Position numbers and translations under genes: made by a program
Notes under the pieces: model-generated
Databases searched by the model: none
The model's input: only the letters and a program-made list of their open reading frames with translations
Told to the model about the DNA's origin: nothing
Assembly (NCBI GenBank): GCA_030697795.1
Contig: JAUYOV010000004.1
Coordinates: 11,831 to 75,830 of the forward strand
Length of the DNA: 64,000 bases
Direction: 5' to 3'
Origin: a bacterium
GTDB taxonomy: Bacteria; Patescibacteriota; Minisyncoccia; JACQLN01
Shown: positions 1 through 64,000 of the stretch, in pieces
Layout of the letters: each line of letters starts with the position of its first letter
How positions within the stretch are numbered: the stretch's first letter is position 1

Positions 1-167
1 AAGTTAAATTCCGGAACTTCATCCTGAAATTCAATATCTTCTTCGTAATTTTTTTCCCAAACTTTAGCCGATAATTTTTTAACTTTAAAACGGCCCGACT
101 TAGCTGGTTTAACCGATCGGCGTGGAGGAATTTTATTAGGGTCTATAAAAACAAAATCCGAGCTCAT
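1..167 (-). CDS. N-terminal fragment of a minus-strand gene that runs off the window start (MSSDFVFIDPNKIPPRRSVKPAK...); product unknown
   Basis: Reverse-complement ATG at 165-167 opens a frame with no stop before position 1. No ORF-track entry, as it is truncated. Confidence 0.3.
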   Translation of the reverse strand, partial: MSSDFVFIDPNKIPPRRSVKPAKSGRFKVKKLSAKVWEKNYEEDIEFQDEVPEFN

Positions 168-280
168 TTAGTAAGGAAAATAAAAGAAATACGTCTTAAG
201 TTTATCAGTAACGCCTTAATAAAAACAATACCCAGCTTGCCTAGAAAGCTGGGTATTGTTATGCCACGTTTTGCGTGGGT

Positions 281-975
281 CAAGAAAGCCGTAAGCCGAA
301 TTCTGTTCCAATTTTGTTTGAGCAATAGCGAAATTACAAAATTGAGAACCCTGCGAAGCCCGTTAGGGCGAAGTAGGGTAGTCCGCCTTTGCTAAAGCTA
401 CGGCGGATCTCAATTTTTTATCTGTTCGCTACGCTCACAGAAAAAATTGGAGATAATCATCTGTCTGGGATTGTTATTGCTAACAACCTCTGGCGACTCT
501 TCCTTAATAATTTAGATTACTAAGGACACGGTCTTGCACCAAGTGGGGTTTACAACTACCTAGTATTGCTACTAAATAGAATCGCGTTTGACGCGACACT
601 TTTCACCTTTAGACTCAATTTGCATTGAGCTTAGTATAGTCTCTGTTGCATAGGCTCACGGAATCAGCTGTCATCAATGAACCTATATCCAATAAAGGAC
701 ACTTTCCCTGGGCTTGAACCTAATTTTCATTAGATCTGCTCCCGGTTGCATTTCGCAACCACTTGTTTTGCCAATTTAATCTGAGTTTACGAAGCTATTA
801 AATTGAGCACCCTGCGAAGCTTGTTAGAGCGAAGTAGGGCTCCACCGTCGCTAAAGCTATGGTGGATGCTCAACTTTATATTTATTCGCTAAGCTCATAA
901 ATAAAGTTGGCAGGTGTTCGGACTTTCCTCCCCTCGATTACTCTCGGGGCGATTATCTCACTTTCTTGACAATAG
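281..975 (-). ncRNA. rnpB: RNase P RNA (bacterial type A), unusually long (~695 nt) because of two inserted ~115-nt homologous modules
   Basis: On the minus strand: 5' GUCAAGAAAGUGAG...UCGAGGGGAGGAAAGUCCGAACACC (P1/P2/P4 5' strand; compare E. coli GGAGGGGAGGAAAGUCCGGGCUCC) and 3' ACAGAAUUCGGCUUACGGCUUUCUUGACC (compare E. coli ACAGAACCCGGCUUAUCGG). The P1 pairing GUCAAGAAAG/CUUUCUUGAC closes the molecule. No real ORF lies in 170-1000. Confidence 0.7.
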
Positions 976-1006
976 ACATGATAATATTAAAAAAGATAAA
1001 AGTCAA

Positions 1007-1480
1007 TTATAACAAGCTAGCGTTTTTCCCCTTACCATCTAAGGCCTCGTTAACCAATTCATCGGCGCGTTTGTTCTGTTCGCGGGGAATAGATTTAAAA
1101 GATAGTTTTCCGAAATCAAACTTTAAATTCCAAACTTTCATAAAAAGCGCTTGCATTCTTTCTTCGTTAACTTTATATTCCCCACCTAATTGCAAAGCAA
1201 TAAGCTGACTATCCATTCTAAATTCTATATTTAAGTTTTTTGTGCCGTTTTTACCAAAAAGCTGTTTTAGTTTTTTAAGCGCGAAAATCACAGCTTCATA
1301 TTCTGCTTCGTTATTGGTAGAGTCATCCAGAACCTGATTATATTCTTTTATTCTTTTACCAGATTCGTCACAAACCACCACACCCACCGCCGATGGGCCG
1401 GGGTTACCCCTAGAACCTCCATCTGTATAAACAATTACTTTATTAGATTTCATAAAATTAATTCTGCTTGTTGTAATCAA
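1007..1480 (-). CDS. rnhA: Ribonuclease HI
   Basis: VIVYTDGGSRGNPGP...AEYEAVIFAL motifs typical of RNase H type 1. Confidence 0.85.
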   Translation of the reverse strand: MITTSRINFMKSNKVIVYTDGGSRGNPGPSAVGVVVCDESGKRIKEYNQVLDDSTNNEAEYEAVIFALKKLKQLFGKNGTKNLNIEFRMDSQLIALQLGGEYKVNEERMQALFMKVWNLKFDFGKLSFKSIPREQNKRADELVNEALDGKGKNASLL

Positions 1481-3251
1481 TAAGCTTTAATTGTATCTCT
1501 TTATTACCGTTCCATTCGTTAATATCCAACTCATAAACAATATCTAAAGTGTCGCCGATTTTAAAATCTTCAGCAAGCCCAGCTGTGTCGCGTTTGACGC
1601 GATGATTAAAAAATAAAACTGGAAATTCTTTACTTGTTTTTTTATCATGGGCGAAAATTTTCAAATGCTCGGAATTCTTCCCTAAGAAAACAAGTTTTTT
1701 GACTTCAATATTCTTACTTAAAAATTTTGGCTTAAAATTATTCATGCCAAACGGTTCAAACTTTTTAAGTGAATCCATCAAACCCCAATCAATTTCGCCC
1801 AAGTTTATTTCTGCGCTAATTTTTAATTTTTTCTGCAATAACTCTGAAGTTAAAACATTTTTAGCGTATTTATTTAAACCCAATTTTATTTTTTCTGCAT
1901 TAGAAACTTCAAAAGTGCAACCACCGGCCGCAGGATGCCCGCCATACTGTATAAATAAATCTTTAACCGAACCTAAAGCGTCTATTAAATTAAATCCCTC
2001 TATACTACGAAGTGATCCCTTGGCTTTAGTCTCGTCAACACTTTGATAAAGAATTACCGGCCGTTGATAGCGTTCAGCAATTTTAGAAGCCACCAAACCC
2101 AAAAGGTTGACCGACCAATCGGCCGAACCTTCCATAATAAAACTGGGTAATTCTGGATAAGCGTCTATCCGCGAACGGACATCTTTTAAAACTTTCTCTA
2201 CTATCTGCTGGCGCCTACGGTTATTATCGTTGAGCGATAAAACCAATTCATTTATTTTAGATTCGTCGCTACTAGTTAAAAGTTCGTAGGCTAAATTAGC
2301 GTGAGCCATACGGCTGGCCGCGTTAAGGCGCGGGCCTAAAGTAAAACCTAAAGTAAAGCTATCTAAATTAGTAGTAAGGGTTTCTAAGTTATATTTAGCC
2401 TCAACTCCGGCTGACTCCATTAATTTTCTTAGGCCAATTCTTTTGGTTTGAGCCAGAACAATTAAACCATATTTGACCATAACCCTATTTTCATCTAAAA
2501 GCGACACCATATCGGCCACTGTAGCCATAGCCACTAAATCTAAAAGCCATTTTTCTTTACCCTCCGAAGCTTTATGCGTAGGAGGGCTACCTTGAGTTGA
2601 CATCAAAGCACAATAGAGCTTGAACACTAAACCCGCCCCACACAAACCCTTAAACGGATATGTATCGCTTTCTTGATAAGGATTTACAAAAGCCACTGTT
2701 GCTGGGTTTCCTGCCACGGTTTGATGGTGATCTACCACAATCACATCCACACCTTTCTCTTTCGCCCACTCTATTTCTTTAATATTGGTGGTACCGCAAT
2801 CTAAAGTTATTATAAGCTTAGCCCCATTTGAAATTATTGATTCTAAAGCAGTTTGATTAACCCCGTGCCCTTCTTTTTGCCGATCGGGCATATACACCTC
2901 TACTGGATAATTTATGCCTTTAAAATATTCGCCTAAAACCGTGGCTGAACAGACGCCATCTACATCGTAATCAGCGTAGATAACTATTTTTTCCTTGCCC
3001 TGCGAAGCCTTGTGCGAAGCAGGGTTACCATTTATTGCCCGCCTGATTCTCTCACAAGCCTTATCCATATCTTTAAGCAAAAAAGGATCATGCAAACCGC
3101 CATCATATTTTGGATTAAAAAAACTTTCTATTTTTTCTAGCGTATTCAAACCGCGCTCAAACAGCATTTGACTGACCATAGCCGGATACTCCGAAAACTT
3201 AGCTAAAAAATCAGGCCTGGCCTGATCACTAAAAATCCATTTATATTTCAT
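1458..3251 (-). CDS. recJ: Single-stranded-DNA-specific exonuclease RecJ (DHH/DHHA1)
   Basis: DYDVDGVCS and VIVVDHHQ DHH motifs; length 597 aa. Contains two in-frame GC-rich hairpin inserts, both encoding HKAS(Q/E)GKEK. Confidence 0.85.
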   Translation of the reverse strand: MKYKWIFSDQARPDFLAKFSEYPAMVSQMLFERGLNTLEKIESFFNPKYDGGLHDPFLLKDMDKACERIRRAINGNPASHKASQGKEKIVIYADYDVDGVCSATVLGEYFKGINYPVEVYMPDRQKEGHGVNQTALESIISNGAKLIITLDCGTTNIKEIEWAKEKGVDVIVVDHHQTVAGNPATVAFVNPYQESDTYPFKGLCGAGLVFKLYCALMSTQGSPPTHKASEGKEKWLLDLVAMATVADMVSLLDENRVMVKYGLIVLAQTKRIGLRKLMESAGVEAKYNLETLTTNLDSFTLGFTLGPRLNAASRMAHANLAYELLTSSDESKINELVLSLNDNNRRRQQIVEKVLKDVRSRIDAYPELPSFIMEGSADWSVNLLGLVASKIAERYQRPVILYQSVDETKAKGSLRSIEGFNLIDALGSVKDLFIQYGGHPAAGGCTFEVSNAEKIKLGLNKYAKNVLTSELLQKKLKISAEINLGEIDWGLMDSLKKFEPFGMNNFKPKFLSKNIEVKKLVFLGKNSEHLKIFAHDKKTSKEFPVLFFNHRVKRDTAGLAEDFKIGDTLDIVYELDINEWNGNKEIQLKLIDYNKQN

Positions 3252-3258
3252 ACCAATT

Positions 3259-4440
3259 TTATTTATTCTGTGATTCTAACACTTTTATACCCGGCAGTTC
3301 ATCCCCCGCCAAAAATTCTAACATTGCCCCACCGCCAGTAGAAACATACGTCATTTTTTCAATTAAGTTTTGTTCAGCCAAAAAACCAATTAAATCTCCC
3401 CCGCCTATTATTTTTTCGCCTTGGTTTTCGGCTACGGCTTTAGCTATTTCCAACGAACCCTTTCTAAAATCGGACAGTTCAATATAGCCTACCGGACCGT
3501 TCCAAACAATCATTTTAGCTGTTTTAATTATTTCTTTAAAAGAAAAAATTGTTTCTGGCCCAATATCAACCACAAATTCTTCGGGTTTAACATCTTTTAT
3601 CTTTCTTACAGCTACATTCTTAGCTCTGGCTAAAGATTCTGTAACACAAACATCTGCTGGTAAAAATAAATTATTGGAAACAGAACTAATTCTTTTGGCT
3701 TCGGTTAATAACTTTTCTTCTACTAAAGATTTGCCCACGCTTAAACCTTTAGCGTTAAGGATAGTGTTAGCTAAAATACCGCCAAGCAAAATTGCTTCGG
3801 ATTTATTTAAAAATTCCTTAATCAATTTTAACTTTGTATCGGCTTTAGCTCCGCCCATTATAAAAACCAAAGGCTGGCGCGGTTTAGCTCGAACCAGACC
3901 CAACATAGAAACTTCTTTCTCTAAAAGAAAACCGGCGTAAGATTTTAAAAATTTAGGCAGCCCCACCATAGAAGCATGGGCGCGATGGGAATCCGCAAAG
4001 GCATCGTTAACAAAAATATCGCCGTAACTTGCCAATTTTTTAGAAAAATTTTCCTCGTTAGCTTCTTCTTCGGGATGAAACCTTAAATTTTCCAACAACA
4101 AAACCTCGCCTGCTTTAAGGCGCGATATTTTATTTTCCGTTTCTTGGCCAATAACATCTGTACTAAAAAATATTTTGTCCTTAGACCAAAGCTCTTTTAA
4201 CCTGCAAAAAACTGGGTATAAGCTAAAATGCATGTCTCGTCCTTGGGGTCGGCCCAAGTGGGCAATCAATATTATTTTAGCTCCAGCGTCCGAAAGATAA
4301 TTTAGGGTCGGCAAAATCGCGCGAATTCGCCAATCCGCCCCCACTGCGACTTCGCCGTCAACAACAGGCACATTAATGTCGGCTCTTAAAATAACTTTTT
4401 TTCCATTTAGATCGGTTATTTTTTTTAAACTAGGCAACAT
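3259..4440 (-). CDS. pgk: Phosphoglycerate kinase
   Basis: N-terminal KKVILRADINVP; full-length PGK architecture. Confidence 0.9.
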   Translation of the reverse strand: MLPSLKKITDLNGKKVILRADINVPVVDGEVAVGADWRIRAILPTLNYLSDAGAKIILIAHLGRPQGRDMHFSLYPVFCRLKELWSKDKIFFSTDVIGQETENKISRLKAGEVLLLENLRFHPEEEANEENFSKKLASYGDIFVNDAFADSHRAHASMVGLPKFLKSYAGFLLEKEVSMLGLVRAKPRQPLVFIMGGAKADTKLKLIKEFLNKSEAILLGGILANTILNAKGLSVGKSLVEEKLLTEAKRISSVSNNLFLPADVCVTESLARAKNVAVRKIKDVKPEEFVVDIGPETIFSFKEIIKTAKMIVWNGPVGYIELSDFRKGSLEIAKAVAENQGEKIIGGGDLIGFLAEQNLIEKMTYVSTGGGAMLEFLAGDELPGIKVLESQNK

Positions 4441-4443
4441 TGG

Positions 4444-5181
4444 TTATGATTTTTTTATTATTTCATAAAATTCACTACTTTTTAAAGAAGTTCCTCCCAC
4501 CAAAGCACCGTCAATATATGGTTCACTTAAAAACTTACTTGCATTTTCGGCATTAACAGAACCGCCATATAAAAATTTTATCTTTTTAGAATCTTCGCCA
4601 AATATCTTAAAGGCCACGTGCTTGAGTTCGCCTATTATTTGATTTGAGCGCGCTGGGTTATCGGGCTTAGCGTTGGGTGTGGTACTTATAGCCCACACGG
4701 GCTCGTAAGCTACAATTAATTTTTCTAAGTTTGATTTGTCGGCGCCTGTAATACTTTTTTTAAAACTTTTTATAACTTCATCCAAGCGATCATCTTTCTG
4801 AAGTTCACCCACCGCAACTATTACATTAAAATCGGCTGCTAAAGCTGCTTTCATTTTTCTGTTAATGTCTTCGTCGGTTTCACCAAAAATTAAACGGCGC
4901 TCGGAATGACCCACCAAAACCCATGCCACTCCAACGCCTTTTAGCATGGGCAAAGAAACCTCGCCGGTATAAGCCCCTCTTTTTTCCCAAAAAACATCTT
5001 GGGCGCCCCATTTAAAGTGCTTAAAACGTTTTACCAATTCTTCTAAAAAAATAAATGGCGGCAAAAGAACAACCCTTTCAAATTCCTCCACTTTCATTGA
5101 ATGCACCAAACCAGCAGCCAAAGTGATGGCTTCGTTTAAAGTGGTTGGATTTAATTTCCAATTACCTACGATTAGCTTCAT
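4444..5181 (-). CDS. tpiA: Triosephosphate isomerase
   Basis: MKLIVGNWKLNPT..., GHSERR, AYEPVWAIGTG-like motifs. Confidence 0.9.
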   Translation of the reverse strand: MKLIVGNWKLNPTTLNEAITLAAGLVHSMKVEEFERVVLLPPFIFLEELVKRFKHFKWGAQDVFWEKRGAYTGEVSLPMLKGVGVAWVLVGHSERRLIFGETDEDINRKMKAALAADFNVIVAVGELQKDDRLDEVIKSFKKSITGADKSNLEKLIVAYEPVWAISTTPNAKPDNPARSNQIIGELKHVAFKIFGEDSKKIKFLYGGSVNAENASKFLSEPYIDGALVGGTSLKSSEFYEIIKKS

Positions 5182-5191
5182 ATATTAATAA

Positions 5192-5273
5192 ATATATCAT
5201 CCCGAGTAGCATCATGGAGAAGACTATTTATATAAATAAAGAGGCTCCATGTCGTCTGCGAGGGGTGATATAT
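5192..5273. repeat. Copy A of the ~80-nt intergenic hairpin element, a candidate REP-doublet (REPIN-like; core CCGAGCAGCATTATGGAGAAGACT...AGGCTCCATATCGTCTGCGAGG)
   Basis: One of 4 copies sharing a ~60-nt core (about 80-90% identity by eye), with terminal inverted arms (ATATATCATCCC/GGGTGATATAT) that covary between copies. Confidence 0.8.
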
Positions 5274-5289
5274 TTACGCCAATAAACAC

Positions 5290-6282
5290 TTAAATTTTTA
5301 TACTTCTCAAATACTCGGCCACTTCGTCGGGATCAGTATTTATAACTTCACCACCCGTACCTAATTCAAAACCGCCCCAAACACCTACTCTGGGGTTTAT
5401 TTCTAAATGCCAATGGTAAAAACTGTAATCGTGTTCGGCATCGGTGGGCGGAGTATGTATAAAAAAGTTATACGAGGGATTATTTAAACCATGAAAAATT
5501 TTGGCTAAAGAAACTTTTAAAGCTTCGGCCAAATCTTTTAATTCTAAAGTATTTGCTTCTTCAAAAAAAACTTGATGTTTTTTAGGAAAAATTCTTATTT
5601 CGTAAGAAAATCTTGGCACGTAAGGCACTAGAACCACAAAATTATCGTTTTCGAATATTACTCTTTTCTGTTCTTTAAGCTCCCATTCTATAATATCGCA
5701 ATGGACACAGCGTTTTCTTTCTATTTTATATATAGCCGAACCCGATAAACTTCGGCTAATATCCGATGGTATAAAAGGTATGGCCAATATTTGAGAATGC
5801 GGGTGCGACACCGAGGCGCCAGCCTCACGGCCGTGATTATGTATTATTAAAATATAATTAGCGCATTCTTTATTTTTAAGATTATTGTATCTATCGTGAT
5901 AAGCCGAAACAATTTGCCAAACATTTTCGTTATCTAATTCCGCTATACTTTTTTTATGATCTTTAAAAATTACAACTTCGTGATACCCCGCCGAATCTTT
6001 TATTAAATATGGGCCATATCTTTTTTCTGAATTACAAGCCTCGCCTTTTATTATGGGGAACTTATTATTAACAACTTTTATGCCAGAAGAGTAATTTTTT
6101 ATAATTTCGTTGCCGTGAGCTTTGGGGTCTTCGAAGGGACAAAGATTAATTAGGGTTTCTTCGTGGAAATTTTTGTTCAACCCAAAAAAATCCGGCCTTT
6201 TGGATCTGCCAGAAGAAATTATTATCCAATCGCGACTGACCGGATCTTGGCGAAGTTCTGAAGTTTCTTTTTTATTCTCCAT
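5290..6282 (-). CDS. galT: Galactose-1-phosphate uridylyltransferase (HIT-like GalT family)
   Basis: CPF...HPHSQ(I) His-Pro-His active-site motif; ~330 aa. Confidence 0.7.
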   Translation of the reverse strand: MENKKETSELRQDPVSRDWIIISSGRSKRPDFFGLNKNFHEETLINLCPFEDPKAHGNEIIKNYSSGIKVVNNKFPIIKGEACNSEKRYGPYLIKDSAGYHEVVIFKDHKKSIAELDNENVWQIVSAYHDRYNNLKNKECANYILIIHNHGREAGASVSHPHSQILAIPFIPSDISRSLSGSAIYKIERKRCVHCDIIEWELKEQKRVIFENDNFVVLVPYVPRFSYEIRIFPKKHQVFFEEANTLELKDLAEALKVSLAKIFHGLNNPSYNFFIHTPPTDAEHDYSFYHWHLEINPRVGVWGGFELGTGGEVINTDPDEVAEYLRSIKI

Positions 6283-6399
6283 TTTTGACTAAATAGAACA
6301 GAATCGTTTCGAGCGATTTCAAGGAGGTTCAATTTATTTATAAAGAGGGAGGATGTAAGTGCTCCTCCTTGCAGGAGCGAGAAATGATTCTGCGACCAC

Positions 6400-7146
6400 T
6401 TAATTATATTTTCCCCTCCACAAATTTAATCTTACTTTTATAGTATCACGTAACACGCCTAAATAACCTGATAACTTTACATGGCTCTCGGCATCGTTTT
6501 CCCAATAAATAGGAATGATGCTAATTTTATACTTGAATTTTCTAGCCAGAGCCAACACCTCTACATCAAAACCCCAACGATTTATGGTTGCCTTAGAAAA
6601 TATTTTATTAGCAGCTTCAGCCGAAAAACCCTTAAAGCCATTCTGCGTATCCCAGATGCCAAAAACAGCCACCACCTGAATAAAAATATTGCCCATATTG
6701 CCCAGCAAACGCTTAAAGGCTGGTTGCGGTATGGCTTGCGTAGCCCCGATGGCATCTTTATAATCACGCGAGCCAATAACAACATGGAAGCCCTCTTTGA
6801 ATTTGGAAATCATTTTTTCTAGATGCTTGATATCTGTAGAATTATCGGCATCGGTAAAAACCCTGTACTCACCCTTGGCTTCTAGCATGCCTTGCTTAAC
6901 CACAAAACCTTTGCCGTGGTTTTGCTTATTACTGATTACTTTTAACTGGGGCCAATCTTTGGCCAATTTTTGAGCTACCTCGGCCGTGGTATCTTTGGCG
7001 CCATCTACCACAACCAAAACTTCATATGTATAATCTTGAGCAGATAAATATTCCTTGACTCTTTGGAGGGTTTTAGCGATTCTTTTTTCTTCGTTATAAG
7101 AGGGAATTATTATAGATATATATGGATCCATATTGTTTTGATTCAA
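6400..7146 (-). CDS. Family 2 glycosyltransferase (dolichyl-phosphate sugar transferase-like)
   Basis: ISIIIPSYNEE...DADNS GT2 motifs (DxD). Confidence 0.75.
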   Translation of the reverse strand: MNQNNMDPYISIIIPSYNEEKRIAKTLQRVKEYLSAQDYTYEVLVVVDGAKDTTAEVAQKLAKDWPQLKVISNKQNHGKGFVVKQGMLEAKGEYRVFTDADNSTDIKHLEKMISKFKEGFHVVIGSRDYKDAIGATQAIPQPAFKRLLGNMGNIFIQVVAVFGIWDTQNGFKGFSAEAANKIFSKATINRWGFDVEVLALARKFKYKISIIPIYWENDAESHVKLSGYLGVLRDTIKVRLNLWRGKYN

Positions 7147-7204
7147 TTATAGCAAATCCCGTTAGAAACAGCCCGCCCGTGGCGGGCGCGATTTCTAACG
7201 GGAC

Positions 7205-7238
7205 ATAAAAAAACGGCTCCGTTTTTTGTACGGAGCCA
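7205..7238 (-). terminator. Rho-independent terminator after the 7247..7594 gene
   Basis: GGCTCCG-loop-CGGAGCC hairpin followed on the minus strand by a U-run (plus-strand AAAAAAA at 7207-7213). Confidence 0.6.
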
Positions 7239-7246
7239 TAACACCA

Positions 7247-7594
7247 CTATTCGATCTTACCCAATTCGAGCTTAAGCTCTTGCGTCAACTCAGCTAGCTC
7301 ATCTTCATGTTCGCTTGGCTTTTCTGTTTGTTGTACTAACAAACTTAATTGGATCTCTTCACGGACATCTTCTGCTATGCATGCTTTCATTTCTTCTTCT
7401 TGTTTATCTGAAAGAGGCATTGTACCAACAACCAAAGTGAACTTAGCCGGGTTTGTAAAAACAATAGAGCACTTTGTACATATGTAAAGTGGCGACTTGT
7501 TGAAAGTGTCATCAGTTATAAGATCTTGTGAATGACCTATAGATTCATAATCTCTATTGCCACAAACCGCACACTTAAAAGAAACTTTATCCAT
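7247..7594 (-). CDS. Hypothetical protein with N-terminal CxxC...CxxC zinc-ribbon and acidic C-terminus
   Basis: ORF only; CAVCGN...CTKCS. Confidence 0.4.
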   Translation of the reverse strand: MDKVSFKCAVCGNRDYESIGHSQDLITDDTFNKSPLYICTKCSIVFTNPAKFTLVVGTMPLSDKQEEEMKACIAEDVREEIQLSLLVQQTEKPSEHEDELAELTQELKLELGKIE

Positions 7595-7612
7595 TTTTGC
7601 CTCCTTTTTGAT

Positions 7613-7837
7613 TTAGTTAGCCATAGTTAACATTTTTTGCAACGAAATTTCTCCTGTGTAGTAATCCTTATACTTTACGTAGTCTGTGATAAAAATATAA
7701 GCCAAGGAAAAAATAGATCCAAAATGTAAAGAAAGCCAGCTTACTAATCCGTTTTGAAATTGGTGAAAGAACCAAAACGAGGTAAGACCCCAAATCAAAA
7801 TCCCAACACAAGCATGCTGCCTATCGGAAAGTTGCAT
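7613..7837 (-). CDS. Small hypothetical membrane protein
   Basis: Hydrophobic 74-aa ORF in a gene-dense minus-strand run. Confidence 0.3.
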   Translation of the reverse strand: MQLSDRQHACVGILIWGLTSFWFFHQFQNGLVSWLSLHFGSIFSLAYIFITDYVKYKDYYTGEISLQKMLTMAN

Positions 7838-7885
7838 AAATAACCTCCTTTTTAAAGGTACAAAGCTTGAACTAAAATACCAGAA

Positions 7886-8257
7886 TTACGCTATGCGGTC
7901 AAGATAGGTCTGTAAAATAAGCGCGGCGGACGATTCGTCTATTTTTGTAGAATTTTCCGCAGCCATTTTAGAAGAAAATATTTCGTTAATAGTTTCCACC
8001 GAAACATCGGTGCGGGCTTCTAGATCTTCGGAAAATTCAATAATTTTTTGGGCAAACTCATTTACTTCGCCGTTAAAACTTACAGGAATTCCGACAATTA
8101 TTTTTTCTACAGCTTCCGTATTAACAATATCGGCGAGTTCGTTTAAAACGCCTTCGCTATTTAAAATAGTTTTTAAAGGTGTCGCTATTTTTAATAAACT
8201 ATCCCCCTTGGCTAAACCTATTCTTTTTTCACCATAATCAATTCCTAAATAAATCAT
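7886..8257 (-). CDS. ruvX: Holliday junction resolvase-like RuvX/YqgF
   Basis: MIYLGIDYGEKRIGLAKGD N-terminus. Confidence 0.85.
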   Translation of the reverse strand: MIYLGIDYGEKRIGLAKGDSLLKIATPLKTILNSEGVLNELADIVNTEAVEKIIVGIPVSFNGEVNEFAQKIIEFSEDLEARTDVSVETINEIFSSKMAAENSTKIDESSAALILQTYLDRIA

Positions 8258-8267
8258 AAACTAAATA

Positions 8268-8354
8268 CAATCGCATCATTCCGAGCAGCATTATGGAGAA
8301 GACTAAATTATAAATAAAGAGGCTCCATATCGTCTGCGAGGAGTGATGCGATTG
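8268..8354. repeat. Copy B of the ~80-nt hairpin element
   Basis: Same core; terminal arms CAATCGCATCA/TGATGCGATTG. Confidence 0.8.
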
Positions 8355-8359
8355 GAAAA

Positions 8360-8917
8360 TTATATAAAATATATCAAAACCACCAGTGCCAACACAAGAA
8401 CAATAAATTCAAAAATAGCTATAGGATGAAGTTTAAGATAATATTTTCTAAACCAATGATCATGGCCATATCTACTGACAACATTTCTAAGTTCGTTAGG
8501 CGACCATGAGACCATAAAACTATGACCGAATAAACTGCCGTTGATGTCGGAAAAAAACTTATAAGCTCTGTTAGAAAACGGCCACCACCATTTTATGCCC
8601 CAACCCATGCCAACACTATCATGCAAAAAATGGGCTAATAAATTAAGGCCGATAATAAAAGCCCAAAATTGACCAAAGAAATAATAAACTGCCCAAACCA
8701 AAGGAGTAAAAGTTAAAGGAAAATGGGTTAGTTCGCGATGATGACCTTGAACTCTGCCACCAATCCTGCCCCTTTTGGCGAGTTCAACAAAAACATCTAA
8801 ATCGGGAATTAGGTTAGCCAACACGCTCATGATCGTCAACTTCAACGACAAATCAATCTCATAAATATGAGAGGCTAAAATAGAAATCAATATTCCAATT
8901 CCAATATCAAAAGGCAT
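8360..8917 (-). CDS. Membrane-bound metal-dependent hydrolase-like protein (YdjM/DUF457-like)
   Basis: Polytopic membrane protein with a GHHRELTH motif. Confidence 0.45.
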   Translation of the reverse strand: MPFDIGIGILISILASHIYEIDLSLKLTIMSVLANLIPDLDVFVELAKRGRIGGRVQGHHRELTHFPLTFTPLVWAVYYFFGQFWAFIIGLNLLAHFLHDSVGMGWGIKWWWPFSNRAYKFFSDINGSLFGHSFMVSWSPNELRNVVSRYGHDHWFRKYYLKLHPIAIFEFIVLVLALVVLIYFI

Positions 8918-8926
8918 TACGGGGCA

Positions 8927-9691
8927 TTACGACTTTGTTAAAACTTCCGCACCTTTTTTTGTAACAACAACTGTGTGTTCAAAATGCGCAGCTAAACTTT
9001 TGTCTTTTGTCTGATAAACAAAACCATCTAAGCCTAATTCTACCGCAGATTTACCAATTGTTACCATTGGTTCAATTGCTAGAACCATGCCTTCTTTTAA
9101 CAGTGGTTCATCGCCTTTACTGCCATAGTTAGGCAAAAACGGATCTTCCTGTAAATTTTTGCCTACACCATGCCCTGTTAAATCTTTTACCACCGAAAAC
9201 TTGGCCGCTTCCACATGGCGTTGCATTTCCCAAGCGATATCACCCCAATAAATATTGGGCTTTATCATACTAATAGCTAAATCCAGAGCGCCTTCGGTTA
9301 CCAATATAAGTTGTGTAGCTTTTTCAGAAATTTCACCCATGCCAAAAGTTACAGCGCTATCGGTATGATAACCGTTATAAAAAACTCCTAAGTCTAAACT
9401 AATAATATCTCCATTTTTTAAAACCCTATCATCGGGTACGCCATGCACAACTTCATAATTTAAAGAAGCGCATAAAGCAGACGGATAGGCTTTTTTAGCG
9501 CCAGCAGGTTTGTAACCCTTAAAAGAAGATTTAGCTCCATAACCCAAAATAAGCTTCTCGGCCAAATTATCCAAATAACCTAAACTAACACCTTCTTTTA
9601 CTTCTAAAGAAAGCTCTTGTAAAACACGCGCCAGGATTTTTCCTCCTTGGCGCATGATTTCTATTTCTTCTGGTGTTTTGATTTGTATCAT
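8927..9691 (-). CDS. map: Methionine aminopeptidase type I; true start MIQIKTPEE, not the ORF-track start
   Basis: MAP type I fold motifs. The ORF-track start at 9733 is an ATG inside repeat copy C. Confidence 0.9.
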   Translation of the reverse strand: MIQIKTPEEIEIMRQGGKILARVLQELSLEVKEGVSLGYLDNLAEKLILGYGAKSSFKGYKPAGAKKAYPSALCASLNYEVVHGVPDDRVLKNGDIISLDLGVFYNGYHTDSAVTFGMGEISEKATQLILVTEGALDLAISMIKPNIYWGDIAWEMQRHVEAAKFSVVKDLTGHGVGKNLQEDPFLPNYGSKGDEPLLKEGMVLAIEPMVTIGKSAVELGLDGFVYQTKDKSLAAHFEHTVVVTKKGAEVLTKS

Positions 9692-9713
9692 GGTAATGGT
9701 AAAAAATTTAAAA

Positions 9714-9793
9714 AACATTGTCCCGAGCAGCATTATGGAGAAGACTATTTTATAAAATAAAGAGGCTCTATATCGTCTGCGAGGGATAATGTT
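9714..9793. repeat. Copy C of the ~80-nt hairpin element; fills the whole adk-map spacer
   Basis: Same core; arms AACATTGTCCC/GGGATAATGTT. Confidence 0.8.
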
Positions 9794-9795
9794 TT

Positions 9796-10362
9796 TTATA
9801 ACCCCAGTACCTGTTTAATTCGCAAATGAATTTCCTCTATACTACCCATACCATCAACCTTAATCAACCTATTCGATTTTTCGTAATATTCTATAGCTGG
9901 CATTGCATCGGTATTAAACCATTCCAAACGATGACGAATTGATTCTTCGGTATCATCTTTGCGTCCGCGTTTTAAAAGCCTTGTTACTGCTTCGTCTTCT
10001 GTAATATCTATTAAAACAACTTTAATATCTACTCTACCCAACCAACTTAAAACTTCGTCTATTTCTTTGGCTTCATCTAAACGACGAGGTGAGCCGTCAA
10101 AAATTATATTTTCTCCATCTTTTAATTTATAAACTAGTTCCTTCTGCCATAAAAAAGCGGCAATCCACTCTGGGGGCAGACCACCAGAATCCACAACTTC
10201 TTTAACTTTTTTACCAGCTAAAGTCTCTTCTTTTTCTAATAAACGAAAAAGATCGCCGGCGTAAATATAAAGACAGGGTTCTATAAGCTTTTTTAAAAGC
10301 TTAACCTGCGTGCCCTTACCCGACCCCGATCTGCCTAAAACGATTATGGTTTTACTAGACAT
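9796..10362 (-). CDS. adk: Adenylate kinase
   Basis: GRSGSGKGTQ P-loop and DGSPRRLDEA; start taken at MSSKT. Confidence 0.8.
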   Translation of the reverse strand: MSSKTIIVLGRSGSGKGTQVKLLKKLIEPCLYIYAGDLFRLLEKEETLAGKKVKEVVDSGGLPPEWIAAFLWQKELVYKLKDGENIIFDGSPRRLDEAKEIDEVLSWLGRVDIKVVLIDITEDEAVTRLLKRGRKDDTEESIRHRLEWFNTDAMPAIEYYEKSNRLIKVDGMGSIEEIHLRIKQVLGL

Positions 10363-10447
10363 AATAGATCTATAATAGCACAGCAAGATATCTTAAGAAA
10401 AAGCTCCCTTAATGGGAGCTTTTATAACTTTGAGGACTTGAAATCAG

Positions 10448-11062
10448 TCAGTCATCACAGGGTGTAGAACGCCTATAATCTTCGAATCTACTTCCTGTAA
10501 AAAAATACTGCATCGCAAGTTCTTTTAAAACACTTCTATCGCCTTCACAAAAAAGAACAAAGTACTCTGCTATTTTTTCCACTTCTTCTTTTTTCCTTGG
10601 GCAAGACATTCCTCCATCTAATAAATCAAAAAGACGGCCGCGAAGTAAACTGTAACTATCAAGACTTTCTACCAATCTCATTTCATGGAAATCTTCGCTA
10701 TGTTTTCCATGCCTATCCCAAAAAATACAACTAGCCTGCTTGAGAGCTTCGACTATACTTTCAAGATCTTCAACTTTTACTTCTGGAAATAAAAACGCAT
10801 AATTTCCAAAAATATCTGCTATTGATACTCCCAAGAGTCTTATTACTTCCTTGGGCAAAGAAATATCTTTATATGATTTGTTTGATTCTTCTGCACTCGT
10901 AACTCCGTACTCCCTCAACCAGTGTCCCAAGTGAGCTGTATAATATATTGGGTCATTGCCCAACTTAACTTTTTCAAACCCAACATACATCTCAATGACC
11001 TGCGGTGGCTTTTCCAAAGAAAGAAGAGATTCTCTCTTCTTTGATTCTACAGCCTTTTTCAT
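10448..11062 (-). CDS. Hypothetical protein
   Basis: ORF only; no confident family. Confidence 0.4.
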   Translation of the reverse strand: MKKAVESKKRESLLSLEKPPQVIEMYVGFEKVKLGNDPIYYTAHLGHWLREYGVTSAEESNKSYKDISLPKEVIRLLGVSIADIFGNYAFLFPEVKVEDLESIVEALKQASCIFWDRHGKHSEDFHEMRLVESLDSYSLLRGRLFDLLDGGMSCPRKKEEVEKIAEYFVLFCEGDRSVLKELAMQYFFTGSRFEDYRRSTPCDD

Positions 11063-11173
11063 ACAAAACCCCTTTCTTTTTTTAAAAAATGAATGATTTA
11101 AAGAACGACAAGAGTATACTATAAATAAATATAAATATCAAATACGTGCGCATAGAACAGACAGATCAACTAC

Positions 11174-11211
11174 TTGTCCACTTTTCAGGCGATCACATTA
11201 AAAATGGACAA
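11174..11211. repeat. 38-nt palindromic repeat TTGTCCA-N24-TGGACAA, downstream copy flanking the PaaX-like gene
   Basis: Near-identical to the copy at 11786-11823, including the internal ATCACATT. Confidence 0.7.
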
Positions 11212-11231
11212 CTTACTATTATTCTAATTTT

Positions 11232-11786
11232 CTAATTTAAACCAAATCTACTGCGTAAAAAATTGTCATTGGTTATACTTTTGGTAACAATATAATGAAC
11301 ATACTTACCTACTCCAAAAACTTCAGCGATAAAATCAACTTCGTTTTGGCAATTGTATGGATAAATCCAAACACTTTTCTGGAAAGGTATTAAACCCAAA
11401 TTTTTCATTTTTTCTCCCAAAGCATTGCGAGCCGATTTTTTATTTTCTGGAATATCAAAAACGACAATATGCCAATCGCCATCCCATTTTTTAGCTTTTT
11501 TTATAACCAGGCTATCAAACCTATATTCTAAAATCTTTTTCTTGCCTTGTTCGGTAAGAATAATTTTGACTTTATCATCACCCTCCTCTAAAAATTCTAA
11601 AACCTTGGTTTGACGTAACCGCCATAACACCTTTGAAACTTTCCTGGAACTAACACCTTTAACCTTAATATTATAATTAAAACCTCTACCCGATCTAGTG
11701 GTCTTGACCATTGGAATGTAAAACGGATCAAAAAAATATTTGCCAAATATGGTTTTGAGAATAATTTTGGTGATTGTATAAGCCAT
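11232..11786 (-). CDS. PaaX-like winged-helix regulator with Cas2-fold C-terminal domain (paralog 1)
   Basis: W(H/R)IV(V/L)FDIPE...QKSVWIYP PaaX_C/Cas2-like signature; paralog at 50272..50844. Confidence 0.55.
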   Translation of the reverse strand: MAYTITKIILKTIFGKYFFDPFYIPMVKTTRSGRGFNYNIKVKGVSSRKVSKVLWRLRQTKVLEFLEEGDDKVKIILTEQGKKKILEYRFDSLVIKKAKKWDGDWHIVVFDIPENKKSARNALGEKMKNLGLIPFQKSVWIYPYNCQNEVDFIAEVFGVGKYVHYIVTKSITNDNFLRSRFGLN

Positions 11787-11823
11787 TGTCCACTTTTAAT
11801 GCTATCACATTTTTTATGGACAA
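11786..11823. promoter_or_regulatory. Second copy of the TTGTCCA-N24-TGGACAA palindrome, in the divergent promoter region between the PaaX-like gene and the helicase gene
   Basis: Overlaps the PaaX-like start codon; candidate operator. Confidence 0.45.
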
Positions 11824-11884
11824 TTAAGTTTATCTTTTAATACTTCGTATATATAGATTGTAACGACCATCTAAAAATGATTAA

Positions 11885-14806
11885 ATGGTAACCAATATGG
11901 ATCTCTCTAGATTTAAAAAAGAACTAGGCGCCTTAAACCCCGAACAACGCCAAGCGGTGGAGACAATTGAGGGACCGGTTATGGTTATAGCCGGCCCTGG
12001 TACGGGAAAAACACAAATTTTAACTTTGCGGATTGCTAATATTTTAAACAAAACCGACACCAACCCCGAAAATATTCTAGCTTTAACTTTTACTGAATCT
12101 GCTACCGCCAACATGAGGCGTCGTCTAACCAGTTTGATCGGTACGCCTAGCTACTACATTAATATCCATACTTTTCACGGTTTTTGTAACAAGCTTATCC
12201 AAGATTACCCAGAAAACTTTCCAAAAATAATTGGCTCCACCAATGCTAATCAAGTAGATCAAATACAAATTATTAGAAAGATTATAGACGAGCATGGTTT
12301 TAAGAATTTGAAGCCATTCGGTAGTAAGTATTATTACGTTACCGAAATACTAAAAAACATCCGCCAATTAAAAAGCGAAGGTATTGGTCCTGTTGAATTT
12401 AAAAATATAACTTCTAAAATAAATCTCGAAGACCCCAAAGAGGAAAAAAATACCGAACGCTTAAAAGAACTATCTTTGGTATATAAAAAATATCAAGCCG
12501 AACTTTCAAAAAGAAAGCTATACGATTTTGAAGATATGATTTTGGAAACCATAAATTCGCTCAAAAAAGATAAGGATTTTTTGTTAGACCTTCAAGAAAA
12601 ATACCAATACATATTAGTAGACGAACACCAAGACACCAACGGCGCCCAAAATAAAGCCTTAGAGCTTTTAACCAATTATGATGAGAACCCAAACTTGTTT
12701 GTGGTAGGCGACGAAAAACAAGCTATTTACCGTTTTCAAGGCGCTAGTTTAGAAAACTTTTTATATTTTAAAGAAAAGTTTAAAAAAGCGAAATTAGTAG
12801 AATTAAAACAAAATTATCGCTCTACCCAAAAAATATTGGATGCCTCACATAGCTTAATAAAAAAAAATATAGCTGTCTTGGCTTTAACCAAACTCCAAGC
12901 CCAAAAAGGCAGGACCGACCTTCCTAGAAGGTCGGTCCTGCAGGTGGCAACCTGCGCTACACCCGAAATAGAATACCTTTTTATAACTCAAAAAATAAAA
13001 GAACTTCTAAGGCAAAAGGTTGAAGCTAGCAAAATTGCAATCTTATATAGAGAAAATAAAGATGCTTTTTCTGTTTCCGACTTTTTAACTAAACAGAATA
13101 TAAAACACGGCATAGAATCCGATGAAAACATATTAGAAGATATGGATATTAAAAAACTAAATATTCTTTTTGATGCCATAGAAAACTTTCCTTCTTTAGA
13201 ATTTTTAGCTCCAGCCTTACACCTAGATTTTTTAAATATAAACCCCTTAGAAGCTTATAAAGCCATAGAATCAAAAGATTTTAATAGTTCGCCTAATGTG
13301 TCTAACCTATTTAAAAAAATAGGTGAGCTTAAAAAATATAGCCGTAATAATGTTTTTGTTAAATTTTTTGAAAAAGTAATAAACGATACTGGTTTTTTAA
13401 AAAACATACTGGCCGAGGCCAATTACAACGAAAGATTAAATAAACTTCATGCTTTGTTTAGCGAAGTTAAAAAAATAAATTTTGCTAACCACAATTTTTC
13501 TTTACCAAACTATCTAAATCATTTAGAAATTTTAAGGGAACATAACTTGCCTATTCAAATTAAAACAAAAACATTACCCGCAAATGTTCGCTTAATGACG
13601 GCTCACCGAGCCAAAGGCCTAGAATTTGATTATGTATTTATTATAGGCGCCTACAATGGCCATTGGGGCAATAAAAGAAATATGAGCCATATAAAACTCC
13701 CCATAAAAACAAGCTTTGATGCTGATAAAATAGAAAAAAACGAGGATGAGCGCAGATTGTTTTATATGGCCATCACTCGAGCCAAAAAAGAAGCTTACAT
13801 AAGTTATTCCACTTCTTCGTTTGACGGCAAAGAGCAAGTGCCTAGCCAATTTATAAACGAAATCGATCCCGCCTTAAAAGAAGAACATATAATTGAGCAA
13901 AATCCAGAAATTAAAAAAATTGTACTAGCTTCAATTTCTAATAACAAAGCACCAAAAACAAATGAAAAAACTTTTGTGGTAGATATATTTTTGCGCCGTG
14001 GCTTCTCGCCTACCTCGCTAAATAATTATTTAACCTGCCCCTGGAATTTTTTCTATAACAATCTGCTTCGCATACCCAAAGCCCAAGCCAACTATTTAAT
14101 TTATGGCAACGCCAAGCACAAGGCCTTACAGCTTTTTTTTGATGAGAAAGAAAAAAATAAAAAAATAGGCTCTAAATTTATAATAGAAAAATTTATAGAA
14201 GATTTACGAAATTACCCTTTAATACCGAAGGATCATGAAACCTTGCTTAAAAAAGGAATAGAAAGTTTAACCGCCTATTATAATTTTTATAAAGATTCTT
14301 GGCCCGAAAAAACAGTAAACGAATACAACATTAAAGGAGTTAGTTTTAACTTAGGCGCGCAAGAAATAAAACTAAGCGGAAAACTAGATCGCTTAGAACT
14401 AAAACCAAATAGCCCAGCTGTTACAGTAGTAGATTACAAAACTGGAGCCGCCAAAAGCCGAAACGAAATTTTAGGCAACACCAAAAACGCCGATGGTAAT
14501 TATTTTAGACAACTTGTTTTCTACAAATTGCTTTTAGATATGTTACCCAACAAAAAATATAATATGCTGGCTGGTGCAATTGACTTCACTGAACCCCTCG
14601 ACTCCGCTCGACAAGGCTCGGGGCAAGCCGCTCGGGGCAAGCCTGCCTTTAAAAGAGAGGTTTTTGAAATTTCTAACGAAGAAACAAAAGCACTTAAAGA
14701 AACTATCACTAAATGCGCAAATGAAATTTTAAACTTAAAATTTTGGAACAAACTCTGCGGTGAAAAAGATTGTGAATATTGCGAGTTAAGAAAGTTAGTT
14801 TCTTAA
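11885..14806 (+). CDS. UvrD/PcrA-family SF1 helicase fused to a C-terminal PD-(D/E)xK nuclease domain with a Cas4/AddB-like Cys cluster
   Basis: AGPGTGKT Walker A, DEHQDTN motif II, DRLELK...VVDYKTG nuclease core, C...CGEKDCEYC. Contains two in-frame GC-rich inserts. Confidence 0.8.
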   Translation: MVTNMDLSRFKKELGALNPEQRQAVETIEGPVMVIAGPGTGKTQILTLRIANILNKTDTNPENILALTFTESATANMRRRLTSLIGTPSYYINIHTFHGFCNKLIQDYPENFPKIIGSTNANQVDQIQIIRKIIDEHGFKNLKPFGSKYYYVTEILKNIRQLKSEGIGPVEFKNITSKINLEDPKEEKNTERLKELSLVYKKYQAELSKRKLYDFEDMILETINSLKKDKDFLLDLQEKYQYILVDEHQDTNGAQNKALELLTNYDENPNLFVVGDEKQAIYRFQGASLENFLYFKEKFKKAKLVELKQNYRSTQKILDASHSLIKKNIAVLALTKLQAQKGRTDLPRRSVLQVATCATPEIEYLFITQKIKELLRQKVEASKIAILYRENKDAFSVSDFLTKQNIKHGIESDENILEDMDIKKLNILFDAIENFPSLEFLAPALHLDFLNINPLEAYKAIESKDFNSSPNVSNLFKKIGELKKYSRNNVFVKFFEKVINDTGFLKNILAEANYNERLNKLHALFSEVKKINFANHNFSLPNYLNHLEILREHNLPIQIKTKTLPANVRLMTAHRAKGLEFDYVFIIGAYNGHWGNKRNMSHIKLPIKTSFDADKIEKNEDERRLFYMAITRAKKEAYISYSTSSFDGKEQVPSQFINEIDPALKEEHIIEQNPEIKKIVLASISNNKAPKTNEKTFVVDIFLRRGFSPTSLNNYLTCPWNFFYNNLLRIPKAQANYLIYGNAKHKALQLFFDEKEKNKKIGSKFIIEKFIEDLRNYPLIPKDHETLLKKGIESLTAYYNFYKDSWPEKTVNEYNIKGVSFNLGAQEIKLSGKLDRLELKPNSPAVTVVDYKTGAAKSRNEILGNTKNADGNYFRQLVFYKLLLDMLPNKKYNMLAGAIDFTEPLDSARQGSGQAARGKPAFKREVFEISNEETKALKETITKCANEILNLKFWNKLCGEKDCEYCELRKLVS

Positions 14807-15988
14807 TTAATACTCCCTCAACTTATGAATCCTCTCGTGGCCACGTATTTTGTCTAAGGCTTTCGCTTCTATTTGACGTATGCGTTCGCGAGTTACGCCA
14901 AATTCTTTGCCTACTTCTTCTAAAGTATGCGTCGCCCCATCTTCCAAACCAAAACGCATTTGTAATATTTTTTGTTCGCGGGGCGAAAGATCGTCTATTA
15001 TAGATTTAATTTGATCGCGCAATAACTGTTGAGCTGCCACTTGCGAAGGCAATAAAGTTTTTTCGTCTTCTATAAGTTCGCCCAAAGTGCTGTCTTCATC
15101 GCTATCACCCACTGGCGACTCCAAAGAAACCGCTTCTTGCGTAATTTTTTGAATATGCCTAACTTTGGTTACGTCCATATCCATTTCTTGAGCAATTTCT
15201 TCGGCTAAAGGTTCACGGCCCAAATCTTGAAGCAGTCTTCTTTTAACTTGAGTATATTTAGAAATTGTTTCCACCATATGCACCGGAATACGAATAGTGC
15301 GCGCTTGGTCGGCCAGAGCTCTCGTGACTGCTTGGCGAATCCACCATGTAGCATAAGTAGAAAATTTATAACCCTTAGTATAATCAAATTTTTCTACGGC
15401 TTTAGTTAAACCAATATTTCCTTCTTGAATTAAATCAAGCAAGGTTAAATGCGAACTCCTACCCACGTATTTTTTGGCAATCGAAACCACCAAGCGCAAA
15501 TTCGCTTGGGTTAATTTTTGCCTAGCTTCTTGATCGCCTTTTTCTATTCTTTTAGCAAGTTCAACTTCCTCTGGACCGCGTAAAAGTGGAACCCTGCCTA
15601 TTTCGCGTAAATAAATTTGAACCGAATCAAATAATGGCCCTAAACCTGTATGAGAATCTGATTTTTTTGTTTTTTCTTTGCCGGGTACCAAATTTAACCT
15701 TTCTTGCGCACTGATTATCTTTATGTTTATAGATTCTAAGTGGCGATAAAGATGTTCCAAACCAGAAATATCTTGCTCGATGTTGGGAAAAGTTTGAATA
15801 ATTTCCGATTCGGTAATAAAACCCCGGCTTTTGCCACGCCTAACTAAATCGGCTAGTTTTTCTTCGGTCACAACTGGCACCTTAACTTTAGTTTTTGAGC
15901 GGCGCTTTTTAAACTTAACTCGTTTCTTAGAGATCTTTCTTGGTTTGACTTTTCTTTTGGACTTTTTAGATTTATTTTTTTTTGCCAT
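14807..15988 (-). CDS. rpoD: Primary sigma factor RpoD (sigma-70) with lysine-rich N-terminus
   Basis: Regions 2-4 strongly conserved ([13 protein letters not shown]..., [23 protein letters not shown]). Confidence 0.9.
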
Positions 15989-16023
15989 ATTTTTCTATGA
16001 ATTAAATGAATAGTTAAAAATAT

Positions 16024-16187
16024 GTGTCCGCAGTAGCCTTGCTTGGTTCTTTATCGTTACTTGATAAATGCGGGCGAAGGCGGGCCATAAATTTTTCTAA
16101 ATTTGGATGCAAATTCAGCTAAAAATATGAACACCTGCCGAACCTGCCTGCCGGCAGGCAGGGCTCCTAGGGAGCGAAGGCGGACAT
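16024..16187. repeat. GC-rich inverted-repeat element between dnaG and rpoD with central perfect palindrome CCTGCCTGCCGGCAGGCAGG
   Basis: Ends ATGTGTCCGC...GCGGACAT are inverted; GC far above flanking sequence. Confidence 0.55.
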
Positions 16188-16197
16188 CATAAGTTAG

Positions 16198-17949
16198 CTA
16201 CAAATTTAATAATTTTTGAGTAAGTTCACTAAACTCTATAAGCAAAAGATTCAAAGCCTGGCTGTCGCCATCGGCTTCAGCTTTTTTTATATCGGCTTGA
16301 ATAACTTTAAGCTTGGATTGCAAACTTTGTTTTTTTAAACTAACAAGAGTTCTGGCAAATTCGTCTGCCGGATCTATATTAAAATCGGCTATTAGCTCGC
16401 TCATAGCAATTAAGCGAGAATCAGCCGAGTCCGGAATTTTAGCGTCGTTATTTGCCAGCAGACTTTGGGCCAGCGAAAATAAATTTGGCTGGGAGAATAA
16501 TTCTAGCTCCTCATTGCCAAGGCGGCCTTTTAAGTCTGGATATCTTAGTATTAAAGATAACAGATACTCTTCTTGACGTAAACCCGGCAAATCTTTGGGA
16601 GAAATAATAGCTTTAGATAAAGCAATATTTGGAACCTGCGGTTTTTGATTAAAATCCTGAATAACTAACTGTCTTAACTCTAAATTTAAAACGTCTCTAG
16701 CTATACCGGCCTTGTGAGAAAGTTCTTCCAACCAATAATCCCTATCTAATGGCGAAATAATACTTTTTATAAATGGCAAAACATTGGCTAAAACATTTTT
16801 CTTAGATTCCAAAGTTCCAGAAAAATCTTTTAAAGATCTATTTATAATATGCGCTAAATACGGCACCGGTTTTAAAACCGATTCACTCCAAAGTTTTGGA
16901 TTTTCCTTTACAGTATCGGCCGTGTCTTTGCCCGAAGGAATAGAAACTACCGAAACATTTAAACCCGAAGCTATCGCCATATTAACGCCCTTTTTTAAAG
17001 CACTATCCCCCGCTTCATCGGCATCAAACGCCAACATTAATTTTTCGGTGTATCTTTTTATTATGCGCGCGTGGCTTCCGCCAAAAGCCGTACCACAAGT
17101 AGCCACCACATTTTTTACACCAGCCTGATGCGACATAAGCACATCCATTGTGCCTTCGAGAAGTATACAACCTTCGTTTCTAATATACGTTCTAGATTTA
17201 TCTAAACCATAAAGCGCTTGCGATTTGTCGTATAAAATGGTGCTTGGAGTATTTACATATTTTCCGGCATCTTCGTGCACAGTCTTACCTTTTACTTTTT
17301 CGAAAATTCTGCCCGTAAAGCCAATCACCTGCCCTTGACTATCGGCTATAGGAAACATTATGCGGTGTCTAAACCTATCGTGATATTCACGCGTGGTTTC
17401 GCTTTTTACAGCCAGCCCCGATTTATCTATTTCATCGTTGGTATAACCTTCGGAACTTAAAAAATTATGTAACGATTGCCAAGTATCAGGCGCCCAACCA
17501 ATTCTAAAGTTAGTTAAAGATTCTTTAGTTACTCCTCTTTCTTTTAAATATTCTACTGCCCCTAAACCTGGGCGAGATAATAACTGGCGTTCAAAAAACT
17601 TTGTAGCAAGTTCGCAAACTTCGTAAATTCTTTTTCGTTGCGAGCCTAACTGCACATCTTGATCGCGTTTTATTAATTTAACTCCGGCTTTCTCGGCCAG
17701 CATTTTTAACACATCGTAAAATTCCAAACCCTCCATTTTTTGCACAAAAGAAAAAATGTCTCCTCCTTCACCGCAACCAAAACAATGCCAAATCTGTCGA
17801 GCGGGCGTTACCACAAACGAAGGTGTCTTTTCGTGATGAAAAGGACACGAGCCCTTCCAGTTAGCACCAGCTTTTTGCAACTTTAAATAGCCCTGAATAA
17901 CTTCGGCAATATCTAAACGACTTTTTATGTCTTCAACTTGAGAGGTCAT
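16198..17949 (-). CDS. dnaG: DNA primase; true start MTSQVED rather than the ORF-track start
   Basis: CPFHHEKTPSF zinc-binding motif, TOPRIM region. Confidence 0.9.
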   Translation of the reverse strand: MTSQVEDIKSRLDIAEVIQGYLKLQKAGANWKGSCPFHHEKTPSFVVTPARQIWHCFGCGEGGDIFSFVQKMEGLEFYDVLKMLAEKAGVKLIKRDQDVQLGSQRKRIYEVCELATKFFERQLLSRPGLGAVEYLKERGVTKESLTNFRIGWAPDTWQSLHNFLSSEGYTNDEIDKSGLAVKSETTREYHDRFRHRIMFPIADSQGQVIGFTGRIFEKVKGKTVHEDAGKYVNTPSTILYDKSQALYGLDKSRTYIRNEGCILLEGTMDVLMSHQAGVKNVVATCGTAFGGSHARIIKRYTEKLMLAFDADEAGDSALKKGVNMAIASGLNVSVVSIPSGKDTADTVKENPKLWSESVLKPVPYLAHIINRSLKDFSGTLESKKNVLANVLPFIKSIISPLDRDYWLEELSHKAGIARDVLNLELRQLVIQDFNQKPQVPNIALSKAIISPKDLPGLRQEEYLLSLILRYPDLKGRLGNEELELFSQPNLFSLAQSLLANNDAKIPDSADSRLIAMSELIADFNIDPADEFARTLVSLKKQSLQSKLKVIQADIKKAEADGDSQALNLLLIEFSELTQKLLNL

Positions 17950-18119
17950 GCTGGAATTATGTATCAGAAATCGGGAATTAGGAAGTCTAATTTGACATAA
18001 ATAGCTAATCAAGCACTCTCTTATGTTAAACATCCAGTGTTTAACATTGAGGTACATGATAATCCCTTTCAACTCGCAGACTCTGTTCAGGGTATTTATT
18101 CAACACTTAGTGTTGAATA

Positions 18120-18153
18120 AATAAAAGAGAGGCTCCTGTTTAGAAACCTCTCT
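18120..18153 (-). terminator. Rho-independent terminator after the GC-rich gene
   Basis: AGAGAGG...CCTCTCT hairpin followed by a minus-strand U-run. Confidence 0.55.
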
Positions 18154-18173
18154 AGGTACTACTTACTTCTTGT

Positions 18174-18995
18174 TCAGTTGGTGCCGACCAACTCGGCCTC
18201 TTCTTCTGCTTCGAGATGGCCATTGCCGACGGGATCACCATCAACCCCGATCTCGCCTTCAGCGAGGTCTTCGACCACCTCGGCAGTGGTATTGCTGTCG
18301 ACGAGGCCTTTGACAACCCCGATCCCACCGAAGTTGATGTTCACCAGCAGGGCTTTCACTCCGAAACACACGGAGACGAAGTCCCTACCGGTTTCGGTCG
18401 GAGGCTCGAAACCGATGTGGTCGAGAACACTGCGAAAGTCCTCTTCCACGAATTTCCCCGCGCCTTTGAAGACGAAAGTGAGAAGATTCCTCACCACACT
18501 TCCTCCGCCCTGCATCTGGAGCGCATTCGCGAGCCAGACGACGGAGGGGAGTATTAACCCCACGCGGGTTGCCATCTTGAGCGTCTTGATGGCGTCGTCG
18601 CCGAGACCATGCCTCTTGAGTCCCGCCATTTCCATGCTCTCGTCTTGGATCCGCTCTCTCCGCGCTTTTTGCGTGGCATCATCACGGCTATACCGCGCAC
18701 AGCCGTTATGATCGAGGTAGCACGTAATCCAGCACTCGAGCTGGTGACCACCACTTCCTTCCTTGTAGCGGAAGATCTGGCCGGGAGCGAGAACCATTCC
18801 ACTGGCTTTCGCCTGAGTGTAGAGGAAAGTCAAAATCTTATCTCCCGGACAAAGAACACCGTACCCTCCAGTCTCTTCGTCTCTCAGGACCATGACCTCC
18901 TCTTTTCCGATGGCCGTCTGGCGCATATGCACGAACTGCTTGCGCTCGTTCGCAACATCCGCCTGGCGAACTATCTTGTTCGTCTTGGCACTCAT
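18174..18995 (-). CDS. Compositionally foreign (GC ~57%) orphan protein of 273 aa; start at second Met
   Basis: Abrupt GC jump confined to this ORF. Perfect SD AAGGAGG sits 8 nt upstream of the ATG at 18993-18995. Plus-strand ORFs here are high-GC artefacts. Confidence 0.6.
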   Translation of the reverse strand: MSAKTNKIVRQADVANERKQFVHMRQTAIGKEEVMVLRDEETGGYGVLCPGDKILTFLYTQAKASGMVLAPGQIFRYKEGSGGHQLECWITCYLDHNGCARYSRDDATQKARRERIQDESMEMAGLKRHGLGDDAIKTLKMATRVGLILPSVVWLANALQMQGGGSVVRNLLTFVFKGAGKFVEEDFRSVLDHIGFEPPTETGRDFVSVCFGVKALLVNINFGGIGVVKGLVDSNTTAEVVEDLAEGEIGVDGDPVGNGHLEAEEEAELVGTN

Positions 18996-19079
18996 AGCAA
19001 AAACCTCCTTATTGAAAAACCCCTGAATCGCGACCGTCATAGGCCGTCGCCGCCTATATTAAGAACAATTATGTTTATA

Positions 19080-19135
19080 AGTATAGTCTATATCATAACT
19101 CTTGTCAAGAGCCACCCTTAAAATCTCAAGGGTGG
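19080..19135 (-). promoter_or_regulatory. Conserved hairpin (CCACCCTTAAAATCTCAAGGGTGG) plus TTGACA-N18-TATACT promoter upstream of the GC-rich gene
   Basis: The same element recurs upstream of the second GC-rich gene (35935-35990). Confidence 0.5.
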
Positions 19136-19192
19136 GGTTGAAATCACTCATTTTTATTGACTATACTCAACAAAACTGATAAACTCTCGTCA

Positions 19193-19654
19193 ATGAAACT
19201 ATACGAACTATATACTGTTTTAAAACCATCTTTAAACGAAGATGGTCTCAATAAATTTGTTTCCGAAACAACCGAGGCCATGGCTAAAGGCGGTTTTGGA
19301 ATCACATTTTCTAAAATAAAATTGGGAGAATATTTGCCGTACCCTATAAAGCACTGTATTCAAGGTCATACCGTAGATCTGGAACTTTCCGGCGCAGAAG
19401 AAAGTGTTTTTCCTCCAGAAATTGAAATTAAATTACGCCACAGCGAAAATATTTTGCGCTACCTGCTTTTAGCTAAATCAGAAAAAATGTTAAAGAAAAC
19501 AAAACCCTTGCCTGTTTTTGAAGCACGCCCATACAGAACCGAAAGAAGACAATTACCTGTTTTAGAAACTGCTCCGATAGTTGTACAAAAAGAACCGCCG
19601 GTAGAAATTAATACAGAAGAAGTTGATAAAAAAATAGAAGAATTACTTAAATAG
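19193..19654 (+). CDS. rpsF: 30S ribosomal protein S6
   Basis: MKLYELYTVLKP start; rpsF-ssb-rpsR synteny. Confidence 0.85.
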   Translation: MKLYELYTVLKPSLNEDGLNKFVSETTEAMAKGGFGITFSKIKLGEYLPYPIKHCIQGHTVDLELSGAEESVFPPEIEIKLRHSENILRYLLLAKSEKMLKKTKPLPVFEARPYRTERRQLPVLETAPIVVQKEPPVEINTEEVDKKIEELLK

Positions 19655-19699
19655 CAAGATTAGCTTATTAGATCGTTAGCTTCCTAGAAAATTCCTAGA

Positions 19700-19729
19700 A
19701 AGCTAAAAGCTAAAAGCTAAAAGCTAAAA
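19700..19729 (+). repeat. (GCTAAAA)x4 microsatellite directly abutting the ssb start codon
   Basis: Perfect heptamer tandem; no SD present. Confidence 0.8.
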
Positions 19730-20227
19730 ATGAATCTTAACAAAATATTTGTCCTGGGCAATTTAACCCGAGACCCCGAGGTGCGTTCTCTGCCATCGGG
19801 CGGAAGCGTGGCCAGTTTTGCGGTAGCCACCAATAGAGTTTGGAATGATAAAAACGGGCAAAAACAACAAGACACCCAATTTCATAATGTTGTTGTATTT
19901 GGCAAAATGGCCGACATCTGCGCTAAATATCTTAACAAAGGCAAAATGGTTTTGGTGGAAGGCAGAATCCAAAACCGCAGTTGGGATGCGCCAGATGGCA
20001 CAAAAAAATATAGAACCGAAATCGTCGCCGAAGGCATTCAATTAGGGCCAAAAACAGCTGGCGAAACAAGCGGAGCAAGTTTTACATCTAATAGGCCAGA
20101 TACTCCCGTAGCCAATAAACCACAAGGACAAAACCAAAAAGCCGCCTCGCAGAATGCGCGGGAAGAAAATATACCTATAATAGAACAGGATGCGGAAGAA
20201 GTTGATATTTCGGATATACCATTTTAA
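19730..20227 (+). CDS. ssb: Single-stranded DNA-binding protein
   Basis: OB-fold N-terminus, Gly/Gln-rich tail, C-terminal DIPF. Confidence 0.9.
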   Translation: MNLNKIFVLGNLTRDPEVRSLPSGGSVASFAVATNRVWNDKNGQKQQDTQFHNVVVFGKMADICAKYLNKGKMVLVEGRIQNRSWDAPDGTKKYRTEIVAEGIQLGPKTAGETSGASFTSNRPDTPVANKPQGQNQKAASQNAREENIPIIEQDAEEVDISDIPF

Positions 20228-20322
20228 ACTGGATACTGGAAAGTAGAAGATGGTAGGTAGAGAATGTGGGGGTCAAAGATTTTCTCTGACTATAATCTGC
20301 TTTCTACACTCTAAAAATCTAA

Positions 20323-20565
20323 ATGTATAAACCACATACCAAAAAACAAAAGGTAGAAAAAAAACAGTGCTATTTTTGCACCAACGATATTGACGTTGTG
20401 GATTTTAAAGAAGCGGCTGGGCTTAAAAGTTTTTTAACCCATCAATATAAAATCGCTTCTAGAACTCGTACCGGCAACTGTTCTAAGCACCAACGCCGAG
20501 TGGCTAATGCCATTAAGCGGGCTCGCATCGCCGGCTTACTGCCGTTTACGCAACATAAAAGGTAA
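20323..20565 (+). CDS. rpsR: 30S ribosomal protein S18
   Basis: CYFC...KHQRRVANAIKRAR. Confidence 0.9.
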   Translation: MYKPHTKKQKVEKKQCYFCTNDIDVVDFKEAAGLKSFLTHQYKIASRTRTGNCSKHQRRVANAIKRARIAGLLPFTQHKR

Positions 20566-20576
20566 GCTTAATAAGT

Positions 20577-20617
20577 AAAATCCCGCATCTTTTTTAGTTA
20601 AAAAGGTGCGGGATTTG
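20577..20617. terminator. Bidirectional terminator hairpin shared by convergent rpsR and the sigma gene
   Basis: CCCGCATCTTTTTT/AAAAAGGTGCGGG stem with T/A runs on both sides; near-identical copy at 32749-32786. Confidence 0.6.
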
Positions 20618-20628
20618 TTTACACGAGA

Positions 20629-21495
20629 TTAAAAAAGAACTTCTAATTTATTTCTAGCAAAATGAGATCGAAGTTTACCTAAAGCACGTTCTTTTAGTTG
20701 CCGAATTCTTTCCCTTGTCAGATTTATATTTTCGCCTATTTTTTCCAAAGTTTGAGGCTCGGCGCCGTCCAAACCATGATAACGTTTTATTATATAATAT
20801 TCTCTGTCGTTTAAACACTCTCTTACAGCAACAAGAATGGCATGGCTTCTCTCCTTAATTTCAATACTTTCATCTGGCAAAGGGTCATCATCTATCAGGT
20901 TATCCAAAAAAGTCATGTTGCCATCATCATTTACTTCGTAATTTAGAGAAATGGGTTTCTGTGATATTTCTCTTAGGTCATCTATATCTTCTTTAGTTTT
21001 TAGTTCGCTTTCCGAAAGAATTTCTTCTATTTTAGGAATCCGACCTAATACCTGAACCAAACTCGCTTCAAGTTTATTTAATCTGTCTAATTCACCAATC
21101 TTATTTAACGGCAAACGAACAATGCGCGCATGCTCCGCAAGAGTTTGGAGAATTCCTTGCCTTATCCACCAAACTGCGTAAGAAATAAACTTAAAGCCTT
21201 TGTTACCGTCAAACCTTTGAGCAGCTGTAATCAAACCGCTATTACCAGCTTGAATTAGATCGCTAAGAGGCAAACCCTTGTTAATATATTTCTTGGCCAC
21301 ATCCACCACAAAACGAAGATTATTCTTAATTAGTTCGTTTAAAGCCTCTTCATCTCCAAGCTTTATAAGCTTGGCAAGTTCTTGTTCCCTTTCCGCTGGA
21401 AGACCTCCAGAGTTTTCTATATCACGAAAATATATATGAAGAAGATCAGAATTACCATCAAAAACACCCTCAATTGGATCGTCCCCACGAGACAT
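20629..21495 (-). CDS. Alternative sigma-70 family sigma factor
   Basis: Regions 2 and 4 (YAVWWIRQGILQ..., LEKIGENINLTRERIRQLKERAL). Confidence 0.8.
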   Translation of the reverse strand: MSRGDDPIEGVFDGNSDLLHIYFRDIENSGGLPAEREQELAKLIKLGDEEALNELIKNNLRFVVDVAKKYINKGLPLSDLIQAGNSGLITAAQRFDGNKGFKFISYAVWWIRQGILQTLAEHARIVRLPLNKIGELDRLNKLEASLVQVLGRIPKIEEILSESELKTKEDIDDLREISQKPISLNYEVNDDGNMTFLDNLIDDDPLPDESIEIKERSHAILVAVRECLNDREYYIIKRYHGLDGAEPQTLEKIGENINLTRERIRQLKERALGKLRSHFARNKLEVLF

Positions 21496-21601
21496 ATTAA
21501 CCTCCTTTTATTAAAGAACTATCTTTGGAAACAATGCCTGCATCTTAAAATAAAATCAAGCTATAGTCAAAAGCCCTGATTATTCTCGGAGCTTTTTTGC
21601 T

Positions 21602-22633
21602 TTAGGCTATTTGAGTTTCTATAGACTTCTTTTTTATTTCTTCCACTATTTCACTCGAGATTTTAATATTTTCTTTTAAATAAGCTACCGAGGCTTCGGT
21701 GCCTTGCCCTATTTTTTGCCCAGCATATTGATACCACGAACCAGATTTATCTAAAACGCCCAAGCGAACGCCGGTATGCAAAATGTCGGCTAAAGAAGCA
21801 ATACCTTGATTATACATAAGGTCAAATTCGGCCTGCCTAAACGGCGCTGCCACTTTATTTTTTACTACTTTCACGCGCACGCGGTTGCCCACAATTTCTT
21901 CTTTACTTTTTAATTGAGCAATACGGCGAATATCCATTCTTATAGAAGAAAAAAACTTTAAAGCGTTGCCGCCCGGCGTGGTTTCGGGGTTGCCAAACAT
22001 AACACCAAGCTTCATACGAATTTGGTTTGTAAATATAACAGTGGTACCGCTTTTAGCCGCAATGTTCGTAAGCTTGCGTAGTGCTTTAGACATTAACCTG
22101 GCTTGCAAACCCATCTGCATATCGCCCATCTCGCCATCTATTTCGGCTTGTGGCGTTAAAGCCGCCACCGAATCTACCACCACCACGCCTACTCTGCCCG
22201 ATTTTACTAAAGCCTCTACTATATCCAGAGCCTGCTCACCATTATCCGGCTGTGAAATCAAAAGGTTATCTGTATTAACCCCAATTTTTTTGGCGTAGTC
22301 TGGATCAAGCGCATGTTCCGCATCCACGAAAGCTGTTAAACTGCCGCGCTTTTGGGCTTCGGCCACTATGTGCAAAGTTAAAGTTGTTTTGCCAGAACTT
22401 TCAGGGCCATAAATTTCTACTATTCTGCCTTTGGGTATGCCACCTACACCTAATGCTAAATCTAAAGATATGGAACCAGTTGGTATGGCTTCCACATCTA
22501 CTTTAGGCGCGTCGCCCAAAGCCATTATGGCACCCTCGCCAAAACGCTCTCTAATTTCTTTGACTGTTTCCTGCAAACCTTTAATTGATGATTTTACTGA
22601 AATATTTTCCTCTTGAGTTATTTTTTTAGCCAT
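21602..22633 (-). CDS. recA: Recombinase RecA
   Basis: GPESSGKTT Walker A, full-length RecA. Confidence 0.95.
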
Positions 22634-22791
22634 ACTTACTAAATTTCGAAATTCGAATATCGAAATCCGAAACCCTACTTCGCTAAAGCTTCGTAGGGCA
22701 CAGCAATATCACTTATTTGGATTTGCTTGCCCGCCGTAGTTTTAACAGAGGCGGGTTTCGAATTTCTGATTTCGTGCTTCGAATTTTATTT

Positions 22792-23451
22792 TTAAGGATT
22801 ATAAGTTACGCGTTTAATTTCTTTATTTTCTTTTCCAAATCTGCTAACTGCTTTTATTTCGAATGTATTAATACCATTGAGCAACTCTATCTCTTTAACG
22901 AACGAGCCGTCTTCACCCGCAAAAATCGTTTCATTATTTATTGTTAAAACCGAATCCCGCGAAACCTTACCCTTAAATTCTAGCTTGGGATTATCCACAA
23001 TAGTATCGCTTTCAGTAGGATAGTTCAAATTTAAATCTGGTTTTTCTAGAATAACTTTAAACTGCCAGCCAATATAAAATAGCACAAAAACACCGACAGT
23101 ACCCAAAACAAGCCATCTAAAAGAAACTTGTTTTAAGAAATTTAGGCGGTTTAATATTTTATTTTTTGGTTTAGGCAAATCAACATAGCAAATTTGCTGC
23201 CACTCGTTTTCATAACGCAAAGCTAGCTCGTTTTCGTCTAGACCCACCACTTGAGCATATTTTTTTAAAAAACCTTTTACATAAACTCCCGAAGGCAAAT
23301 CGCACCACTCGCCTTTTTCAATTTTTTTTAAGTGCTTGGCCGGAATACCGGTCCTGGCTACTAAATCGCCAAAGCGAATTTTTAAAAACAGCCTACGTTC
23401 TGTAAGATAATCATTTAGTTTAAGATTGTCTTTGGTATAAGCGATGGGCAC
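22792..23451 (-). CDS. RodZ-like HTH (XRE) membrane protein
   Basis: N-terminal Cro/C1-type HTH, single TM, C-terminal beta-rich domain. Confidence 0.5.
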   Translation of the reverse strand: MPIAYTKDNLKLNDYLTERRLFLKIRFGDLVARTGIPAKHLKKIEKGEWCDLPSGVYVKGFLKKYAQVVGLDENELALRYENEWQQICYVDLPKPKNKILNRLNFLKQVSFRWLVLGTVGVFVLFYIGWQFKVILEKPDLNLNYPTESDTIVDNPKLEFKGKVSRDSVLTINNETIFAGEDGSFVKEIELLNGINTFEIKAVSRFGKENKEIKRVTYNP

Positions 23452-23604
23452 GTTACAAAATTAAAATTTAAATATAAAAATTAAAAATTATCGAGAAACT
23501 ATAAGATCAGACTAGCATCACAGAGACTAAGTATCAAGATAAACCTTATAAACTTTTCAAATATATTGTTAACACTTTTTGCCCGATCGAGGGGTGGTTG
23601 TTAA

Positions 23605-23645
23605 CAATAAAAAACCACTCTTCGATTAGACTCAGAGTGGTTTTA
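23605..23645 (-). terminator. Rho-independent terminator after ftsK
   Basis: AAAACCACTCT...AGAGTGGTTTT hairpin plus U-run. Confidence 0.55.
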
Positions 23646-23653
23646 AAAAACTA

Positions 23654-26044
23654 TTAGGAAAAATTTTCTTTGTTTTCCTCTTCTGTGTGTATATCTATAG
23701 CTTCTGGTGGAACTTCTGATTTTACTAAAACCTCTCTAGGTTTAGCCCCTTCACCGGGACCAATCATGCCTTGAGCTTCTAGAATATCGAGTAATCTTGC
23801 GGCGCGGGCGTAGCCGACTCTTAATCGTCTCTGGAGTAAAGAAGCCGAAGCTTTACCAGCCTGCATAATAGCTTCTTTGGCTTGGAGTAAAAGTTCATCT
23901 TCGTCACTAGAATCCATTTTATCAAAACTTACACCGGTAAGTATTGGTCTATGATCTGAGACAGCTTTTTCCAAACCAAGCGCTTCTTCTGGATTAGCAT
24001 CAGGCGCGTCTTCGGGTAGATTAGATCTTATAAACGAAACAACTTTTTTAACTTCTTTTTCCGAAACAAAAGTGCCTTGAATACGTTTGGGCTTGGGCGA
24101 ATCAGAAGTTACAAAAAGCATATCGCCCATGCCTAAAAGTTTTTCGGCGCCAGCCGAATCTATAATTGTCCGTGAATCTATTTGCGAAGCCACCGCAAAA
24201 GCTATGCGCGTGGTAATGTTAGCTTTAATTAAACCCGTAATAACTTCTACCGAGGGCCGCTGTGTGGCTAAAACCAAATGTATGCCCACCGCCCGCGCCA
24301 TCTGCGCTAAACGCACTACTGTAGCTTCTATTTCACGCCCGTAAGTAGACATTAAGTCGGCCAGTTCATCTATAATGATAACCAAATAAGGCATTAAATC
24401 GTCGCCTTTTTTAGCATCAACTTGAGAATTAAAACCGCCAATATCTCTAACTTTTTTTTCGGAAAGCAGGCTATATCTTCTTTCCATTTCTGAAGTCGCC
24501 CATTTTAAAGCCGACACCGCTTTTTTAGGCTCTACTATAACTGGGGTTAAAAGATGCGGAATACCATTATACAAAGTTAATTCAACTCTTTTAGGATCAA
24601 TCATTATAAAGCGTAAAATTTCTGGCGAATGTTGATACAGCAAATTAACAATTAACGAATTTATGGCTACGCTTTTACCCGAACCCGTGGCGCCCGCAAT
24701 AAGCAGATGAGGCATTCTGGTTAAAGCCGACCACATCGACCGGCCAGAAACATCTTTGCCTAAACCAATATTTAAAAAGTTTTTATGCTCCGAAGCCTCA
24801 AAACCCTGAAGCAAAGCTTTTAAACGCACCACCATAGATTTTTGATTGGGTATTTCTATGCCCACTAAAGATTTTCCCGGAATCGGCGCTTCTATTCTTA
24901 AAGATTCTCCGCCTAGGGCTAAAGATAAATCTTTTTGCAAAGCTAATATGCTAGCCAGTTTGACTCCAGTGGCTGGTTTTAAAGTAAACTGGGTTACCGC
25001 AGGGCCAATATTAACTTCCGACATTTCTACCGGAATATTAAAATTCTCTAAAGTTTTCTGAATAATTATGGCATTGCCCTTAATGTCGCCCGTCACCGGC
25101 ATAGAGCCTTCGTCTTCTAATAAATCTAATGGTGGAAATTTATAGTTAACGGAAAGTGGCAACACACTAAATCCGCTCGCCATATTTTCTTGTTTCTTTT
25201 TTGAAACCTCATCTGACTTGGCCATTACTGACGTACCTTGAGGAGAATTTATAGTGACAGTGTCTTCAGCCGGTTTGGGCGCTTCAACTTTTTTAGCGGT
25301 TTGAGGTAGTTTAGCTTTGCTGGCTAACGTTGCAATTTTAGTTACTAAACCTTTTTCTAAAACTAATTTTTTTTCTGGAATCATTTCGCCATTTTCGTCC
25401 GCCTTAAAAACAAATTTTTCTTTTATTTGATCTTTCAAAGGCAAACGAAAAACAATCAACATAGCCGAAAAGAAAAACGCCACAAAAAATATTAAAGAAC
25501 CCCAAAAACCAAACATCTGCCTAAACGGCCAGCCAAAATAATAACCCATTTTACCGCCAGCCTGATTTTGCGAAAATATTTCCATCAAGCCCAAAAAACT
25601 TAAAATTAGAACACTGCCCCCGATTATAGTGGAACCTAATATTTTTTTCTTGTCGGAAGTTAAAATAAAAAACGACATTAAAAACATCGTTAAAGGCACA
25701 AAGAAACTACCGGAACCAAACATATAATCGGCACCGGCTGTAATGGCTTCGGAAAAAGATCCCGACAAGCCAAAGAAAGCTAAGGTAGTTACCAAAGCCA
25801 CAGCCAGCAAAAGAACGCCCACTACGCTTCTTTTAACGCTTGATTCTAAATGGAGCCAAGAAGTTGTTCTTTTTGGCTTTTTTACTTGAGATTTTTTAAG
25901 ATTTTTAATATCCTCCTTTTCTTTTTCAGCAGGCATTAGGTTTAATCTATTACTAGAAAATAATAACATACAAAAAAGCCAAATAACAACAACGTTTTTC
26001 AGGAAGGGCGGTCCTTCCGATAGATTTCCTGCTATTTTTGGCAA
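23654..26044 (-). CDS. ftsK: DNA translocase FtsK/SpoIIIE; true start downstream of the ORF-track start, whose first codons overlap a REP
   Basis: GATGSGKS Walker A, C-terminal gamma wHTH domain, N-terminal TM segments. Confidence 0.9.
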   Translation of the reverse strand: MPKIAGNLSEGPPFLKNVVVIWLFCMLLFSSNRLNLMPAEKEKEDIKNLKKSQVKKPKRTTSWLHLESSVKRSVVGVLLLAVALVTTLAFFGLSGSFSEAITAGADYMFGSGSFFVPLTMFLMSFFILTSDKKKILGSTIIGGSVLILSFLGLMEIFSQNQAGGKMGYYFGWPFRQMFGFWGSLIFFVAFFFSAMLIVFRLPLKDQIKEKFVFKADENGEMIPEKKLVLEKGLVTKIATLASKAKLPQTAKKVEAPKPAEDTVTINSPQGTSVMAKSDEVSKKKQENMASGFSVLPLSVNYKFPPLDLLEDEGSMPVTGDIKGNAIIIQKTLENFNIPVEMSEVNIGPAVTQFTLKPATGVKLASILALQKDLSLALGGESLRIEAPIPGKSLVGIEIPNQKSMVVRLKALLQGFEASEHKNFLNIGLGKDVSGRSMWSALTRMPHLLIAGATGSGKSVAINSLIVNLLYQHSPEILRFIMIDPKRVELTLYNGIPHLLTPVIVEPKKAVSALKWATSEMERRYSLLSEKKVRDIGGFNSQVDAKKGDDLMPYLVIIIDELADLMSTYGREIEATVVRLAQMARAVGIHLVLATQRPSVEVITGLIKANITTRIAFAVASQIDSRTIIDSAGAEKLLGMGDMLFVTSDSPKPKRIQGTFVSEKEVKKVVSFIRSNLPEDAPDANPEEALGLEKAVSDHRPILTGVSFDKMDSSDEDELLLQAKEAIMQAGKASASLLQRRLRVGYARAARLLDILEAQGMIGPGEGAKPREVLVKSEVPPEAIDIHTEEENKENFS
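26000..26032. repeat. REP1 palindrome CAGGAAGGGCGGTCCTTCCGATAGATTTCCTGC at the 3' end of RAYT-1
   Basis: Further copies at 26526-26542 (inside RAYT-1), 26735-26750, 59691-59722; related sequence inside the helicase CDS at 12909-12941. Confidence 0.8.
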
Positions 26045-26706
26045 TCTTTATAGGAAAGCCAATCAAGAATAAAATCATCAAAGTCCTTTACACCGTCGAA
26101 ATAATCTGGAAAAGCTTTTTTGTTGATAATTTTTTGCTCTAATCTTTGAACACCTACATAATCAAGATAACTGGAATAATTATAACCATTTAAAAAATTT
26201 TGGGCCGCTAATTTATTTTTAATACCAGTTTCTTTCCAGTTAGGTTCAATCAACTTAATAGAATTTAAGTGTGTATAGGCAAAAATATATTTCAGATATT
26301 CATCTCTTTCAATATGTTTTGCTTGAAACCTTCCCTGAAATAAAGAACCGCTACGATCATGTCTTTTATTGAAATACATGGAATAACCGGTGGATACTTT
26401 TCCCATAAATTTAGAGAGTCCACCTTCTACAGTTTCTCTTGCAAGTAAATGGAAATGATTCGGCATTAATACATGTGCGCCTAAAGCAGTAATATCATCG
26501 CCAGTATTTACATCAAAAATATCTGGGAAGGACCGCCCTTCCAAAAGAAGCTCATTGATATCTACACGGTCATTGTTATTACAAAGATAAAGGAGCATCA
26601 AAAAACGTCTATATTCGCCTGTAGATTCAAATATAGTCCTCTTATCCACACCTCGATTGTAGATATGATAATATTCCCCTACAGAGAAAGTGAATTTACG
26701 TTGCAT
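26032..26706 (-). CDS. REP-associated tyrosine transposase (RAYT; IS200-like HuH Y1 transposase), copy 1
   Basis: GEYYHIYNRGV, HuH motif LMPNHFHLL, catalytic-Tyr helix region; flanked by REP1 palindromes. Confidence 0.7.
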   Translation of the reverse strand: MQRKFTFSVGEYYHIYNRGVDKRTIFESTGEYRRFLMLLYLCNNNDRVDINELLLEGRSFPDIFDVNTGDDITALGAHVLMPNHFHLLARETVEGGLSKFMGKVSTGYSMYFNKRHDRSGSLFQGRFQAKHIERDEYLKYIFAYTHLNSIKLIEPNWKETGIKNKLAAQNFLNGYNYSSYLDYVGVQRLEQKIINKKAFPDYFDGVKDFDDFILDWLSYKDCQK

Positions 26707-26766
26707 TCAATAATTATAATTCCTTAGGGTATTTATCGGAAGGGCGGTCCTTTTTAGGCCTAGGGT

Positions 26767-26795
26767 TTGACACAGGATTGGCTATGGTTTAGACT
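26767..26795 (+). promoter_or_regulatory. Putative sigma-70 promoter (TTGACA-N17-TAGACT) for the tRNA cluster, followed by a 15-nt tandem direct repeat at 26806-26835
   Basis: Hexamer match only; weak -10. Confidence 0.3.
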
Positions 26796-26840
26796 GATTT
26801 TTACTGTTCTTCATGATAAAGTTCTTCATGATAAATAAGT

Positions 26841-26918
26841 GTCGGGGGTAGCTCAATTGGTCAGAGCGGCTGACTGTGGATCAGACTGTGTCGGTTCAAA
26901 CCCGGCTCCCCGGCACCA
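26841..26918 (+). tRNA. tRNA-His (anticodon GTG) with G-1:C73
   Basis: Manual cloverleaf: G-1, acceptor TCGGGGG/TCCCCGG, D-arm GCTC/GAGC, anticodon loop CTGTGGA, T-arm GTCGG-TTCAAAC-CCGGC. Confidence 0.7.
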
Positions 26919-26927
26919 AAATTTAAT

Positions 26928-27013
26928 GGGCGTGCGGCTGAAAGGACTCCTCTGGACAGTTGGAGAAATCCGATTGAAGCTGGTGTCAGGAAATCCAGTC
27001 ACGCCCACCAATC
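26928..27013 (+). other. tRNA-like element (perfect 7-bp acceptor-type stem GGGCGTG/CACGCCC, terminal ACCA) with no canonical cloverleaf
   Basis: 86 nt between the two tRNAs. Possible degenerate class-II tRNA or tRNA-derived structured RNA; identity unresolved. Confidence 0.3.
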
Positions 27014-27017
27014 GTGT

Positions 27018-27123
27018 TCCGCGGTAACTCAGAGTGCTGACTTAAGGGCCGCAAGCCCCGGCCGGTTAGAGTGCCTAGCTGATAACTAGGAGGTCGTTGG
27101 TTCGAATCCAACCCGCGGAGCCA
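27018..27123 (+). tRNA. tRNA-Ile (anticodon GAT) carrying a ~31-nt hairpin insertion in the D-loop
   Basis: Acceptor TCCGCGG/CCGCGGA, D-stem ACTC/GAGT, anticodon arm CCTAG-CTGATAA-CTAGG, T-arm GTTGG-TTCGAAT-CCAAC, G73-CCA. Insert 27033-27063 AGTGCTGACTTAAGGGCCGCAAGCCCCGGCC. Confidence 0.5.
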
Positions 27124-27127
27124 AAAA

Positions 27128-27162
27128 CAAATCCCGCTTAGGCAAAAACGCCAAGCGGGATT
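27128..27162 (+). terminator. Rho-independent terminator after the tRNA cluster
   Basis: AAATCCCGCTTAGGC...GCCAAGCGGGATTT hairpin plus T-run. Confidence 0.6.
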
Positions 27163-27621
27163 TTATATTTTTTCTAACCATTTTTCTTTACCACAAACTA
27201 GGCAGATGACTCCGTGCAAAGCCTCTGATTGATTTTCTACTTCCCAAATCACAGATCTTGATACTGGAAGATTTATCTTTGCCGTATAACCTAAAAGTAG
27301 GGTCTGATTCTGTCTAACAAAATCAACTATACTCATAACACCAAGCTTAATCGCTTCAAAAAAGAATCCAGAAATAAAATCGGTGCGTGCGCCATAATTA
27401 ACTTCAGATTCCCAAACAAAGACATTCTCTTTTAGTTGAAAAAAAATAAGAGGTAATGAGTCTTTAAAAATAACTGCTCCTGGCGGAGCATCTTCTGGAG
27501 TATTTGCTATAAAAGTAAAAACCCTATTAACTATATCCATCTCCGGAAAATTAATAATGATCACGCCAGTATATTCTCTAGATATTTTTGTAACAGTAGA
27601 AATGTCCAGCAATAGAGACAT
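27163..27621 (-). CDS. Hypothetical protein
   Basis: ORF only. Confidence 0.4.
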   Translation of the reverse strand: MSLLLDISTVTKISREYTGVIIINFPEMDIVNRVFTFIANTPEDAPPGAVIFKDSLPLIFFQLKENVFVWESEVNYGARTDFISGFFFEAIKLGVMSIVDFVRQNQTLLLGYTAKINLPVSRSVIWEVENQSEALHGVICLVCGKEKWLEKI

Positions 27622-27657
27622 GGCCTGCCTTCTTTCTTTTTGTTTTAAAGAACAAAA

Positions 27658-28128
27658 TTATTTGTACACTTTTATAAACTTTAAAATTCTGGCTTCGTCG
27701 TAATAATCAAATTTATCTAACCTACCCCAAGCTGTTAAAGCAATAAGCTTGTCGTTGTTCGTTCTTGGGGTCAAAACCACACCTGTTTTGTATTTGGCCA
27801 CAATATTTTTTAAACTATCAATAATTTCTGGCGGGGCATCAGGGTGATAAGAAATCCAAACACCGCCAGCCACCAAGTTAGCTATTAAAGTTTGATCCGG
27901 CAATTCCTCGGTATAAACCCCCCAGTTAGCTTTATCGGCATAATGCCAACCAGAAACAGGCGGGCTGGTAAGATATATTCCCGGTAAAGGTTCGCCCGGT
28001 TTTATAACTTCGTTAGGTTGAATAGGTACAGCTTCGCCTGGTTTTTCTGAAGGTGATTTGATAAACCAAAAAATACCTAGGCCGGTTAATAAAACTATTA
28101 CTAAAATTGTGATTCTTTTTCTGCTCAC
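27658..28128 (-). CDS. Membrane-anchored DUF3105-like protein
   Basis: N-terminal TM; domain resemblance only. Confidence 0.45.
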   Translation of the reverse strand: MSRKRITILVIVLLTGLGIFWFIKSPSEKPGEAVPIQPNEVIKPGEPLPGIYLTSPPVSGWHYADKANWGVYTEELPDQTLIANLVAGGVWISYHPDAPPEIIDSLKNIVAKYKTGVVLTPRTNNDKLIALTAWGRLDKFDYYDEARILKFIKVYK

Positions 28129-28132
28129 TAAA

Positions 28133-28828
28133 TTATTTTAAATATTTATCTATAGCAACCTTAAACTGAGCAAATGGGTTTGATCTATCCACCCCCACAA
28201 CTAACTCTCCATTTATAAACGTTGCTGGCGTACCAGAAACACCAACTGAACGACCATAATCTGTATCATCTTTAACGGCTTGGGTATATTTTCCAGTATC
28301 CAAACAAGAATCAAATTCCTCGCTGTTAAAACCTAACTCGCTCGCAAATTTTTTTAAATTTTCTTTACTAAAAGCGCCCTCGTTTTCGCCTTTTTGCCTA
28401 TTTAATAATAGGTCGTGATATTGCCAAAACTTGCCTTGATCGTTAGCGCATCTAGCCGCTTCAGCCGCCCAAAAAGATTCTGGACCCAAAAAAGCGAAAT
28501 CGCGCCATTGCATCTTGGCTTGGCCATTCTTTATATATTGTTCGCGTAATATGGGTTCTACATCCTTAAAAAAGAATCCGCAAAAAGGGCACTGATAATC
28601 GGCAAATTCAATAATAGTTATCTTGGCTTTTTCGTCTCCCAATACAGGCAAATTGCCTAATTCAACTTTAACCGGTTTTGCGCCAATTTGGGCTGTAGTA
28701 TCAACATTACCCGTACCCCTAAACCAAACCGCGCCAGCCACCAAAAGACCGGCTACTACAATAGATATGGGAATAGATAAAGAACTTTTTAAAGGAGATG
28801 TGTTGTTTGTTTCTTGTTGTGGTTCCAT
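28133..28828 (-). CDS. DsbA-family thiol:disulfide oxidoreductase
   Basis: CPFCGFF CxxC thioredoxin fold, N-terminal TM. Confidence 0.75.
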   Translation of the reverse strand: MEPQQETNNTSPLKSSLSIPISIVVAGLLVAGAVWFRGTGNVDTTAQIGAKPVKVELGNLPVLGDEKAKITIIEFADYQCPFCGFFFKDVEPILREQYIKNGQAKMQWRDFAFLGPESFWAAEAARCANDQGKFWQYHDLLLNRQKGENEGAFSKENLKKFASELGFNSEEFDSCLDTGKYTQAVKDDTDYGRSVGVSGTPATFINGELVVGVDRSNPFAQFKVAIDKYLK

Positions 28829-28886
28829 ATTAATGAAATATTTTAATTATTTAGAAATCTTAGCAGGAAAAAATATAAATAAGCAA

Positions 28887-29681
28887 CTATTCGGAAATAA
28901 CTATAAAAACCTGTTTTAAATCCTTGGTATTAAAAAAGGGTCGCACTAAAGCTTTTTTAAAAGGAGCAGAATCACTGCTACTGACCTTGGTAACTTCTCC
29001 TACTAAAAAACCTCTTTCAAAAAAACCATCAAGCCCGGAACTCAAAAGAACTTGTCCGCTCCTTAATTCTGATTCTTTTAATACTAAATCTAAATTGAGA
29101 GCTCCGCTGGCCGAACCCGTTATCACACCCTTGGCTCCACCATCTTCCGAAACAGCCGTAACCTTGCTTTGGGCCGATGTTATTAAAATAATTCGACTTT
29201 CTTTAGCCAGAGCTTCTTTAACACGCCCCACCAAAATATTTCCCGAAAGAATAACCGAGTTGCCAACCTTAACACCATCTTTAGCGCCTTTGTTTACTAA
29301 TAAAGAATCTCCGGCTTGAAACGGATCCAGAGACAGGGTATCGGCCAAGATTATTTTTTTAGATTCTTTCTGGCCCAAACTTAAAGCTTTTCGCAAAAAA
29401 TCATTTTCTTCTTTTAACTGCAAAATTTTAAAATATTCTCCCCTGAAAAAATCCTTTTCACTTTTTAAAAAAATATTTTCTTTTATTAAATTTCTTACCC
29501 CAAAAACATTTTTAAATAAAAAACTGCTTTCTTCACCTATATAAAAAACTGATTTGGTGATGGGCGCCACGCCAAATCGGTTTAGCAAGTTTACTGAAAA
29601 ACTAAAGAAACCAGCTTTATCTAAAAAAAATAAGATGGTCGCCGTAAAAAGAGTTATAACAATTTTCTGCCAACTAGACAT
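28887..29681 (-). CDS. mreC: Rod shape-determining protein MreC
   Basis: Immediately downstream of mreB; N-terminal TM plus coiled-coil and beta domains. Confidence 0.65.
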   Translation of the reverse strand: MSSWQKIVITLFTATILFFLDKAGFFSFSVNLLNRFGVAPITKSVFYIGEESSFLFKNVFGVRNLIKENIFLKSEKDFFRGEYFKILQLKEENDFLRKALSLGQKESKKIILADTLSLDPFQAGDSLLVNKGAKDGVKVGNSVILSGNILVGRVKEALAKESRIILITSAQSKVTAVSEDGGAKGVITGSASGALNLDLVLKESELRSGQVLLSSGLDGFFERGFLVGEVTKVSSSDSAPFKKALVRPFFNTKDLKQVFIVISE

Positions 29682-29683
29682 AA

Positions 29684-30745
29684 TTAATCTTTCGGCGCAG
29701 TAGTGTAGTCCTTTGAGACTAAAAGTTCTCTATATTTTTCTGTATCTTCTAAAACTATACCCGTACCACGAGCCACCGCGGTTAAAGGATCATCGGCCAC
29801 TTTAACCGCAATGCCTGTTTCCTTGTTTATTAATTCATCTATGCCGCGCAGTAAACTGCCGCCGCCCGCTAAAACTATACCCCGCTTCATAATATCACCC
29901 AAAAGTTCGGGCGGAGTCTTTTCTACAATTTCCCTAACCATATCCACAATAGTTTTAACGGATGGTAATATAGCTTTTTTAACGTCTTTGGAAGTTATAA
30001 TAACCTCCTTGGGTAAGCCAGTTATTAAATCGCGCCCGCGCATAGTGGTTTCAAGTTTTTCACTTAAATCTATAACGCTACCCACTGCTATTTTTACCTC
30101 TTCGGCCGAACGAGGTCCTAAAAGTAAATTGTGGTCGTCGCGCGCCAATTGAATAATATCTTCATTTAGTTTTTCGCCCGCTATTCTTAAACTTCGCCCC
30201 GCCACTAAACCACCTAAAGAAATAACCGCTACCTCCGTGGTGCCACCGCCGATATCTACAATCATATTGCCCAAAGCTTCCTGAACAGGCAATCTGGCGC
30301 CTAAAGCCGCCGCCACAGGCTCTTCTATCAACATAACTTCTCTAGCGCCGGCATTGCGCGCCGCTTCTTCTACCGCTCTTTTTTCTACTTCGGTTACACC
30401 CGATGGAATTCCAATAACTACCCGAGGCCGAGGCACCATATAAAAAGACTCACCGTGAACTTTTTGGAAAAAATGCTTAAGCATCTGCTCGGTCACTTCA
30501 AAATCAGAAATAACGCCATTAGCCAAAGGTTTAATCGCTACAATATGATTAGGTGTTCGGCCCAACATTTTTTGGGCTTCTCGGCCAATAGCTAAAACCT
30601 GCCCTGTTTTTTTATTAACCGCAACTAAAGAAGGTTCGTTAACCACAATGCCACGATCCTTAACATAAATAAGGGTGTTGACTGTTCCCAGATCAACACC
30701 TATATCTTTAGCAAAATGACCAAAAAATTTATTCAGTAAATACAT
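29684..30745 (-). CDS. mreB: Rod shape-determining actin homolog MreB
   Basis: DLGTVNTLIYV..., full actin-fold motifs. Confidence 0.9.
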   Translation of the reverse strand: MYLLNKFFGHFAKDIGVDLGTVNTLIYVKDRGIVVNEPSLVAVNKKTGQVLAIGREAQKMLGRTPNHIVAIKPLANGVISDFEVTEQMLKHFFQKVHGESFYMVPRPRVVIGIPSGVTEVEKRAVEEAARNAGAREVMLIEEPVAAALGARLPVQEALGNMIVDIGGGTTEVAVISLGGLVAGRSLRIAGEKLNEDIIQLARDDHNLLLGPRSAEEVKIAVGSVIDLSEKLETTMRGRDLITGLPKEVIITSKDVKKAILPSVKTIVDMVREIVEKTPPELLGDIMKRGIVLAGGGSLLRGIDELINKETGIAVKVADDPLTAVARGTGIVLEDTEKYRELLVSKDYTTAPKD

Positions 30746-30841
30746 AACACAGAATTTCTAATTTCCAATATCTAAATCCTAAACAATTTCTAAATTCTAA
30801 TTTTCCAGAATATATTTGGAGCATTGTGATTTGAGATTTGT

Positions 30842-32128
30842 TTAGAGTTTAGTGCTTAGGATTTGGAGTTCGATTAGAAATTTTTCTAACTCTTTTAGTT
30901 TAACCATCTCCACTTTCTCGCTGGCGCGATTTTTGACCTCCACACTTTCTTGCGCCAAAGTTTTATCGCTAACTATTATCCGATATGGAATACCAATTAA
31001 ATCAGCATCCGACAACTTTACACCGGCCGATTCTTCGCGATCATCCCATAAGACGTCAAACGTCTTTAAAGATTGATACAGCTTCTCGGCTTCTTTCTTG
31101 GTATCGCCCAATGAAACTAAATGAATTAAAAACGGAGCCACGCTCTTTGGCCACTTCATTCCAGCCTCATCGTTAAAAACTTCGGCCAGCACTCCAACTA
31201 AACGGCTCATACCTATACCATAACTGCCTAAGTATGGCGGTTTATCTTTACCATCGGAATCTTTAAAATTAATCCCCATTTTTTCGGAATAAACTGTGCC
31301 AAATCTAAATATATTTCCAATTTCAACGGAACTAGCTTCTTCAACTTGTCCACCGCATTTTGGACAAGGATCCCCAATCTTGTGAGTATAAATTTCTTTG
31401 TTTTGCGCCCAATCACATTCGCCAGCCGGCGAATTGCAGAAATAAATATTATCTTCACCTACTGGGCTTACTAACTGAAATTCATGTGTATGACCCGAAG
31501 TAAACACACCGCCCGAAGCTTCAACCACCTTAACATCTTTTAATCCAACCCTGTTAAACACTCGTAAATAAGCATCTTTAACTTCCCAGTAAAATTTGTC
31601 TAGATCTTCCCCTGTGGTATGCAAACTATATAAATCTTTCATCATAAACTCCCGCCCGCGCAATAGGCCTGACTTAGCCCGAGCCTCGTTTCTAAACTTG
31701 GTAGAAAAGTGATAAAGCTTAATCGGTAAATTTTTATAGCTTAAAGAATTTTTCCTAACTACATCTAAAAATATTTCCTCGTGTGTAAAAGAAAGTCCAT
31801 ATTCTTTTTCGTCTACCGATTTAAACTGATACATTATCTGTTTAACATTTGGATCTGCCCAACGGCCGGTTTCATTCCAAACATCGCGAGGATGAAGTAA
31901 TGGCATTAAAACTTCGGCACTGCCAATAGCATTCATTTCTTCACGCACGATTTGTTCTATTTTTTGATAAACCCGCCAACCTAAAGGCAAAAAGGTGTAT
32001 GAACCCGCCATAAGCTTGTCTACAAAACCCCCACGCAAAAGCAACCTAGCATTAGTAGCTGTTTCGTCCTTTGGATCATCCCTGCGAGTGTTTATAAACG
32101 ATTGAGAGTAACGCATAAGAGTTATCAC
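30842..32128 (-). CDS. proS: Prolyl-tRNA synthetase (short form lacking the INS editing domain)
   Basis: MRYSQSF..LLRGG..YTFLPLGWRV..IVREEMN..G..EVLMP, closely paralleling E. coli ProRS motifs. Confidence 0.85.
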   Translation of the reverse strand: MITLMRYSQSFINTRRDDPKDETATNARLLLRGGFVDKLMAGSYTFLPLGWRVYQKIEQIVREEMNAIGSAEVLMPLLHPRDVWNETGRWADPNVKQIMYQFKSVDEKEYGLSFTHEEIFLDVVRKNSLSYKNLPIKLYHFSTKFRNEARAKSGLLRGREFMMKDLYSLHTTGEDLDKFYWEVKDAYLRVFNRVGLKDVKVVEASGGVFTSGHTHEFQLVSPVGEDNIYFCNSPAGECDWAQNKEIYTHKIGDPCPKCGGQVEEASSVEIGNIFRFGTVYSEKMGINFKDSDGKDKPPYLGSYGIGMSRLVGVLAEVFNDEAGMKWPKSVAPFLIHLVSLGDTKKEAEKLYQSLKTFDVLWDDREESAGVKLSDADLIGIPYRIIVSDKTLAQESVEVKNRASEKVEMVKLKELEKFLIELQILSTKL

Positions 32129-32316
32129 TAATATAGCTAATCGACGCTAATATAGCGAATTAATTTTTATTAGCTATATTCGCTTTCAATTCGCCATATT
32201 CGCGAAAAGTATTGATAGATTTTAACACCCCATTCAATGTCTGACAATTATTTTGACAAAAAACTATCTAGGTGTTAATTTATTAAAGTTCTTTAAACCT
32301 ATAAAAAGGAGAGGTT

Positions 32317-32745
32317 ATGCTTACCACTAGGCATGTAATAGGCTCAATGACATTGGAGTTGTGTCGGCTTTTGATTGAGTTAGACAGACTGTTTGTAGGC
32401 AATCTGGACGGATGGTTGCCCATAACTAGAATCGAATTAGAGTATATAAGACCAAAAAAGATACGCAGTCATACCAAAGACCTAAAAGTTAAGCTTCTGC
32501 CCGAAAATTGGCCAGTTGAATCGGAAATCTTCTGTAAATTATGTAAAACTGGAAATATCTGGAATGTTTGTGAGGTAACAATAAAAGCGCCTCATGTGCA
32601 CAGCTCGGAAATAGGCGGCATAGATATAGTTCTGCCGGTAATCGGTGGAAATATACTCTTGCCAAATGAGGTAGGATCCCCGAGTTCTGACGTGATAACA
32701 AACATAATGATTCAATCAAAACTCCGGAATAAGTTATACTCCTAA
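32317..32745 (+). CDS. Hypothetical protein
   Basis: ORF only; followed by a terminator. Confidence 0.4.
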   Translation: MLTTRHVIGSMTLELCRLLIELDRLFVGNLDGWLPITRIELEYIRPKKIRSHTKDLKVKLLPENWPVESEIFCKLCKTGNIWNVCEVTIKAPHVHSSEIGGIDIVLPVIGGNILLPNEVGSPSSDVITNIMIQSKLRNKLYS

Positions 32746-32748
32746 AAT

Positions 32749-32786
32749 GATCCCGCACCTTTTTAATTAAAAAGGTGCGGAATTTT
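32749..32786. terminator. Second copy of the CCCGCACCTTTTT/AAAAAGGTGCGG terminator hairpin
   Basis: Same stem as 20577-20617. Confidence 0.55.
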
Positions 32787-32789
32787 ATT

Positions 32790-32823
32790 TAGCATGAGCC
32801 ATGCGATCGCATGACTCATGCTA
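32790..32823. repeat. GCGATCGC-core palindrome TAGCATGAGCCATGCGATCGCATGACTCATGCTA (REP3 family)
   Basis: Family members at 50245-50280, 50896-50929, 52902-52931. Confidence 0.7.
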
Positions 32824-32862
32824 TTTTTTAAAAAAAGAAGAATATTTCTTCTTTTTTTAAAA

Positions 32863-33942
32863 TCAGAAAAATTTAACTATATCTTTCCAAGTTACAAAAA
32901 ACATTAGCGCGAGCAACAAAAGAAACCCTCCTATATTTACAGTATTTTCAAATTTTTGGCTTAAGGGCGAACCCTTAATTTTTTCTACTATTAAAAACAC
33001 TAATCTGCCGCCATCCAGCGCTGGAAAAGGCATAATATTTAGTATGGCCAAATTAACAGATAGTATGGCTACTAAATTTAATAAATAAACCATGCCCATG
33101 TTGTAAGCTTCGCCCGTCAAAGAAGCTATGCCAATGGGGCCAGTAATTTCACCCATAACTCTGCCTTCAATAAGTAAGGTTTTAAAAAACAAAAACAAAG
33201 CCGAGCCAATCACCCAAACCATAAAACCTAAATCTTTTAAACCACTCCATAAAAATAAATACCAGGGCGATTTAACTAAACCTGTTTTGGCCAGAGCCAC
33301 GCCCAAAGCGCCTTCACTTTGTGGAGGATTAACACGCGGGGTTATTTTAATATCTACATTTTCTTTGCCTCTTAATAAAACTAAATTTATTTCTTGACCA
33401 GCTTCGCCTTCTACAAAAGATTTAAATTCCGAAATTTCGGAAAATGTTTTTAAGGTGCCATCTGACAATTTTATGCCACTAATAGCATCGCCCATTTTAA
33501 TGTCTGCGTTTGACGCGGGAGAATTTTCAGCCAGAGCCGTAATTTGAATTTTAATATTTGTGGCCTTGGCACTATTGGTTTCGTCTAAAACCATCGGCCG
33601 GCCCATTAAATTTCCAAAACTTAAAAGCACATAGGCCAAAACTAAATTCATAAAAACACCAGCGCAAACTATCTTAACTCTTTTGGATATTTTAAGCGAA
33701 GAAAAACTACCGGCTTCGTTTCTGTGTTCGCCCGATTCACCAAATATTTTTACAAAACCACCAAACGGAATTAAATTAAAAGAAAAAACCGTCTCGCCTC
33801 TTTTTATAGAAAAAACCTTTGGCGGAAAGCCAAAGCCAAATTCTTCCACCTTGGCACCGGCCTTTTTGGCGGTTATGTAATGACCGTATTCGTGAACCAA
33901 AACCAAAGCAGATAATACGATAAAAAATACTAGGATAGTCAT
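32863..33942 (-). CDS. rseP: RseP-like site-2 zinc metalloprotease (M50) with PDZ
   Basis: HEYGHY HExxH motif, LDGG motif. Confidence 0.8.
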   Translation of the reverse strand: MTILVFFIVLSALVLVHEYGHYITAKKAGAKVEEFGFGFPPKVFSIKRGETVFSFNLIPFGGFVKIFGESGEHRNEAGSFSSLKISKRVKIVCAGVFMNLVLAYVLLSFGNLMGRPMVLDETNSAKATNIKIQITALAENSPASNADIKMGDAISGIKLSDGTLKTFSEISEFKSFVEGEAGQEINLVLLRGKENVDIKITPRVNPPQSEGALGVALAKTGLVKSPWYLFLWSGLKDLGFMVWVIGSALFLFFKTLLIEGRVMGEITGPIGIASLTGEAYNMGMVYLLNLVAILSVNLAILNIMPFPALDGGRLVFLIVEKIKGSPLSQKFENTVNIGGFLLLLALMFFVTWKDIVKFF

Positions 33943-34099
33943 AAATGTCTAATATCCAATTACTAATATCGAATCAATGACTAATTTATAAATGCCTAAT
34001 TTTGAATTTAGTTATTAGACATTGGGATTTGATTAGAAATTATCCCTCGATTGGGCTCGGGATCCTGAGCCTGTCGAAGGAGGTATTAGAAATTGGAAA

Positions 34100-34654
34100 T
34101 TAACTCATAAGCTCTTTTTCTTTTTTATTTTTTAAATCTTCCAACGCCTGATTATTTTCTTTCATCGCCTTTTCTATTTCATCCTTTTTTCTAAACTTAA
34201 TATCTTCCGATTTTTCTTGCTGAGCGCTTTTTACAGCCTCATCCCGCAACCTACGAGTTCTTATTTTTGCTTCTTCCAATTTTTGAGAAACAAGCTTTAT
34301 AAGTTCTTGCCTGCGTTCTTGAGTTAACTGGGGCAAACTTATTCTAATACTTTTACTGTCGGCAATTGGTTGAGCGCCAATATTAGCGTTAGTAATAGCT
34401 TTGGCTATCGGTTCTAAAGCGCTTTTATCCCAAGGCTCTACAACCAAAGTTCTGGCATCCAGCGAACTTATGCTGGCCATACCTTTTATTGGAGTTTTAT
34501 TGCCAAAATAATCAACCAAAATATCTTCCACCAAAGCCGGCGAGGCTCGGTTACTGCGTATTTTTGATAGTTCGCCCGTCAAAAATGTGGTGGCTTCTTT
34601 TAGCTTATTTTTAAAATCTTGCGTCTCCATAACAATAAAACCAGCATAACACAA
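34100..34654 (-). CDS. frr: Ribosome recycling factor
   Basis: Full-length RRF. Confidence 0.9.
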   Translation of the reverse strand: MCYAGFIVMETQDFKNKLKEATTFLTGELSKIRSNRASPALVEDILVDYFGNKTPIKGMASISSLDARTLVVEPWDKSALEPIAKAITNANIGAQPIADSKSIRISLPQLTQERRQELIKLVSQKLEEAKIRTRRLRDEAVKSAQQEKSEDIKFRKKDEIEKAMKENNQALEDLKNKKEKELMS

Positions 34655-34691
34655 AAAAGTCTAGATTATAAACCCTCTCGATTTATTCCCC

Positions 34692-34720
34692 ACATGTTCA
34701 ACATTCAATGTTGAACATGT
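34692..34720. repeat. REP2 palindrome ACATGTTCAACATTCAATGTTGAACATGT, left flank of RAYT-2
   Basis: Perfect palindrome; copies at 34901-34925 (inside the CDS) and 35390-35418. Confidence 0.85.
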
Positions 34721-34734
34721 TATAATTTTGATAT

Positions 34735-35391
34735 ATGAGAAAAACAATTTTGGCCGAAGGCGAATATTATCATATCTATAATCGTGGTGTAGAGAAAAGA
34801 AACATATTTTTAAACGATAACGATAAGTGGCGATTTATGACCCTCTTACTAATATTTCAAGGCAAGGGTCATATTGATAATATGCAACGTATTGTTAAAC
34901 TTGTTCAACATTCAATGTTGAACAAAGAACCATTTGACGACATCCTTTTGAATAAAAAGGTTGAACTGATATGTTTCTGTCTGATGCCAAATCATTATCA
35001 CCTTATATTAAAAGAAATTAAAAATGGAGGAATTTCTAGTTTTGGGCAAAGATTAGGTAACAGTTATACAAAATATTTCAACACTAAATATAAACGCACT
35101 GGACACTTATTTGGTGGAAGATTTCAAACGGTTCACATAACTCAAAATACATATCTCAAACATTTATCTTCTTATATACACAATAATCTAACAGAACTAA
35201 ATAATTGGAAAAAATTGGAAAACGAATATTTTTGGTCAAGTCTGCCAGATTATGTAAATAAAAACCGATGGGATAAGTTTCTAAACCCGGAAATAATTCT
35301 AAACCAGTTTAGGGGTAAAAATGATTATCTAAATTACATCAAAAATAATCGAAACAAAATTAAAAAACTAGATGGTTACTATATAGATTAA
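34735..35391 (+). CDS. REP-associated tyrosine transposase (RAYT), copy 2
   Basis: GEYYHIYNRGV, LMPNHYHLIL HuH motif; paralog of 26032..26706. Confidence 0.7.
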   Translation: MRKTILAEGEYYHIYNRGVEKRNIFLNDNDKWRFMTLLLIFQGKGHIDNMQRIVKLVQHSMLNKEPFDDILLNKKVELICFCLMPNHYHLILKEIKNGGISSFGQRLGNSYTKYFNTKYKRTGHLFGGRFQTVHITQNTYLKHLSSYIHNNLTELNNWKKLENEYFWSSLPDYVNKNRWDKFLNPEIILNQFRGKNDYLNYIKNNRNKIKKLDGYYID

Positions 35392-35418
35392 TTGTTCAAC
35401 ATTCAATGTTGAACAATT
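35390..35418. repeat. REP2 palindrome, right flank of RAYT-2
   Basis: AATTGTTCAACATTCAATGTTGAACAATT. Confidence 0.85.
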
Positions 35419-35431
35419 GGATCAGAGAGAT

Positions 35432-35470
35432 AATAAAAAGAGGCGTTCGATTAAGTCGAACGCCTCGGTG
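35432..35470 (-). terminator. Rho-independent terminator (GAGGCGTTCGA...TCGAACGCCTC plus U-run) ending the GC-rich small-gene transcript
   Basis: Strong 11-bp stem followed by a minus-strand TTTTT. Confidence 0.6.
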
Positions 35471-35647
35471 AGGATCTGCTTCCCCATGGCTCTCCATTTT
35501 TGATTCAATCGGTTCAAAAACGGGGACAAAAGACCTTTTCGTAGTGTGGTTTAAGTTACCAACTTCGTCGCATTCCTCTCACCTCCTTTCGTACACGCCG
35601 CTTGGTTTTCTCCAGAGGCGGCGGCCGAAGTTACCAGCTCACAGAGC

Positions 35648-35872
35648 CTATTTCTTGTTTCCCATCATGGCTTTGGCGGTCAGCAGACCAACGAAACCGG
35701 ATCCCACTCCCACCATCATCCATAACCCCATAGGCACAGGGTCTGGATGGGAATTGAATGAAGCCCCCAAGGCGATGCGTATATCATTCCCGATCTGGAA
35801 ACCAAACTGCACCGCCATTACGCTGAAACCCGCCGTCAGAATCGACGCGAAAAACATGATTACCTTTCTCAT
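35648..35872 (-). CDS. Small glycine-zipper membrane protein (74 aa) in a GC-rich island; start at MRKV
   Basis: GC ~50% island 35430-36000; SD GAAGGGG; two TM helices with GxxxG repeats. Confidence 0.45.
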   Translation of the reverse strand: MRKVIMFFASILTAGFSVMAVQFGFQIGNDIRIALGASFNSHPDPVPMGLWMMVGVGSGFVGLLTAKAMMGNKK

Positions 35873-35934
35873 TTTTTCCCCTTCTAAAGGGTTAAGAGTA
35901 TTTGTTAGTGTACTATCCTTTTCTAGCCTGTCTC

Positions 35935-35990
35935 TATCATAGCATAGTCCAATATGGCTTGTCAACCCCGCTCTTGAAATCTCAAGGGCG
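35935..35990 (-). promoter_or_regulatory. Second copy of the conserved hairpin (CCCCGCTCTTGAAATCTCAAGGGCGGGG) plus TTGACA element, upstream of the GC-rich small gene
   Basis: Aligns with 19080-19135 (ATAGTC...CTTGTCAA...CCnCCCTTnAAATCTCAAGGGnGGGG). Confidence 0.45.
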
Positions 35991-36074
35991 GGGCAAAAAG
36001 CCATACAAAAAACCTCATTTTAAGAGGCTTTTTTCTATCGAAGTGGAACTTCGATAGATTTCTTCGATAGATTT

Positions 36075-37205
36075 TTACTTTGGAAGTATAAAAAGCGAAC
36101 TTTGGTTAGATTTCTTGCCAGAACCGCTGGTTCCGGCAATTATTTTATCTGGGTTTTTAGGATCAACCCATAGAGTCCTAATTTGCCTAGCAGTGCCAAG
36201 TTTTCGTATCTGCCAAAATTTGCCGGCATCTTTGCTAGAATAAATAAAATTGCTAGCTGAAACAAAAATATTCGGCGAACTTCTGCCGCCAAAAGCTATA
36301 TCGGTTACGGGCAAAATGTCGTTAGCAATAACAATGTCCGCCGCCTGCCAGTTTATGCCAAAATCGTAAGACTTTATTAAACCAAACTTGCTAGTTAAAT
36401 AAACTCCGCCATCGGCTGGATTATATAAAACCTTTTCAATAAATTTAGCATTTTTAAAAGATCTTAGACCTTCGGTATCGTCCGTCCAACTTGCGCCACC
36501 ATCTGGCGAGGTAAATATGCTTCCAGAAAAAGTGGTAACCAACATTTGGCTAGAACTACTAGGGTTAATAAGCAAATAATTTATGGCCTTGCCAAATTCT
36601 TGTTGCAACTTCCAAGTTTCGCCGCCATCTTGGCTTTTTAATAAATTGCCCTCGCCCGTGGCCACCCACACAATATTGGGATTATGCGGATCCACCGCCA
36701 CATCAAAAACTGGGAAATTTGCGCGGGAAGTCAAATAAACTTCTTTAAACGAAAGTCCGCCATCTTCGGTTTTTAAAACCTTGCCCGACTTATTTTGATA
36801 CACCGCCAAATAAAATTTATCGGGAATGTCTTTGTTATAATTTGGAAAACGTGGATCGGCCGCTAAGGCAAAAACACTGGCCCGAGGAGCTAATATATTA
36901 TTTTTATCTCCAAGTTTATACCAAACCTCACCGCCATCGACACTTTTTAAAACTCCAGCGCCTAAAGTGGCAGCGTATAAAATTCTGGAATCTTTAGGGT
37001 TAGATTTGATTTCTAAAATATTTAATCTGTTTATACTGCCGCCCGTAGCCAAAGCACCTATCTTTTTCCAGGTAGTGCCCCTATCCACGCTAATAAAAAA
37101 ACCGCCTTGCGGGTTTAAAAATTCGCCAAAATAAACCTGCCCCACAAACAAAGCTATTGAGCCTAATACGGCAATAAAAATTATAAATTTTAATAAACCA
37201 GCCAT
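36075..37205 (-). CDS. BNR/Asp-box repeat beta-propeller protein, membrane-anchored or secreted
   Basis: Repeated S-x-D-G-G-x-(T/S)-W Asp-boxes. Confidence 0.6.
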   Translation of the reverse strand: MAGLLKFIIFIAVLGSIALFVGQVYFGEFLNPQGGFFISVDRGTTWKKIGALATGGSINRLNILEIKSNPKDSRILYAATLGAGVLKSVDGGEVWYKLGDKNNILAPRASVFALAADPRFPNYNKDIPDKFYLAVYQNKSGKVLKTEDGGLSFKEVYLTSRANFPVFDVAVDPHNPNIVWVATGEGNLLKSQDGGETWKLQQEFGKAINYLLINPSSSSQMLVTTFSGSIFTSPDGGASWTDDTEGLRSFKNAKFIEKVLYNPADGGVYLTSKFGLIKSYDFGINWQAADIVIANDILPVTDIAFGGRSSPNIFVSASNFIYSSKDAGKFWQIRKLGTARQIRTLWVDPKNPDKIIAGTSGSGKKSNQSSLFILPK

Positions 37206-37208
37206 TTA

Positions 37209-37967
37209 CTATATTTTAAAAAATAGATTCTCTAAAACCAACCGCGCGTTAACATTTGTAGATATTAAAAGACTTTTTGCCTGGGCCAGATTTTCTATAA
37301 ATTCGGCTTTATCTTTTTTATTAGCGTTAGTTAACAATTCAACTCTTAATTTAATAAGCCAAATATCTAACACTGGAAAGAAATTTTCTTTTTTGGCTAT
37401 TTCTTCGGCTAAATCAATTCTTTCTGCCAAAGTAAGATTTTGAACATTACCAAGCTTGCTAACAATTATATCATCTTTTGGGCTACGGGTTTTATTAAAA
37501 ATATCCTCGTTATAGAAAGGCAGGCTAACTACTCTAGAAATAATAGTTTTTGGTATATTTTTAATATTATTAGCCAGAATAAAAAAAATAGTATTACCCG
37601 TTGGCTCTTCCAGTGTTTTTAAAAGCGCATTCCAAGCTTCTTCGTTTAAATATTCGGCTTCTTTTATAAAGATGCCTTTATATTTAAAGTGGCTAGAGGT
37701 TAACGAGGCAAAATCTTTAAGCTTTCTTATTTGAGCTATGCCTATTTCCTTCTTGCCTTCCTCCCTGCTTATAAAAAGAGTATCGGGGTGAAATTCTTTT
37801 TCTATTTGTTTTTTATCTTCGGCTTTATTTATTTTAACCAAAAAATTCTTGGCTAAATTTATTTGGTATTCAAAATCAGAACCATACAAAAGCAAGGCGT
37901 GGGGAATAGTATTGTTTTTTAAAACTAAATCTAAATATTTTAATTGGCGCGAGTACATAAAATTCAT
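37209..37967 (-). CDS. holB: DNA polymerase III delta-prime subunit; start at MNFMYS, not the ORF-track start
   Basis: PHALLLYG motif. The ORF-track start is an ATG inside repeat copy D. Confidence 0.65.
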   Translation of the reverse strand: MNFMYSRQLKYLDLVLKNNTIPHALLLYGSDFEYQINLAKNFLVKINKAEDKKQIEKEFHPDTLFISREEGKKEIGIAQIRKLKDFASLTSSHFKYKGIFIKEAEYLNEEAWNALLKTLEEPTGNTIFFILANNIKNIPKTIISRVVSLPFYNEDIFNKTRSPKDDIIVSKLGNVQNLTLAERIDLAEEIAKKENFFPVLDIWLIKLRVELLTNANKKDKAEFIENLAQAKSLLISTNVNARLVLENLFFKI

Positions 37968-37969
37968 CA

Positions 37970-38058
37970 GCAGAAATATTATCTTGAGCAGCATTGTGGA
38001 GAAGACTATTTATATAATAAAGAGGCTCCACATCGTCTGCGAGAGATAATGTTTCTGC
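37970..38058. repeat. Copy D of the ~80-nt hairpin element
   Basis: Same core; arms GCAGAAATATTATCT/AGATAATGTTTCTGC. Confidence 0.8.
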
Positions 38059-38069
38059 TAAAACAAAAA

Positions 38070-39074
38070 CTATCTTTTTGCAAATAACGCTCTTTTATAT
38101 AATTCCAAGTTTTCTAAAGCGATGCCCGTACCTTTAACCACACAAAGTATAGGATCATCCGCCACATAACAAGGCACGCCCGTTTCTTGAGTTATTAAAC
38201 TATCTAAATTTCGCAATAAAGCTGTACCGCCGGAAATGATCATACCTTTATCCATAATATCGGCCGAAAGTTCGGGCGGAGTTTCCTGTAAAACCATTTT
38301 TACTGTTTTTATAATTTCCGCCAATGTATCTTTTATAGCTTTAGGAATTTCGTTGGAATGAAGTTCTATGGTTTTAGGCAGGCCTGCCACTAGATCGCGC
38401 CCGCGGATTTCTAATATTTCTTCTTCTTTTTTTGGCACAGCCGAACCAATAGCAATTTTAATCTGCTCGGCCGTACGCTCACCCACAGCTAAATTATGTA
38501 CTTTATGAATATAATTTTGAATAGCTGTATCTATGGCATTGCCACCCACCCGAGCCGAAGCCCACGCCACAATCCCGCCTAAAGATATTACAGCCACCTC
38601 CGTAGTGCCTCCGCCTATATCTATTATCATATTACCCGAAGCCTCGTTTATAGGTATGCCAGCGCCTAAAGCGGCCAGAATCGGTTCCTTAACCACGTAA
38701 GCTGCTTTGGCGCCCGCTTTTAAGGTAGCTTCTATAACAGCGCGCCTTTCGGTTGATGTGACACCAGCCGGAACCGCCACCATAACTTCTGGCCTAAAAA
38801 AACTAAACTTGCCTGTTATTTTTTTAATAAAATGACGAATCATCGCCTCGGTTATGCGGTAATCGGCTATAACCCCATCTCTAACCGGACGCACCGCCAT
38901 AATACTATCGTGGGTGCGGCCAATCATTTCTTTGGCTTCGTGCCCCACCGCCATAATTTTATTTTCATCTAAAGAAACCGCTACCACTGAAGGCTCGTTA
39001 ATAACCACTCCTTTTGACGGAACAAATACCAAAATATTGGCTGTGCCTAAATCTATGCCTATTTTTATGGCCAT
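38070..39074 (-). CDS. Second MreB-like actin homolog
   Basis: MAIKIGIDLGTANILVFV...; paralog of 29684..30745. Confidence 0.85.
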   Translation of the reverse strand: MAIKIGIDLGTANILVFVPSKGVVINEPSVVAVSLDENKIMAVGHEAKEMIGRTHDSIMAVRPVRDGVIADYRITEAMIRHFIKKITGKFSFFRPEVMVAVPAGVTSTERRAVIEATLKAGAKAAYVVKEPILAALGAGIPINEASGNMIIDIGGGTTEVAVISLGGIVAWASARVGGNAIDTAIQNYIHKVHNLAVGERTAEQIKIAIGSAVPKKEEEILEIRGRDLVAGLPKTIELHSNEIPKAIKDTLAEIIKTVKMVLQETPPELSADIMDKGMIISGGTALLRNLDSLITQETGVPCYVADDPILCVVKGTGIALENLELYKRALFAKR

Positions 39075-39269
39075 AATAGTATAAATTACGAAATTCTAAT
39101 ATCTAAATTCGAAACAATATCTAAATATTAAATTATAATTTGGAATTTTGAACATTGTGATTTGTTTAGAATTTAGTGCTTAGTATTTATAATTTTCTGC
39201 CGACTTTATACTAACATCCTAAAACCATTTTTCAAACTAATCAAAGTATGCTAATTTAAAGTCGTTAAA

Positions 39270-40601
39270 ATGACTATAAAAACCAGACGAATTTTGCTTA
39301 GCATGGCCGTGGTTATATTCTTAGCCGCAGGCTCTGTTTTGCTTATGTATGCCCGGGGCTACCGCTGGGATTTTTCCAGCAACAAATTTGTACTTTCGGG
39401 CGCCATATATGTTGAATCGGTCTACCCAAAAGAAACAGAAATTACCTATAACGGCAAAGTTTACAATAAAAATGGATCGGCTTTAATAAAGAATCTTTTG
39501 CCTTCAAAAAAATACAGAGTCAGCGTTTCTAAAGATAGTTTTCAAACTTGGGAAAAAGAATTTCAAGTAACTCCGGGCTTGGTAACAAATACCGAAAATA
39601 TAGTACTTTTCCCCAAACAATTACAAAACCAAATAGTTTGGCCAGAAACATCAGGTTTGAATGACTTTACAATTTCTGTTAACGAAAAAAATATTGCTGT
39701 AAAAATAAATACGGCTAAGGTTTTGGTGCGCGACCTGACCAATATAAACGCCACTTCAACCGAATTAAAATTCCCCGATAAATTAAAAAACAAAAGCGTA
39801 AGTTTTTTAGAAAATAATAAAGGCTGGTCTAAAGATTCACAAAAATTAATTATTTTGAGAGAAACCGCCAAAGCTATTAAAAATTGGTATATTTACGATT
39901 CCTCTAATGATTCATTTACCAATCTAACTACCTTATACGAAAAAAAACTTGTGCTTAAAAACCCCAGCCCCACGCCCTTGCCTACTAAATTTGCAGCCAC
40001 AAAACTAAAATGGTTTGGTGAAAATGGCATAATCGCTTTAATAGACGACAAACTAATTTTATTAGATATAAAAGAAGAAACAGTAACCGATCTTAATTTT
40101 AGCGGTATAGAAAATTTTGACGTTTTTGAAAATAAAATAATCGCCATTAAAAACCCGAATATTCTTTTACTAATGGATTCGGCTGTGCAAAATATTTCGG
40201 CTTTGGGCGAAACCAAATTTGAAAACCCTAACACAATATATTTTTCACCCGAAGGTGATAAAGCGGTTTACAGAGATCTTGGTGGAAAAAATTTAGGCGT
40301 TATTTGGTTAAAAGAAACAACCAAGGGACAGCCCCGCAAGGCAAATAATCAAGAAGTTATATATGTAAATAACGAGAATACGGGAAATATCGATAATGAA
40401 ATCTATTGGCACCACTTTGGCGAATATGTTTTATTTAACGAAGTAGAGTCTCTTAAAACTGCCGAAATAGACACTCGTTCCAATGTAAACATCGCCTCCT
40501 GGCCAGAAAATAAAATTAATAAAACCGTTTATCTACCGAAAGAATCTAGGCTATATATTCTGGAAAACTCTACTGTGAAAGTTGTTGAGGGGAAGTTTTA
40601 A
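39270..40601 (+). CDS. Hypothetical membrane-anchored protein (possible PEGA-like domain)
   Basis: N-terminal TM; weak PEGA-like YRVSVSKDSF. Confidence 0.4.
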   Translation: MTIKTRRILLSMAVVIFLAAGSVLLMYARGYRWDFSSNKFVLSGAIYVESVYPKETEITYNGKVYNKNGSALIKNLLPSKKYRVSVSKDSFQTWEKEFQVTPGLVTNTENIVLFPKQLQNQIVWPETSGLNDFTISVNEKNIAVKINTAKVLVRDLTNINATSTELKFPDKLKNKSVSFLENNKGWSKDSQKLIILRETAKAIKNWYIYDSSNDSFTNLTTLYEKKLVLKNPSPTPLPTKFAATKLKWFGENGIIALIDDKLILLDIKEETVTDLNFSGIENFDVFENKIIAIKNPNILLLMDSAVQNISALGETKFENPNTIYFSPEGDKAVYRDLGGKNLGVIWLKETTKGQPRKANNQEVIYVNNENTGNIDNEIYWHHFGEYVLFNEVESLKTAEIDTRSNVNIASWPENKINKTVYLPKESRLYILENSTVKVVEGKF

Positions 40602-40637
40602 TAATAAATCTCTAATATAAATATAAATAATTAAACT

Positions 40638-40712
40638 CCTCCCCGCACAGAGTGCGGGGTTTCCTATATGGAATTAAAAAGAGCAACATCTCTGTTGCTC
40701 TTTGAGTTTTTT
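40638..40712 (+). terminator. Tandem terminator hairpins (CCCCGCACAGAGTGCGGGG; AGAGCAACATCTCTGTTGCTCT plus T-run)
   Basis: Two stems each followed by T-runs. Confidence 0.6.
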
Positions 40713-40749
40713 ACTGTGGGACTCTGTAAAATTTGATCTGGAATATATA

Positions 40750-41151
40750 TCAAATCTCCGGAATTTTGGTATGAGGCAGTCTATTATAGTCGTAGTGCCT
40801 CCGAACAACCTCGCTTTCTGGACCAGCAAATGCTTCTACTATTCTGAAATCTGGTAACAAAAACTCACTCCCTTTTCCAATAACTCTGAAATATGTCCAC
40901 TTTTCTGGTATTAAACCCTTACATACACAAGGAAAAGAAAATTGCTCTTCTCCTAATTTCTTCTCCGATACCCAGTACTTACTTGACCAATACCAAGGCG
41001 AAAAAACTGCATAAAATAAAGTAACTCCGCCTTTTTCTTTTTTGAGTTCTGACCTTATCAGATCTTCGTGAAAACATACTCCCCGCTCATGAGCGAGAAA
41101 CACAGGGCACCATATTTTAGTGCCATTAGGAAGAACTCGGTGCAACATCAT
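40750..41151 (-). CDS. Hypothetical protein
   Basis: ORF only. Confidence 0.4.
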   Translation of the reverse strand: MMLHRVLPNGTKIWCPVFLAHERGVCFHEDLIRSELKKEKGGVTLFYAVFSPWYWSSKYWVSEKKLGEEQFSFPCVCKGLIPEKWTYFRVIGKGSEFLLPDFRIVEAFAGPESEVVRRHYDYNRLPHTKIPEI

Positions 41152-41239
41152 AATTAAACCCTCCTTAGTTAAGGAACAATCCGTTAAAAATCTGCTCTGA
41201 ACGAGTATACACGCATATTTAATTTACGTCAAGGCAACC

Positions 41240-41275
41240 TAAAAACAGCCACGTTTGACGTGGCTGTTTTTGATG
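41240..41275 (-). terminator. Terminator after rpsI
   Basis: AACAGCCACGTTTGACGTGGCTGTT hairpin plus U-run. Confidence 0.6.
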
Positions 41276-41285
41276 TATCTGAAAA

Positions 41286-41807
41286 TTAACGCTTCGAGAA
41301 TTGCGGAGCTCGTCTTGCTTTTTTCAAACCATACTTGCGGCGTTCTTTTTCGCGTGGATCACGGCGCAACATTCCAGATTTTTTAAGTTTCTTTCTAAAG
41401 TTTAAATCAAATTTAACCAGAGCTCGGGCAATACCTAAACGAATAGACTCGGCCTGCGAATTTGTGCCCCCACCATTCACTTTAACCGAAACCTTAAAAT
41501 GATCGGCAGCTTTTAAACGGTTTAAAGATTCCAAAGCCATTTCTACAAAAGCCGGCGTGCTGCCAAAATAATCTTTTAATGTTTTGCCATTAACCACAAA
41601 ACCACCCTGCGCAGCGGATTCTTTAGGGTTAGTTGTAAAAATTCTAACTCTAGCGATAGATCTTTTCCTGCGCCCAACTGCCTCAAAATATTTTTTAGAA
41701 TCTTTTTTATCGGTATTAAAAACAGTGGCCTCTTCTTTTTCTTCGGCAATTACTTCTTGAACTGGTAACAACACTTCCTTTTTTTTAATTTGAGTTTTAG
41801 TAGCCAT
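41286..41807 (-). CDS. rpsI: 30S ribosomal protein S9 (with N-terminal extension)
   Basis: C-terminal ...GLKKARRAPQFSKR. Confidence 0.9.
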   Translation of the reverse strand: MATKTQIKKKEVLLPVQEVIAEEKEEATVFNTDKKDSKKYFEAVGRRKRSIARVRIFTTNPKESAAQGGFVVNGKTLKDYFGSTPAFVEMALESLNRLKAADHFKVSVKVNGGGTNSQAESIRLGIARALVKFDLNFRKKLKKSGMLRRDPREKERRKYGLKKARRAPQFSKR

Positions 41808-41813
41808 ATTATT

Positions 41814-42188
41814 TTACTCGCCTTTTAAACCTCCTTTTAACAACTTCAAGTTAGCCATAAACTTATTTCGTAATCTATTTTTAGGCAACATGCCATAAAC
41901 CGCCATTTTAAAAACCTCTCTGGAATCTCTGTCCATTTGTTCCTCTAAGGTTCTTGTTCTTATGCCGCTGGGATAACCAGAATAAACATGATATTTTTTA
42001 TCTTCTAATTTATTGCCAGTAAATTTCAACTTGTCGGTATTATAAACAGTTACTTTGCGATTAAGATCTGGCCTATTAAGCGAAAAATCGGCACTGTCTT
42101 TGCCGCGCAAAACCACAGCCACTTGAGTCGCGAGCCGACCGAGTATTTCCCCTTTGGCATCAAATTTATATTCTTTATTTGTATTCAT
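41814..42188 (-). CDS. rplM: 50S ribosomal protein L13; start at MNTNKEY
   Basis: KGEILGRLATQVAVVLRGK. Confidence 0.9.
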   Translation of the reverse strand: MNTNKEYKFDAKGEILGRLATQVAVVLRGKDSADFSLNRPDLNRKVTVYNTDKLKFTGNKLEDKKYHVYSGYPSGIRTRTLEEQMDRDSREVFKMAVYGMLPKNRLRNKFMANLKLLKGGLKGE

Positions 42189-42226
42189 ATTCGTGTATTC
42201 GCGTGCATTCGTATATTGGTGTCGCG

Positions 42227-42577
42227 TTAAACGAATTCTATAAGGCACATCCTAGCGCCATCTTTTCTAACTTCTCCTAGTTTGATTATTCTGGTATAGC
42301 CACCGTTTCTATCTTTATACTTTGGACCAATTTCTTTAACCAATTTATTAACAGCCTGTTCCGACAAAAACTTGGCAATAAGTTTTATATTAGCCAAACC
42401 ACCTTTTTTGGCTTTCGTAACAAACGGAGAAATAACTGTGCCTAATTCTTTAGCTTTGGCTTCGGTTGTTTTTATTCTGCCTCTTAAAATTAAAGCTAAG
42501 CACAGGCTTTTAAGCAAAGCCTTTCTTACTTTCTTTACCCTGCCAAATTTTCTACCTTTCTTAGATACGTGTCGCAT
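42227..42577 (-). CDS. rplQ: 50S ribosomal protein L17
   Basis: MRHVSKKGRKFGR... L17 N-terminus. Confidence 0.9.
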   Translation of the reverse strand: MRHVSKKGRKFGRVKKVRKALLKSLCLALILRGRIKTTEAKAKELGTVISPFVTKAKKGGLANIKLIAKFLSEQAVNKLVKEIGPKYKDRNGGYTRIIKLGEVRKDGARMCLIEFV

Positions 42578-42609
42578 AAATCTTATAAGACCTATCAGTC
42601 CAATCGGAC

Positions 42610-43353
42610 TTATTCTGCTTTCTTAGACTTTTTAGCTGGTTTCTTCGTTACCTCTTCTTCCGTAATTTCTATCTCACCCAAAATTTTAATATGTTCATCC
42701 AAAATATCTACAGCTTTCTTAAAAGCTTCTTCTGGCCTTATGGAGCCATCTGTTTCAATTTCAAAAATTAATTTATTAAAATCAGTTCTATCGCCTACAC
42801 GCATATTCTCGGCACTAAATTTAACCCTTCTAACCGGAGTATAAATAGCATCAAGGGCAATACTGCCGATGGCTATTTTATCTTTCTTGCGTCGTTCTAT
42901 TGGCTCGTAACCTATGCCCGGTGTAATTTCGGCTTCGATTTCTAAGGTAGCTTTTTTGTCGGTCAATGTAGCTATGTAAGCCTCGGTATTTACAATTTCC
43001 ACTTCACCGCCAACTTTTTGAAAGTCTCCCGCCGTAACTTTCCTTTCGCCTTTAACAGATAATTTTATTGTTATAGCTTCTTCTTTAAAAAGCTTAAATC
43101 TTACTTGTTTTAAGTTTAAAAGAATATGGATAACATCTTCCATCACATTGGGAATTGTAGAAAATTCATGGTCCACCCCTGTTATTTTTACAGTAGTAAT
43201 GGCAGCTCCTGGAATGGAAGACAAAAGCACCCTGCGCAAAGCATTACCTAAAGTAGTGCCATAGCCAGGGTAAAGCGAATCAACTTCTATGACCGCCAAA
43301 TTTCCTTCTTTTTTTACGATCTTTGGTGACTGTGGCAGTGAAAATTTTTGCAT
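42610..43353 (-). CDS. rpoA: DNA-directed RNA polymerase alpha subunit, N-terminal domain only (247 aa; no alpha-CTD)
   Basis: Alpha-NTD motifs; ends in a short lysine-rich tail where the CTD would be. Confidence 0.85.
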   Translation of the reverse strand: MQKFSLPQSPKIVKKEGNLAVIEVDSLYPGYGTTLGNALRRVLLSSIPGAAITTVKITGVDHEFSTIPNVMEDVIHILLNLKQVRFKLFKEEAITIKLSVKGERKVTAGDFQKVGGEVEIVNTEAYIATLTDKKATLEIEAEITPGIGYEPIERRKKDKIAIGSIALDAIYTPVRRVKFSAENMRVGDRTDFNKLIFEIETDGSIRPEEAFKKAVDILDEHIKILGEIEITEEEVTKKPAKKSKKAE

Positions 43354-43425
43354 ACTTTTTATTTATAACCGTCCAGGTTGGTCTAGTTTAGCTCGACGAA
43401 GCTGGATCGGAATTATTTAATTATT

Positions 43426-44031
43426 TTATCTTGAATAATATTCCAAAACTTTTGAAACCTCTACCGGTAGTCCAGCCAAAAATTCTTTATCGGGTATGCT
43501 GATTACTTTTCCGGAAAGCTTTTCTCTGTCTAATTCTAACCATCTGGGTGGATTAAATTTCTTTAAAATGGTTCTGGTTTCAGAAAAAGTTTTCTTGGCT
43601 TTGCTGGATTCTTTAATATCAACTAATTCACCGGGACTAACCGAATAAGATGGTGAACTAACTTTCTTACTATTTATTGTAATATGGCCATGCCCAACCA
43701 ACTGTCTGGAAGCGCGCCTAGTTGGTGCCAACCCCAATCTAAAAACTACGTTGTCTAGCCGGCGTTCTAAAAGTTCCATCATTATTTGAGGCGTAACGCC
43801 ACTTTTTTTAGAAGCTGTATCAAAATATTTTCTAAATTGTTTTTCTCTTAAGCCATAAATAAGCTTAAGTTTTTGTTTTTCGGCTTGCTGAACACCATAT
43901 TCCGAAAGACGGCGACGAATATTTTTGCCGTGCTGTCCCGGTGGATAAGGTTTGCGAACCATACCGCATTTAGCGGAATCACATAATTTATAGCCCAAGC
44001 GTCTACATTTTTTACAAGTTGATTGATACAT
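43426..44031 (-). CDS. rpsD: 30S ribosomal protein S4
   Basis: Zinc-ribbon CKKCRR, S4 domain. Confidence 0.9.
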   Translation of the reverse strand: MYQSTCKKCRRLGYKLCDSAKCGMVRKPYPPGQHGKNIRRRLSEYGVQQAEKQKLKLIYGLREKQFRKYFDTASKKSGVTPQIMMELLERRLDNVVFRLGLAPTRRASRQLVGHGHITINSKKVSSPSYSVSPGELVDIKESSKAKKTFSETRTILKKFNPPRWLELDREKLSGKVISIPDKEFLAGLPVEVSKVLEYYSR

Positions 44032-44100
44032 GTTTAGCTTTCTAGCTTCTTAGCTTTCTAGCTTCTTAGGATTTAACTAAAAAGCTAATAAACTAACATC

Positions 44101-44541
44101 CTAGACTCTACGCGGTTTAGGCGGTTTAGGACCATTGTGTGGCACCGGAGTTACGTCTTTTATAGAAGTAACATTTAAGCCCTGTCCCACCAAAGCCCTA
44201 ACGGCGGACTCCCTACCCGAACCAATGCCTTTAACAAAAACCACCACATCCTTTAAGCCAACCTTTTTCATTTTTTCTCCCAAAGTTTCGATTATTCTAT
44301 TAGCAGCGTATGGTGTAGCTTTTCTTGGACCCTTAAAACCCAAAGCACCGGCCGAAGATTGAGCAATTAAATTTCCCCCGGCATCTGTAAAACTAACTAA
44401 AGTATTATTGTAACTAGCTTGAATATAAACTCTACCCTTTTCTACAGCGCCAACTTTACGGCTCTGTACTGGAGCCACTTTAGCTTCGCTAGAAGCCTCA
44501 CCTGTTTTATCTTCTTTTTCTATAATTCTTTTTTTACCCAT
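44101..44541 (-). CDS. rpsK: 30S ribosomal protein S11
   Basis: Conserved S11 core. Confidence 0.9.
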   Translation of the reverse strand: MGKKRIIEKEDKTGEASSEAKVAPVQSRKVGAVEKGRVYIQASYNNTLVSFTDAGGNLIAQSSAGALGFKGPRKATPYAANRIIETLGEKMKKVGLKDVVVFVKGIGSGRESAVRALVGQGLNVTSIKDVTPVPHNGPKPPKPRRV

Positions 44542-44670
44542 CCTTCGCTCCTCGCTTCGCTCAGAGCTACGGATGGCAAGCCATCTTTTTTACTGAAGGA
44601 ATCCAATAGCCTTTTGTGGCGAAGGATGTCCTTCCGTAGCTTTAGCGAAGGAGGACTACATTAATTAATT

Positions 44671-45057
44671 TTATGTCTTCTGCGCTGTTGGTTTTCTGCC
44701 CGAACCCATCGTCTTTCTGGTGTTGCCTCTTCGTGTTCTGTTATTAGTTTTTGTCTGTTGACCACGAACCGGCAAACCGCGCATATGCCTAATACCTTGA
44801 TACGAACCAATTTCTTTCTTTCTTTTTATGTTCTGTGTTATTTCCCTTTTTAGTTCTCCTTCTATCTTAAAATTCTTTTCAATATACTCTTTAATTTTAT
44901 TGGCTTCATCCGAAGTTAAATCCTTAGCTCTTTTATCTGGATCAATTTTTGTGGATTTTAAAATACCCTTAGCCAAAGTTAAGCCCACGCCAAAAATATA
45001 AGTTAAGGCGACTTCAACTCTTTTATTATCTGGAATATTTATGCCGGCGATTCTCAT
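44671..45057 (-). CDS. rpsM: 30S ribosomal protein S13
   Basis: MRIAGINIP... S13. Confidence 0.9.
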
Positions 45058-45148
45058 TACTTTTCTCTAATATGGCGAATTGACGCGAATATGGCTAATA
45101 ATAAGAATTCATTCGTATATTAGCTTTGATTAGCTATATTGGCGAAAA

Positions 45149-45265
45149 CTATGCGCCTTGGCGCTGTTTATGTTTAGGATTCGAACAAATAACGTAAATG
45201 CGCCCCTTACGTCGAACGGTCTTACACTTATTACAAATTTTTTTAACTGATGGTTGAACTTTCAC
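45149..45265 (-). CDS. rpmJ: 50S ribosomal protein L36 (GTG start), missed by the ORF track
   Basis: Translation (M)[37 protein letters not shown]; canonical L36 with C-x2-C...C-x-H-x2-C zinc ribbon. Confidence 0.8.
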
Positions 45266-45335
45266 AAATAGCTTTTAGCTTTTAGCTTTTAGCTTCCTAG
45301 GTTTACCCTAAAAAGCTAGTCAGCTAAGAAGCTAA

Positions 45336-45551
45336 CTACCTCCCCCTATAAACAATCCTGCCTCTTTTAGGGTCGTATGGAGAAAATTCCATAGCAACTT
45401 TATCTCCCGGAAGAATGCGAATAAAATTTAGCCTCATCTTACCTGAAAGATGGGCTAGTACCTCCATGCCATCGTCTAATTTAACCTTAAACATGGCGCT
45501 GGGAAGAGCCTCTAATACGACTCCTTCCTTTCGGATAGCATCCTTTTTCAT
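45336..45551 (-). CDS. infA: Translation initiation factor IF-1
   Basis: Full-length S1-like IF-1. Confidence 0.9.
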
Positions 45552-45660
45552 TATTTAGTAACTGCCAGAGTATAACAAATAGAATTATACCCGTCAAATG
45601 GCTTAAAATCAAGTAAATATAGCTACAAATATAGCTACATTGACACCTGAAATGAGTCTG

Positions 45661-46173
45661 CTATATAATTGAACTATTGCCGTTAGGCACTCGAGGACCC
45701 TTAATCGGGTCCGTTTTCGTTAAGGCCATAACCGAATCTTTAAGAGAAATAAACTGTTTATCGCTTATCTTACCTAAACGGCGAATCAATCTCTTGCTAC
45801 TCCAAAGGCGTAATTGCGATAATATTGCCGATCTTTCCAATCCATGCAAAATGAAAAAGTAATGAAATTTATCCTCTTTTTTCTTAGAAGTTAGAGGCAA
45901 ACCCCAAAACATTTCTTTATTAAACTTGCGCAAAACAAGAATTGGTCTTTCAAAAAATTCGTTCTTGCCATCTTCTTCTACACCAATATTCGCGCCCAAA
46001 GAACACCACCAAATTTCTTGCTCACGGAAAAGAGGCGGTTTATTATGTTCCTCTATATTTGATTTTAATGCATGCCACTTTTGAAAATCCTTTTTCATGC
46101 TTATATATATTTTACCAGCCCAACCACAATTAAAAAACCGCCCCGACTTTCCTTGGAAAGATTTTAATTTCAA
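45661..46173 (-). CDS. MazF/PemK/EndoA-family endoribonuclease toxin-like protein
   Basis: EIWWCSLGANIGVEEDG...RPILVLRK...LPLTSKK parallels the MazF/EndoA core; no adjacent antitoxin. Confidence 0.5.
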   Translation of the reverse strand: MKLKSFQGKSGRFFNCGWAGKIYISMKKDFQKWHALKSNIEEHNKPPLFREQEIWWCSLGANIGVEEDGKNEFFERPILVLRKFNKEMFWGLPLTSKKKEDKFHYFFILHGLERSAILSQLRLWSSKRLIRRLGKISDKQFISLKDSVMALTKTDPIKGPRVPNGNSSII

Positions 46174-46262
46174 GGATACTTATAATAAAAGCCCCTGACT
46201 TTCGTCGGGGACATATACCAAGGTTTAACCTTGATAGACTATTTCAAGAGATGATTTTGGAT

Positions 46263-46514
46263 TCATATAAATTTATTTTTAGATTTATATTTTAAGTACA
46301 TTAAATCTATAAGTGAAGATACTATATAACTGATAACTACTGAGATAATGGAGAAAAAAATAAATCCAGAAAAATAGAAATATTTTTGAGATATACCATA
46401 TTCTGGCGCATATTCAAGGACTATAAAACTTTTAAAATATATTAAAATTTCAAGGATCACAAATACAATTATAAATGATAAAATTTTTATTTTTGTTAAT
46501 TTGAAAAAATTCAT
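46263..46514 (-). CDS. Small hypothetical membrane protein in an extremely AT-rich (~22% GC) segment
   Basis: ORF only; composition outlier. Confidence 0.3.
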   Translation of the reverse strand: MNFFKLTKIKILSFIIVFVILEILIYFKSFIVLEYAPEYGISQKYFYFSGFIFFSIISVVISYIVSSLIDLMYLKYKSKNKFI

Positions 46515-46556
46515 CTTAATACTCTACTCCTTGAGATATTGGACTTACAAAGCTTT

Positions 46557-48284
46557 CTAAAGCCCTATGATGCTTACATTTACTCTATCTGGGTTGGATG
46601 GAATTGAGCGTACCCAGAACGGCCAAAGGTTAACTTCTATACGATCAGCCTTGTAATCGGCAATGTCTATATCCTTTTTTTTCTTATTTAAAACGCTTTT
46701 CTTGAAAGTTTCCATATTAAATTCGTCCATTACGTCGTATTTGACGTTTAGAGTTGCTGAAACAGTTCCTTTTTGGTAATCAACTAAGGGTTGCTTCAAA
46801 AAAGAAACATCTTTAGAACTAGTTAAAAGAGTTTTGCTTTCATCTATATCGTTAGAAATTCTTTTATTTATATAGGCATCTAAATCATCATTTTTAAAAA
46901 CTATGGCTCTAGCCACCATTTTTACCGTAGCTGTAAATTTTTCGCTGGCCACGCCAACCTCCGGCGAAACAGAACTTGAAGCTAACTCTTCGTTATAAGC
47001 TTCGGGCCAAAATTTGAAACCTTGTGGTAAGTTTTGTTTAAACAAATCAAACTCGGGTTTTATTTTTTCTTTCAAACTATCGTAGGCATTGGTAGCGTCA
47101 TCGTTGGAAACAATTTTGGCTCCTTGGGCACCGCCGCCTGTCATGGCTTCTTTAGAAACAGCATAAATTTTATTTCCTTTGGCAGTACCTTTAAATGCGG
47201 GCATCGTAAACTTAGAGGGGGCAATATTATAAGAATCCCCGCCTTCGGCCGCAATAACATTGGTTGTAATCTCTCCGGGAACTATTTTCCCACTCTTTGT
47301 TGTGTACCCTGGCACATTAACACTGGCTGTTGTCCAGAATATTTTGCCTGCCCCGACTCCTGTGGAGGGGCTGCTTTCGGATTGAAATCTAGAAGGCACA
47401 AATTTTTGCACCTGCGTTGAATAAGTATTATATATAGTTATCTTCCCCTTGGCTTTATCAGAAGAACTTTGCGTACCCGAAGCCACAAATTCACTGCTTG
47501 CCATTTTTTCGCTCGTTAAAAGTTCGCCCGGTATTAAACCTTTTTCCAAGTTTATTTTAGAATCTTTACCGGAAACAAAAACATCGACACTGCCATTTTT
47601 AGCTTCGCGTGTTGGGTAAATTAAAATATCGGCTTTAGGCAACACCCTGCTAAAAACAGCAAAAGAAACAGCCAGAGCCACAACTACCACCAAACCAACA
47701 AAAGCGCTGGGGCTTAAAAACTTTTTACGATTTATTTTTCTTAATTCGTTAAAAACACCCGCTTTAGAACGTTCCTCTCTGTATGATTTTAAAAAACTAG
47801 CGCCGTTTTCACCTTTATTTTTCTTTAAATAAAAATCTTCGGCTTTTTTATCGCTTGATTTACTAATATGTGAAGACCTCGGCATGGCCTTGGTTTTAGC
47901 AGTTAAAACAGCTTGCTGTTTTTTTTGAGAAGATATCCCTATGGGTATTCCTCTTTTTCTTGGAATAATATCGCTTATTCTGCCTGTAGTAGCAATTGCT
48001 GGCGAAGCCATAACGCCAGATTCATCATCACCATTCAAACCAGCTACGGCCAGCCCCGCCCGTTCGGCAAAAATCTTACCCATTAGATCGCTTGTGATCA
48101 CAGTCAAGTCTTTGCCGTATTCTTCGGCAATATCTTTTATAAGATGGGCATCTACTATATTTTGTAAGATTCTAGCGCCTGTGGGAATTACTAGATCTAT
48201 GGTATCGGCTTCGGCAGACTGTATTTTTTCCATGGCCGATTGGATATCTTCGTGGAGTTCTATATATATATTTTCTTTTGACAT
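46557..48284 (-). CDS. Hypothetical bitopic membrane protein (cytoplasmic N-domain, one TM, large extracytoplasmic domain)
   Basis: ORF only; TM near residue 190. Confidence 0.45.
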   Translation of the reverse strand: MSKENIYIELHEDIQSAMEKIQSAEADTIDLVIPTGARILQNIVDAHLIKDIAEEYGKDLTVITSDLMGKIFAERAGLAVAGLNGDDESGVMASPAIATTGRISDIIPRKRGIPIGISSQKKQQAVLTAKTKAMPRSSHISKSSDKKAEDFYLKKNKGENGASFLKSYREERSKAGVFNELRKINRKKFLSPSAFVGLVVVVALAVSFAVFSRVLPKADILIYPTREAKNGSVDVFVSGKDSKINLEKGLIPGELLTSEKMASSEFVASGTQSSSDKAKGKITIYNTYSTQVQKFVPSRFQSESSPSTGVGAGKIFWTTASVNVPGYTTKSGKIVPGEITTNVIAAEGGDSYNIAPSKFTMPAFKGTAKGNKIYAVSKEAMTGGGAQGAKIVSNDDATNAYDSLKEKIKPEFDLFKQNLPQGFKFWPEAYNEELASSSVSPEVGVASEKFTATVKMVARAIVFKNDDLDAYINKRISNDIDESKTLLTSSKDVSFLKQPLVDYQKGTVSATLNVKYDVMDEFNMETFKKSVLNKKKKDIDIADYKADRIEVNLWPFWVRSIPSNPDRVNVSIIGL

Positions 48285-48425
48285 ATTTGCCTATGAACGT
48301 TAGTGACTAGCTGAAAAAAATGCCCTCCAAAGTTTGAGCGTTTAGCCTTCGTAGCCGAAGTTACTTCGGCGGAGTAGGCAAGGAGGGTTACAATATTATT
48401 TATTATATACTATATTTGATAAAAT

Positions 48426-50144
48426 CTATTCCACAGTAGCTCTGATTCTACGAATACCTGCACTTGAACTCTCTTCTTTAACTATACGAAACTTTCCTAT
48501 CTCACCAGTACTAGAAACATGTGGACCGCCACATAGTTCGCGAGAAAAATCGGCTATTGAATAAACCTTAACTTGATCGGGATAATTTCCCTGATAGAAA
48601 AACAAAGCTCCAGATTTTTTAGCTTCTGCCAGTGGCATAGTTTTTATCTTAACTGGATAATTTGCGGCAATGGCTTCGTTAACCAAATTTTCTACTTTTT
48701 TAATTTCTTCGTCTGTTAACTTACGATTAAAAACAAAATCAAAGCGAGTTCTTTCTATGGTTATGTCCGACCCACGTTGAGAAACTTCGTCGCCCAAAAC
48801 TTTATGCAAAGCGGCGTTTAGCAAATGCGTGGCCGTGTGCAAACGAGTTTTTATTTTCATCTCTTCGGCGTTGGCCGCGGTTAAGTCGCCTTCTGTGATT
48901 CCATGACCGCCAAATTTCTTCTCCGCCCCCGCCCGCGAAATTTCTTGGTGTTTTTTAAACTTTTCTTCAAAATCTTTTTCGTCTATACTCCTGCCAGATT
49001 TTATTGAAAGATCTTTGGTCAAATCAAAAGGAAATCCGTATGTAGTGTGTAATATAAATGGATCTACACCTTTCTCAAATTGTTTTAGACCCGAATATAA
49101 AGTTTCTCTAAATTTGTCTTCTTCTTTCTTAATTTCCTCTAAAATAAGGATTTTTTTTGTTTTCAGTTCCTGATAAAAGTTTCCATAACTCTCAATAACT
49201 GTTTCGGCTATAGGTATCTGAGATTTATCCGGATGAGTTATCCTGCGAATTAAACGCCTTAAAATATAACCTCTATCTGTATTAGATGGCACGACATCAT
49301 CGCTGATCATAAACACAGAAGCTCTAATGTGGTCGGCTATTATTCTTTTCGATCTCTGATCCTTCTCGGGTGTATTTTCCTCTATTTTTTTAAAAATAAA
49401 CTCAAACAAATCCGTCTCAAAAATATTTTGTTTCTCTTGAACTGCAACAGCTAACCTTTCTAAACCCATACCAGTGTCAACTCCCTTGATAGCCAAAGGT
49501 TCTAGAGTCTTATCGGCCTTACAGTAGTATTCGTTAAACACTATATTCCAAACCTCTACTGCCGCTTGACCTGAGCTTGTCGAAGGTTTAACGTATATTT
49601 CTGTAGTAGGTCCACACGGACCTTCCGCGCCGGTTGGACCCCAAAAATTATCTTTTCTACCAAACTTTTCTATTTTAGTAATTCCTAAAGATCTCCAAAT
49701 TTCTTCGGATTCCGTATCGGCAGGAACAATTAGACCAAAGCCCTCTTGCCCTGAGTCCATCGAAGGGTCAAAAACACTAACGTAATCAATCGCAAGATCC
49801 ATTTCTTTGGTTATAAATTCGTAAGCGTATTTAATAGCATCGGACTTAAAATAACCGCCAAAACTAAAATTCCCTAACATTTCAAAAAATGTTAGGTGGG
49901 TTTCATCGCCAACTTCATCTATATCAGAAGTGCGAAAAGATTTTTGAACAGAAACAGTATTTTTAGAACCAAAATCTTTTACTGGGTCTTTTTGACCTAT
50001 AAAGTAAGGCTTAAACTGCTGCATACCTGCGGTTGTTAAAAGAACCGAAGGATCGGTTGGCACAAGCGAACTAGACGGCACCACCTTATGCCCCCTTTCT
50101 TCAAAGAATTTTAAAAACCTTTGCCGAATCTCTTGAGAATCCAT
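48426..50144 (-). CDS. alaS: Alanyl-tRNA synthetase (short form, 572 aa); start at MDSQEIRQ
   Basis: Class II motifs, FLKFFEERGHK, editing-domain HxxxH region. Carries in-frame GC-rich inserts. Confidence 0.85.
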   Translation of the reverse strand: MDSQEIRQRFLKFFEERGHKVVPSSSLVPTDPSVLLTTAGMQQFKPYFIGQKDPVKDFGSKNTVSVQKSFRTSDIDEVGDETHLTFFEMLGNFSFGGYFKSDAIKYAYEFITKEMDLAIDYVSVFDPSMDSGQEGFGLIVPADTESEEIWRSLGITKIEKFGRKDNFWGPTGAEGPCGPTTEIYVKPSTSSGQAAVEVWNIVFNEYYCKADKTLEPLAIKGVDTGMGLERLAVAVQEKQNIFETDLFEFIFKKIEENTPEKDQRSKRIIADHIRASVFMISDDVVPSNTDRGYILRRLIRRITHPDKSQIPIAETVIESYGNFYQELKTKKILILEEIKKEEDKFRETLYSGLKQFEKGVDPFILHTTYGFPFDLTKDLSIKSGRSIDEKDFEEKFKKHQEISRAGAEKKFGGHGITEGDLTAANAEEMKIKTRLHTATHLLNAALHKVLGDEVSQRGSDITIERTRFDFVFNRKLTDEEIKKVENLVNEAIAANYPVKIKTMPLAEAKKSGALFFYQGNYPDQVKVYSIADFSRELCGGPHVSSTGEIGKFRIVKEESSSAGIRRIRATVE

Positions 50145-50244
50145 TGTGGCTTTATTGTAACGGAAAAAGGCTAATAAAATCAAAGTTGCTCAATCGCCCT
50201 ACCATCTAATATTTCGTATATTTAACTTCTTTAATAAAATCCAC

Positions 50245-50280
50245 TTAGCACGAGTCATGCGATAGCAGTTCTCATGCTAA
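50245..50280. repeat. REP3-family palindrome (degenerate) overlapping the 3' end of PaaX-like paralog 2
   Basis: TTAGCACGAGTCATGCGATAGCAGTTCTCATGCTAA. Confidence 0.6.
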
Positions 50281-50844
50281 ATCAAAAATCTTGAGCAAGT
50301 GTAATTCATTATCTAAATCCGTAGCCGTAATAATTCTAACGTAGGAACGAATACTAAAATATTCAATCAAGAAATTGATTTCATCTTGGCAAGGATAAGG
50401 CTGTATCAAAACACTTTTTTGATATTCATAAAAACCTAATCTTTTTAGAGTTTCTCTTAAAGCTTCGCGGGCAGGTTTATGTTTTTCTGGTATATCAAAT
50501 AAAACTATTCGCCATTTTTTATCCCAGACTTTAGGTTTTTTGATTCCCATATTGTCTATATTAAAGGTAATGGCTTTATCCTTGCCTTTGTCTGTTAAAA
50601 TCATAGTTAAAGAACCGTCGGGGTTTTCATGTTCGCGGATAAGTTTGGATTTATACAAGCTGGCTATAGCTCTTTCTAAAGACTGTTTGTTAATTTTTTT
50701 CCATTCTTCAGCCGTGCTTTCTAATACTCGAAAATATTGTTTAGAGGTTCTGGCAAAGCTAAGACCTATTCCAGTAAATAAAAGTAATAATGCTTTTTGT
50801 TGGTTGGGACCTAAGCGTTGAATTTTCTTTTTCAAATTAATCAT
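50272..50844 (-). CDS. PaaX-like winged-helix regulator with Cas2-fold C-terminal domain (paralog 2)
   Basis: WRIVLFDIPEKHKPAREALRETLKRLGFYEYQKSVLIQP. Confidence 0.55.
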   Translation of the reverse strand: MINLKKKIQRLGPNQQKALLLLFTGIGLSFARTSKQYFRVLESTAEEWKKINKQSLERAIASLYKSKLIREHENPDGSLTMILTDKGKDKAITFNIDNMGIKKPKVWDKKWRIVLFDIPEKHKPAREALRETLKRLGFYEYQKSVLIQPYPCQDEINFLIEYFSIRSYVRIITATDLDNELHLLKIFDLA

Positions 50845-50895
50845 TCTTCTGCATTATTTTATTAGTTAGTTATTATATTATAATTATGGTAATTA

Positions 50896-50929
50896 TAGCA
50901 CGAGAACTGCGATCGCAGTTCTCGTGCTA
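50896..50929. promoter_or_regulatory. Perfect 34-nt palindrome TAGCACGAGAACTGCGATCGCAGTTCTCGTGCTA in the promoter region of PaaX-like paralog 2
   Basis: REP3 family; candidate operator. Confidence 0.5.
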
Positions 50930-51039
50930 AGTTGAGGGGAAAAAAAGAAACAAAAAACAGAACAGATCCGATCTAGATTAAATTACTTATCTTATCAGCT
51001 AGCAAAAAGCAAAATAAAGCAAAATAAAAAAGGAGACTG

Positions 51040-51072
51040 CAGTTTTTGCAGTCTCCCTTTTGCTCGGGCGAA
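51040..51072. terminator. Bidirectional terminator hairpin GGAGACTGCAGTTTTTGCAGTCTCC
   Basis: Stem flanked by A-run and T-run. Confidence 0.5.
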
Positions 51073-51155
51073 GGTTGAACCTTCGGGTTTAAAATCAGAG
51101 ATAAAGCAATAAAAAAAGCGCGGAACCCTTTTGTAGGCTCCGCGCGATAAGTCTC

Positions 51156-51635
51156 TTACTTTTCCTTTTCTTTAGAATCTTCTTCGGAAGCCGGGACTGA
51201 AAGCTCAAACTTGAAAAGATCAGAAAAATAAAAAATAGCTACTGTTATAGCCGTCCAAAAACAAACATTGTAAGGATTTGCCTCATATCTAAACATATAA
51301 AAGCCCCCACAAATAATCGGCGTTACTATCGTAAGTGTATAAAAAATACAGATCAAAAACCATGATCGATTCTTCATATCCAAAACATCTATATTTTTCT
51401 TTTCCATATGGCGAGTAGCAAGAACAAGTAAAGGTACAAATGGTGTTACAATAATACTGGCAAAAAACATTGGAATTTTTTCCAAGTCAAATGATCTTGT
51501 TTTGCTTGATGTAGTTACTTTAACAGAAAAAATAAATTCGATTACATAAGAAGAATGGAAAGTGCAAACTATACATCCGACCACATAAAGAAGAAATATT
51601 ACCAAGCACAACCACTCCCATACTTCTGAATACAT
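51156..51635 (-). CDS. Hypothetical polytopic membrane protein
   Basis: ORF only; own terminator at 51120-51155. Confidence 0.4.
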   Translation of the reverse strand: MYSEVWEWLCLVIFLLYVVGCIVCTFHSSYVIEFIFSVKVTTSSKTRSFDLEKIPMFFASIIVTPFVPLLVLATRHMEKKNIDVLDMKNRSWFLICIFYTLTIVTPIICGGFYMFRYEANPYNVCFWTAITVAIFYFSDLFKFELSVPASEEDSKEKEK

Positions 51636-51721
51636 TATGAGTCCTCCTTTTTGGGTAAAGGGTAAAGGATTTTAAATGAACCAATGGTATATTATACCAA
51701 TGCTGTTATTTTGTCAAATTA

Positions 51722-52690
51722 CTTGTAATGTCTCATATCTTATGCATAGGTTTTAGTTAGTATTTGAGCCATCTTTTGAGCAGGGGTTAAACCCTGTAAA
51801 CCTAGATGTGGACGATGGTTGATAAACTTGTCAGTGTAGGTTTTTAAGGAGCTATTCAAGGTGGTTAGAGACTGATTTAAGGATACTTTTCTCCAGAGTT
51901 CTTCGTCAATGGTTCTAATGAATCTCTCTACTATGGAATTGTCTCTAGGTTTTCTGATTCTTGAATAACGATGCAGAATCTTTAACTTGTTTAATTCTTG
52001 AACAAACTCTTTCTGAAACTCGGGACCATTATCTGTTTGAATCATCCCTACTTTAAAAGGTAATCTAGTTAAAGCTGATCGTAAAGCTCGGCTGGCTGAT
52101 GCCATAGAAAGTTTTTCTGTAACAATACAGACTGGATATATATCTGGTAGCCACATCCACGAAAACATACTGGTATCTTCTAGATTGATTTTTAACCATT
52201 AGATGCTTGGTATCTAACAAAACTAGCTTGCCGTCCTCTTGGGGTCTAAAGATGGGAGGTAGTTGTCTGTGTCTCCTTTGGTATCTATGTTTTGATTTAA
52301 TCAGCTGGTTTCTTTTAAGGACGCGGTAGGTTGTTATGTTGGTAATGCTGATACCTTGAGCCTTCAGGTAAAGAACTATCTTTTGATGACACCAACCCTC
52401 GGTTTTTCTTAAATGAATAATCTTTTCTTCTAACTCCAGAGAGGTCTGCTTGGGATGGGCACTTAAAGGCATCGGTCGAAAACTTTGAAGAGTGGGATAC
52501 ATACCCAACCAGCGGCTGATGGTAGATTGGTTGAAACCAAAGTATCTACTGATTCTCGACTGCGACCAACCTAACTCTTTAAGTTGCCAAACTTGGCGTC
52601 TGACTGCGATAATGTTTTTGTGAATGTGCATATATGGTGAGTGTATCATTTGACTACTCACCTATGCATTTTGAATGAAACATTACAATT
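51722..52690 (-). mobile_element. IS481-family-like insertion sequence (~970 bp) with imperfect ~30-bp terminal inverted repeats (TTGTAATGTYTCAT...ATGCATAGGT)
   Basis: Left IR 51722-51752 matches the reverse complement of right IR 52655-52690; encodes an HTH plus DDE (rve) transposase. Confidence 0.7.
51740..52661 (-). pseudogene. IS481-like DDE transposase split into two overlapping ORFs by a frameshift in a T5/A5 homopolymer (~52112-52116)
   Basis: The ORFs 52065..52661 (HTH plus start of rve) and 51740..52168 (DNGPEF...rve core) are related by a +1 shift. IS481 transposases are normally single-ORF. Confidence 0.55.
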
Positions 52691-53876
52691 ACTCTATAAC
52701 TCCTCCGCCTAGCAGTTCTTCACCCTGATAAAATACTACCGATTGGCCAGAGGCGACAGCGCGGACTGGTTTTTCAAAAACCACCTTCCACCGAGCTGAG
52801 CTCGGTCCGCTTTCAAGCTTTGATAACATTGCCGAAATTGGTTCTTGTCTGTAACGAATAGATGCCTGAATTTTAACCAACTTCTCTGATTCCTCTTTTG
52901 TACACCGAGCATACGATCGTATGCTCGGTGTATCATTATTTATAAAACTAACATTAGTAGCAATTAACTCTTTTGATTCTAAAGCCGACATATCTGTAAT
53001 AGGCGAAACGATTAAAGTATTAGTTTCGTAATCTTTTTTAGCAACGTAATACGGCCCAGTACCTCCTATGCCGATTCCTTTTCGTTGGCCAATGGTGTAA
53101 AAATATAAACCGGCATGTGTGCCAATTTTTTGCCCAGAAGTTGTAACAATATCGCCAATTTCTTTTTTAACGTACGGCTTTATAAATTCTTTAATATCCA
53201 CCGGCCCCATAAAACAAATTCCCTGTGAATCCTTTTTATTTGCCGTAGATAAACCCGCACCTTTCGCAAGTTTTCTAACTTCCGCTTTAGAGTCTATTTC
53301 GCCTATGGGGAATAAGCACTTAGCCAGTTGTTTTTGCTTGAGAGTCCAAAGGAAATAGGACTGATCTTTGTCTAAATAGCGAGCACGCAATAGCTTATAG
53401 CTTTTAGCTTTTAGCTTATTAGAATTTGAAAATTGGAAATTAAAAATTGGAAATTCCCGCGCCACGCGAGCATAGTGGCCCGTGGCAATATAATCAGCTC
53501 CAAGAGAAATAGCTTTTTCAAAAAATAAACCAAATTTAATTTCTTTATTACACATTACATCTGGGTTTGGAGTTCGCCCAACTGCATATTCGCGAAGCAT
53601 ATAATCTACCACCAAAGCTTTATATTCTTTTGTAAAATCCCAAGTTTCAAAGGGTATATTTAATTTTAAACAAACCCGCATAGCATCAGCACGATCTTCC
53701 TGCCACAAGCAAGGCCAAGCTGGATCGCTCCAGTTTTTCATAAATACACCGATTACATTATAGCCTTCATTTTTCAATAACAAAGCAGCAACAGAGCTAT
53801 CAACTCCGCCACTCATGCCTACATAAACCTTTCGACTCCGCTCAGGGCAAGTTTTTTGACCAACCGTATTTGACAT
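52689..53876 (-). CDS. mnmA: tRNA-specific 2-thiouridylase MnmA
   Basis: VGMSGGVDSSV PP-loop. Carries three in-frame repeat insertions; the IS abuts its stop codon. Confidence 0.85.
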   Translation of the reverse strand: MSNTVGQKTCPERSRKVYVGMSGGVDSSVAALLLKNEGYNVIGVFMKNWSDPAWPCLWQEDRADAMRVCLKLNIPFETWDFTKEYKALVVDYMLREYAVGRTPNPDVMCNKEIKFGLFFEKAISLGADYIATGHYARVAREFPIFNFQFSNSNKLKAKSYKLLRARYLDKDQSYFLWTLKQKQLAKCLFPIGEIDSKAEVRKLAKGAGLSTANKKDSQGICFMGPVDIKEFIKPYVKKEIGDIVTTSGQKIGTHAGLYFYTIGQRKGIGIGGTGPYYVAKKDYETNTLIVSPITDMSALESKELIATNVSFINNDTPSIRSYARCTKEESEKLVKIQASIRYRQEPISAMLSKLESGPSSARWKVVFEKPVRAVASGQSVVFYQGEELLGGGVIE

Positions 53877-53933
53877 AAACTAATAAATATCATTTTTTGT
53901 CTACTTTGTCATCATTGGGTTACAATTAACCAT

Positions 53934-54383
53934 ATGAAAAAGTTTTTTTTGATTCTAATTCCCTTGGTTTTAATCTGCTTGAGTGTTACTTGGTTTGTTT
54001 TAAAAGAAAAATCAAACTATCAAACAGATTTTAAAATTCTTCGGCTGGGCGATGCCGAATTAAAAGTTGAACTAGCCCAAAGCCAAGGCGCGCGAGCTCA
54101 AGGCTTAGGCGGTAGAAAATCTCTACCGCAAGGCCAAGGTATGCTTTTTATTTTTGATAAACCCGATGTTTATCCTTTCTGGATGCGCGATATGAATTTC
54201 CCTATAGATATTATTTGGCTAGATTCCGATTTTAGAGTTGTAGACCTAGCCGAAGACGTTAAACCAGAAACTTATCCGAATTATTTTGTGCCAACTAAAA
54301 AAGCGCTCTATGTTTTAGAAACTAGCGCCGGTTGGAGCAAAAAAAATAATATTAAAACAGGTTCCAAAGCTATTTTGAGGTAA
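53934..54383 (+). CDS. DUF192-family secreted protein
   Basis: Signal/TM then MLFIF...PFWMRD...IDIIW. Confidence 0.65.
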   Translation: MKKFFLILIPLVLICLSVTWFVLKEKSNYQTDFKILRLGDAELKVELAQSQGARAQGLGGRKSLPQGQGMLFIFDKPDVYPFWMRDMNFPIDIIWLDSDFRVVDLAEDVKPETYPNYFVPTKKALYVLETSAGWSKKNNIKTGSKAILR

Positions 54384-54445
54384 TACAAATATGCCAATAA
54401 ACCATGTTATCCTTAAAAAACCAAAGTTTGATTATAACTTCAATG

Positions 54446-56167
54446 TTAACTGGGTTTTATATCCGAAAGCAGCGAACGTAAACCTTCTATATCGGCTGGA
54501 GGTTCTTTGGTTTTATTTTTCTTTTTAAACGGACGTGCTTGATTGCCCGCGTGGTTAATCACTCCACCCCTTTGTAAAGCGTCTTGCAAACTGGTTGGCT
54601 TAAATTGTTCCGAGATAACTTGCTGCTTAACTTCGTTTAATTTATATAAATGATTCTTGCAATATATGGGGCGCACACCATCGGGTTTAAATGGCACCCA
54701 AACTTTTTCGCCCCCTTCCCAACAAATGGCCTCGAATAAATCTTTATCACTTTTTGGTTTAGCTGAAGATGCCGCGGGCGAAGCTTTGGGAGAACTCTGA
54801 AAAGCCCTATCGTCGTAATCATCTTCCATCCTAGAATCTTTTTTATTAGACGTCATTAACTCTCTAACGCCCGCCCAATCCGCTATTTCATTTTCTACTT
54901 TTTCGCGCGGCGTGCCATAAGTTTCCCTAGAGTGCTTAATAATTTCGTCACGACTACTTACAACTGGTTTGGGATAGGGCGCCAATGTTGTAGCCGAAAA
55001 AGCCCGAGAGGCTACGCCATCTATCATAAGTTTTAAATAAATATTGTACTTAGCCAAATTAACAATGTCAGTGGCCACAAATTCTGGCATAAACTCTTTT
55101 TCTAAAAACTCGGCATCTTCCGCGCCTATTCTAAAAGAAACCAGTGTGCCCACGTTGCCAAATATAGCGTCGCGCACCGCCGTGCTCTTGGAGCCAGCTA
55201 CGTTCTGCACCAATTGAGCAATGTATTGATTGGCCAAAATAAGAGCTAAGCGGTACTTGCGGGCTTCGGAAAGAATATTGCCAAAAGATTCAGTAGCAAA
55301 ATTTTGAAACTCGTCCACATATAAATAAAAATCTCGGCGGTCTTCTTCGGGAATATCTACCCGGCTCATAGCGGCCAGTTGCAATTTAGTAACCAATAAC
55401 CCGCCTAAAAGTTTGGAATTATCTTCGCCAATTTTACCTTTAGAAAGATTCATTATTAAAATCTTGCCTTCGTCCATTACTTTACGCATATCTATAGCGC
55501 TATTGACCTGTCCCACAATATTGCGAATAACCGCGGCCGAAAGAAACTGTCCCACTTTATTTTGAATAGCCGGCGTGGCTTCGGCGGCAAAGCGATCAGT
55601 GTATTTAGCAAATTCATCTACCCAAAAAGATTTAACCATAGGGTCCTTAATTTGATCCACCACTTGCTTTCTGTAATCTTTATTGGACAGCATGCGCATA
55701 ATGCCTAAAACCGTAGCGCCGGGGTAATCTAATAAAGCTAAAATTGTATTATTTAAAATATATTCCATTCTAGCCGACCAAACATCGGGCCAGATTTTTT
55801 TAAATACACCCATCAAACCCGAAGCCACCAAATGTTTTTTCTCGGCCTCCACGTTTTCTATAGCGTTAAAAGCGATGGGCATATCTAAATCGGAAGGGTC
55901 AAAGTAAATTACGTCTTTGATGCGTTCCGGTGGAATAAATTCCAAAATTTTATCGGCCGAATCGCCGTGAGGGTCTATAAAGCCTAAGCCCTTGCCGTGA
56001 ATAATATCGGAAATAATCATATTTTCCAGCATAGTGGTTTTACCCATACCGGTTTTACCGATTATATAGGTGTGCCTTCTGCGATCATCCAGTTTAATGC
56101 CAAACCGCCGCTTTTCATTGCGGAAATTTGTCTCTGCGAACAAAGTTATCTCATTATTATCATTCAT
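54446..56167 (-). CDS. VirD4/TraG/TrwB-like coupling-protein-family P-loop ATPase (FtsK/HerA superfamily)
   Basis: Walker A IIGKTGMGKTT, Walker B LYVDEFQNF, DPHGD motif. Confidence 0.55.
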   Translation of the reverse strand: MNDNNEITLFAETNFRNEKRRFGIKLDDRRRHTYIIGKTGMGKTTMLENMIISDIIHGKGLGFIDPHGDSADKILEFIPPERIKDVIYFDPSDLDMPIAFNAIENVEAEKKHLVASGLMGVFKKIWPDVWSARMEYILNNTILALLDYPGATVLGIMRMLSNKDYRKQVVDQIKDPMVKSFWVDEFAKYTDRFAAEATPAIQNKVGQFLSAAVIRNIVGQVNSAIDMRKVMDEGKILIMNLSKGKIGEDNSKLLGGLLVTKLQLAAMSRVDIPEEDRRDFYLYVDEFQNFATESFGNILSEARKYRLALILANQYIAQLVQNVAGSKSTAVRDAIFGNVGTLVSFRIGAEDAEFLEKEFMPEFVATDIVNLAKYNIYLKLMIDGVASRAFSATTLAPYPKPVVSSRDEIIKHSRETYGTPREKVENEIADWAGVRELMTSNKKDSRMEDDYDDRAFQSSPKASPAASSAKPKSDKDLFEAICWEGGEKVWVPFKPDGVRPIYCKNHLYKLNEVKQQVISEQFKPTSLQDALQRGGVINHAGNQARPFKKKNKTKEPPADIEGLRSLLSDIKPS

Positions 56168-56203
56168 ATTGATATAGGTCTTATAAGACCTATTAGACTT
56201 ATC

Positions 56204-57520
56204 TTAATAGGAAGGAAGCCCTGCTGGCGGTTCGCCTTTTTTGGCCTGAACCCTAGGCAAACTGGGCGCCATAACCACTCGGCCCGGAAAGTGAAATACC
56301 GTTGCTAATTCTTCTATATTCATAACAGACATAACTTTAGGACGTCCTCTAATTCTATATTGATACAATAACCATTTCTTTTTCTGCGCTTCTTTCATTT
56401 TTTTGAAAGGAAATCTGCCGGCAGTTAAAGTGGCATTATTTCTTTTGATAGCATTCAAATTTTGCGTACTAAATTGGTTAAAACCCGAAGATATATGAAA
56501 AAAATTTGGGATGTAAAAAGCATCCTTAGTAGCTATATATACAACTCTTATAACTGTTTCAAAAGCTACTTTAGCAATTTTTCGCTCAATAGCTTCTATA
56601 ATTTCTTTTTCGCCAGAGGTAAGAAACTGCATTAAAGAATGAGGTTTATCGCTTTTAGGCGTGCCCCATTCAAAAGGTTCAAATTCTGGAGTTTTAAACG
56701 GAGCCTGCACCGCGCCTTTAGCATAGTCGGATAATTCTTTTTTTAATAACGCCAACATATATGAACCCTGCGGCACTTCTTTTTTAGGACGGCCCACCAA
56801 TTTTAAAACTGTTTCCATAGCCAGATTTTTCCAAGTGTCATCTGTTGGCCTTATGGCGATTTGGATCCAGCCCTGTTCACCTTTTTTCAACCGAGTTAAT
56901 GTTTCCGTTATACCAGCTAAAGGGTCAACCAACGCAATATTAGAACCGCCTTCTTTGCTCGTTTCTGTTTTTAATTCAAAATCTTTGTAGGTGCGTATGG
57001 GATAGCCGTCCTCACGGCCCAATCTAAATTCAGAGCCAAAAAGATTATGCGTTTCGTTGGGAATTATCATGGGCACATTGGCTGTATAATCTTCGGCATC
57101 AAAAATTTCGGCCTGGGGATATTGAGCATAAATAGCCGCTTCTACTAAATTTCTAAATTGATTTAAGGTGCGAATATAAAAATGCAGTTCGCCTTCGAAA
57201 GAAGTTATTTCTAAACTAAACCATTCTTGGACGCGGCCCTCCACATAACGCTTCCACCAACTACCTTTAAAAAGAGTGCTTTGAATAATTGCCAAAACCT
57301 GCTCCATGGCTAGCGGGCTTTTTTCCACATCTGGCGGCAAGCGGAACTCCAGCATCTCCCATTTAAACTTTTTCATAGTACGAATGCGGATATAATACAA
57401 CCACGCGTCCCATAAAAATGGCGCCAAAAGAATAGGCAAGAAAACCCAGCCCCATAGCCAAATATGGTGCCAGACTATTCCCAAAACATCGAACATTAAA
57501 CTAAACGGATTTTGGATCAT
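56204..57520 (-). CDS. Hypothetical membrane protein (N-terminal TM hairpin), putative partner of the ATPase
   Basis: ORF only. Confidence 0.4.
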   Translation of the reverse strand: MIQNPFSLMFDVLGIVWHHIWLWGWVFLPILLAPFLWDAWLYYIRIRTMKKFKWEMLEFRLPPDVEKSPLAMEQVLAIIQSTLFKGSWWKRYVEGRVQEWFSLEITSFEGELHFYIRTLNQFRNLVEAAIYAQYPQAEIFDAEDYTANVPMIIPNETHNLFGSEFRLGREDGYPIRTYKDFELKTETSKEGGSNIALVDPLAGITETLTRLKKGEQGWIQIAIRPTDDTWKNLAMETVLKLVGRPKKEVPQGSYMLALLKKELSDYAKGAVQAPFKTPEFEPFEWGTPKSDKPHSLMQFLTSGEKEIIEAIERKIAKVAFETVIRVVYIATKDAFYIPNFFHISSGFNQFSTQNLNAIKRNNATLTAGRFPFKKMKEAQKKKWLLYQYRIRGRPKVMSVMNIEELATVFHFPGRVVMAPSLPRVQAKKGEPPAGLPSY

Positions 57521-57704
57521 CTTATTATATATTTTATCATTTTACCCCGTGTAATCCAAAATAAGTTATGCAGTATAAAATAGAGTGATATTATCCAGAA
57601 AATTAAGCGGAATGAACAAGTACGTAAGAAAGGATTTTACGGGACTTTGTAATCTTAATAAAACAAAAAGAGCGAAGCGGTTTTACGCTTCGCTCTAACA
57701 CGAA

Positions 57705-59579
57705 CTACTTCTTTTCCAAAACCTTGACCATGACCGAGCCAAAACCTTCCGGCAAAACCCAATCTAGTTTTTTCTCCAGACTAGTCGTATCGTTGTAGAT
57801 AGTGAGTTCTTCCAGAACAGGCAATAACATCGTCGACACCAACCCCGTTGAGTCTGACTTGGTTGAGTCTATTTTAGCCGCCTCAGAAATAGCGGTCAAC
57901 AAACTATCAACCGATACTTCTGTTGGCAAAGGCTGGCTAAAAGCAAGGATGACTTTCAAAATGGCTTTGGGTTCAGGACCATTCATGAAGTCAAAAACAT
58001 CTTGCAGGTTTCCAAACTCAACCGAACTGGGAGTGTCGTCATAATCAGCATCTTTGCCCAAAGAATACAGTGAGCCCACGGTCAAACTGTAGATGCCGGC
58101 CGCAAATGTATCCGGCACAGCTACTATCACATTGAAATCAGCATCCTTACTTCCTCCGACCCTTAAGCTAAATTTGACCGACAGGTCGCTACCGGCCGTG
58201 ACCACACTATCTGCTTCAAGCGCGATCGGCATAGCAAACAAAGCATCGTCCACTACATCCACGCTCATTTGGATACTACGGAACTCCAAATTGGCGTATC
58301 CGTTGGCCACGGAGTTCAAATAGACGCTAAAGACAAAATCGAACAGTGCCTCACCCAACACGTCTATCACCCCAGAATTGGGAAAAGCATAGATTCTCTC
58401 GCGCTCAACCTTTAAATCGGAATTAGTGAAGCTCGCCTCTGTTCGGACTTTCAGGCTCTTGCCGGTGGAATTATCCAACCGGTTGGCCAATGGCGACAAG
58501 AGCGTAACTCCTGTCATTATAGCCTGATTGAATAAGCCAAAACCGGACAGTTGCGTTCGAGCCATTCGGTGATTCATGCTAAAGGCTTTTTCACCAAAAA
58601 TGGAAGCGCTGAAGACCAGCGGAATCATATCGGGCTCTTGGCCAATCACACCTCCGACTCCGGGCATGCGATCATAAAGAATTGTTCCTAGAACTTTGTT
58701 GCCCAGAGTGGCAAATTTGAAAGGCGAGTTGAGATTACTTATCTCGCCCAGAACCTCGGCGCCGATTATCGGGATCGAAGTCTGACCATTGCCTAAAAAA
58801 GGATGGCCGAAACCGAGAATATTGTTACCCTCAACATAGGTTGCCGTTCCCACGGCTCCGATATTTACTTCATCGCCCGTAAATAAGGCAGCAGCCAAGG
58901 AACTGCCGGGTTTAAATTCTTGTTCGATTTTGCCGCCAACTCCAGCAGAACCGGATGCCGCGAGCAAATTGAGATGACTCTCGTCGCCCAATTTGTCGGC
59001 ATACTTTCGCATAGCCGCATCAAGCAGACGGTTGTTCACACCCGACATCAATAGGGGCAAAGCCAATGGTCTAACAATGTTTCCATTCCAAACCACCGGC
59101 TTACTGGATCTGATTTCCGGGTCGATGATGCCTTTTTGCATCCACTCAATTGGGGTTGCAAAAAAATAGTAAGGTGAGCTGTTCTCCGAATCAAAGCCCA
59201 TGGACAAAGCACCAATCACGCCGTCTTTTGTAAAAACTGGTGAACCCGACTGGCCACGAACCGCAGGACGCGAGGATTTGAACATGACCACTGGCATCGG
59301 TGGGACAAAATCGTCCACCACCGAAACCAATGCAACTTCAAAGTCTTCCATCTCGCCAAAAACAGAAGTTCGCACATACATCTTTGTTCCTGCGGGCATA
59401 GCCCGAACTGAATCCAATGGCACAATCTTGGTGAGATCCCAAGAAGAAGTATCCATATTGTTCGTTTCTACAACCACACCCTCATCTTCTGCGTTCGAGG
59501 ACAACACTGTTTTGCTTTTGCTATCACAGGCCAAAAGGCCAAGAGTGATAGCGAAAAGCCAAGTCAAATGATGAAACAT
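57705..59579 (-). CDS. Lipoprotein with a trypsin-like/SpoIVB-like serine protease motif
   Basis: Lipobox LGLLAC; RGQSGSPVF (GxSGSP serine-protease signature); GC ~45%. Confidence 0.45.
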   Translation of the reverse strand: MFHHLTWLFAITLGLLACDSKSKTVLSSNAEDEGVVVETNNMDTSSWDLTKIVPLDSVRAMPAGTKMYVRTSVFGEMEDFEVALVSVVDDFVPPMPVVMFKSSRPAVRGQSGSPVFTKDGVIGALSMGFDSENSSPYYFFATPIEWMQKGIIDPEIRSSKPVVWNGNIVRPLALPLLMSGVNNRLLDAAMRKYADKLGDESHLNLLAASGSAGVGGKIEQEFKPGSSLAAALFTGDEVNIGAVGTATYVEGNNILGFGHPFLGNGQTSIPIIGAEVLGEISNLNSPFKFATLGNKVLGTILYDRMPGVGGVIGQEPDMIPLVFSASIFGEKAFSMNHRMARTQLSGFGLFNQAIMTGVTLLSPLANRLDNSTGKSLKVRTEASFTNSDLKVERERIYAFPNSGVIDVLGEALFDFVFSVYLNSVANGYANLEFRSIQMSVDVVDDALFAMPIALEADSVVTAGSDLSVKFSLRVGGSKDADFNVIVAVPDTFAAGIYSLTVGSLYSLGKDADYDDTPSSVEFGNLQDVFDFMNGPEPKAILKVILAFSQPLPTEVSVDSLLTAISEAAKIDSTKSDSTGLVSTMLLPVLEELTIYNDTTSLEKKLDWVLPEGFGSVMVKVLEKK

Positions 59580-59690
59580 AAAAACCTCCGCGGATTAAGG
59601 TAAAAAAATCAAAGAACACGAATATGCATTAAAGCAAATATTTGACTAGATGTCAAATAAGTTTGTTTTTATCAGACTTTCTTAAAATAA

Positions 59691-59722
59691 CAGGAAGGGC
59701 GGTCCTTCCGATAAATTTCCTA
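59691..59722. repeat. Distant copy of REP1 (CAGGAAGGGCGGTCCTTCCGATAAATTTCCTAG)
   Basis: About 33 kb from RAYT-1. Confidence 0.75.
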
Positions 59723-59740
59723 GGTTTTTAGCAAATAAAA

Positions 59741-59768
59741 ATCGTCCCCGTTTTATTGGGGACGAAAT
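59741..59768. terminator. Terminator hairpin TCGTCCCCGTTTTATTGGGGACGA
   Basis: 8-bp stem, flanked by A and T runs. Confidence 0.5.
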
Positions 59769-59789
59769 CATAAAGGTAGACTTTTTGAG

Positions 59790-60125
59790 TCATCTCTCGG
59801 CGGTGCAGTCAGGGTCGTGAAGTGGAATACTTACATCATCTTTTATTATTTCTTCTAGATCCTCAATCCAAACCAATCTAGGGAAGACAACAGACATTTT
59901 AGTACCACTACAAGTTGCCTTTGTTGACTCCAAAAGAGATCTACATTTCTTGGCCATTTCTTGCCTAAGAGACAAAAAATGTTCATTCTCGTGAGAAACA
60001 GCTATAGGAACTGATAAACAATCTTTTTCAACTAATTTAAAATCTCCGAATTTATTTTCGGATCTAACATTATACATCAAATACCAAGCCATGACCGACC
60101 TTCCTTTTTTAGAGTTAAAGAACAA
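59790..60125 (-). CDS. Hypothetical protein
   Basis: ORF only. Confidence 0.35.
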   Translation of the reverse strand: MFFNSKKGRSVMAWYLMYNVRSENKFGDFKLVEKDCLSVPIAVSHENEHFLSLRQEMAKKCRSLLESTKATCSGTKMSVVFPRLVWIEDLEEIIKDDVSIPLHDPDCTAER

Positions 60126-60192
60126 ATCCGATAGACTATAATCTACAACATTTCGACTAATAAAATCAAATCCCTAGTGGCTAGTCCCTATT

Positions 60193-61224
60193 TTAGACTA
60201 AATGATATTTGTTATCGTCTTTCTTTTTAAAGCCGTTTAAATTTAGAATAATTGTGCTTGGTTTTACCATTCTTTTATCTAGAACGGATTTAACCACATC
60301 TTCCCGAGTCATTGGGCCTTTAGCTGTGAGCACGCTTTTAATTACATCCTTAACTGTGCCAGCTTCAAAACCCCAATCTTTTAAAGCATATAAACCTCGG
60401 CCCACCAAAACGAACCGGCCGTCTTTTATAAGTTCGTTGTGAACTGTTTGAGGTAAAGCTATGCGTTTAGAAAAACTAGCTTTATTAATTTCGCTGGCAA
60501 CTTCGGTAAAGTGCATCGGCTTTTGCACGCGCTTCATTACCAAATAAGCTTTGTCGCGCACACCCCGAGGCGAAACTTCGGCCCAAGAAATCATGCCCCA
60601 TTCGCCAAAAGAATTTTTAGAAATATTTTTAGCCGAAGTTAAATAGGCCAAAACCATATCTTTGTTTAAAATAGCATTATGTTTCTTAGCCCAATTAATC
60701 ATTTCTTCAAAACCCACCACTTTCTTTTCTTTCTTTAACTGGCTAGTTAAATGTGCCACCAAAGCTTCTTGATTTTTTACATGAGAATTGTCTAAAGCCC
60801 AGCGAGGCCAAAAATTTTCGTCTTCTTTGGTTCGCACAAAACTACCCGCCAAGTTTAAGAAAAACATAGTGGCGCCTTCGTATTTATTGGTGGCTTCTGG
60901 TTTTGTTTCAAAGTGAGTAGAAGCAAAACTGGCCTTTAAATCGTTTTCATCCATAACACCGCCATTAGCTTTAATAAAATCGTTTAAAACTATAATCACT
61001 GGTTTTATAGTAGGTTCGTTGGAAGCGCTTTTAATATGCTTTAAAGCATCGGCTTCTATTTGGCGAACCCTTTCGCGGGTAATGCCATAGCGCTGGCCTA
61101 TGGCCTCTAAAGTTTCGTAATCATCTTTACCAATGCCAAATCGGGACAAAATTATGTCCTTGGAGCGATCCGACAAGTTATCCACTAATCGGCTAACAAT
61201 TTTTTTGATATCAAACTTGACCAT
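60193..61224 (-). CDS. Protein with N-terminal sigma-70 region-4 HTH fused to a ~280-aa domain of unknown function
   Basis: RFGIGKDDYETLEAIGQRYGITRERVRQIEADALKHIK parallels the rpoD region 4 in this window ([27 protein letters not shown]). Confidence 0.55.
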   Translation of the reverse strand: MVKFDIKKIVSRLVDNLSDRSKDIILSRFGIGKDDYETLEAIGQRYGITRERVRQIEADALKHIKSASNEPTIKPVIIVLNDFIKANGGVMDENDLKASFASTHFETKPEATNKYEGATMFFLNLAGSFVRTKEDENFWPRWALDNSHVKNQEALVAHLTSQLKKEKKVVGFEEMINWAKKHNAILNKDMVLAYLTSAKNISKNSFGEWGMISWAEVSPRGVRDKAYLVMKRVQKPMHFTEVASEINKASFSKRIALPQTVHNELIKDGRFVLVGRGLYALKDWGFEAGTVKDVIKSVLTAKGPMTREDVVKSVLDKRMVKPSTIILNLNGFKKKDDNKYHLV

Positions 61225-61352
61225 TTTGGTAAACCCAGTAAAGCACCTCTAGAAACTAGATGCAACCGAGCTAATATTAACTTTTAAGCTTTTATATACT
61301 ATCATTACCCAAAACATATGTCAACTACCCATAGTACCCAAGCAAAACTAGG

Positions 61353-62240
61353 CTATTTATGCTTGGAGCCCGCCCAAAGACTTAATATGGGACTTGCCAA
61401 AAATATAGAGGAATAAGTTCCAAAAAAAACCCCTATAAGCAAGACAAGTGATAGATTTTTAGTGCTGGCCCCACCTAAAAAGTAACTGGCCAAAAGCACT
61501 AAAAACACCGTGAAAGAAGTATTTATAGAACGGGCTAAAGTTTGGTTAACGCTGTTATTTATAGTTGTAGAAAAGTTTTCGGCAGGATTTTTTCTTAAGT
61601 TTTCTCTGATTCTATCAAAAACCACAATGGTATCGTGAACCGAAAAACCTAAAATAGTTAAAATGGCCGTAACAAAATAAGCATCAACTTCTATACCGTA
61701 AAAATGCCCCAGAACAGCAAAGAGGCCCATAGGAATCGTAACATCATGCACCAGCGCAACAATGGCTATAACGCCATACTTCCAAGAAGAAACTGGTTTT
61801 GATACTTTTCTAAAAGCCCAAGCAATATAGGCCACTATCAAGACTAAAACGTAAGCGAGCGCCTTAACAGATTTTTTTTGAAGTTCTTTACCTATAACCG
61901 GTCCAATGGAATCAAATTTTTTCTCTTCTATGGGAAAAGCATCATTAAGATCCCGCTTCATAGCCTCGTGCGTATTTTCATTGACCGATCTAAATTTTAA
62001 AATTAAGCCCTTATCGCCGGTAGGCTGTAAAACAGAACTTTCTAATTTATAAAAAGATAAAGACTTTAAAACATCTTCATTGGCAGGGCGTGTATCTTTA
62101 AATTCAATTTCCCACTGTGAACCGCCCGTAAAATCAATACCAAATTTTAAACCCCAAAACAGCACAGGCAAAATACTAACGACAACCAATATTGCCGAAA
62201 TGGTTAAATATATTTTTCTGTTGGGAATTACAGCGAGCAT
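61353..62240 (-). CDS. secF: Protein translocase subunit SecF
   Basis: FGIDFTGG motif, 6 TM. Confidence 0.9.
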   Translation of the reverse strand: MLAVIPNRKIYLTISAILVVVSILPVLFWGLKFGIDFTGGSQWEIEFKDTRPANEDVLKSLSFYKLESSVLQPTGDKGLILKFRSVNENTHEAMKRDLNDAFPIEEKKFDSIGPVIGKELQKKSVKALAYVLVLIVAYIAWAFRKVSKPVSSWKYGVIAIVALVHDVTIPMGLFAVLGHFYGIEVDAYFVTAILTILGFSVHDTIVVFDRIRENLRKNPAENFSTTINNSVNQTLARSINTSFTVFLVLLASYFLGGASTKNLSLVLLIGVFFGTYSSIFLASPILSLWAGSKHK

Positions 62241-62373
62241 AATTTATAAATTTCTAATATCTAATTTCTAATCAAATTCTAATGCCTAATAACTAAAGTA
62301 TAAATTTTGGCATTAGACCTTTGGTAATTAGTCATTGATTAGGAATTAGTAATTAGATGTTAGTCATTTTTTA

Positions 62374-63702
62374 TTATTGTTTCCACAAAAACTTTACCCT
62401 CTCTAATCTTGTGCCTTCAAAAACTCTTAAAAATGTTCTGGTTAAAGTAATAGCAGAAAACATTGAAATTAAAATACCAATAATAAGCGTTAAGGCAAAA
62501 CCCCTAACCAAACTGGAACCAAAAGTATAAAGCACACCAGCCGTAATTAAACTAGAAACATTAGAATCGCGAATAGATGTCCAGGCTCTGGCAAAACCCT
62601 CTTTGACAGCAAGTCCAAAGGCCTTGCCGCTTCTTAATTCTTCTTTCATCCTTTCAAAGATTAAAACATTAGCATCCACCGCCATACCAATAGAAAGAAT
62701 AAAACCCGTAATGCCTGCCAAAGTTAGGGTAACTGGAATCAATTTAAATATAGCCAGAGAAATTATGGTATAAATTATTAAAGCCAAAACCGCCATAATA
62801 CCAGCCAAGCGATACCATATAATCATAAACAGCACCACTAAAACAAAACCTATAATACCTGCCACCAAACTCTTTTCCAAAGAAGCCTGGCCCAGCGTGG
62901 CGCCTACGCTTTGCTGTGAAATTAATTCTATAGGCACAGGCAAAGCGCCAGAATTTAAACGCTCCACCAAAGTTTTAGCTTCATCTATAGAAAAATTACC
63001 AGTTATTTGAGCGCTACCGTCTAAAATTTCCTGCTGAACCACTGGAGCCGATATGGGCAAACCATCTAAATAGATAGCTAACTGCTTACCCACGTTCTTT
63101 TTGGTTATTTCGGCAAAAAGTTGCTTGCCAATATCGTCAAATTCTAATAAAACTTCTGGACGAGTTGTTTGAGAATCAAAAGCCAAGCTAGCTTTTTTAA
63201 TATAACGGCCACTTAAACCGGAAGAAACAAAGTAAGGATCGGCTTGGGACAAATCTGGCTCTTTACCGCCTAGCAAATCAAGAGCTTTTTTTACTTCTTC
63301 TTCGCTACGCTGTTCTTTAAATTCTAAAAATGGAGTTTGGCCAATCAGTTTTATGGCTTGATTGATATCTTTTACGCCCGCGAGTTCCACAATCAGCCTC
63401 CAATTTTCGCCCGAATGATTTACAGTTATGGCAGGCTCCGAAACTCCAAAAAAATTAACTCGGCGTTCCACCACATCTTTTAAGCCATTCATATAAGAAT
63501 CTTTCTCGCTTTCTTCTACTTGAGAAAGATCAGCCTGATAAACCAAATGCGTGCCCCCCAAAAGATCTAAACCCAAACGAAATGGTTTTAGAAAAAAGTT
63601 TGGATAAAAACTATCAGTATCATTATTACCTGCTGGATAAATAAAAAGACCAGCTATAATAGCTAAAACTAATATAAGAGGTATAACAATTCTCGGAGAC
63701 AT
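62374..63702 (-). CDS. secD: Protein translocase subunit SecD
   Basis: LGLDLLGGTHLVYQ motif, RND-like TM bundle. Confidence 0.9.
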   Translation of the reverse strand: MSPRIVIPLILVLAIIAGLFIYPAGNNDTDSFYPNFFLKPFRLGLDLLGGTHLVYQADLSQVEESEKDSYMNGLKDVVERRVNFFGVSEPAITVNHSGENWRLIVELAGVKDINQAIKLIGQTPFLEFKEQRSEEEVKKALDLLGGKEPDLSQADPYFVSSGLSGRYIKKASLAFDSQTTRPEVLLEFDDIGKQLFAEITKKNVGKQLAIYLDGLPISAPVVQQEILDGSAQITGNFSIDEAKTLVERLNSGALPVPIELISQQSVGATLGQASLEKSLVAGIIGFVLVVLFMIIWYRLAGIMAVLALIIYTIISLAIFKLIPVTLTLAGITGFILSIGMAVDANVLIFERMKEELRSGKAFGLAVKEGFARAWTSIRDSNVSSLITAGVLYTFGSSLVRGFALTLIIGILISMFSAITLTRTFLRVFEGTRLERVKFLWKQ

Positions 63703-63852
63703 TGAATTTATTTATTTAACATCATGTATAACAGCTAAAAAATATTTTGGCAAGTCAAAACAACCAAACTAACAATGTTAACGCAATCAACGATCGTTTA
63801 TTATATTAACATTGTGTTGGGTATTGATTTATTTCAGGTATAACTAAAAAAT

Positions 63853-64000
63853 TATAAAATCTTCAATTGTTTCAAGGCCTTTTCGTAAGTATCGTAAACA
63901 TCGCGGGCTTGGTTGTAAGAAAGCCTGTAAGTGGCATCGTGCACCAGAGAATTTCTAACTTTGTGCACGCGCCAAACATCGTTAATATTGGGCAAATGTT
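63853..64000 (-). CDS. C-terminal fragment of a gene running off the window end; carries an Rx4-6H HEPN-like motif (VRNSLVHD)
   Basis: Frame ...HLPNINDVWRVHKVRNSLVHDATYRLSYNQARDVYDTYEKALKQLKIL* with TAA at 63853-63855. Confidence 0.3.

Follow-up and report, generated by a model that had tools for sequence, protein, structure and literature searches.

A single-copy gene located between rpsF and dnaG in a member of the Patescibacteria was found to have a GC content of 56.6% within a window (the whole stretch of 64,000 nucleotides that was analysed) whose GC content is 37.7%, and its GC-rich composition points to active maintenance rather than to recent foreign import. Given all observations below, we see an even chance that this is a clade-restricted gene under ongoing mRNA-level selection for G and C, coding for a protein that acts as an adaptor or regulator.

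The product begins with MSAKTNK and differs from the GenBank product, which has 288 aa and starts at position 19040. The alignment of orthologues and the Shine-Dalgarno (SD) sequence support the shorter version of 273 aa (Table 1) as the probable one. An AUG is present inside a conserved leader motif in six of nine loci, where it opens a MTVAI-type mini-ORF, and the in-frame fusion of this mini-ORF with the CDS in the window accounts for the 288-aa call. The upstream ORF was rejected as a conserved feature, because the AUG is missing in two lineages (L011 and L015) and is GUG in a third (L013). GC contents at the first, second and third codon positions of the gene are 0.63, 0.39 and 0.675, respectively (GC3>GC1>GC2). 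The window has 60 non-nested ORFs of 120 aa or more, with a mean GC3 of 0.33; the gene lies 6.3 SD above the other 59, and the GC3 of its neighbours is 0.25-0.40. Thus, the GC excess is far beyond chance and mostly synonymous. In 200-nt windows, GC is 0.50-0.605 over positions 18100-18999 and 0.355-0.39 on either side, and the segment 18001-19000 has the highest value (0.529) of all 64 1-kb windows. When averaged over nine orthologues, GC rises from 0.38 to 0.51 or more at the ATG and drops from 0.64 to 0.40 right past the stop, the start and stop codons being the bounds of the elevation. Codon preferences of the gene are the inverse of those of the host, and the dinucleotide signature is off-host as well. 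The GC jump over the ORF had been described in the original prediction and is borne out by these values; its other sequence descriptions, namely an AAGGAGG SD 8 nt upstream, a terminator of its own, a 25-nt palindrome, a length of 273 aa and an acidic C-terminal tail, were all confirmed.

Table 1. Positions of the GC-rich gene, its signals and its neighbours in the window.
Feature	Position	Strand	Description
dnaG, downstream neighbour	16198-17949	-	Toprim and zinc-ribbon DnaG domains in orthologues
REP-like 25-nt perfect palindrome (putative)	18096-18120		TTATTCAACACTTAGTGTTGAATAA; 12-bp arms, in spacer
Intrinsic terminator (predicted)	18116-18153	-	12-bp stem, 4-nt AAAC loop, U-rich tail
GC-rich CDS, 273 aa	18174-18995	-	composition, dN/dS, predicted fold
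5' leader, about 77 nt (predicted)	18996-19073	-	transcription start inferred from -10 element
Shine-Dalgarno AAGGAGG	19004-19010	-	8 nt before ATG 18995-18993
Near-invariant 26-nt leader motif	19030-19055	-	AGGCGGCGACGGCCUAUGACGGUCGC; 22 invariant columns, 9 loci
Sigma-70-type promoter (predicted)	19080-19108	-	TTGACA, 17 nt, TATACT; 11/12 consensus matches
rpsF, divergent upstream neighbour	19193-19654	+	Ribosomal_S6 Pfam matches in orthologous loci

With a near-consensus promoter, leader, SD, fast-evolving CDS and terminator, the gene appears from its signals to be a self-contained transcription unit. The -35 element, spacing and -10 element are kept in all eight orthologous loci that extend that far upstream, and GGAGG-type SDs occur at the matching position in orthologues. 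The terminator stem-loop (18153-18126) is followed by TTTATTTATT, and the terminator sequence AAGAGGTTCCnAAACnGGAACCTCTTTTTT is found after the CDS in nine of nine loci. On the downstream side, dnaG has a -10-like element of its own (CATAAT, 17956-17961, 6 nt before the ATG), and CTGATACATAAT before the dnaG ATG is conserved in all loci; on the other side, rpsF is the first gene of rpsF-ssb-rpsR. We take the gene as a separate unit and not as a first cistron, given its own promoter, its efficient-looking terminator and the separate -10 element of dnaG, and this speaks against the proposed capture into the dnaG-rpoD operon. Small genes directly upstream of dnaG-rpoD are familiar from Escherichia coli (rpsU-dnaG-rpoD) and Bacillus subtilis (yqxD(P23)-dnaG-sigA). 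The present gene is likewise located immediately upstream of dnaG-rpoD and co-oriented, but it differs from those arrangements in that it is probably a separate unit rather than the first cistron, and its product is acidic and is not S21. An identity with rpsU was rejected, as neither Pfam nor NCBIfam gave an S21 match and a protein of 273 aa with a pI of 5.3 is not small and basic; no S21 was detected in the window by tblastn with E. coli and B. subtilis S21 queries. Nothing points to rpsU ever having occupied the slot, as the original prediction had assumed.

The 26-nt leader motif is near-invariant even though the proteins encoded by the nine loci are just 21-58% identical to that of the window. 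It occurs once per locus, always at the same place, and was found nowhere else in the window, in the outgroups or in viral contigs (IMG/VR). In Rfam 15 (4227 families), the region 17900-19300 had no match with E<=1, and the window as a whole had none that reached the gathering score. The motif could form two interleaved helices (RGGC/GCCY and GCGAC/GUCGC), which would give an H-type pseudoknot topology. All 81 pair cells are standard, with one compensatory change from G-C to C-G and with G-U, A-U and G-C variants, and slid controls fall to 20-49% standard pairs. The covariation consists of one double change, and 33 of 500 shuffles match its observed score; in addition, the leader alone folds no better than shuffled sequence. 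Since there is no fold excess and covariation is thin, the motif could be a DNA or protein-binding site. A small hairpin (ACAUU..AAUGU) is also present in the leaders of most orthologues. Short pseudoknot leaders are known from autoregulatory r-protein and T4 gene 32 mRNAs and from the preQ1 and SAM-II riboswitches. The motif resembles them in being a near-invariant, GC-rich element between promoter and SD in which interleaved helices are possible, whereas its lack of an Rfam match, thin covariation and lack of thermodynamic excess set it apart, and it may act as DNA.

The palindrome behind the terminator has a degenerate second copy at 18026-18044. Its arms (TTCAACAY...RTGTTGAA) are shared with three identical palindromes in the region 34694-35417, which flank or interrupt a PF01797 Y1 (RAYT) transposase gene (34735-35391). 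The spacer palindrome differs from these copies at two positions over a 19-nt core, and the search gave six matches versus 0.2 expected. Judging by these similarities, the 25-nt palindrome is a putative REP-like element belonging to the REP/RAYT repeat family, and like REP elements in general it is placed in an intergenic spacer just past a terminator. A palindrome at this site is not conserved (other lineages have different ones, and L004 and L015 have none). Its interpretation as a conserved operator was therefore rejected in favour of a REP-like element.

Ten distinct homologues of the gene were identified among about 15 billion proteins by means of a protein profile (E down to 1e-147); a word search of 5.8 billion proteins returned only three relatives, and a complete HMM scan covering 1.84 billion representatives returned eight. 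Every homologue with a readable context comes from related, Yanofskybacteria-like Patescibacteria and adjoins rpsF, dnaG or both, within the rpsF-dnaG slot. None of the nine related lineages that were examined lacks the gene; in the four of them with a full-length dnaG, DnaG is 72-93% identical. In the nine measurable orthologues, gene GC is 0.54-0.63 and GC3 is 0.67-0.79, versus a GC of 0.36-0.45 in the rest of each locus. Two outgroup genomes (DnaG 62-67% identical) share the synteny recA-ssb-rpsF-(slot)-dnaG-rpoD-uvrD, but there the slot is occupied by another gene, PaaX_M-like and of normal GC, and both the GC-rich gene and its leader motif are missing. The gene is a clade-restricted, single-copy, lineage-specific addition, and to that extent the original prediction holds. 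It had also described a single orphan gene, whereas the same locus with the same GC bias exists in at least nine other lineages; homologues with the same bias are widespread in the lineage, which is the very outcome that the prediction had named as contrary to it. Full-text literature searches turned up neither an account of the family nor a similar composition island in Patescibacteria.

Synonymous sites between the alleles are saturated (dS 1.3-2.7). Polarised synonymous rates per site are 0.417 for W>S and 0.142 for S>W changes in the gene, versus 0.106 and 0.214 in six flanking genes, and the implied equilibrium GC3 (0.75 versus 0.33) matches the observed value in each case. As the sites are saturated and the gene has a GC-rich equilibrium of its own, its composition is actively maintained and is not the fading signature of a transfer, contrary to the horizontal-transfer scar originally suggested. 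Among closer pairs, dN/dS is 0.19-0.25, and this purifying selection shows that the ORF encodes a real protein. Two near-identical strains (L001 and L007) have 2 differences in the 831 nt of the gene, a level close to that in dnaG and rpsF; local hypermutation is thus not supported.

The distribution of the bias speaks for selection at the nucleotide level rather than for accuracy. GC3 is 0.72 at conserved and 0.70 at variable residues (p=0.43) and is equal in the folded part and the disordered tail; selection for translational accuracy was rejected on this basis. Even for codon pairs read by a single tRNA, the C-ending codon is favoured over the T-ending one (TTC 0.77-0.91 versus 0.07 in the host). 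TA at codon junctions reaches 0.47 of its expectation (z -6.6), whereas host genes have a ratio of 1.00 and no TA depletion. When compared with synonymous-codon shuffles, eight of nine mRNAs are more stable (z -6.0 for the mRNA in the window, combined about -6.9), with the qualification that three of the nine are not clearly above the shuffles and that the host control rpoD reaches a z of -2.1. No conserved RNA structure was detected within the CDS, the structure conservation index being about 0 in every 120-nt window. A 25-bp duplex between leader and CDS in the minimum free energy fold of the transcript in the window was rejected, as its position is not conserved and it shows no gain over synonymous shuffles in other orthologues.

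Neither transmembrane segments nor a signal peptide were found in the protein, for which a cytoplasmic location is predicted. It comprises a basic helix (residues 1-24), an alpha+beta domain (25-106), a basic connecting helix (107-130), a helical bundle (131-226) and an acidic, disordered tail with an NGH motif (227-273); AlphaFold2 with an alignment of nine sequences gave a pLDDT of 75-92 over residues 1-226. The tail has 13 D+E versus 1 K+R and a pI of 4.05. It is about 45 residues long and carries the short conserved xTNGH motif and, in many cases, an acidic end of the EAEL type. Only W154, E184 and G195, besides the start M, are invariant, and therefore no catalytic signature stands out. 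Searches with the single sequence and with the profile gave no usable family match in Pfam, NCBIfam, PHROGs, PADLOC and PDB sequences (with no match at E<=1 in PADLOC and PHROGs), in line with the earlier remark that no family was recognisable; BFVD yielded no fold match, and the predicted fold matches no known fold or family. Residues 170-210 (41 residues) align weakly with the archaeal P1 N-domain and with an EF-hand helix-loop-helix (E 0.05-0.17). Two candidate identities were discarded: the N-domain of ribosomal stalk P1/P2 (Ribosomal_60s), for which no significant sequence or fold match was obtained, and the small-subunit helical bundle of Cas11/Cmr5/Csm2, for which a fold match combined with a CRISPR-Cas gene context was not found. 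An acidic disordered tail behind a folded domain is likewise known from adaptors such as the Firmicute RNA polymerase delta subunit, the ribosomal stalk proteins P1/P2 of archaea and eukaryotes, and SSB with its C-terminal tip.

The following course of events seems plausible. The gene would have been gained once, at the base of a small Yanofskybacteria-like group, and kept between rpsF and dnaG since then. An ongoing fixation bias at synonymous sites, roughly equivalent to a 4Nes of about 1.8 favouring G/C, keeps the CDS GC-rich and UA-poor, and we infer that this bias represents selection on the mRNA itself. Such a message, GC-rich, UpA-depleted, strongly folded and composed of host-rare codons, would have a long lifetime or withstand nucleases, and its translation would be slow. 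The invariant leader motif might then be a regulatory handle, for instance a small pseudoknot with a ligand or protein bound. The product would be soluble, with two domains and a disordered acidic tail that bears the motif, and would most likely serve as an adaptor or regulator docking onto a conserved partner rather than as an enzyme. A further, tentative possibility, to which we assign a clearly lower probability, is that the CDS is kept in a "foreign" dialect (GC-rich, UpA-poor, host-rare codons) as a gene-specific regulatory code, with the leader as its switch. The message might then survive AU-directed RNases or ribosome-dependent toxins during the shutdown of other transcripts or, alternatively, might be translated efficiently only with a non-host tRNA pool, supplied by a phage or by the cell to which the episymbiont is attached as partner. 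Selection would in this case hold the code for longer than synonymous sites take to saturate.

An explanation that dispenses with mRNA selection, and which we regard as unlikely, is GC-biased gene conversion at a recombination hot spot, which would raise GC and divergence together. The divergent CDS lies between highly conserved anchors, formed by promoter and leader at one end and by terminator and dnaG at the other, and frequent recombination across the locus would be repaired with a preference for G/C. The substitution pattern itself would look alike under this process, W>S being 4-fold up and S>W 0.66-fold down relative to the flanks with a total divergence about 1.8-fold higher, and the uniformity of the GC pressure across conserved and variable codons agrees with it as well. 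Recombination does occur nearby, since the near-identical strains differ at 144 sites per kb in ssb and 34 in rpoD, in the form of mosaic tracts in these flanking genes, versus at most 6.4 in rpsF, the gene and dnaG. Moreover, the ratio of gene to flank divergence varies among lineage pairs: in five close lineages the synonymous divergence of the gene is 2-4 times that of dnaG, and in the pair L011/L017 it is lower. This unevenness, a point against our preferred explanation, is unlike simple constant-rate evolution in place and hints at allele exchange or recombination. However, conversion tracts should ignore start and stop codons, yet the GC elevation ends within 30 nt of them in all nine lineages, and alleles with 35-58% protein identity are too divergent for the heteroduplex needed. 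Neither the UpA depletion nor the distinct junction-dinucleotide pattern is predicted by conversion, and the gBGC-like effects reported in bacteria amount to a few GC3 points, far less than the roughly 40 points here. A GC-rich, fast-evolving gene system in an AT-rich genome is known in the vls antigenic-variation locus of Borrelia, in which locus GC is likewise far above that of the genome across species while the protein diverges fast. Our gene differs from it in that the 64-kb window contains no silent cassettes, paralogues or partial copies, G-runs and G4 motifs are absent (GC skew 0.05-0.14), the product lacks a signal peptide and is predicted to be cytoplasmic, and near-identical strains are almost the same in sequence. 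A vls-like conversion locus was rejected for these reasons, as neither cassettes in the window, strong skew or G-runs, nor surface exposure were found.

Still less probable, in our view, is a repeated exchange of cassettes with a GC-rich genome, plasmid or virus that has escaped sight and in which the family would mainly evolve, with import into the fixed slot by recombination in the conserved leader and terminator. The polarised substitution result would be equally expected if the alleles had diverged in another GC-rich genome, and the alleles are indeed much more diverged than their flanks: between L001 and L013, the DnaG N-termini are 99% identical and the gene products 40%, and the ratio of gene dN to dnaG dS reaches 0.5-0.96. 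The foreign-looking dinucleotide signature and the sharp composition boundaries at conserved flanking elements also fit an exchange. On the other hand, no family member was found off this CPR locus among the roughly 15 billion proteins, in IMG/VR, among the INPHARED phages or among the PLSDB plasmids, nor was there a relative in a GC-rich context that could be a donor; a viral or plasmid origin was rejected on these results. Gene identity tracks RpsF identity (Spearman 0.76), with equal lineage groups for the gene and its flanks; no integrase, tRNA or att features were detected at or beside the slot; and the leader motif and terminator, which the outgroups lack, occur with this gene alone.

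Recent horizontal acquisition in this genome, with GC still donor-like, is very improbable. The atypical composition and codon usage and the absence of the gene from the two outgroup lineages would fit it, but the same locus and bias recur in lineages whose mutual dS is as high as given above. Neutral amelioration should by then have largely erased the GC3 excess, while the equilibrium is 0.75 instead. In the Lawrence-Ochman amelioration framework, horizontally acquired islets and ORFans have an atypical composition. The gene is like them in its restricted taxonomy, its off-host GC, codons and dinucleotides and its absence from outgroups, and unlike them in its undecayed GC3 with a GC-rich equilibrium, in its lack of mobility genes and of a known donor and in its fixed locus across the clade. 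Among the marks of a horizontal island, atypical composition was found, and patchy presence, amelioration and mobility signatures or a donor were not.

Less credible again is that the ORF is incidental and that a large structured non-coding RNA or an overlapping gene explains the GC content. Long open frames come with GC-rich sequence: on the antisense strand, the codon-aligned frame is open throughout in three of nine orthologues and almost so in two more. The transcript also folds strongly (z -5.6 versus dinucleotide shuffles). Against this stand a reading frame that is intact in every homologue, the protein-profile matches, a dN/dS below 1 and a confident predicted fold, together with the lack of conserved RNA structure or an Rfam match. 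An overlapping or antisense gene was rejected because codon usage by itself accounts for the open antisense frame, which is not conserved (broken in four of nine), and stop depletion in alternative frames equals that of host genes. An assembly chimera or contamination joining GC-rich foreign DNA to the CPR contig, which the sharp boundaries and several public contigs ending near the gene might suggest and which the original prediction had raised, can practically be dismissed, as a separate assembly of the sequencing run SRR13727529 crosses both junctions (17680-19723) at 100% identity and the same architecture recurs in many independent assemblies that were made from other samples and with other assemblers (ENA, JGI, Logan, NCBI).

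Atypical GC content is routinely read as evidence for recent horizontal transfer. For this gene that inference demonstrably fails, as a GC3 about 40 points above that of the genome is found clade-wide and has its own equilibrium. The family is small (about ten sequences in one narrow clade), which limits its wider reach for now. It offers two testable objects in uncultivated Patescibacteria, a protein family without recognisable fold relatives and a leader motif absent from Rfam, both of which sit beside genes of the replication and transcription core. Should mRNA selection be the true cause, the gene would allow selection on synonymous sites and message composition to be measured in a natural setting of unusual clarity, and this in bacteria whose genomes are tiny and in which selection is presumably weak.

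The GC-rich gene on the minus strand between rpsF and dnaG is well supported as a clade-conserved, fast-evolving gene with an actively kept GC-rich coding sequence (CDS) and a nearly invariant leader. Its ORF, SD, GC step, terminator, adjacent 25-nt palindrome and acidic tail, all described in the original prediction, were confirmed on the sequence. As also predicted, the product belongs to no recognisable family: no match was found in Pfam, NCBIfam, PHROGs, PADLOC or PDB sequences. GenBank lists it as a 'hypothetical protein' (MDP3764224.1) with the start called 15 residues too early. In 200-nt windows, GC is 0.50-0.605 over the ORF vs 0.355-0.39 in both flanks, and the highest of the 64 1-kb windows is the one holding this ORF. 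Split by codon position, the ORF has GC of 0.63/0.39/0.675 (first/second/third), compared with 0.25-0.40 at the third position (GC3) of neighbour genes; mean GC3 is 0.33 among the 60 non-nested ORFs of the window, and the gene lies 6.3 SD above the rest.

Features of the locus and of related loci (window positions unless a contig is named)
Feature	Position	Strand	Description
GC-rich ORF	18174-18995	minus	273 aa, N-terminus MSAKTNK
SD AAGGAGG	19004-19010	minus	8 nt 5' of the ATG
Promoter TTGACA-17-TATACT	19108-19080	minus	near-consensus, common to all loci
Leader of GC-rich gene	about 77 nt	minus	common to all loci
Leader motif AGGCGGCGACGGCCUAUGACGGUCGC	19055-19030	minus	26 nt, common to all loci
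AUG within leader motif	19030-19042	minus	in 6/9 loci
Intrinsic terminator	18153-18126 + T tract	minus	3' of CDS, conserved at every locus
Perfect 25-nt palindrome TTCAACAC-TTA-GTGTTGAA	18096-18120		spacer 3' of GC-rich gene
dnaG CATAAT within CTGATACATAAT	17947-17969	minus	ends 6 nt 5' of ATG, all related loci
Second sigma-70-family gene	20629-21495	minus	adjoins rpsR and recA
Second tRNA-like gene	27049-27119		Rfam, 30.1 bits, just at threshold (cut-off 29)
Y1 (IS200-like, RAYT-type) transposase gene	34735-35391		PF01797, E 1e-9
Palindromes TTCAACATTCAATGTTGAA	within 34694-35417		just before, inside (34904-34922) and just after transposase gene
Overlapping ORFs after RAYT element	35544-35942; 35648-36004	plus; minus	
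624-aa ORF	57705-59579	minus	second compositional outlier, GC 0.476, GC3 0.51
Outgroup slot gene	L020 4268-4897; L021 4095-4670	opposite	191-209 aa, PaaX_M-like, faint Cas2-like
Extra gene in one sub-lineage	L013 1211-1831; L016 133-753	opposite	206 aa, GC 0.33 (normal)

Elsewhere in the window, Pfam gives nothing significant for the 624-aa ORF (Trypsin at E 0.008 misses the cut-off), whose N-terminus resembles a lipoprotein signal (LGLLAC). ARAGORN does not report the second tRNA-like gene, its sole tRNA being tRNA-His (26841-26918).

Among 5.8 billion proteins, a word-indexed search retrieved only the protein's own entry and two relatives (58% and 49% identity); when 1.84 billion cluster representatives were scanned in full with a profile, the family grew to eight representatives. 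A ninth homologue was found by synteny in contig L017; with the window's protein, ten distinct sequences are known. The gene's hosts are Patescibacteria, and one carries the label Candidatus Yanofskybacteria. In all readable contexts, the gene is divergent from rpsF-ssb-rpsR and lies immediately 5' of dnaG-rpoD in the same orientation. Two outgroup genomes (DnaG 67% and 62% identical) keep the order recA...ssb-rpsF-slot-dnaG-rpoD-uvrD; they lack the GC-rich gene as well as the leader motif, and the slot holds a different gene of normal GC on the other strand. Gene turnover thus appears to recur at this slot, and the GC-rich gene, shared by relatives and absent from the outgroups, is a clade-specific gain rather than a peculiarity of the window's genome. 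The 206-aa extra gene, which belongs to no known family, is inserted between the GC-rich gene and dnaG in L013, directly 5' of dnaG; in L016, it is directly upstream of dnaG on a contig that stops short of the expected GC-rich gene position. Public contigs carrying or adjoining the GC-rich gene (L010, L013, L014 and L016) are very short or end right beside it. The GC island may break assembly or binning in AT-rich genomes, leaving the family under-sampled.

Taken as a recent event, the predicted horizontal acquisition is largely wrong. Homologues sharing the GC bias across the lineage, which the original prediction itself named as grounds for its refutation, were found: all nine measurable orthologues have 54-63% GC and GC3 of 0.67-0.79 within loci of 36-45% GC, even at protein identities of just 21-25%. 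On the nine-orthologue average, GC climbs at the ATG and falls directly after the stop codon, and GC3 along the CDS is flat (0.65-0.77). Codon choice is inverted relative to the host (Phe TTC 0.91 vs 0.07, Ile ATC 0.67 vs 0.07, Leu CTC 0.65 vs 0.03, Gln CAG 0.80 vs 0.20). Among the three closest lineages, dS is 1.5-1.9 for this gene vs 0.6-0.9 for most flanking genes, except ssb and recA against L004 (up to 1.6). Lineage-specific synonymous substitutions were polarised in the trio of the window, L001 and L004. In flanking genes, G/C to A/T changes (0.214 per site) exceed the reverse (0.106), giving an implied equilibrium GC3 of 0.33, whereas in the GC-rich gene the rates are 0.142 and 0.417, giving 0.75; both equal the observed values. 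Smaller tests beside the trio analysis also addressed this bias. The GC-richness of the CDS is thus actively maintained and not a fading signature of transfer. The pattern would fit a G/C-favouring fixation bias (4Nes about 1.8) plus about 1.8-fold higher overall divergence. An assembly chimera is excluded: one run, assembled independently, yields sequence that crosses the two junctions with 100% identity, and many samples show the same architecture.

As the cause of the bias, the patterns below lead us to favour, by inference, selection on message composition and folding. Since C is favoured over T even for codon pairs that share a tRNA, the cause is likely to act at the nucleotide level. Against an expectation that preserves protein sequence and codon usage, codon junctions have a TA ratio of 0.47 (z -6.6) and a TC ratio of 1.44; in host genes TA is not depleted (1.00), with GA 0.51, GC 1.86 and TT 1.48. 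Eight of nine orthologue mRNAs are more stably folded than synonymous-codon shuffles (combined z about -6.9; window -6.0, L014 -4.0, L010 -3.5), against -0.9, +0.8 and -2.1 for host-gene controls. No positionally conserved RNA structure was found within the CDS (SCI about 0), and a leader-CDS duplex, striking in the window's MFE fold, was dropped since it is not conserved. Selection would favour a message that is generally GC-rich, UpA-poor and heavily folded. Alternative causes may be biased gene conversion or import out of some unseen reservoir of high GC. Translational-accuracy selection is countered by equal GC3 at conserved and variable residues (0.72 vs 0.70, p=0.43) and in the folded part and disordered tail; an overlapping reading frame in the CDS is unsupported by the data.

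The gene had also been thought captured into the dnaG-rpoD operon. With its own conserved promoter and terminator, and a separate CATAAT before dnaG, it is instead an independent monocistronic unit outside that operon; from the position of the CATAAT, the dnaG-rpoD mRNA may have little or no leader. The leader motif has 22 invariant columns, though the proteins fall to 21-58% identity with the window's. Each locus has a single copy, no other was found among the sequences searched, and Rfam gives no match. All nine sequences accommodate two interleaved helices (RGGC/GCCY and GCGAC/GUCGC), in which G-U pairs and a single double change (G-C to C-G) occur, and slid controls pair in only 20-49% of cells. 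The motif varies too little for these helices to be backed statistically, and taken alone the leader has no unusual stability. The leader-motif AUG opens a 5-codon mini-ORF (MTVAI/MTVGI) in three loci; in L001, it starts a 15-codon ORF whose UGA stop overlaps the main AUG, and in L014 a longer ORF that is out of frame. It is absent from L011 and L015. The window's copy shares the gene's reading frame, hence GenBank's 288-aa annotation.

The 25-nt palindrome belongs to a repeat family with three near-identical copies (TTCAACAT-TCA-ATGTTGAA) around and within the transposase gene; these RAYT-associated palindromes are its source family, and it is a REP-like element. A role as dnaG operator was rejected, as the same spacer carries different palindromes or none in other lineages. 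Directly after the RAYT element (35400-36000), about 500 nt have roughly 50% GC, with no Pfam or Rfam match.

The neighbours are highly conserved: against L001/L004, the window's RpoD is 97% identical, RecA 91-96% and DnaG 88-91%, vs 58% and 49% for the GC-rich gene product. Its dN/dS is 0.19-0.25 in closer pairs and 0.36-0.49 in the most distant, where dS is saturated; the protein is real and constrained. In five close lineages, the ratio of the gene's dN to dnaG dS is as high as 0.5-0.96. The DnaG N-termini of L001 and L013 share 99% identity, vs 40% for their GC-rich gene products; the L011/L017 pair, if anything, shows lower divergence in the gene than in its flanks. The gene's identity follows that of RpsF (Spearman 0.76), with the same lineage groups. 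Ongoing hypermutation is ruled out by only 2/831 nt differing between near-identical strains L001 and L007. Their differences (L001 3112-8403) are mosaic, with 144/kb in ssb and 34/kb in rpoD vs just 0.6-6/kb in rpsF, the GC-rich gene and dnaG, direct evidence that the conserved flanking genes contain recombination tracts. Old alleles, allele exchange or recombinational homogenisation of conserved flanks would each be consistent with the uneven divergence between lineages. The second sigma-70-family gene has 46-58% amino acid identity (DnaG 88-91%), dS of 1.7-2.4 and normal GC (0.37); rapid evolution at the locus is therefore not tied to GC-richness.

AlphaFold2 (9-sequence alignment) gave pLDDT 75-92 for residues 1-226. 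In order along the chain, the model has a basic helix at the N-terminus, a small alpha+beta domain at residues 25-106, a second basic helix as connector and, at 131-226, a bundle of five helices. The tail (227-273) is disordered and acidic (13 D+E vs 1 K+R in these 47 residues), and nearly all members carry a short xTNGH or NGY motif there. No transmembrane segment or signal peptide was found in the product. Only W154, E184, G195 and the start M are invariant, so there is no obvious catalytic signature. The weak alignment of a 41-residue stretch to archaeal stalk P1 and EF-hand helix-loop-helix motifs (E 0.05-0.17) may serve as a lead only. From the protein architecture and gene context, our guess is that the product may be an adaptor or regulator that docks via its tail onto a conserved partner.

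Follow-up and report, generated by a model that had tools for sequence, protein, structure and literature searches.

Two gene islands of an AT-rich groundwater Patescibacteria genome share a GC-rich palindrome at their promoter edges

The window, the whole 64-kb stretch of DNA that was analysed, comes from an AT-rich groundwater Patescibacteria genome and contains two GC-rich gene islands. A GC-rich 28-base hairpin opens each island, one copy apiece, and sits tightly against a near-perfect promoter. Related metagenomic sequences are designated L001, L004 and so on. The features of the two islands are the following.

18126..18153, minus strand: island 1 intrinsic terminator, a 12-bp stem, then TTTATTTATT
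18174..18995, minus strand: island 1 CDS, 273-aa orphan protein, GC 56.6%, GC3 0.68
19030..19054, minus strand: invariant 25-nt 5'UTR block GGCGGCGACGGCCTATGACGGTCGC with stem GCGAC/GTCGC, shared without change by the window, L001 and L004
19080..19108, minus strand: island 1 promoter, TTGACA(19108)-N17-TATACT(19080), 11/12
19112..19137, no strand assigned: type-A palindrome, site 1, reading CCCCACCCTTGAGATTTTAAGGGTGG on the minus strand, flanked by two divergent -35 boxes
19138..19167, plus strand: divergent rpsF promoter, TTGAAA-N18-TATACT, its -35 abutting the other foot of the site 1 palindrome
35440..35466, minus strand: island 2 intrinsic terminator, an 11-bp stem, then TTTTTATTAT
35467..35640, minus strand: constant part of island 2, a modular, GC-rich block resembling a structured RNA, fold z = -3.8
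35556..35592, minus strand: mini-ORF in the RNA block, strong Shine-Dalgarno GAAAGGAGGTGA, then 5 codons (MRRSW*), read from the sequence
35648..35872, minus strand: 74-aa hydrophobic orphan ORF, the variable cargo of island 2, GC 50.7%, GC3 0.64
35936..35965, minus strand: island 2 promoter, TTGACA(35965)-N18-TGcTATGAT(35936), 11/12, extended -10
35966..35993, no strand assigned: type-A palindrome, site 2, reading CCCCGCCCTTGAGATTTCAAGAGCGGGG on the minus strand, directly abutting TTGACA
36006..36035, minus strand: canonical terminator AAGCCTCTTAAAATGAGGTTTTTT of the BNR-repeat gene that lies upstream, followed after 13 nt by the site 2 palindrome

In a whole-window search the 17-mer AAATCTCAAGGGYGGGG occurs twice on the plus strand (19121-19137 and 35977-35993), with no third copy in the window when two mismatches are tolerated. 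The chance expectation is 0.01, and none of 100 shuffles gave two matches. Hairpin and -35 form a real shared module ahead of unrelated cargo, as the first-pass annotation had proposed. The similarity spans about 37 nt (CCCC...TTGACAAG; 30/37 = 81% by manual count on the alignment) and fades beyond, shorter than the ~55 nt first described; over 64 aligned nt the sites are 75% identical. The 5' arm is shared as reported earlier, with one further difference, CCACCCTT versus CCGCTCTT. As single-stranded DNA, both palindromes are stable, with folding energies between -7.6 and -13 kcal/mol and z-scores of -3 to -6.4 relative to shuffled sequences, and the site 1 stem on the minus strand has 10 bp at -7.6 kcal/mol. 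In gene orientation (minus strand), the gap between stem and -35 is 3 nt (CTC) at site 1 and 0 nt at site 2. Neither window copy is called terminator-like; TTGACAAG follows, with 2 U only, which counts against a terminator role.

Chance likeness is hardly credible as an explanation, and so is a trivial copying of neighboring sequence with no wider meaning. Stems of the CCCCGCCC/GGGCGGGG type are common in unrelated GC-rich terminators, which accounts for matches in Planctomycetes, Myxococcales and high-GC phages. However, the window expectation is low, one inner stem and loop is found again at orthologous and non-orthologous promoter edges of related genomes, and the two window copies have otherwise unrelated flanking sequence. 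The reading is contradicted by the shuffle expectation and by the recurrence in related genomes. The motif is not confined to two sites joined by flanking duplication, a case that had been raised at the outset.

With sigma-70-like scoring, three promoter-like sites reach at least 11/12 in the 64 kb, and the island promoters are two of the three. Their spacers are 17 and 18 nt, not 18 and 19 as first counted, so the second promoter, with its TG-extended -10, is not the weaker one it was taken for. The island 1 promoter is kept in L001, L004 and L031, and promoter plus 5'UTR are 84–87% identical, against 63–67% for the CDS. The back-to-back promoter arrangement around site 1 is also found in L031 and L001. 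At island 2, N18-TATGAT is kept in L012 and L013, while L017 has N17-TATTAT (spacers counted by hand).

The coordinates first given for the two ORFs, 18174-18995 and 35648-35872, are correct, and so is their GC excess; GC3 is 0.26–0.38 in neighboring window genes with a correctly read frame. The 273-aa protein has no match in Pfam, NCBIfam, PHROG or PADLOC, three homologues in 5.8e9 proteins and eight representatives in 1.8e9. Island 1 is syntenic in four genomes (rpsF, gene, dnaG), every time GC3-rich and hyper-divergent, with 45–60% amino acid identity against 87–91% for dnaG. Because the rpsF/dnaG locus is the same in all four, island 1 is not a recent import. Its 5'UTR block has no match in Rfam and carries a compensatory G-C to C-G change in L031.

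In island 2, the 74-aa ORF looks, by eye, like a two-helix membrane protein. Its sole match among 5.8e9 proteins is itself, and its position elsewhere holds unrelated small ORFs or nothing. The long GC-rich 3' region that had been noted before the terminator (35440-35466) is a conserved structured-RNA-like block. It has six homologues built of mosaic modules, with compensatory pairs in two helices, the 5' one and an internal one, and all six (6/6) keep the mini-ORF pattern of GGAGG/GGGGG, AUG/GUG, 3–4 more codons and a stop. The conserved product of island 2 is predicted to be a modular structured RNA, not the 74-aa ORF. Like the structured ncRNA candidates of AT-rich bacteria that occupy long GC-rich intergenic regions (PMC6429828, PMC8723152, PMC11109978), the block is GC-rich and intergenic, contains conserved helices and has a promoter and a terminator of its own; unlike them, it matches no family in Rfam 15 and has exchangeable modules and a conserved Shine-Dalgarno with mini-ORF. 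Island 2 is truly accessory, since its presence differs between L012 and L030, whose BNR-repeat proteins are 98.7% identical. The canonical terminator upstream of site 2 is kept in L011, L013 and L014 and absent at the empty site of L030.

A metagenome scan for the motif, as had been suggested, gave two true matches outside this genome (L010 and L011), and more copies were found in L016, L020 and L031. Related metagenomic genomes, six or seven of them, carry nine copies of the type-A family, whose consensus is CCCCGCCCTTGA, a short loop and TCAAGGGCGGGG. All nine (9/9) are intergenic and in contact with a promoter: TTGACA or TTGACT follows in six, without a gap except for the 3 nt of window site 1, and TTTGTGYTATKCT follows in three, at 0 nt and 20–25 nt ahead of a start codon. 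Most copies measure 28 to ~31 bp, one having a ~35-nt loop. Pairing is retained in 93.8% of cells, with a compensatory G-C to A-T change in both site 1 orthologues; the orthologous copy in L031 retains the A-T pair specific to site 1. Since loop length (3 to ~35 nt) and orientation vary, the stem matters and the loop does not. The expected link to other compositional outliers holds in part: one copy stands ahead of another GC-rich orphan gene, the third (L016 8789-9445, GC 57%, GC3 0.72), but others precede ordinary genes, namely frr in L020 and L011 and an M50 peptidase gene in L016.

At orthologous promoters the palindrome is inverted, replaced or lost. It is inverted in L011 and L031, the L011 copy being the exact reverse complement of site 2 with conserved flanks. 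An unrelated 15-bp palindrome, GCCAGNTNANCTGGC, substitutes in L001, L012 and L017, and the type-B palindrome of L012 and L017 has duplicated TTGA on its flanks when set against the empty L013 site. In L004 and L013 the palindrome is missing, with promoter and cargo retained. The motif is therefore a discrete, dispensable add-on unit and is neither tied to the cargo nor a part of it.

A common vehicle or attachment signal, one explanation first offered, is a minority reading. A search of IMG/VR gave no phage match, and no integrase lies among the inter-island ORFs readable through synteny with L004/L030 and L016, all of which are housekeeping. In its developed form, the palindrome would be an attachment or recombination site for small promoter-carrying cassettes (promoter, GC3-rich cargo, terminator), inserted or exchanged there on the model of integron attC, Xer/dif modules or IS200/IS605 hairpin ends. 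We consider this a serious though unlikely alternative. Type-A palindromes stand at both ends of island 2 in L011 (1021-1048, 1742-1801) and likewise bracket the GC-rich 218-aa gene of L016 (8647-8677, 9497-9530); the L020 BNR-frr spacer, without island, has a single copy where L011 has its second. The presence/absence of island 2 between L012 and L030, its occurrence in the BNR|frr spacer of lineages whose BNR protein is only 66–69% identical, and the 94% identity of the RNA block to that of L014, beside a neighboring gene at 70%, also fit exchange, as do arms of 11–12 bp around a 4–6-bp centre, the invertibility of the entire hairpin and the TTGA duplication around the type-B palindrome. However, no second palindrome or relic half-site lies 3' of either window island, or in L012, L013, L014 and L017; the island 1 locus is fixed in four genomes; housekeeping genes are also preceded by copies; and cargo stays where the hairpin is missing (L004, L013). 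Given the conservation of the flanking genes, ordinary homologous exchange of the entire spacer could account for the presence/absence. There is no linked recombinase, the sole nearby HUH gene (Y1_Tnp, 34735-35391) having a different flanking palindrome, and the IMG/VR search found no viral copy. The palindrome resembles attC and Xer/dif sites as a hairpin-forming imperfect palindrome bordering small accessory units (two bracketed on both sides; 28 bp, 11–12-bp arms), but it lacks the R''/R' core (GTTRRRY) of attC and is too short, each cassette here has a promoter of its own, and no link to an integrase or to Xer is seen. Compared by eye with the E. coli dif sequence, the palindrome shows no similarity.

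It is quite unlikely that the inverted repeat is an operator, bound upstream of the -35 by a dimeric regulator or nucleoid protein that would co-regulate the units and, at site 1, act on both divergent promoters. The arms are strongly conserved between loci and genomes, activators and repressors bind at just such a fixed place beside the -35 (site 1 lies between two -35 boxes), and the palindrome of a terminator can also serve as a transcription-factor site, LexA at yobI/ruvA being the example (10.64898/2026.08.19.745784). Against this, the half-site distance varies (28, 30, 31 and 58–60 bp), the symmetric compensatory change at site 1 fits a stem better than two half-sites, an unrelated 15-bp palindrome with a different centre, or none, stands at orthologous promoters, and no candidate regulator was found.

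Our best explanation, held tentatively, is a REP-like boundary hairpin coupled to promoters, with a terminator or insulator role. In these Parcubacteria/Patescibacteria genomes the family lies at the boundary immediately upstream of a promoter. Its 3' foot meets TTGACA, the -35 hexamer, or, where the promoter is of the extended -10 type, its T-rich stretch (TTTGTGYTATKCT). The window copies form the upstream edges of two self-contained, strongly promoted units, each of promoter, GC3-rich and hypervariable cargo, and intrinsic terminator. The stem-loop, its DNA overlapping in use with the upstream part of the promoter, may halt or stall polymerases coming from outside. Anatomy, distribution, gains and losses, inversions and retained pairing are direct observations; a terminator or insulator role is inferred. 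Counted in support were promoter contact in every copy, kept pairing, stability, swaps, copies at ordinary genes and promoter-coupled-terminator anatomy. In promoter-coupled terminators, the DNA of the stem-loop overlaps the -35 or immediately precedes it (Fletcher, ... Grainger, bioRxiv 2026, 10.64898/2026.08.19.745784), as the palindrome does here; the TTTGTGYTATKCT copies (L020, L016b, L011b) share the T-rich tail just ahead of the -10, and the palindrome may likewise double as a protein site. Unlike them, one conserved stem sequence is reused over many loci and genomes, there is no U-tract at the window copies, one copy is flanked by divergent promoters, and several come after a separate canonical terminator. 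Copies with a T-rich tail, L020 (14-bp stem) and L016a (minus strand), pass the terminator scan and are the sole hairpin behind their upstream gene. Against termination, site 1, between divergent promoters, has no upstream gene to terminate, and site 2, L011a, L011b and L016b, just past a canonical terminator, would be redundant as terminators. The arms are near-invariant at non-orthologous loci where neighboring BNR-repeat proteins are only 57–71% identical, which suggests sequence-specific recognition or ongoing copying; a plain structural terminator is expected to drift more. The copy count weighed against this reading is that of the window, 2 per 64 kb.

Judged from sequence, the type-A palindromes are a clade-specific family comparable to REP elements. 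Like REP/BIME and REPINs with RAYT (Y1) transposases (PMC3333891, PMC3733652, PMC8049555), they are short, GC-rich, imperfect extragenic palindromes, dispersed in either orientation and gained or lost as units, with a Y1 (IS200-like) gene in the window. Unlike those, they have no GTAG or CGTC head and only 2 known copies per 64 kb, the window Y1 gene has a different, AT-rich flanking palindrome, and strict promoter juxtaposition is no REP hallmark. Putative mobile promoters (Matus-Garcia et al. 2012, PMC3488235) similarly place like upstream sequence before non-homologous genes within and across genomes, but over 50–100 nt at >=80%, against ~37 nt at 81% here, where mainly hairpin and -35 are shared and not the whole promoter. 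The GC clusters and hairpin elements of AT-rich organelle genomes (PMC2800124) are also intergenic GC-rich hairpins in compact AT-rich genomes, selfish or structural repeats, but belong to other hosts and sequences and are not bound to promoter edges. We infer that the palindrome spreads and persists as a repeat, copied, inverted via its own arms, and gained or lost as a unit. The two window sites would then be alike because the palindrome propagated as a repeat, not because their cargos share one vehicle.

Against a background of about 37% GC, the window contains two sharp GC-rich patches, at 18.0–19.0 kb and 35.5–36.0 kb. The first-pass annotation proposed that the genes within them share an upstream hairpin followed by TTGACA, and this is borne out. 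The 17-mer AAATCTCAAGGGYGGGG is found at 19121–19137 and 35977–35993 and, with two mismatches allowed, nowhere else in the window, where 0.01 copies are expected by chance. Both copies are palindromes. The elements of the two loci are as follows.

19112–19137: palindrome at site 1, reading CCCCACCCTTGAGATTTTAAGGGTGG-ctc-TTGACAAG on the minus strand, towards the GC-rich gene
18174–18995, minus strand: island 1, a GC-rich orphan gene of 273 aa between rpsF and dnaG
19030–19054, minus strand: 25-nt block GGCGGCGACGGCCTATGACGGTCGC in the 5′UTR of island 1
35966–35993: palindrome at site 2, reading CCCCGCCCTTGAGATTTCAAGAGCGGGG-TTGACAAG on the minus strand, towards the GC-rich gene
35648–35872, minus strand: 74-aa ORF of island 2, the unit between a BNR-repeat gene and frr
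35467–35640, minus strand: GC-rich RNA block of island 2, ahead of the terminator

As single strands the palindromes fold with −7.6 to −13 kcal/mol (z = −3 to −6.4). Each is followed by a sigma-70-type promoter scoring 11/12, TTGACA-N17-TATACT at site 1 and TTGACA-N18-TATGAT with a TG extension at site 2; these are two of only three promoter-like sites of that score in the 64-kb window. The spacers originally given, 18 and 19, are each one nucleotide too long, and the second promoter does not deserve its description as the weaker one. Counted by hand, sites 1 and 2 agree at about 81% over the 37 nt that run from the stem as far as TTGACAAG; over 64 aligned nt the identity is 75%. The likeness fades outside the 37-nt stretch, which is all that is left of the proposed shared signal of about 55 nt. 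At site 1 the −35 element of the divergent rpsF promoter (TTGAAA-N18-TATACT) adjoins the other foot of the palindrome.

A metagenome scan for the motif, as the annotation had suggested, returned two real matches, and loci fetched from related metagenomic genomes (numbered L001 onwards) contain further copies. This GC-rich hairpin family, called type A here, has nine copies, all intergenic, spread over six or seven genomes; L011 and L031 were recovered from a single metagenome and could represent one organism. When IMG/VR and the GTDB species-representative genomes, which do not include the source genome, were scanned for the exact motif, they gave chance matches only, in unrelated GC-rich organisms, lacking either a hairpin or an AT-rich context. 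The general stem pattern in IMG/VR retrieves only ordinary terminators of high-GC phages. Six of the nine copies abut TTGACA or TTGACT, with a gap of 0–3 nt, and the other three abut TTTGTGYTATKCT, 20–25 nt before a start codon, which by its sequence can be read as an extended −10 promoter. Suffixes a and b mark individual copies within one locus.

At TTGACA/TTGACT: window site 1 and its orthologue in L031; window site 2 and its orthologue in L011; L010; L016a
At TTTGTGYTATKCT: L020, before frr
At TTTGTGYTATKCT: L011, at the equivalent position after island 2, where the ORF does not read like frr
At TTTGTGYTATKCT: L016, before an M50 peptidase gene

The motif does stand beside another compositional outlier, as L016a precedes an orphan gene of 57% GC and GC3 0.72 with an 11/12 promoter. 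It is nevertheless not a mark of GC-rich cargo, because it also precedes frr in L020 and, in L016, the gene for an M50 peptidase. The orphan gene in L016 (218 aa, within 8647–9530) forms an insertion that separates frr from this peptidase gene, has its own promoter and terminator, and carries a type-A palindrome on either side; comparison rejected it as a homologue of either the island-1 protein or Y1. In L010, a groundwater contig of about 45% GC, a type-A palindrome with TTGACT-N18-TATTTT heads a unit of about 440 nt (4349–4845) that has no convincing ORF and shows an SD, then AUG-GGC-UAG, then a terminator.

Stem pairing is kept in 93.8% of the cells of the type-A alignment, and the site-1 orthologues have a common compensatory A-T pair. 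Between conserved flanks, the site-2 orthologue in L011 matches the window copy exactly as its reverse complement. The same pattern is seen in L031, which differs from window site 1 at two positions if inverted and at four if not. In L001, L012 and L017 the same two promoters carry an unrelated 15-bp palindrome (type B), GCCAGNTNANCTGGC, which in L012 and L017 is flanked by TTGA in duplicate when compared with the empty L013 site, and L004 and L013 have no palindrome at these promoters. Because copies at the same promoters are inverted, swapped or missing, the type-A palindrome is a discrete unit, fixed in position relative to the promoter and yet replaceable and invertible.

Among known systems the type-A palindrome is closest to REP elements and promoter-coupled terminators, but it misses defining features of each. 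Promoter-coupled terminators have stem-loop DNA on or just upstream of the −35 element and a T-tract just before the −10 (10.64898/2026.08.19.745784). The −35-adjoining stem-loop is present at both window sites and in L010, L011, L016a and L031. The T-tract, however, is absent from the window copies: (CTC)TTGACAAG comes next after the stem, and neither copy is called as terminator-like. A T-tract follows the stem only in L020, as found by a terminator scan, and in L016b and L011b as read from the sequences. The L020 copy passes the terminator scan and is the sole hairpin behind its upstream gene. As a short (20–40 bp), imperfect, extragenic palindrome dispersed in nine copies, type A resembles the REP/REPIN-RAYT family. 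It lacks, however, the GTAG or CGTC end tetranucleotide and has no such head; its flanks vary before CCCC, for example TTTTTG, TTTTAG or CTCAAAA, and have TT after GGGG. Nor is there a cognate RAYT gene: the Y1_Tnp gene of the window is flanked by a different palindrome, TTGTTCAACATTCAATGTTGAACAA. The two type-A copies of the window come from 64 kb of a contig of at least 278 kb.

The anatomy shared with promoter-coupled terminators, together with the L020 copy, leads us to favour, tentatively, a REP-like boundary hairpin at the edge of a strong promoter, which would stop incoming polymerases there and would have been propagated as a repeat. Several observations sit poorly with this reading. 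No U-tract follows the stem in the window copies, and site 1 lies between divergent promoters, with divergent genes on either side. Several copies stand behind a canonical terminator, as at site 2, where the upstream gene is co-directional and has its own terminator in between, and a purely structural element would not be expected to have arms so conserved. Two rivals, an operator and an attachment site, gain from these observations. The conserved arms could be the operator of a palindrome-binding protein, but the spacing of the half-sites is variable and an unrelated palindrome takes the place of type A elsewhere, so we regard this as unlikely. A co-evolving operator, with one hairpin type at both promoters per genome, was not upheld: the BNR protein of L012, where site 2 carries type B, is 98.7% identical to its counterpart in the genome holding L004 and L030, which has no hairpin at site 1 and an empty site 2.

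No ORF of either island, the 273-aa ORF included, has a match in Pfam, NCBIfam, PHROGs or PADLOC. A search of 5.8 billion proteins gives three homologues of the island-1 protein, and a profile run against 1.8 billion gives eight representatives. The AlphaFold2 model of this protein is poor (pLDDT 55) and Foldseek against the PDB gives no match at E ≤ 0.001. The gene occupies one fixed position, flanked by the divergent rpsF-ssb-rpsR and dnaG-rpoD, in all four homologues with context (the window, L001, L004 and L031, whose contig shows only rpsF and the start of dnaG at this locus). All four genes are 54–60% GC with GC3 of 0.67–0.79; neighbouring genes have GC3 of about 0.28–0.38. The proteins are 42–60% identical across genomes, compared with 87–91% for full-length dnaG (92–99% for L031 over the 68 N-terminal aa available). 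With its fixed position and strong divergence, island 1 is a GC3-rich locus that is resident and hyper-divergent, and not a recent acquisition. The high GC3 may come from a GC-rich pool through repeated allelic replacement, from a recombination hot spot with biased gene conversion, or from selection. The idea of a spurious reading frame overlying an RNA was rejected, as the ORF has an RBS, its length is conserved and the protein aligns across homologues.

The promoter and 5′UTR of island 1 are 84–87% identical at the nucleotide level, compared with 63–67% for the CDS. Three genomes with proteins 45–60% identical share the 25-nt 5′UTR block unchanged; the fourth, L031, has a compensatory G-C to C-G change at the stem base. 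The block is a candidate regulatory hairpin or operator. The 5′UTR has no Rfam match at gathering or E-value thresholds. Viral scans in IMG/VR for this block and for the RNA core of island 2 gave nothing, or ordinary RBS + ATG sites.

Island 2 was compared at loci beside homologues of the upstream BNR-repeat gene, where the spacer between BNR and frr is hypervariable. Its 74-aa hydrophobic ORF has no homologue besides itself.

Content of the BNR–frr spacer, with the RNA-block homologue where island 2 is present
Window: island 2 with the 74-aa ORF
L011: island 2 with a 93-aa Cys/His-rich ORF; RNA block 1430–1742
L012: island 2 with 75-aa and ~66-aa ORFs; RNA block 3040–3320
L013: island 2 with a 75-aa ORF; RNA block 4215–4525
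L017: island 2 with a 66-aa ORF; RNA block 2385–2690
L014: island 2 without an ORF; RNA block 9300–9500
L016: an unrelated AT-rich 76-aa ORF
L020, L021, L022 and L030: empty

The small membrane ORFs were rejected as homologues (17–20% identity, three hydrophobic ones not alignable). The constant part of island 2 is the RNA block. It is built of exchangeable modules distributed as a mosaic, its helices carry compensatory changes, and it folds better than shuffles (z = −3.8). With variable ORFs around a constant RNA block, island 2 is an accessory unit whose main product is probably RNA. Between the window and L014 the block is 94% identical and the adjacent gene 70%, indicating either exchange between lineages or very strong constraint. 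All six RNA homologues contain a strong Shine-Dalgarno sequence (GAAAGGAGGTGA in the window) with a mini-ORF of 4–5 codons (window 35556–35592, minus strand). This pair may act as a stabiliser that binds ribosomes, or as a start-stop element. The readings of the mini-ORF (MRRSW, MRSS, MRKR, MRER and (V/M)REL) vary in length and residues, and a conserved peptide was rejected. In Rfam 15, at gathering and E-value thresholds, only tRNAs pass in the window, with no family for the RNA block, 5′UTR or hairpin, and no credible sub-threshold match appears in the window, L010 or L011. A second tRNA call, at 27049–27119 on the plus strand, is weak (30.1 bits, gathering score 29), and ARAGORN is silent on it.

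Between the island-2 terminator and the frr promoter lies a Y1_Tnp ORF (IS200-like/RAYT-like, 34735–35391, plus strand, Pfam E = 1e-9), missing from orthologous loci. The palindrome TTGTTCAACATTCAATGTTGAACAA occurs before, inside and at the end of it (34692, 34899 and 35390; span 34692–35415), and the region looks like a REPtron-style insertion. The type-A hairpin was rejected as an IS200/IS605 end with an adjacent Y1 gene, as this Y1 gene has its own, differing palindromes and is missing from L011, L012 and L017. Degenerate copies of the AT-rich TTGTTCAACATTCAATGTTGAACAA-type palindrome (TGTTAAACA.../ATTCAACAC...) lie at 18021–18046 and ~18095–18125, between the island-1 terminator and dnaG. 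Both islands thus have this second family on their 3′ side, probably through coincidence of a dispersed repeat. The window also holds four copies of a dispersed 58–86-nt repeat, GAGCAGCATTATGGAGAAGACTA...AAAGAGGCTCCATATCGTCTGCGAG (5190–5275, 8283–8340, 9711–9796 and 37986–38043), and AT-rich intergenic repeats of the AATTTCTAATTTCCAATATCTAAAT kind (30753–30882, 33944–34041, 39084–39206 and 62242–62292), whose place in the equivalent spacers of sister genomes is taken by lineage-specific versions. Another repeat, CAGGAAGGGCGGTCCTTCCGATA(G/A)ATTTCCT, has two copies, at 26000–26045 and 59691–59736. The promoter-like site at 26767 before tRNA-His is closely preceded by a GGAAGGGCGGTCC stretch, which is related to this repeat without being a further copy of it.

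The BNR proteins of L012 and L030 are 98.7% identical, and the whole of island 2 (~900 nt) is found in only one of them (L012 2394–3355; corresponding L030 stretch 11137–11204), so that the difference is a strain-level gain or loss. Such presence and absence would suit a palindrome at which cassettes with their own promoters recombine or attach, as would the L011 and L016 units with a palindrome at each end and the single type-A copy in the island-free L020 spacer. The window and most loci, however, have no 3′ copy, the island-1 locus is fixed, and copies also stand before housekeeping genes, leaving this reading rather doubtful. The common vehicle or attachment signal first suggested for the two genes is a minority reading. 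Integron attC sites have R″ (RYYYAAC) and R′ (GTTRRRY) core sites, 57–141 nt and extrahelical bases. The type-A palindrome is not an attC site: its foot G|TTGACA departs from GTTRRRY, its stems are perfect or near-perfect, and with a length of 28 to ~31 nt it is too short. Integron cassettes are promoterless and lie beside an integrase, whereas each unit here has its own 11/12 promoter and immediate neighbours that are housekeeping genes. Putative mobile promoters were defined as 50–100 nt of upstream sequence with at least 80% identity before non-homologous genes (PMC3488235); the window sites fall short of this, with 81% over ~37 nt by hand count and 75% over 64 aligned nt.

A more far-reaching version, to which we give a low probability, would make the palindrome the attachment site of a hairpin-bounded mini-cassette system in Parcubacteria, as yet undescribed. 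Its promoter-carrying units of ~0.6–1 kb, with GC3-rich orphan genes or modular RNA, would be inserted, exchanged and inverted at these palindromes and would move between lineages. It would account for the bracketed L011 and L016 units, the strain-level presence or absence of island 2, and the 94% identical RNA beside a 70% identical gene.

Patescibacteria are uncultivated, and to our knowledge almost nothing is known of how they delimit transcription units or move accessory genes. The islands are two sharply defined hypervariable loci, a GC3-rich orphan gene with an invariant 5′UTR hairpin and a modular RNA that may be swapped between lineages and has no known family, and the orphan gene, the UTR hairpin and the conserved RNA are each additional leads. 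The palindrome, always flush against promoters, is a concrete and testable boundary element. If the boundary-hairpin reading is true, it would be a natural coupling of terminator and promoter with a propagated repeat for its stem, a useful, moderate addition to REP-like elements and promoter-coupled terminators; if the mini-cassette reading is true, it would be part of a new cassette-exchange system.

Follow-up and report, generated by a model that had tools for sequence, protein, structure and literature searches.

The locus raises the question of why a gene for a RAYT-like Y1 HUH protein carries, inside its own reading frame, a copy of the palindrome that also flanks it. The window (the whole stretch of Patescibacteria DNA that was analysed, 64 kb in length) contains two RAYT-like Y1 HUH genes, and a private palindrome accompanies each of them at three set positions. 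These are the promoter, which the first copy overlaps (-35 region or spacer, directly ahead of TATAAT and the ATG), an in-frame site at a surface turn of the protein, and a site a few nucleotides past the stop codon.

RAYT-1 and its palindromes

The first gene, RAYT-1, and the elements at its locus were delimited as follows.

26032..26706, minus strand: RAYT-1, a Y1 HUH (RAYT-like) gene encoding 224 aa, supported by profile, motif, AF2 model and Foldseek
26000..26031, plus strand: downstream repeat unit, with hairpin GGAAGGGCGGTCCTTCC at 26002-26018 and tail GATAGATTTCCTG ending at the stop codon
26517..26542, minus strand: internal in-frame copy, with the exact 17-mer at 26526-26542 and then a tail-like CAGATATTT
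26713..26718, minus strand: -10-like box TATAAT, 6 nt before the ATG, read from the sequence
26725..26754, minus strand: upstream unit, with degenerate hairpin AAGGACCGCCCTTCC (gene strand) and then tail GATAAATACCCTA

The ORF translation contains the motif HVLMPNHFHLL, in which H84-F85-H86 form the HUH, and Y144 in AYTHLN is the putative catalytic tyrosine. Pfam Y1_Tnp (PF01797) matches RAYT-1 at 25.8 bits (cutoff 23), which places the protein in the Y1 HUH superfamily. This is its only Pfam domain, and no C-terminal HTH was detected by Pfam. The NCBIfam profile REP_Tyr_transpos (NF047646) aligned to residues 74-151 only and scored 37.6 bits, below its cutoff of 80. The profile match predicted by the first-pass annotation was obtained for the superfamily profile and not for the RAYT profile. 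A profile search of PDB sequences with RAYT-1 gave no match, so its placement needed a fold search. The top Foldseek match of the AF2 model was 4ER8 (E. coli TnpA-REP bound to a REP hairpin); 2XM3 and 2VJV also matched, with the TnpA proteins of IS200, ISDra2 and IS608 among the structural matches. In the model, ~25 extra aa separate helix 1 from the HUH strands, and a helical extension of ~70 aa follows at the C-terminus. By its homologues, RAYT-1 belongs to a large clade specific to Patescibacteria. The 64 kb contain neither an identical second copy of the gene nor recent duplicates.

The 17-mer GGAAGGGCGGTCCTTCC occurs exactly at 26002-26018 (+), at 26526-26542 (-, inside the ORF) and at 59693-59709 (+), and with two mismatches at 26738-26754 (+) and 12908-12924 (-). 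Allowing up to three mismatches gives 8 strand-hits in the window versus 0.07 expected from shuffles, which shows enrichment within the window and excludes chance matches. The 17-nt repeat reported earlier does recur exactly, but the real unit is longer and consists of a hairpin and then the tail GATArATTTCCT. The RAYT-1 hairpins are of modest stability, at -5.2 to -5.7 kcal/mol with z of -1.6 to -2.5.

Downstream, the palindrome described as abutting the stop codon (26000-26032) was found with an exact 17-mer. Its hairpin has a free energy of -5.6 kcal/mol (DNA), and its position is kept in four homologous loci (L002, L004, L186 and L187). The palindrome placed upstream of the start (26735-26750) corresponds to the copy at 26738-26754, 32 nt 5' of the ATG. 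This copy is degenerate (15/17 match, ending ...CCTTtt) and alone forms no stable hairpin (-2.4 kcal/mol, no better than shuffles). The unit lies just upstream of the -35 region and overlaps it, an arrangement also seen in L002 and, as a doublet, in L004. By their tails the two flanking units are inverted, so that hairpin-plus-tail units of ~30 nt face inward on both sides of the gene.

With TATAAT only 6 nt from the ATG, the mRNA would be leaderless or have a very short leader. The box was not called in a consensus promoter scan because the -35 is weak, and the promoter reading therefore rests on conservation of the box in relatives. TATAAT has identical spacing in L002, L004 and L187, and a box is present at -12/-13 in many loci. 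An Rfam scan of 25500-27300 returned tRNAs only and no known RNA element.

The in-frame palindrome at 26526-26542 was confirmed as an exact 17-mer on the minus strand. The peptide first given for it, WEGPPFQ, came from translating the wrong strand; the gene strand reads LEGRSFP, which forms the turn between helices 50-55 and 60-65 of the AF2 model. Its codons include rare ones (GGG, 0.09; CGG, 0.09; TCC, 0.10; TTC, 0.11), and with the codon usage of the window the peptide would be encoded by this string of codons with a probability of 7e-5.

A second gene and the dispersed copies

A paralogue in the same window has the same layout with a different palindrome.

34735..35391, plus strand: RAYT-2, a Y1 HUH gene encoding 218 aa, 36% identical to RAYT-1
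34692..34720, plus strand: upstream palindrome ACATGTTCAACATTCAATGTTGAACATGT, spanning the -35 hexamer and spacer, -12.2 kcal/mol
34901..34925, plus strand: internal in-frame palindrome, with the exact 21-mer at 34903-34923, encoding VQHSMLN, -9.4 kcal/mol
35390..35418, plus strand: downstream palindrome, with the exact 21-mer at 35394-35414, 2 nt past the stop, -11.5 kcal/mol

The RAYT-2 palindrome, GTTCAACATTCAATGTTGAAC, differs from that of RAYT-1. It has exactly three copies in the window (upstream, in frame and downstream), all at RAYT-2, versus 0 expected from shuffles. Directly 3' of the upstream palindrome is TGTTATAAT, with the -10 at 34721-34726, and the promoter reads TCAACA-17-TATAAT (10/12 with TG). 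The internal palindrome is at an aligned position identical to that of the RAYT-1 internal copy, and it co-varies in three relatives (L179, L180 and L181).

Near-perfect palindromes lying over promoters are typical operators of dimeric repressors. These copies fit that description, and binding by the RAYT protein is an inference from sequence, so the palindromes could instead be operators or terminators of another DNA-binding protein, or chance occurrences, unrelated to the Y1 protein. We regard this as very improbable. Each of two paralogues in one genome has a private palindrome, and in dozens of loci with unrelated surroundings the specificity follows the RAYT lineage.

Two further elements related to the RAYT-1 palindrome lie away from the gene.

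59691..59736, plus strand: dispersed intergenic copy of the RAYT-1 3' end unit, comprising hairpin, tail and a homologue of the last codons
12909..12942, no strand assigned: variant REPIN-like doublet (inverted REP pair), a perfect 34-nt palindrome, -19.1 kcal/mol

The copy reported 33 kb away (59691-59722) is real and extends further than described. Positions 26000-26045 and 59691-59736 match over 46 nt at 83%, including the last codons of RAYT-1. The reported half-site doublet in a helicase gene (12909-12941) also holds, as the 34-nt palindrome listed above. Each half differs from the RAYT-1 17-mer at two positions, and the doublet is in frame (…QKGRTDLPRRSVLQ…) in a UvrD-like helicase ORF at 11885..14806 (+). 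PMC3733652 describes in-frame intragenic REPs in other genes, notably repair helicases, with UvrD/Rep as recurrent targets.

In the 64 kb, the RAYT-1 palindrome thus has one intergenic copy and one variant doublet away from its gene, and the RAYT-2 palindrome has none. Related MAGs have 3-5 exact copies per genome on separate contigs, some as doublets. A census of the exact 17-mer in 185,579 genomes, a collection that lacks the source genome, found 93 stretches versus ~70 expected by chance at that length. Because chance accounts for ~70 of the 93, the totals are uninformative and only the clustering in Patescibacteria MAGs is meaningful. With so few dispersed copies, the case for a "REP family" is weak. 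This scarcity and the degenerate upstream copy of RAYT-1 both count against reading the palindromes as cognate sites of the RAYT protein.

The layout across the family

Internal copies were compared with flanking palindromes across homologous loci. An internal copy of at least 15 nt of the locus's own flanking palindrome is present in 24 of 73 loci, versus 4 of 584 mismatched locus pairs. Most internal copies lie at one protein turn (residues 55-62), in one alignment region in two clades that share only ~35% identity. Of the 64 homologous loci for which both flanks are present, nearly all share one palindrome between the upstream and downstream sides, and the downstream copy is 2-30 nt past the stop in most loci.

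Palindrome sequences differ from lineage to lineage, and a change at one site is matched at the other two, a synonymous position included. All three sites of L187 read GGAAGGACGGTCCTTCC, which is a synonymous GGG>GGA change relative to the window at each, and those of L186 read CGAAGG...CCTTCG. Other co-varying cases are L100-L176, the RAYT-2 relatives noted above, L182 and L007. The exact DNA of all three sites is kept in relatives whose proteins are 70-82% identical. Concerted evolution without function could also yield co-variation, a point against the cognate-site reading.

Internal copies are direct in some loci and inverted in others with respect to the flanks, and no rule fixing how the upstream, internal and downstream copies are oriented was found across the loci. 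This variability argues against a strictly strand-specific IS608-type mechanism, and a strict IS608-like same-strand model was dropped. The HUH lies 75-81 aa from the start codon whether or not the internal copy is present, so the copy is not an insertion. The archetype control, E. coli rayT, has flanking REPs and no internal copy.

On this comparative evidence, the three-site layout is a family trait and not a one-off oddity, because it recurs and co-evolves across the gene family, and the internal in-frame copy is not accidental. The earlier description of the internal copy as unusual is fair relative to E. coli rayT. It understates the case, since the copy is conserved, co-varies with the flanks and is repeated in RAYT-2 with a different palindrome.

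The internal copy could still be a neutral passenger, an ancestral REP that inserted or arose in a permissive loop of the RAYT protein, is held identical to the flanking copies close by through gene conversion or RAYT-mediated replacement, and has no function. The helicase doublet and the published intragenic REPs provide precedents, and the RAYT-1 peptide falls in a modelled turn. About 60% of the sampled family members are without an internal copy and it is decaying in L182 and L181, so it is not indispensable. In other loci, copies lie at other loops (+14 to +23 aa after the HUH) or at the C-terminus, as expected from loop tolerance. We nevertheless consider a functionless copy rather unlikely. 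The aligned position is shared by the two distant clades with no change in length relative to copy-less members, and copies are perfect or near-perfect despite entirely different palindromes, with rare codons maintained. One third of the sampled genes have a copy, which appears far above the rate in other genes.

Synteny bears on the mobility of the unit. Relatives at 70-82% identity keep the order MreC-DsbA-DUF3105-RAYT-FtsK, a sign of vertical inheritance. FtsK, DUF3105 and DsbA are neighbours only at >=70% identity, and synteny is not kept in homologues of 43-60% identity. Viral contigs contain two weak relatives only (29-32% identity) and the family is otherwise absent from them, so it is not phage-borne. 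RAYT-1 is probably a domesticated transposase-like gene of an ultra-small bacterium (Patescibacteria).

An autonomous IS200/IS605-type insertion sequence would read the locus differently, with the flanking hairpins as left and right ends of a mobile 0.75-kb element and the internal copy as an alternative end that yields a mini-element. The RAYT-1 unit is ~755 bp, and the size of IS200 is close to this. The far copy reproduces 46 nt of the 3' end with coding bases included, genomic context varies among homologues below ~60% identity, and IS200, ISDra2 and IS608 TnpA are among the structural matches. These points are outweighed by the lack of an identical second copy in the window (the paralogues are just 36% identical), by the synteny among close relatives, by flanking units that are inverted by their tails, unlike the direct ends of IS608 on one strand, and by a 224-aa protein with RAYT-like features and 4ER8 as its best match. 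We judge such a mobile element to be quite improbable.

Proposed roles of the sites and comparison with known systems

The explanation that we favour, with about as much doubt as belief, is a RAYT/REP ("REPtron") arrangement with a conserved self-embedded cognate site, including self-regulation in cis. The HUH protein would bind or cleave the palindromes of its own locus as its cognate hairpins, which would make the locus a REPtron (RAYT gene plus flanking REPs). The identity of the protein, the private palindromes, the shuffles, the conservation of the sites in relatives, the own versus non-own test, the co-variation, the shared position and rare codons of the internal copy, the promoter overlap, the E. 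coli rayT control, the synteny and the absence from viral contigs count for this explanation. The promoter and internal sites would act in cis on the RAYT gene. Protein bound at the upstream palindrome would occlude the promoter, and the internal site may provide a second place for docking, a roadblock or nicking when transcription or replication makes the DNA single-stranded and the site folds into a hairpin. Through both sites, a nuclease that is potentially genotoxic would limit its own expression. The post-stop copy would be the other end of the unit, part of which would have been copied elsewhere (59691-59736). Identity of the three sites would be kept by selection for recognition by one protein, possibly aided by conversion between copies. 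We infer cis autoregulation or self-targeting by the palindromes from these patterns.

More specifically, and more tentatively, the ORF may contain a self-target, the hairpin that its enzyme recognises, with selection acting on it at both the protein and the DNA level. The embedded site could be a cis switch, in which transcription- or replication-coupled self-binding or nicking limits expression, or a protected "master copy" by which enzyme and repeat stay coupled over evolutionary time.

The sites could instead function as RNA. The post-stop hairpin would then be a 3' stabiliser or a modulator of translation termination, and the internal hairpin, or its pairing with the 3' copy, a cleavage or attenuation signal. 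The position of the downstream copy shortly past the stop in most loci agrees with this, and PMC3733652 proposes REPs near stop codons as RNA elements. In RAYT-1, the coding strand of the internal copy carries the G·T (G·U) version; this copy is reverse-complementary to the 3' copy, which gives the potential for a 17-bp duplex, and a scan flagged it as terminator-like. An RNA-level role is nonetheless improbable. The upstream copy co-varies too, and it is probably not transcribed because it is located before the -10 box. The copies are all direct, with no U-tract after them, in RAYT-2 and many loci, and an RNA role leaves unexplained why specificity tracks the RAYT paralogue.

Among known systems, the REPtron (RAYT/TnpA-REP, E. 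coli rayT/yafM, PDB 4ER8) shares several features with the locus: a Y1 HUH gene that is single-copy in the window, the HUH motif and Tyr helix, the best structural match, bracketing by a palindrome found elsewhere in the genome and sometimes in inverted (REPIN-like) doublets, a separate palindrome family for each paralogue, and probable vertical inheritance in close relatives. RAYT-1 differs in scoring below the NCBIfam RAYT threshold and in its insert and C-terminal extension. The Patescibacteria palindromes are near-perfect, have no GTAG head among the copies read and are at very low copy number here. Unlike E. coli rayT, RAYT-1 has an in-frame cognate copy in the ORF, and its upstream copy overlaps the promoter. 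The first-pass label of canonical RAYT/REP is upheld by the Y1 HUH assignment, the 4ER8 fold and the flanking palindrome, and is too strong given the NCBIfam score (37.6 versus 80 bits), the Patescibacteria-specific clade and the low copy number.

The IS200/IS605 TnpA proteins (IS608, ISDra2, IS200) have the same HUH Y1 fold, with hairpins near both gene ends. The left-end hairpins of IS200 also control expression, by termination and RBS sequestration. RAYT-1 falls outside this group: it is not multi-copy in the window, its synteny is conserved, its protein is ~70 aa longer, its hairpin orientation is not fixed to one strand, and its internal copy is in the CDS and not in the 5' UTR.

The TIRtron/TIRYT group (De Nocera 2013; Quentin 2018 subclass 2.1) is similar in having a RAYT homologue with a C-terminal extension and, like RAYT-1, inverted, inward-facing flanking units of low genomic copy number. 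Published TIRYT examples have C-terminal HTH (DnaA-like) domains. RAYT-1 has no HTH by Pfam, its short hairpins are shared with dispersed copies and are not long TIRs, and it has an internal copy, a feature not described for TIRYTs in the papers searched. Intragenic REPs and Rickettsia palindromic elements are likewise palindromic repeats translated as protein loops, and the helicase doublet at 12909-12942 is a direct example. Those elements are insertions in unrelated genes that add residues, whereas the RAYT copy is in the gene of its presumed cognate enzyme, at a conserved position, with no change in length and with co-variation with the flanks.

In full-text searches, and in term searches of PMC6006769, PMC5581495, PMC3733652 and PMC3337134, neither RAYT genes with an internal REP nor patescibacterial RAYTs came up. 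If the self-embedded substrate is real, the family would provide the first case of a transposase-derived gene whose ORF contains a functional copy of the enzyme's substrate. The case also illustrates how a constraint at the DNA level can set the motif of a protein, here [E/Q/K]-G-x-[S/T/P/A]-[F/L].

The family addresses a wider question, the in vivo role of RAYTs and their recognition of REPs, and extends RAYT/REP-type systems into Patescibacteria. Its genes have three copies of the presumed target at fixed positions, and dozens of lineages have changed all three in step, which is unusually direct comparative evidence for specific co-evolution of RAYT and palindrome. The loci form a table that pairs protein variants with palindromes and is usable for working out recognition rules. 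The promoter-overlapping and in-frame copies suggest that a domesticated nuclease regulates itself.

RAYT-1, its palindrome and the encoded protein

RAYT-1 is associated with a 17-mer, GGAAGGGCGGTCCTTCC, that forms a 6-bp stem with a 5-nt loop and is one G·T pair from a perfect palindrome. The palindrome sites reported in the first-pass annotation are real and were recovered by scanning the window for exact and mismatched copies:

26032..26706, minus strand: RAYT-1 ORF, 224 aa, including HVLMPNHFHLL
26002-26018, plus strand: downstream copy, exact-match scan
26526-26542, minus (gene) strand: internal copy, exact-match scan
59693-59709, plus strand: far copy, exact-match scan
26738-26754: copy with 2 mismatches upstream of RAYT-1, mismatch scan
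12908-12924: copy with 2 mismatches in the helicase ORF, mismatch scan

At three or fewer mismatches the window contains 8 strand-hits, compared to 0.07 expected. The repeat unit exceeds 17 nt and consists of the hairpin plus a tail, GATArATTTCCT. A 46-nt match (83%) links positions 26000-26045 to 59691-59736 and takes in the last RAYT-1 codons; the tail is also partly present at the internal copy. Read on the gene strand, the internal codons are CTT TTG GAA GGG CGG TCC TTC CCA (L-L-E-G-R-S-F-P); the peptide WEGPPFQ originally assigned to it comes from the opposite strand. The codons used are rare in the window, with a probability of 7e-5 for GAA GGG CGG TCC TTC given EGRSF.

The first-pass annotation expected matches to Y1_Tnp and RAYT profiles. 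RAYT-1 exceeds the cutoff for Pfam Y1_Tnp (25.8 bits, cutoff 23) and falls below that for NCBIfam REP_Tyr_transpos (37.6 bits, cutoff 80). An AlphaFold model constructed using 41 homologues as input (pLDDT 88) has the following elements in order:

1: β1, residues 12-19
2: α1, residues 29-42
3: two short helices, residues 50-55 and 60-65
4: two β-strands, with the HUH motif on the second (residues 84-91)
5: a long helix
6: the Tyr helix, residues 135-152
7: a helical C-terminal extension of ~70 aa

By fold, the closest PDB entry is 4ER8, in which E. coli TnpA-REP is bound to a REP hairpin (E 1.4e-5), followed by the IS200, ISDra2, and IS608 transposases; a search of the PDB with the RAYT-1 sequence profile found no relative. 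The homologue search gave over 6,900 proteins of 220-230 aa, and all named sources are Patescibacteria or Parcubacteria. Taken together, the two profile scores, the 4ER8 fold, and the distribution of homologues therefore identify RAYT-1 as a RAYT-like Y1 HUH enzyme in a separate clade. An earlier description of the locus as a canonical RAYT/REP arrangement is broadly right as to RAYT/REP, but the arrangement is not canonical.

A tRNA-His gene occurs at 26841-26918, and a second tRNA was called by Rfam ~130 nt downstream (27049-27119, plus strand; 30.1 bits, gathering score 29), for which ARAGORN made no call.

Three palindrome sites per gene

The closest homologous loci, L004 (82% identical) and L002 (70%), share the gene context MreC-DsbA-DUF3105-RAYT-FtsK and keep the window's palindrome upstream, in frame, and downstream, with doublets in L004; the proteins have diverged from RAYT-1 and the palindrome is unchanged. 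In locus L187 (73%) the palindrome is GGAAGGACGGTCCTTCC at each of the three sites, the internal change being synonymous (GGG>GGA), and L186 (61%) shows a compensatory outer-stem change, to CGAAGG…CCTTCG, at all three.

The second RAYT-like gene in the window, RAYT-2, carries a palindrome, GTTCAACATTCAATGTTGAAC, that is unrelated to that of RAYT-1 and has three exact copies in 64 kb (0 expected):

34735..35391, plus strand: RAYT-2, 218 aa, 36% identical to RAYT-1
34696-34716: upstream GTTCAACATTCAATGTTGAAC, over the -35 hexamer and spacer in the promoter TCAACA-17-TGtTATAAT
34903-34923: internal GTTCAACATTCAATGTTGAAC, in frame, coding VQHSMLN
35394-35414: downstream GTTCAACATTCAATGTTGAAC, 2 nt past the stop

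In the alignment, this internal copy falls at the turn that holds the RAYT-1 one. Among RAYT-2 relatives, L179 has GTTCAACACTTAGTGTTGAAC in its flanks and an internal copy differing at one position, L180 carries GTCAAACATTCAATGTTTGAC at each of the three, and the internal palindrome of L181 is related and diverging. RAYT-2 is an independent replicate of the three-site layout, and the palindromes of its relatives co-vary. RAYT-2 hairpins are strong (-9.4 to -12.2 kcal/mol, z -4.4 to -6.9). For RAYT-1, the degenerate upstream copy fails to fold alone, and the remaining hairpins are modest (-5.2 to -5.7 kcal/mol).

A wider sample of 80 metagenomic loci with homologues 43-60% identical was used to describe the layout. 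Nearly all two-flank loci share an upstream and downstream palindrome of 17-30 nt, usually of the form xAGG-N5-CCTx, with a sequence that differs by lineage. The upstream palindrome is usually centered 20 to 50 nt 5' of the ATG, and the downstream one from ~10 nt before to ~35 nt past the stop. In an unbiased scan comparing each gene with its own flanks, 24 of 73 loci have an in-ORF copy of at least 15 nt of their own flank palindrome. Random non-own locus pairs reached this length in 4 of 584 cases, with a background longest match of 8-13 nt. The first-pass annotation called the internal copy unusual, which holds in comparison to the control, E. coli rayT, where the flanks share 37 nt and the gene matches them over at most 9 nt, so that, unlike RAYT-1, it has no internal copy; yet the copy recurs in these 24 family loci. 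REPtrons and TIRtrons are known from published work, as are REPs inside genes, among them those for UvrD/Rep helicases (PMC3733652). The parts of the RAYT/REP literature reached by full-text and in-paper term searches mention neither a REP inside a RAYT ORF nor RAYTs in Patescibacteria.

When family members are aligned, internal copies fall mostly at RAYT-1 residues 55-62. In three loci the copy is at residues 91-93, in the loop past the HUH strand, and in two it is close to the C-terminus; L145 has a 25-nt copy with one mismatch 23 aa past the HUH motif. The start codon and HUH are 75-81 aa apart whether the copy is present or absent, which rules out an added insert and indicates that the copy was overprinted on existing codons. 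The core xAA GGN NNN NCC TTx accounts for the peptide [E/Q/K]-G-x-[S/T/P/A]-[F/L]. Close homologues conserve G57 and F60 at 90% or more, and in AAGG-N5-CCTT-type internal copies codon 4 ends in CC without exception.

Dispersed copies and other repeats

Dispersed RAYT-1 copies are few: the window holds a single intergenic copy plus the doublet in the helicase gene. The latter, reported previously as in frame, is a perfect 34-nt palindrome (12909-12942, -19.1 kcal/mol), a variant doublet of the RAYT-1 motif that codes …QKGRTDLPRRSVLQ… within the UvrD-like helicase ORF 11885..14806, in agreement with published REPs within repair helicase genes. Related MAGs carry 3-5 exact copies, spread over separate contigs and frequently paired into REPIN-like doublets; apart from this, the census of the exact 17-mer is near chance (93 found vs ~70 expected by our own arithmetic). 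The family is essentially absent from the viral contigs searched. In Yonathbacteria contig MHUT01000004 (L007, ~5580-5650), a doublet of that genome's own RAYT palindrome (AAAGGTCCGGCCTTTTTAAAAAGGCCGGACCTTTTT) directly adjoins a copy of the window's 17-mer. Two palindrome families are clustered there in the manner of a BIME, a mosaic of REPs, which implies that the genome has two or more RAYT specificities.

The identical 17-mer also occurs outside Patescibacteria, on five contigs of Planctomycetia MAG JAUNAI01 (L013, L019, L025, L044, L072), within a conserved repeat unit of ~100 nt (…ttccacNtgaaaattcag[17-mer]ggtagtcatttc…gcgaaatgacgg…). No RAYT homologue was found in these 8-kb loci, and the repeat could reflect convergence, bin contamination, or a related system.

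Further palindromes of the family's general type occur in the window at 51069-51085, 3210-3226, and 18021-18046. In this set, CGAAGGTTGAACCTTCG is intergenic and adjoins a terminator-like hairpin, the second is ATCAGGCCTGGCCTGAT, and the third, within ORF 16198..18072, is GTTAAACATCCAGTGTTTAAC, a variant (77%) of the RAYT-2 palindrome. All three may be remnants of other, or earlier, RAYT specificities. Two repeat families are unrelated to the RAYT palindromes. One, of conserved repeats up to 86 nt (consensus …GAGCAGCATTATGGAGAAGACTA…AAAGAGGCTCCATATCGTCTGCGAGGG…), has an internal inverted repeat and five copies (5190-5275, 8283-8353, 9711-9796, 37986-38056, and a 23-nt end fragment at 52597-52619), and could be a small RNA or other dispersed element. 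The other, TAGCAYGAG…GCGATCGC…CTCRTGCTA, is palindromic with three copies (32783-32823, 50240-50286, 50896-50935). AT-rich degenerate repeats (TAATATCTAAATTCGAAAC…-type) are intergenic, in direct and inverted orientation (22636-22682, 30747-30864, 33938-34042, 39078-39188, 62236-62377), one just 5' of frr beside RAYT-2.

Possible roles of the sites

The three co-varying sites stand at fixed positions, and each paralogue has its own. The upstream one overlaps the promoter region, just 5' of a TATAAT that lies 6-8 nt from the ATG. The favoured reading is that the palindromes are cognate sites for the HUH protein that the gene encodes. Protein bound at the promoter site would then repress the gene, the internal site, once exposed as a hairpin, could serve as a second cis site for docking, roadblock, or nicking, and the post-stop unit would be the portion copied to other places. 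Internal copies are missing in ~60% of sampled family members, so the copy is dispensable. The main alternative is that it is a tolerated passenger homogenised by conversion; RNA-level roles of the hairpins and an IS200-like mobile element are less likely. Site orientation is not conserved among loci, so recognition seems to be insensitive to loop polarity. Within this Patescibacteria RAYT-like family, the in-frame internal copy is conserved and co-evolves, with two cases in the window.
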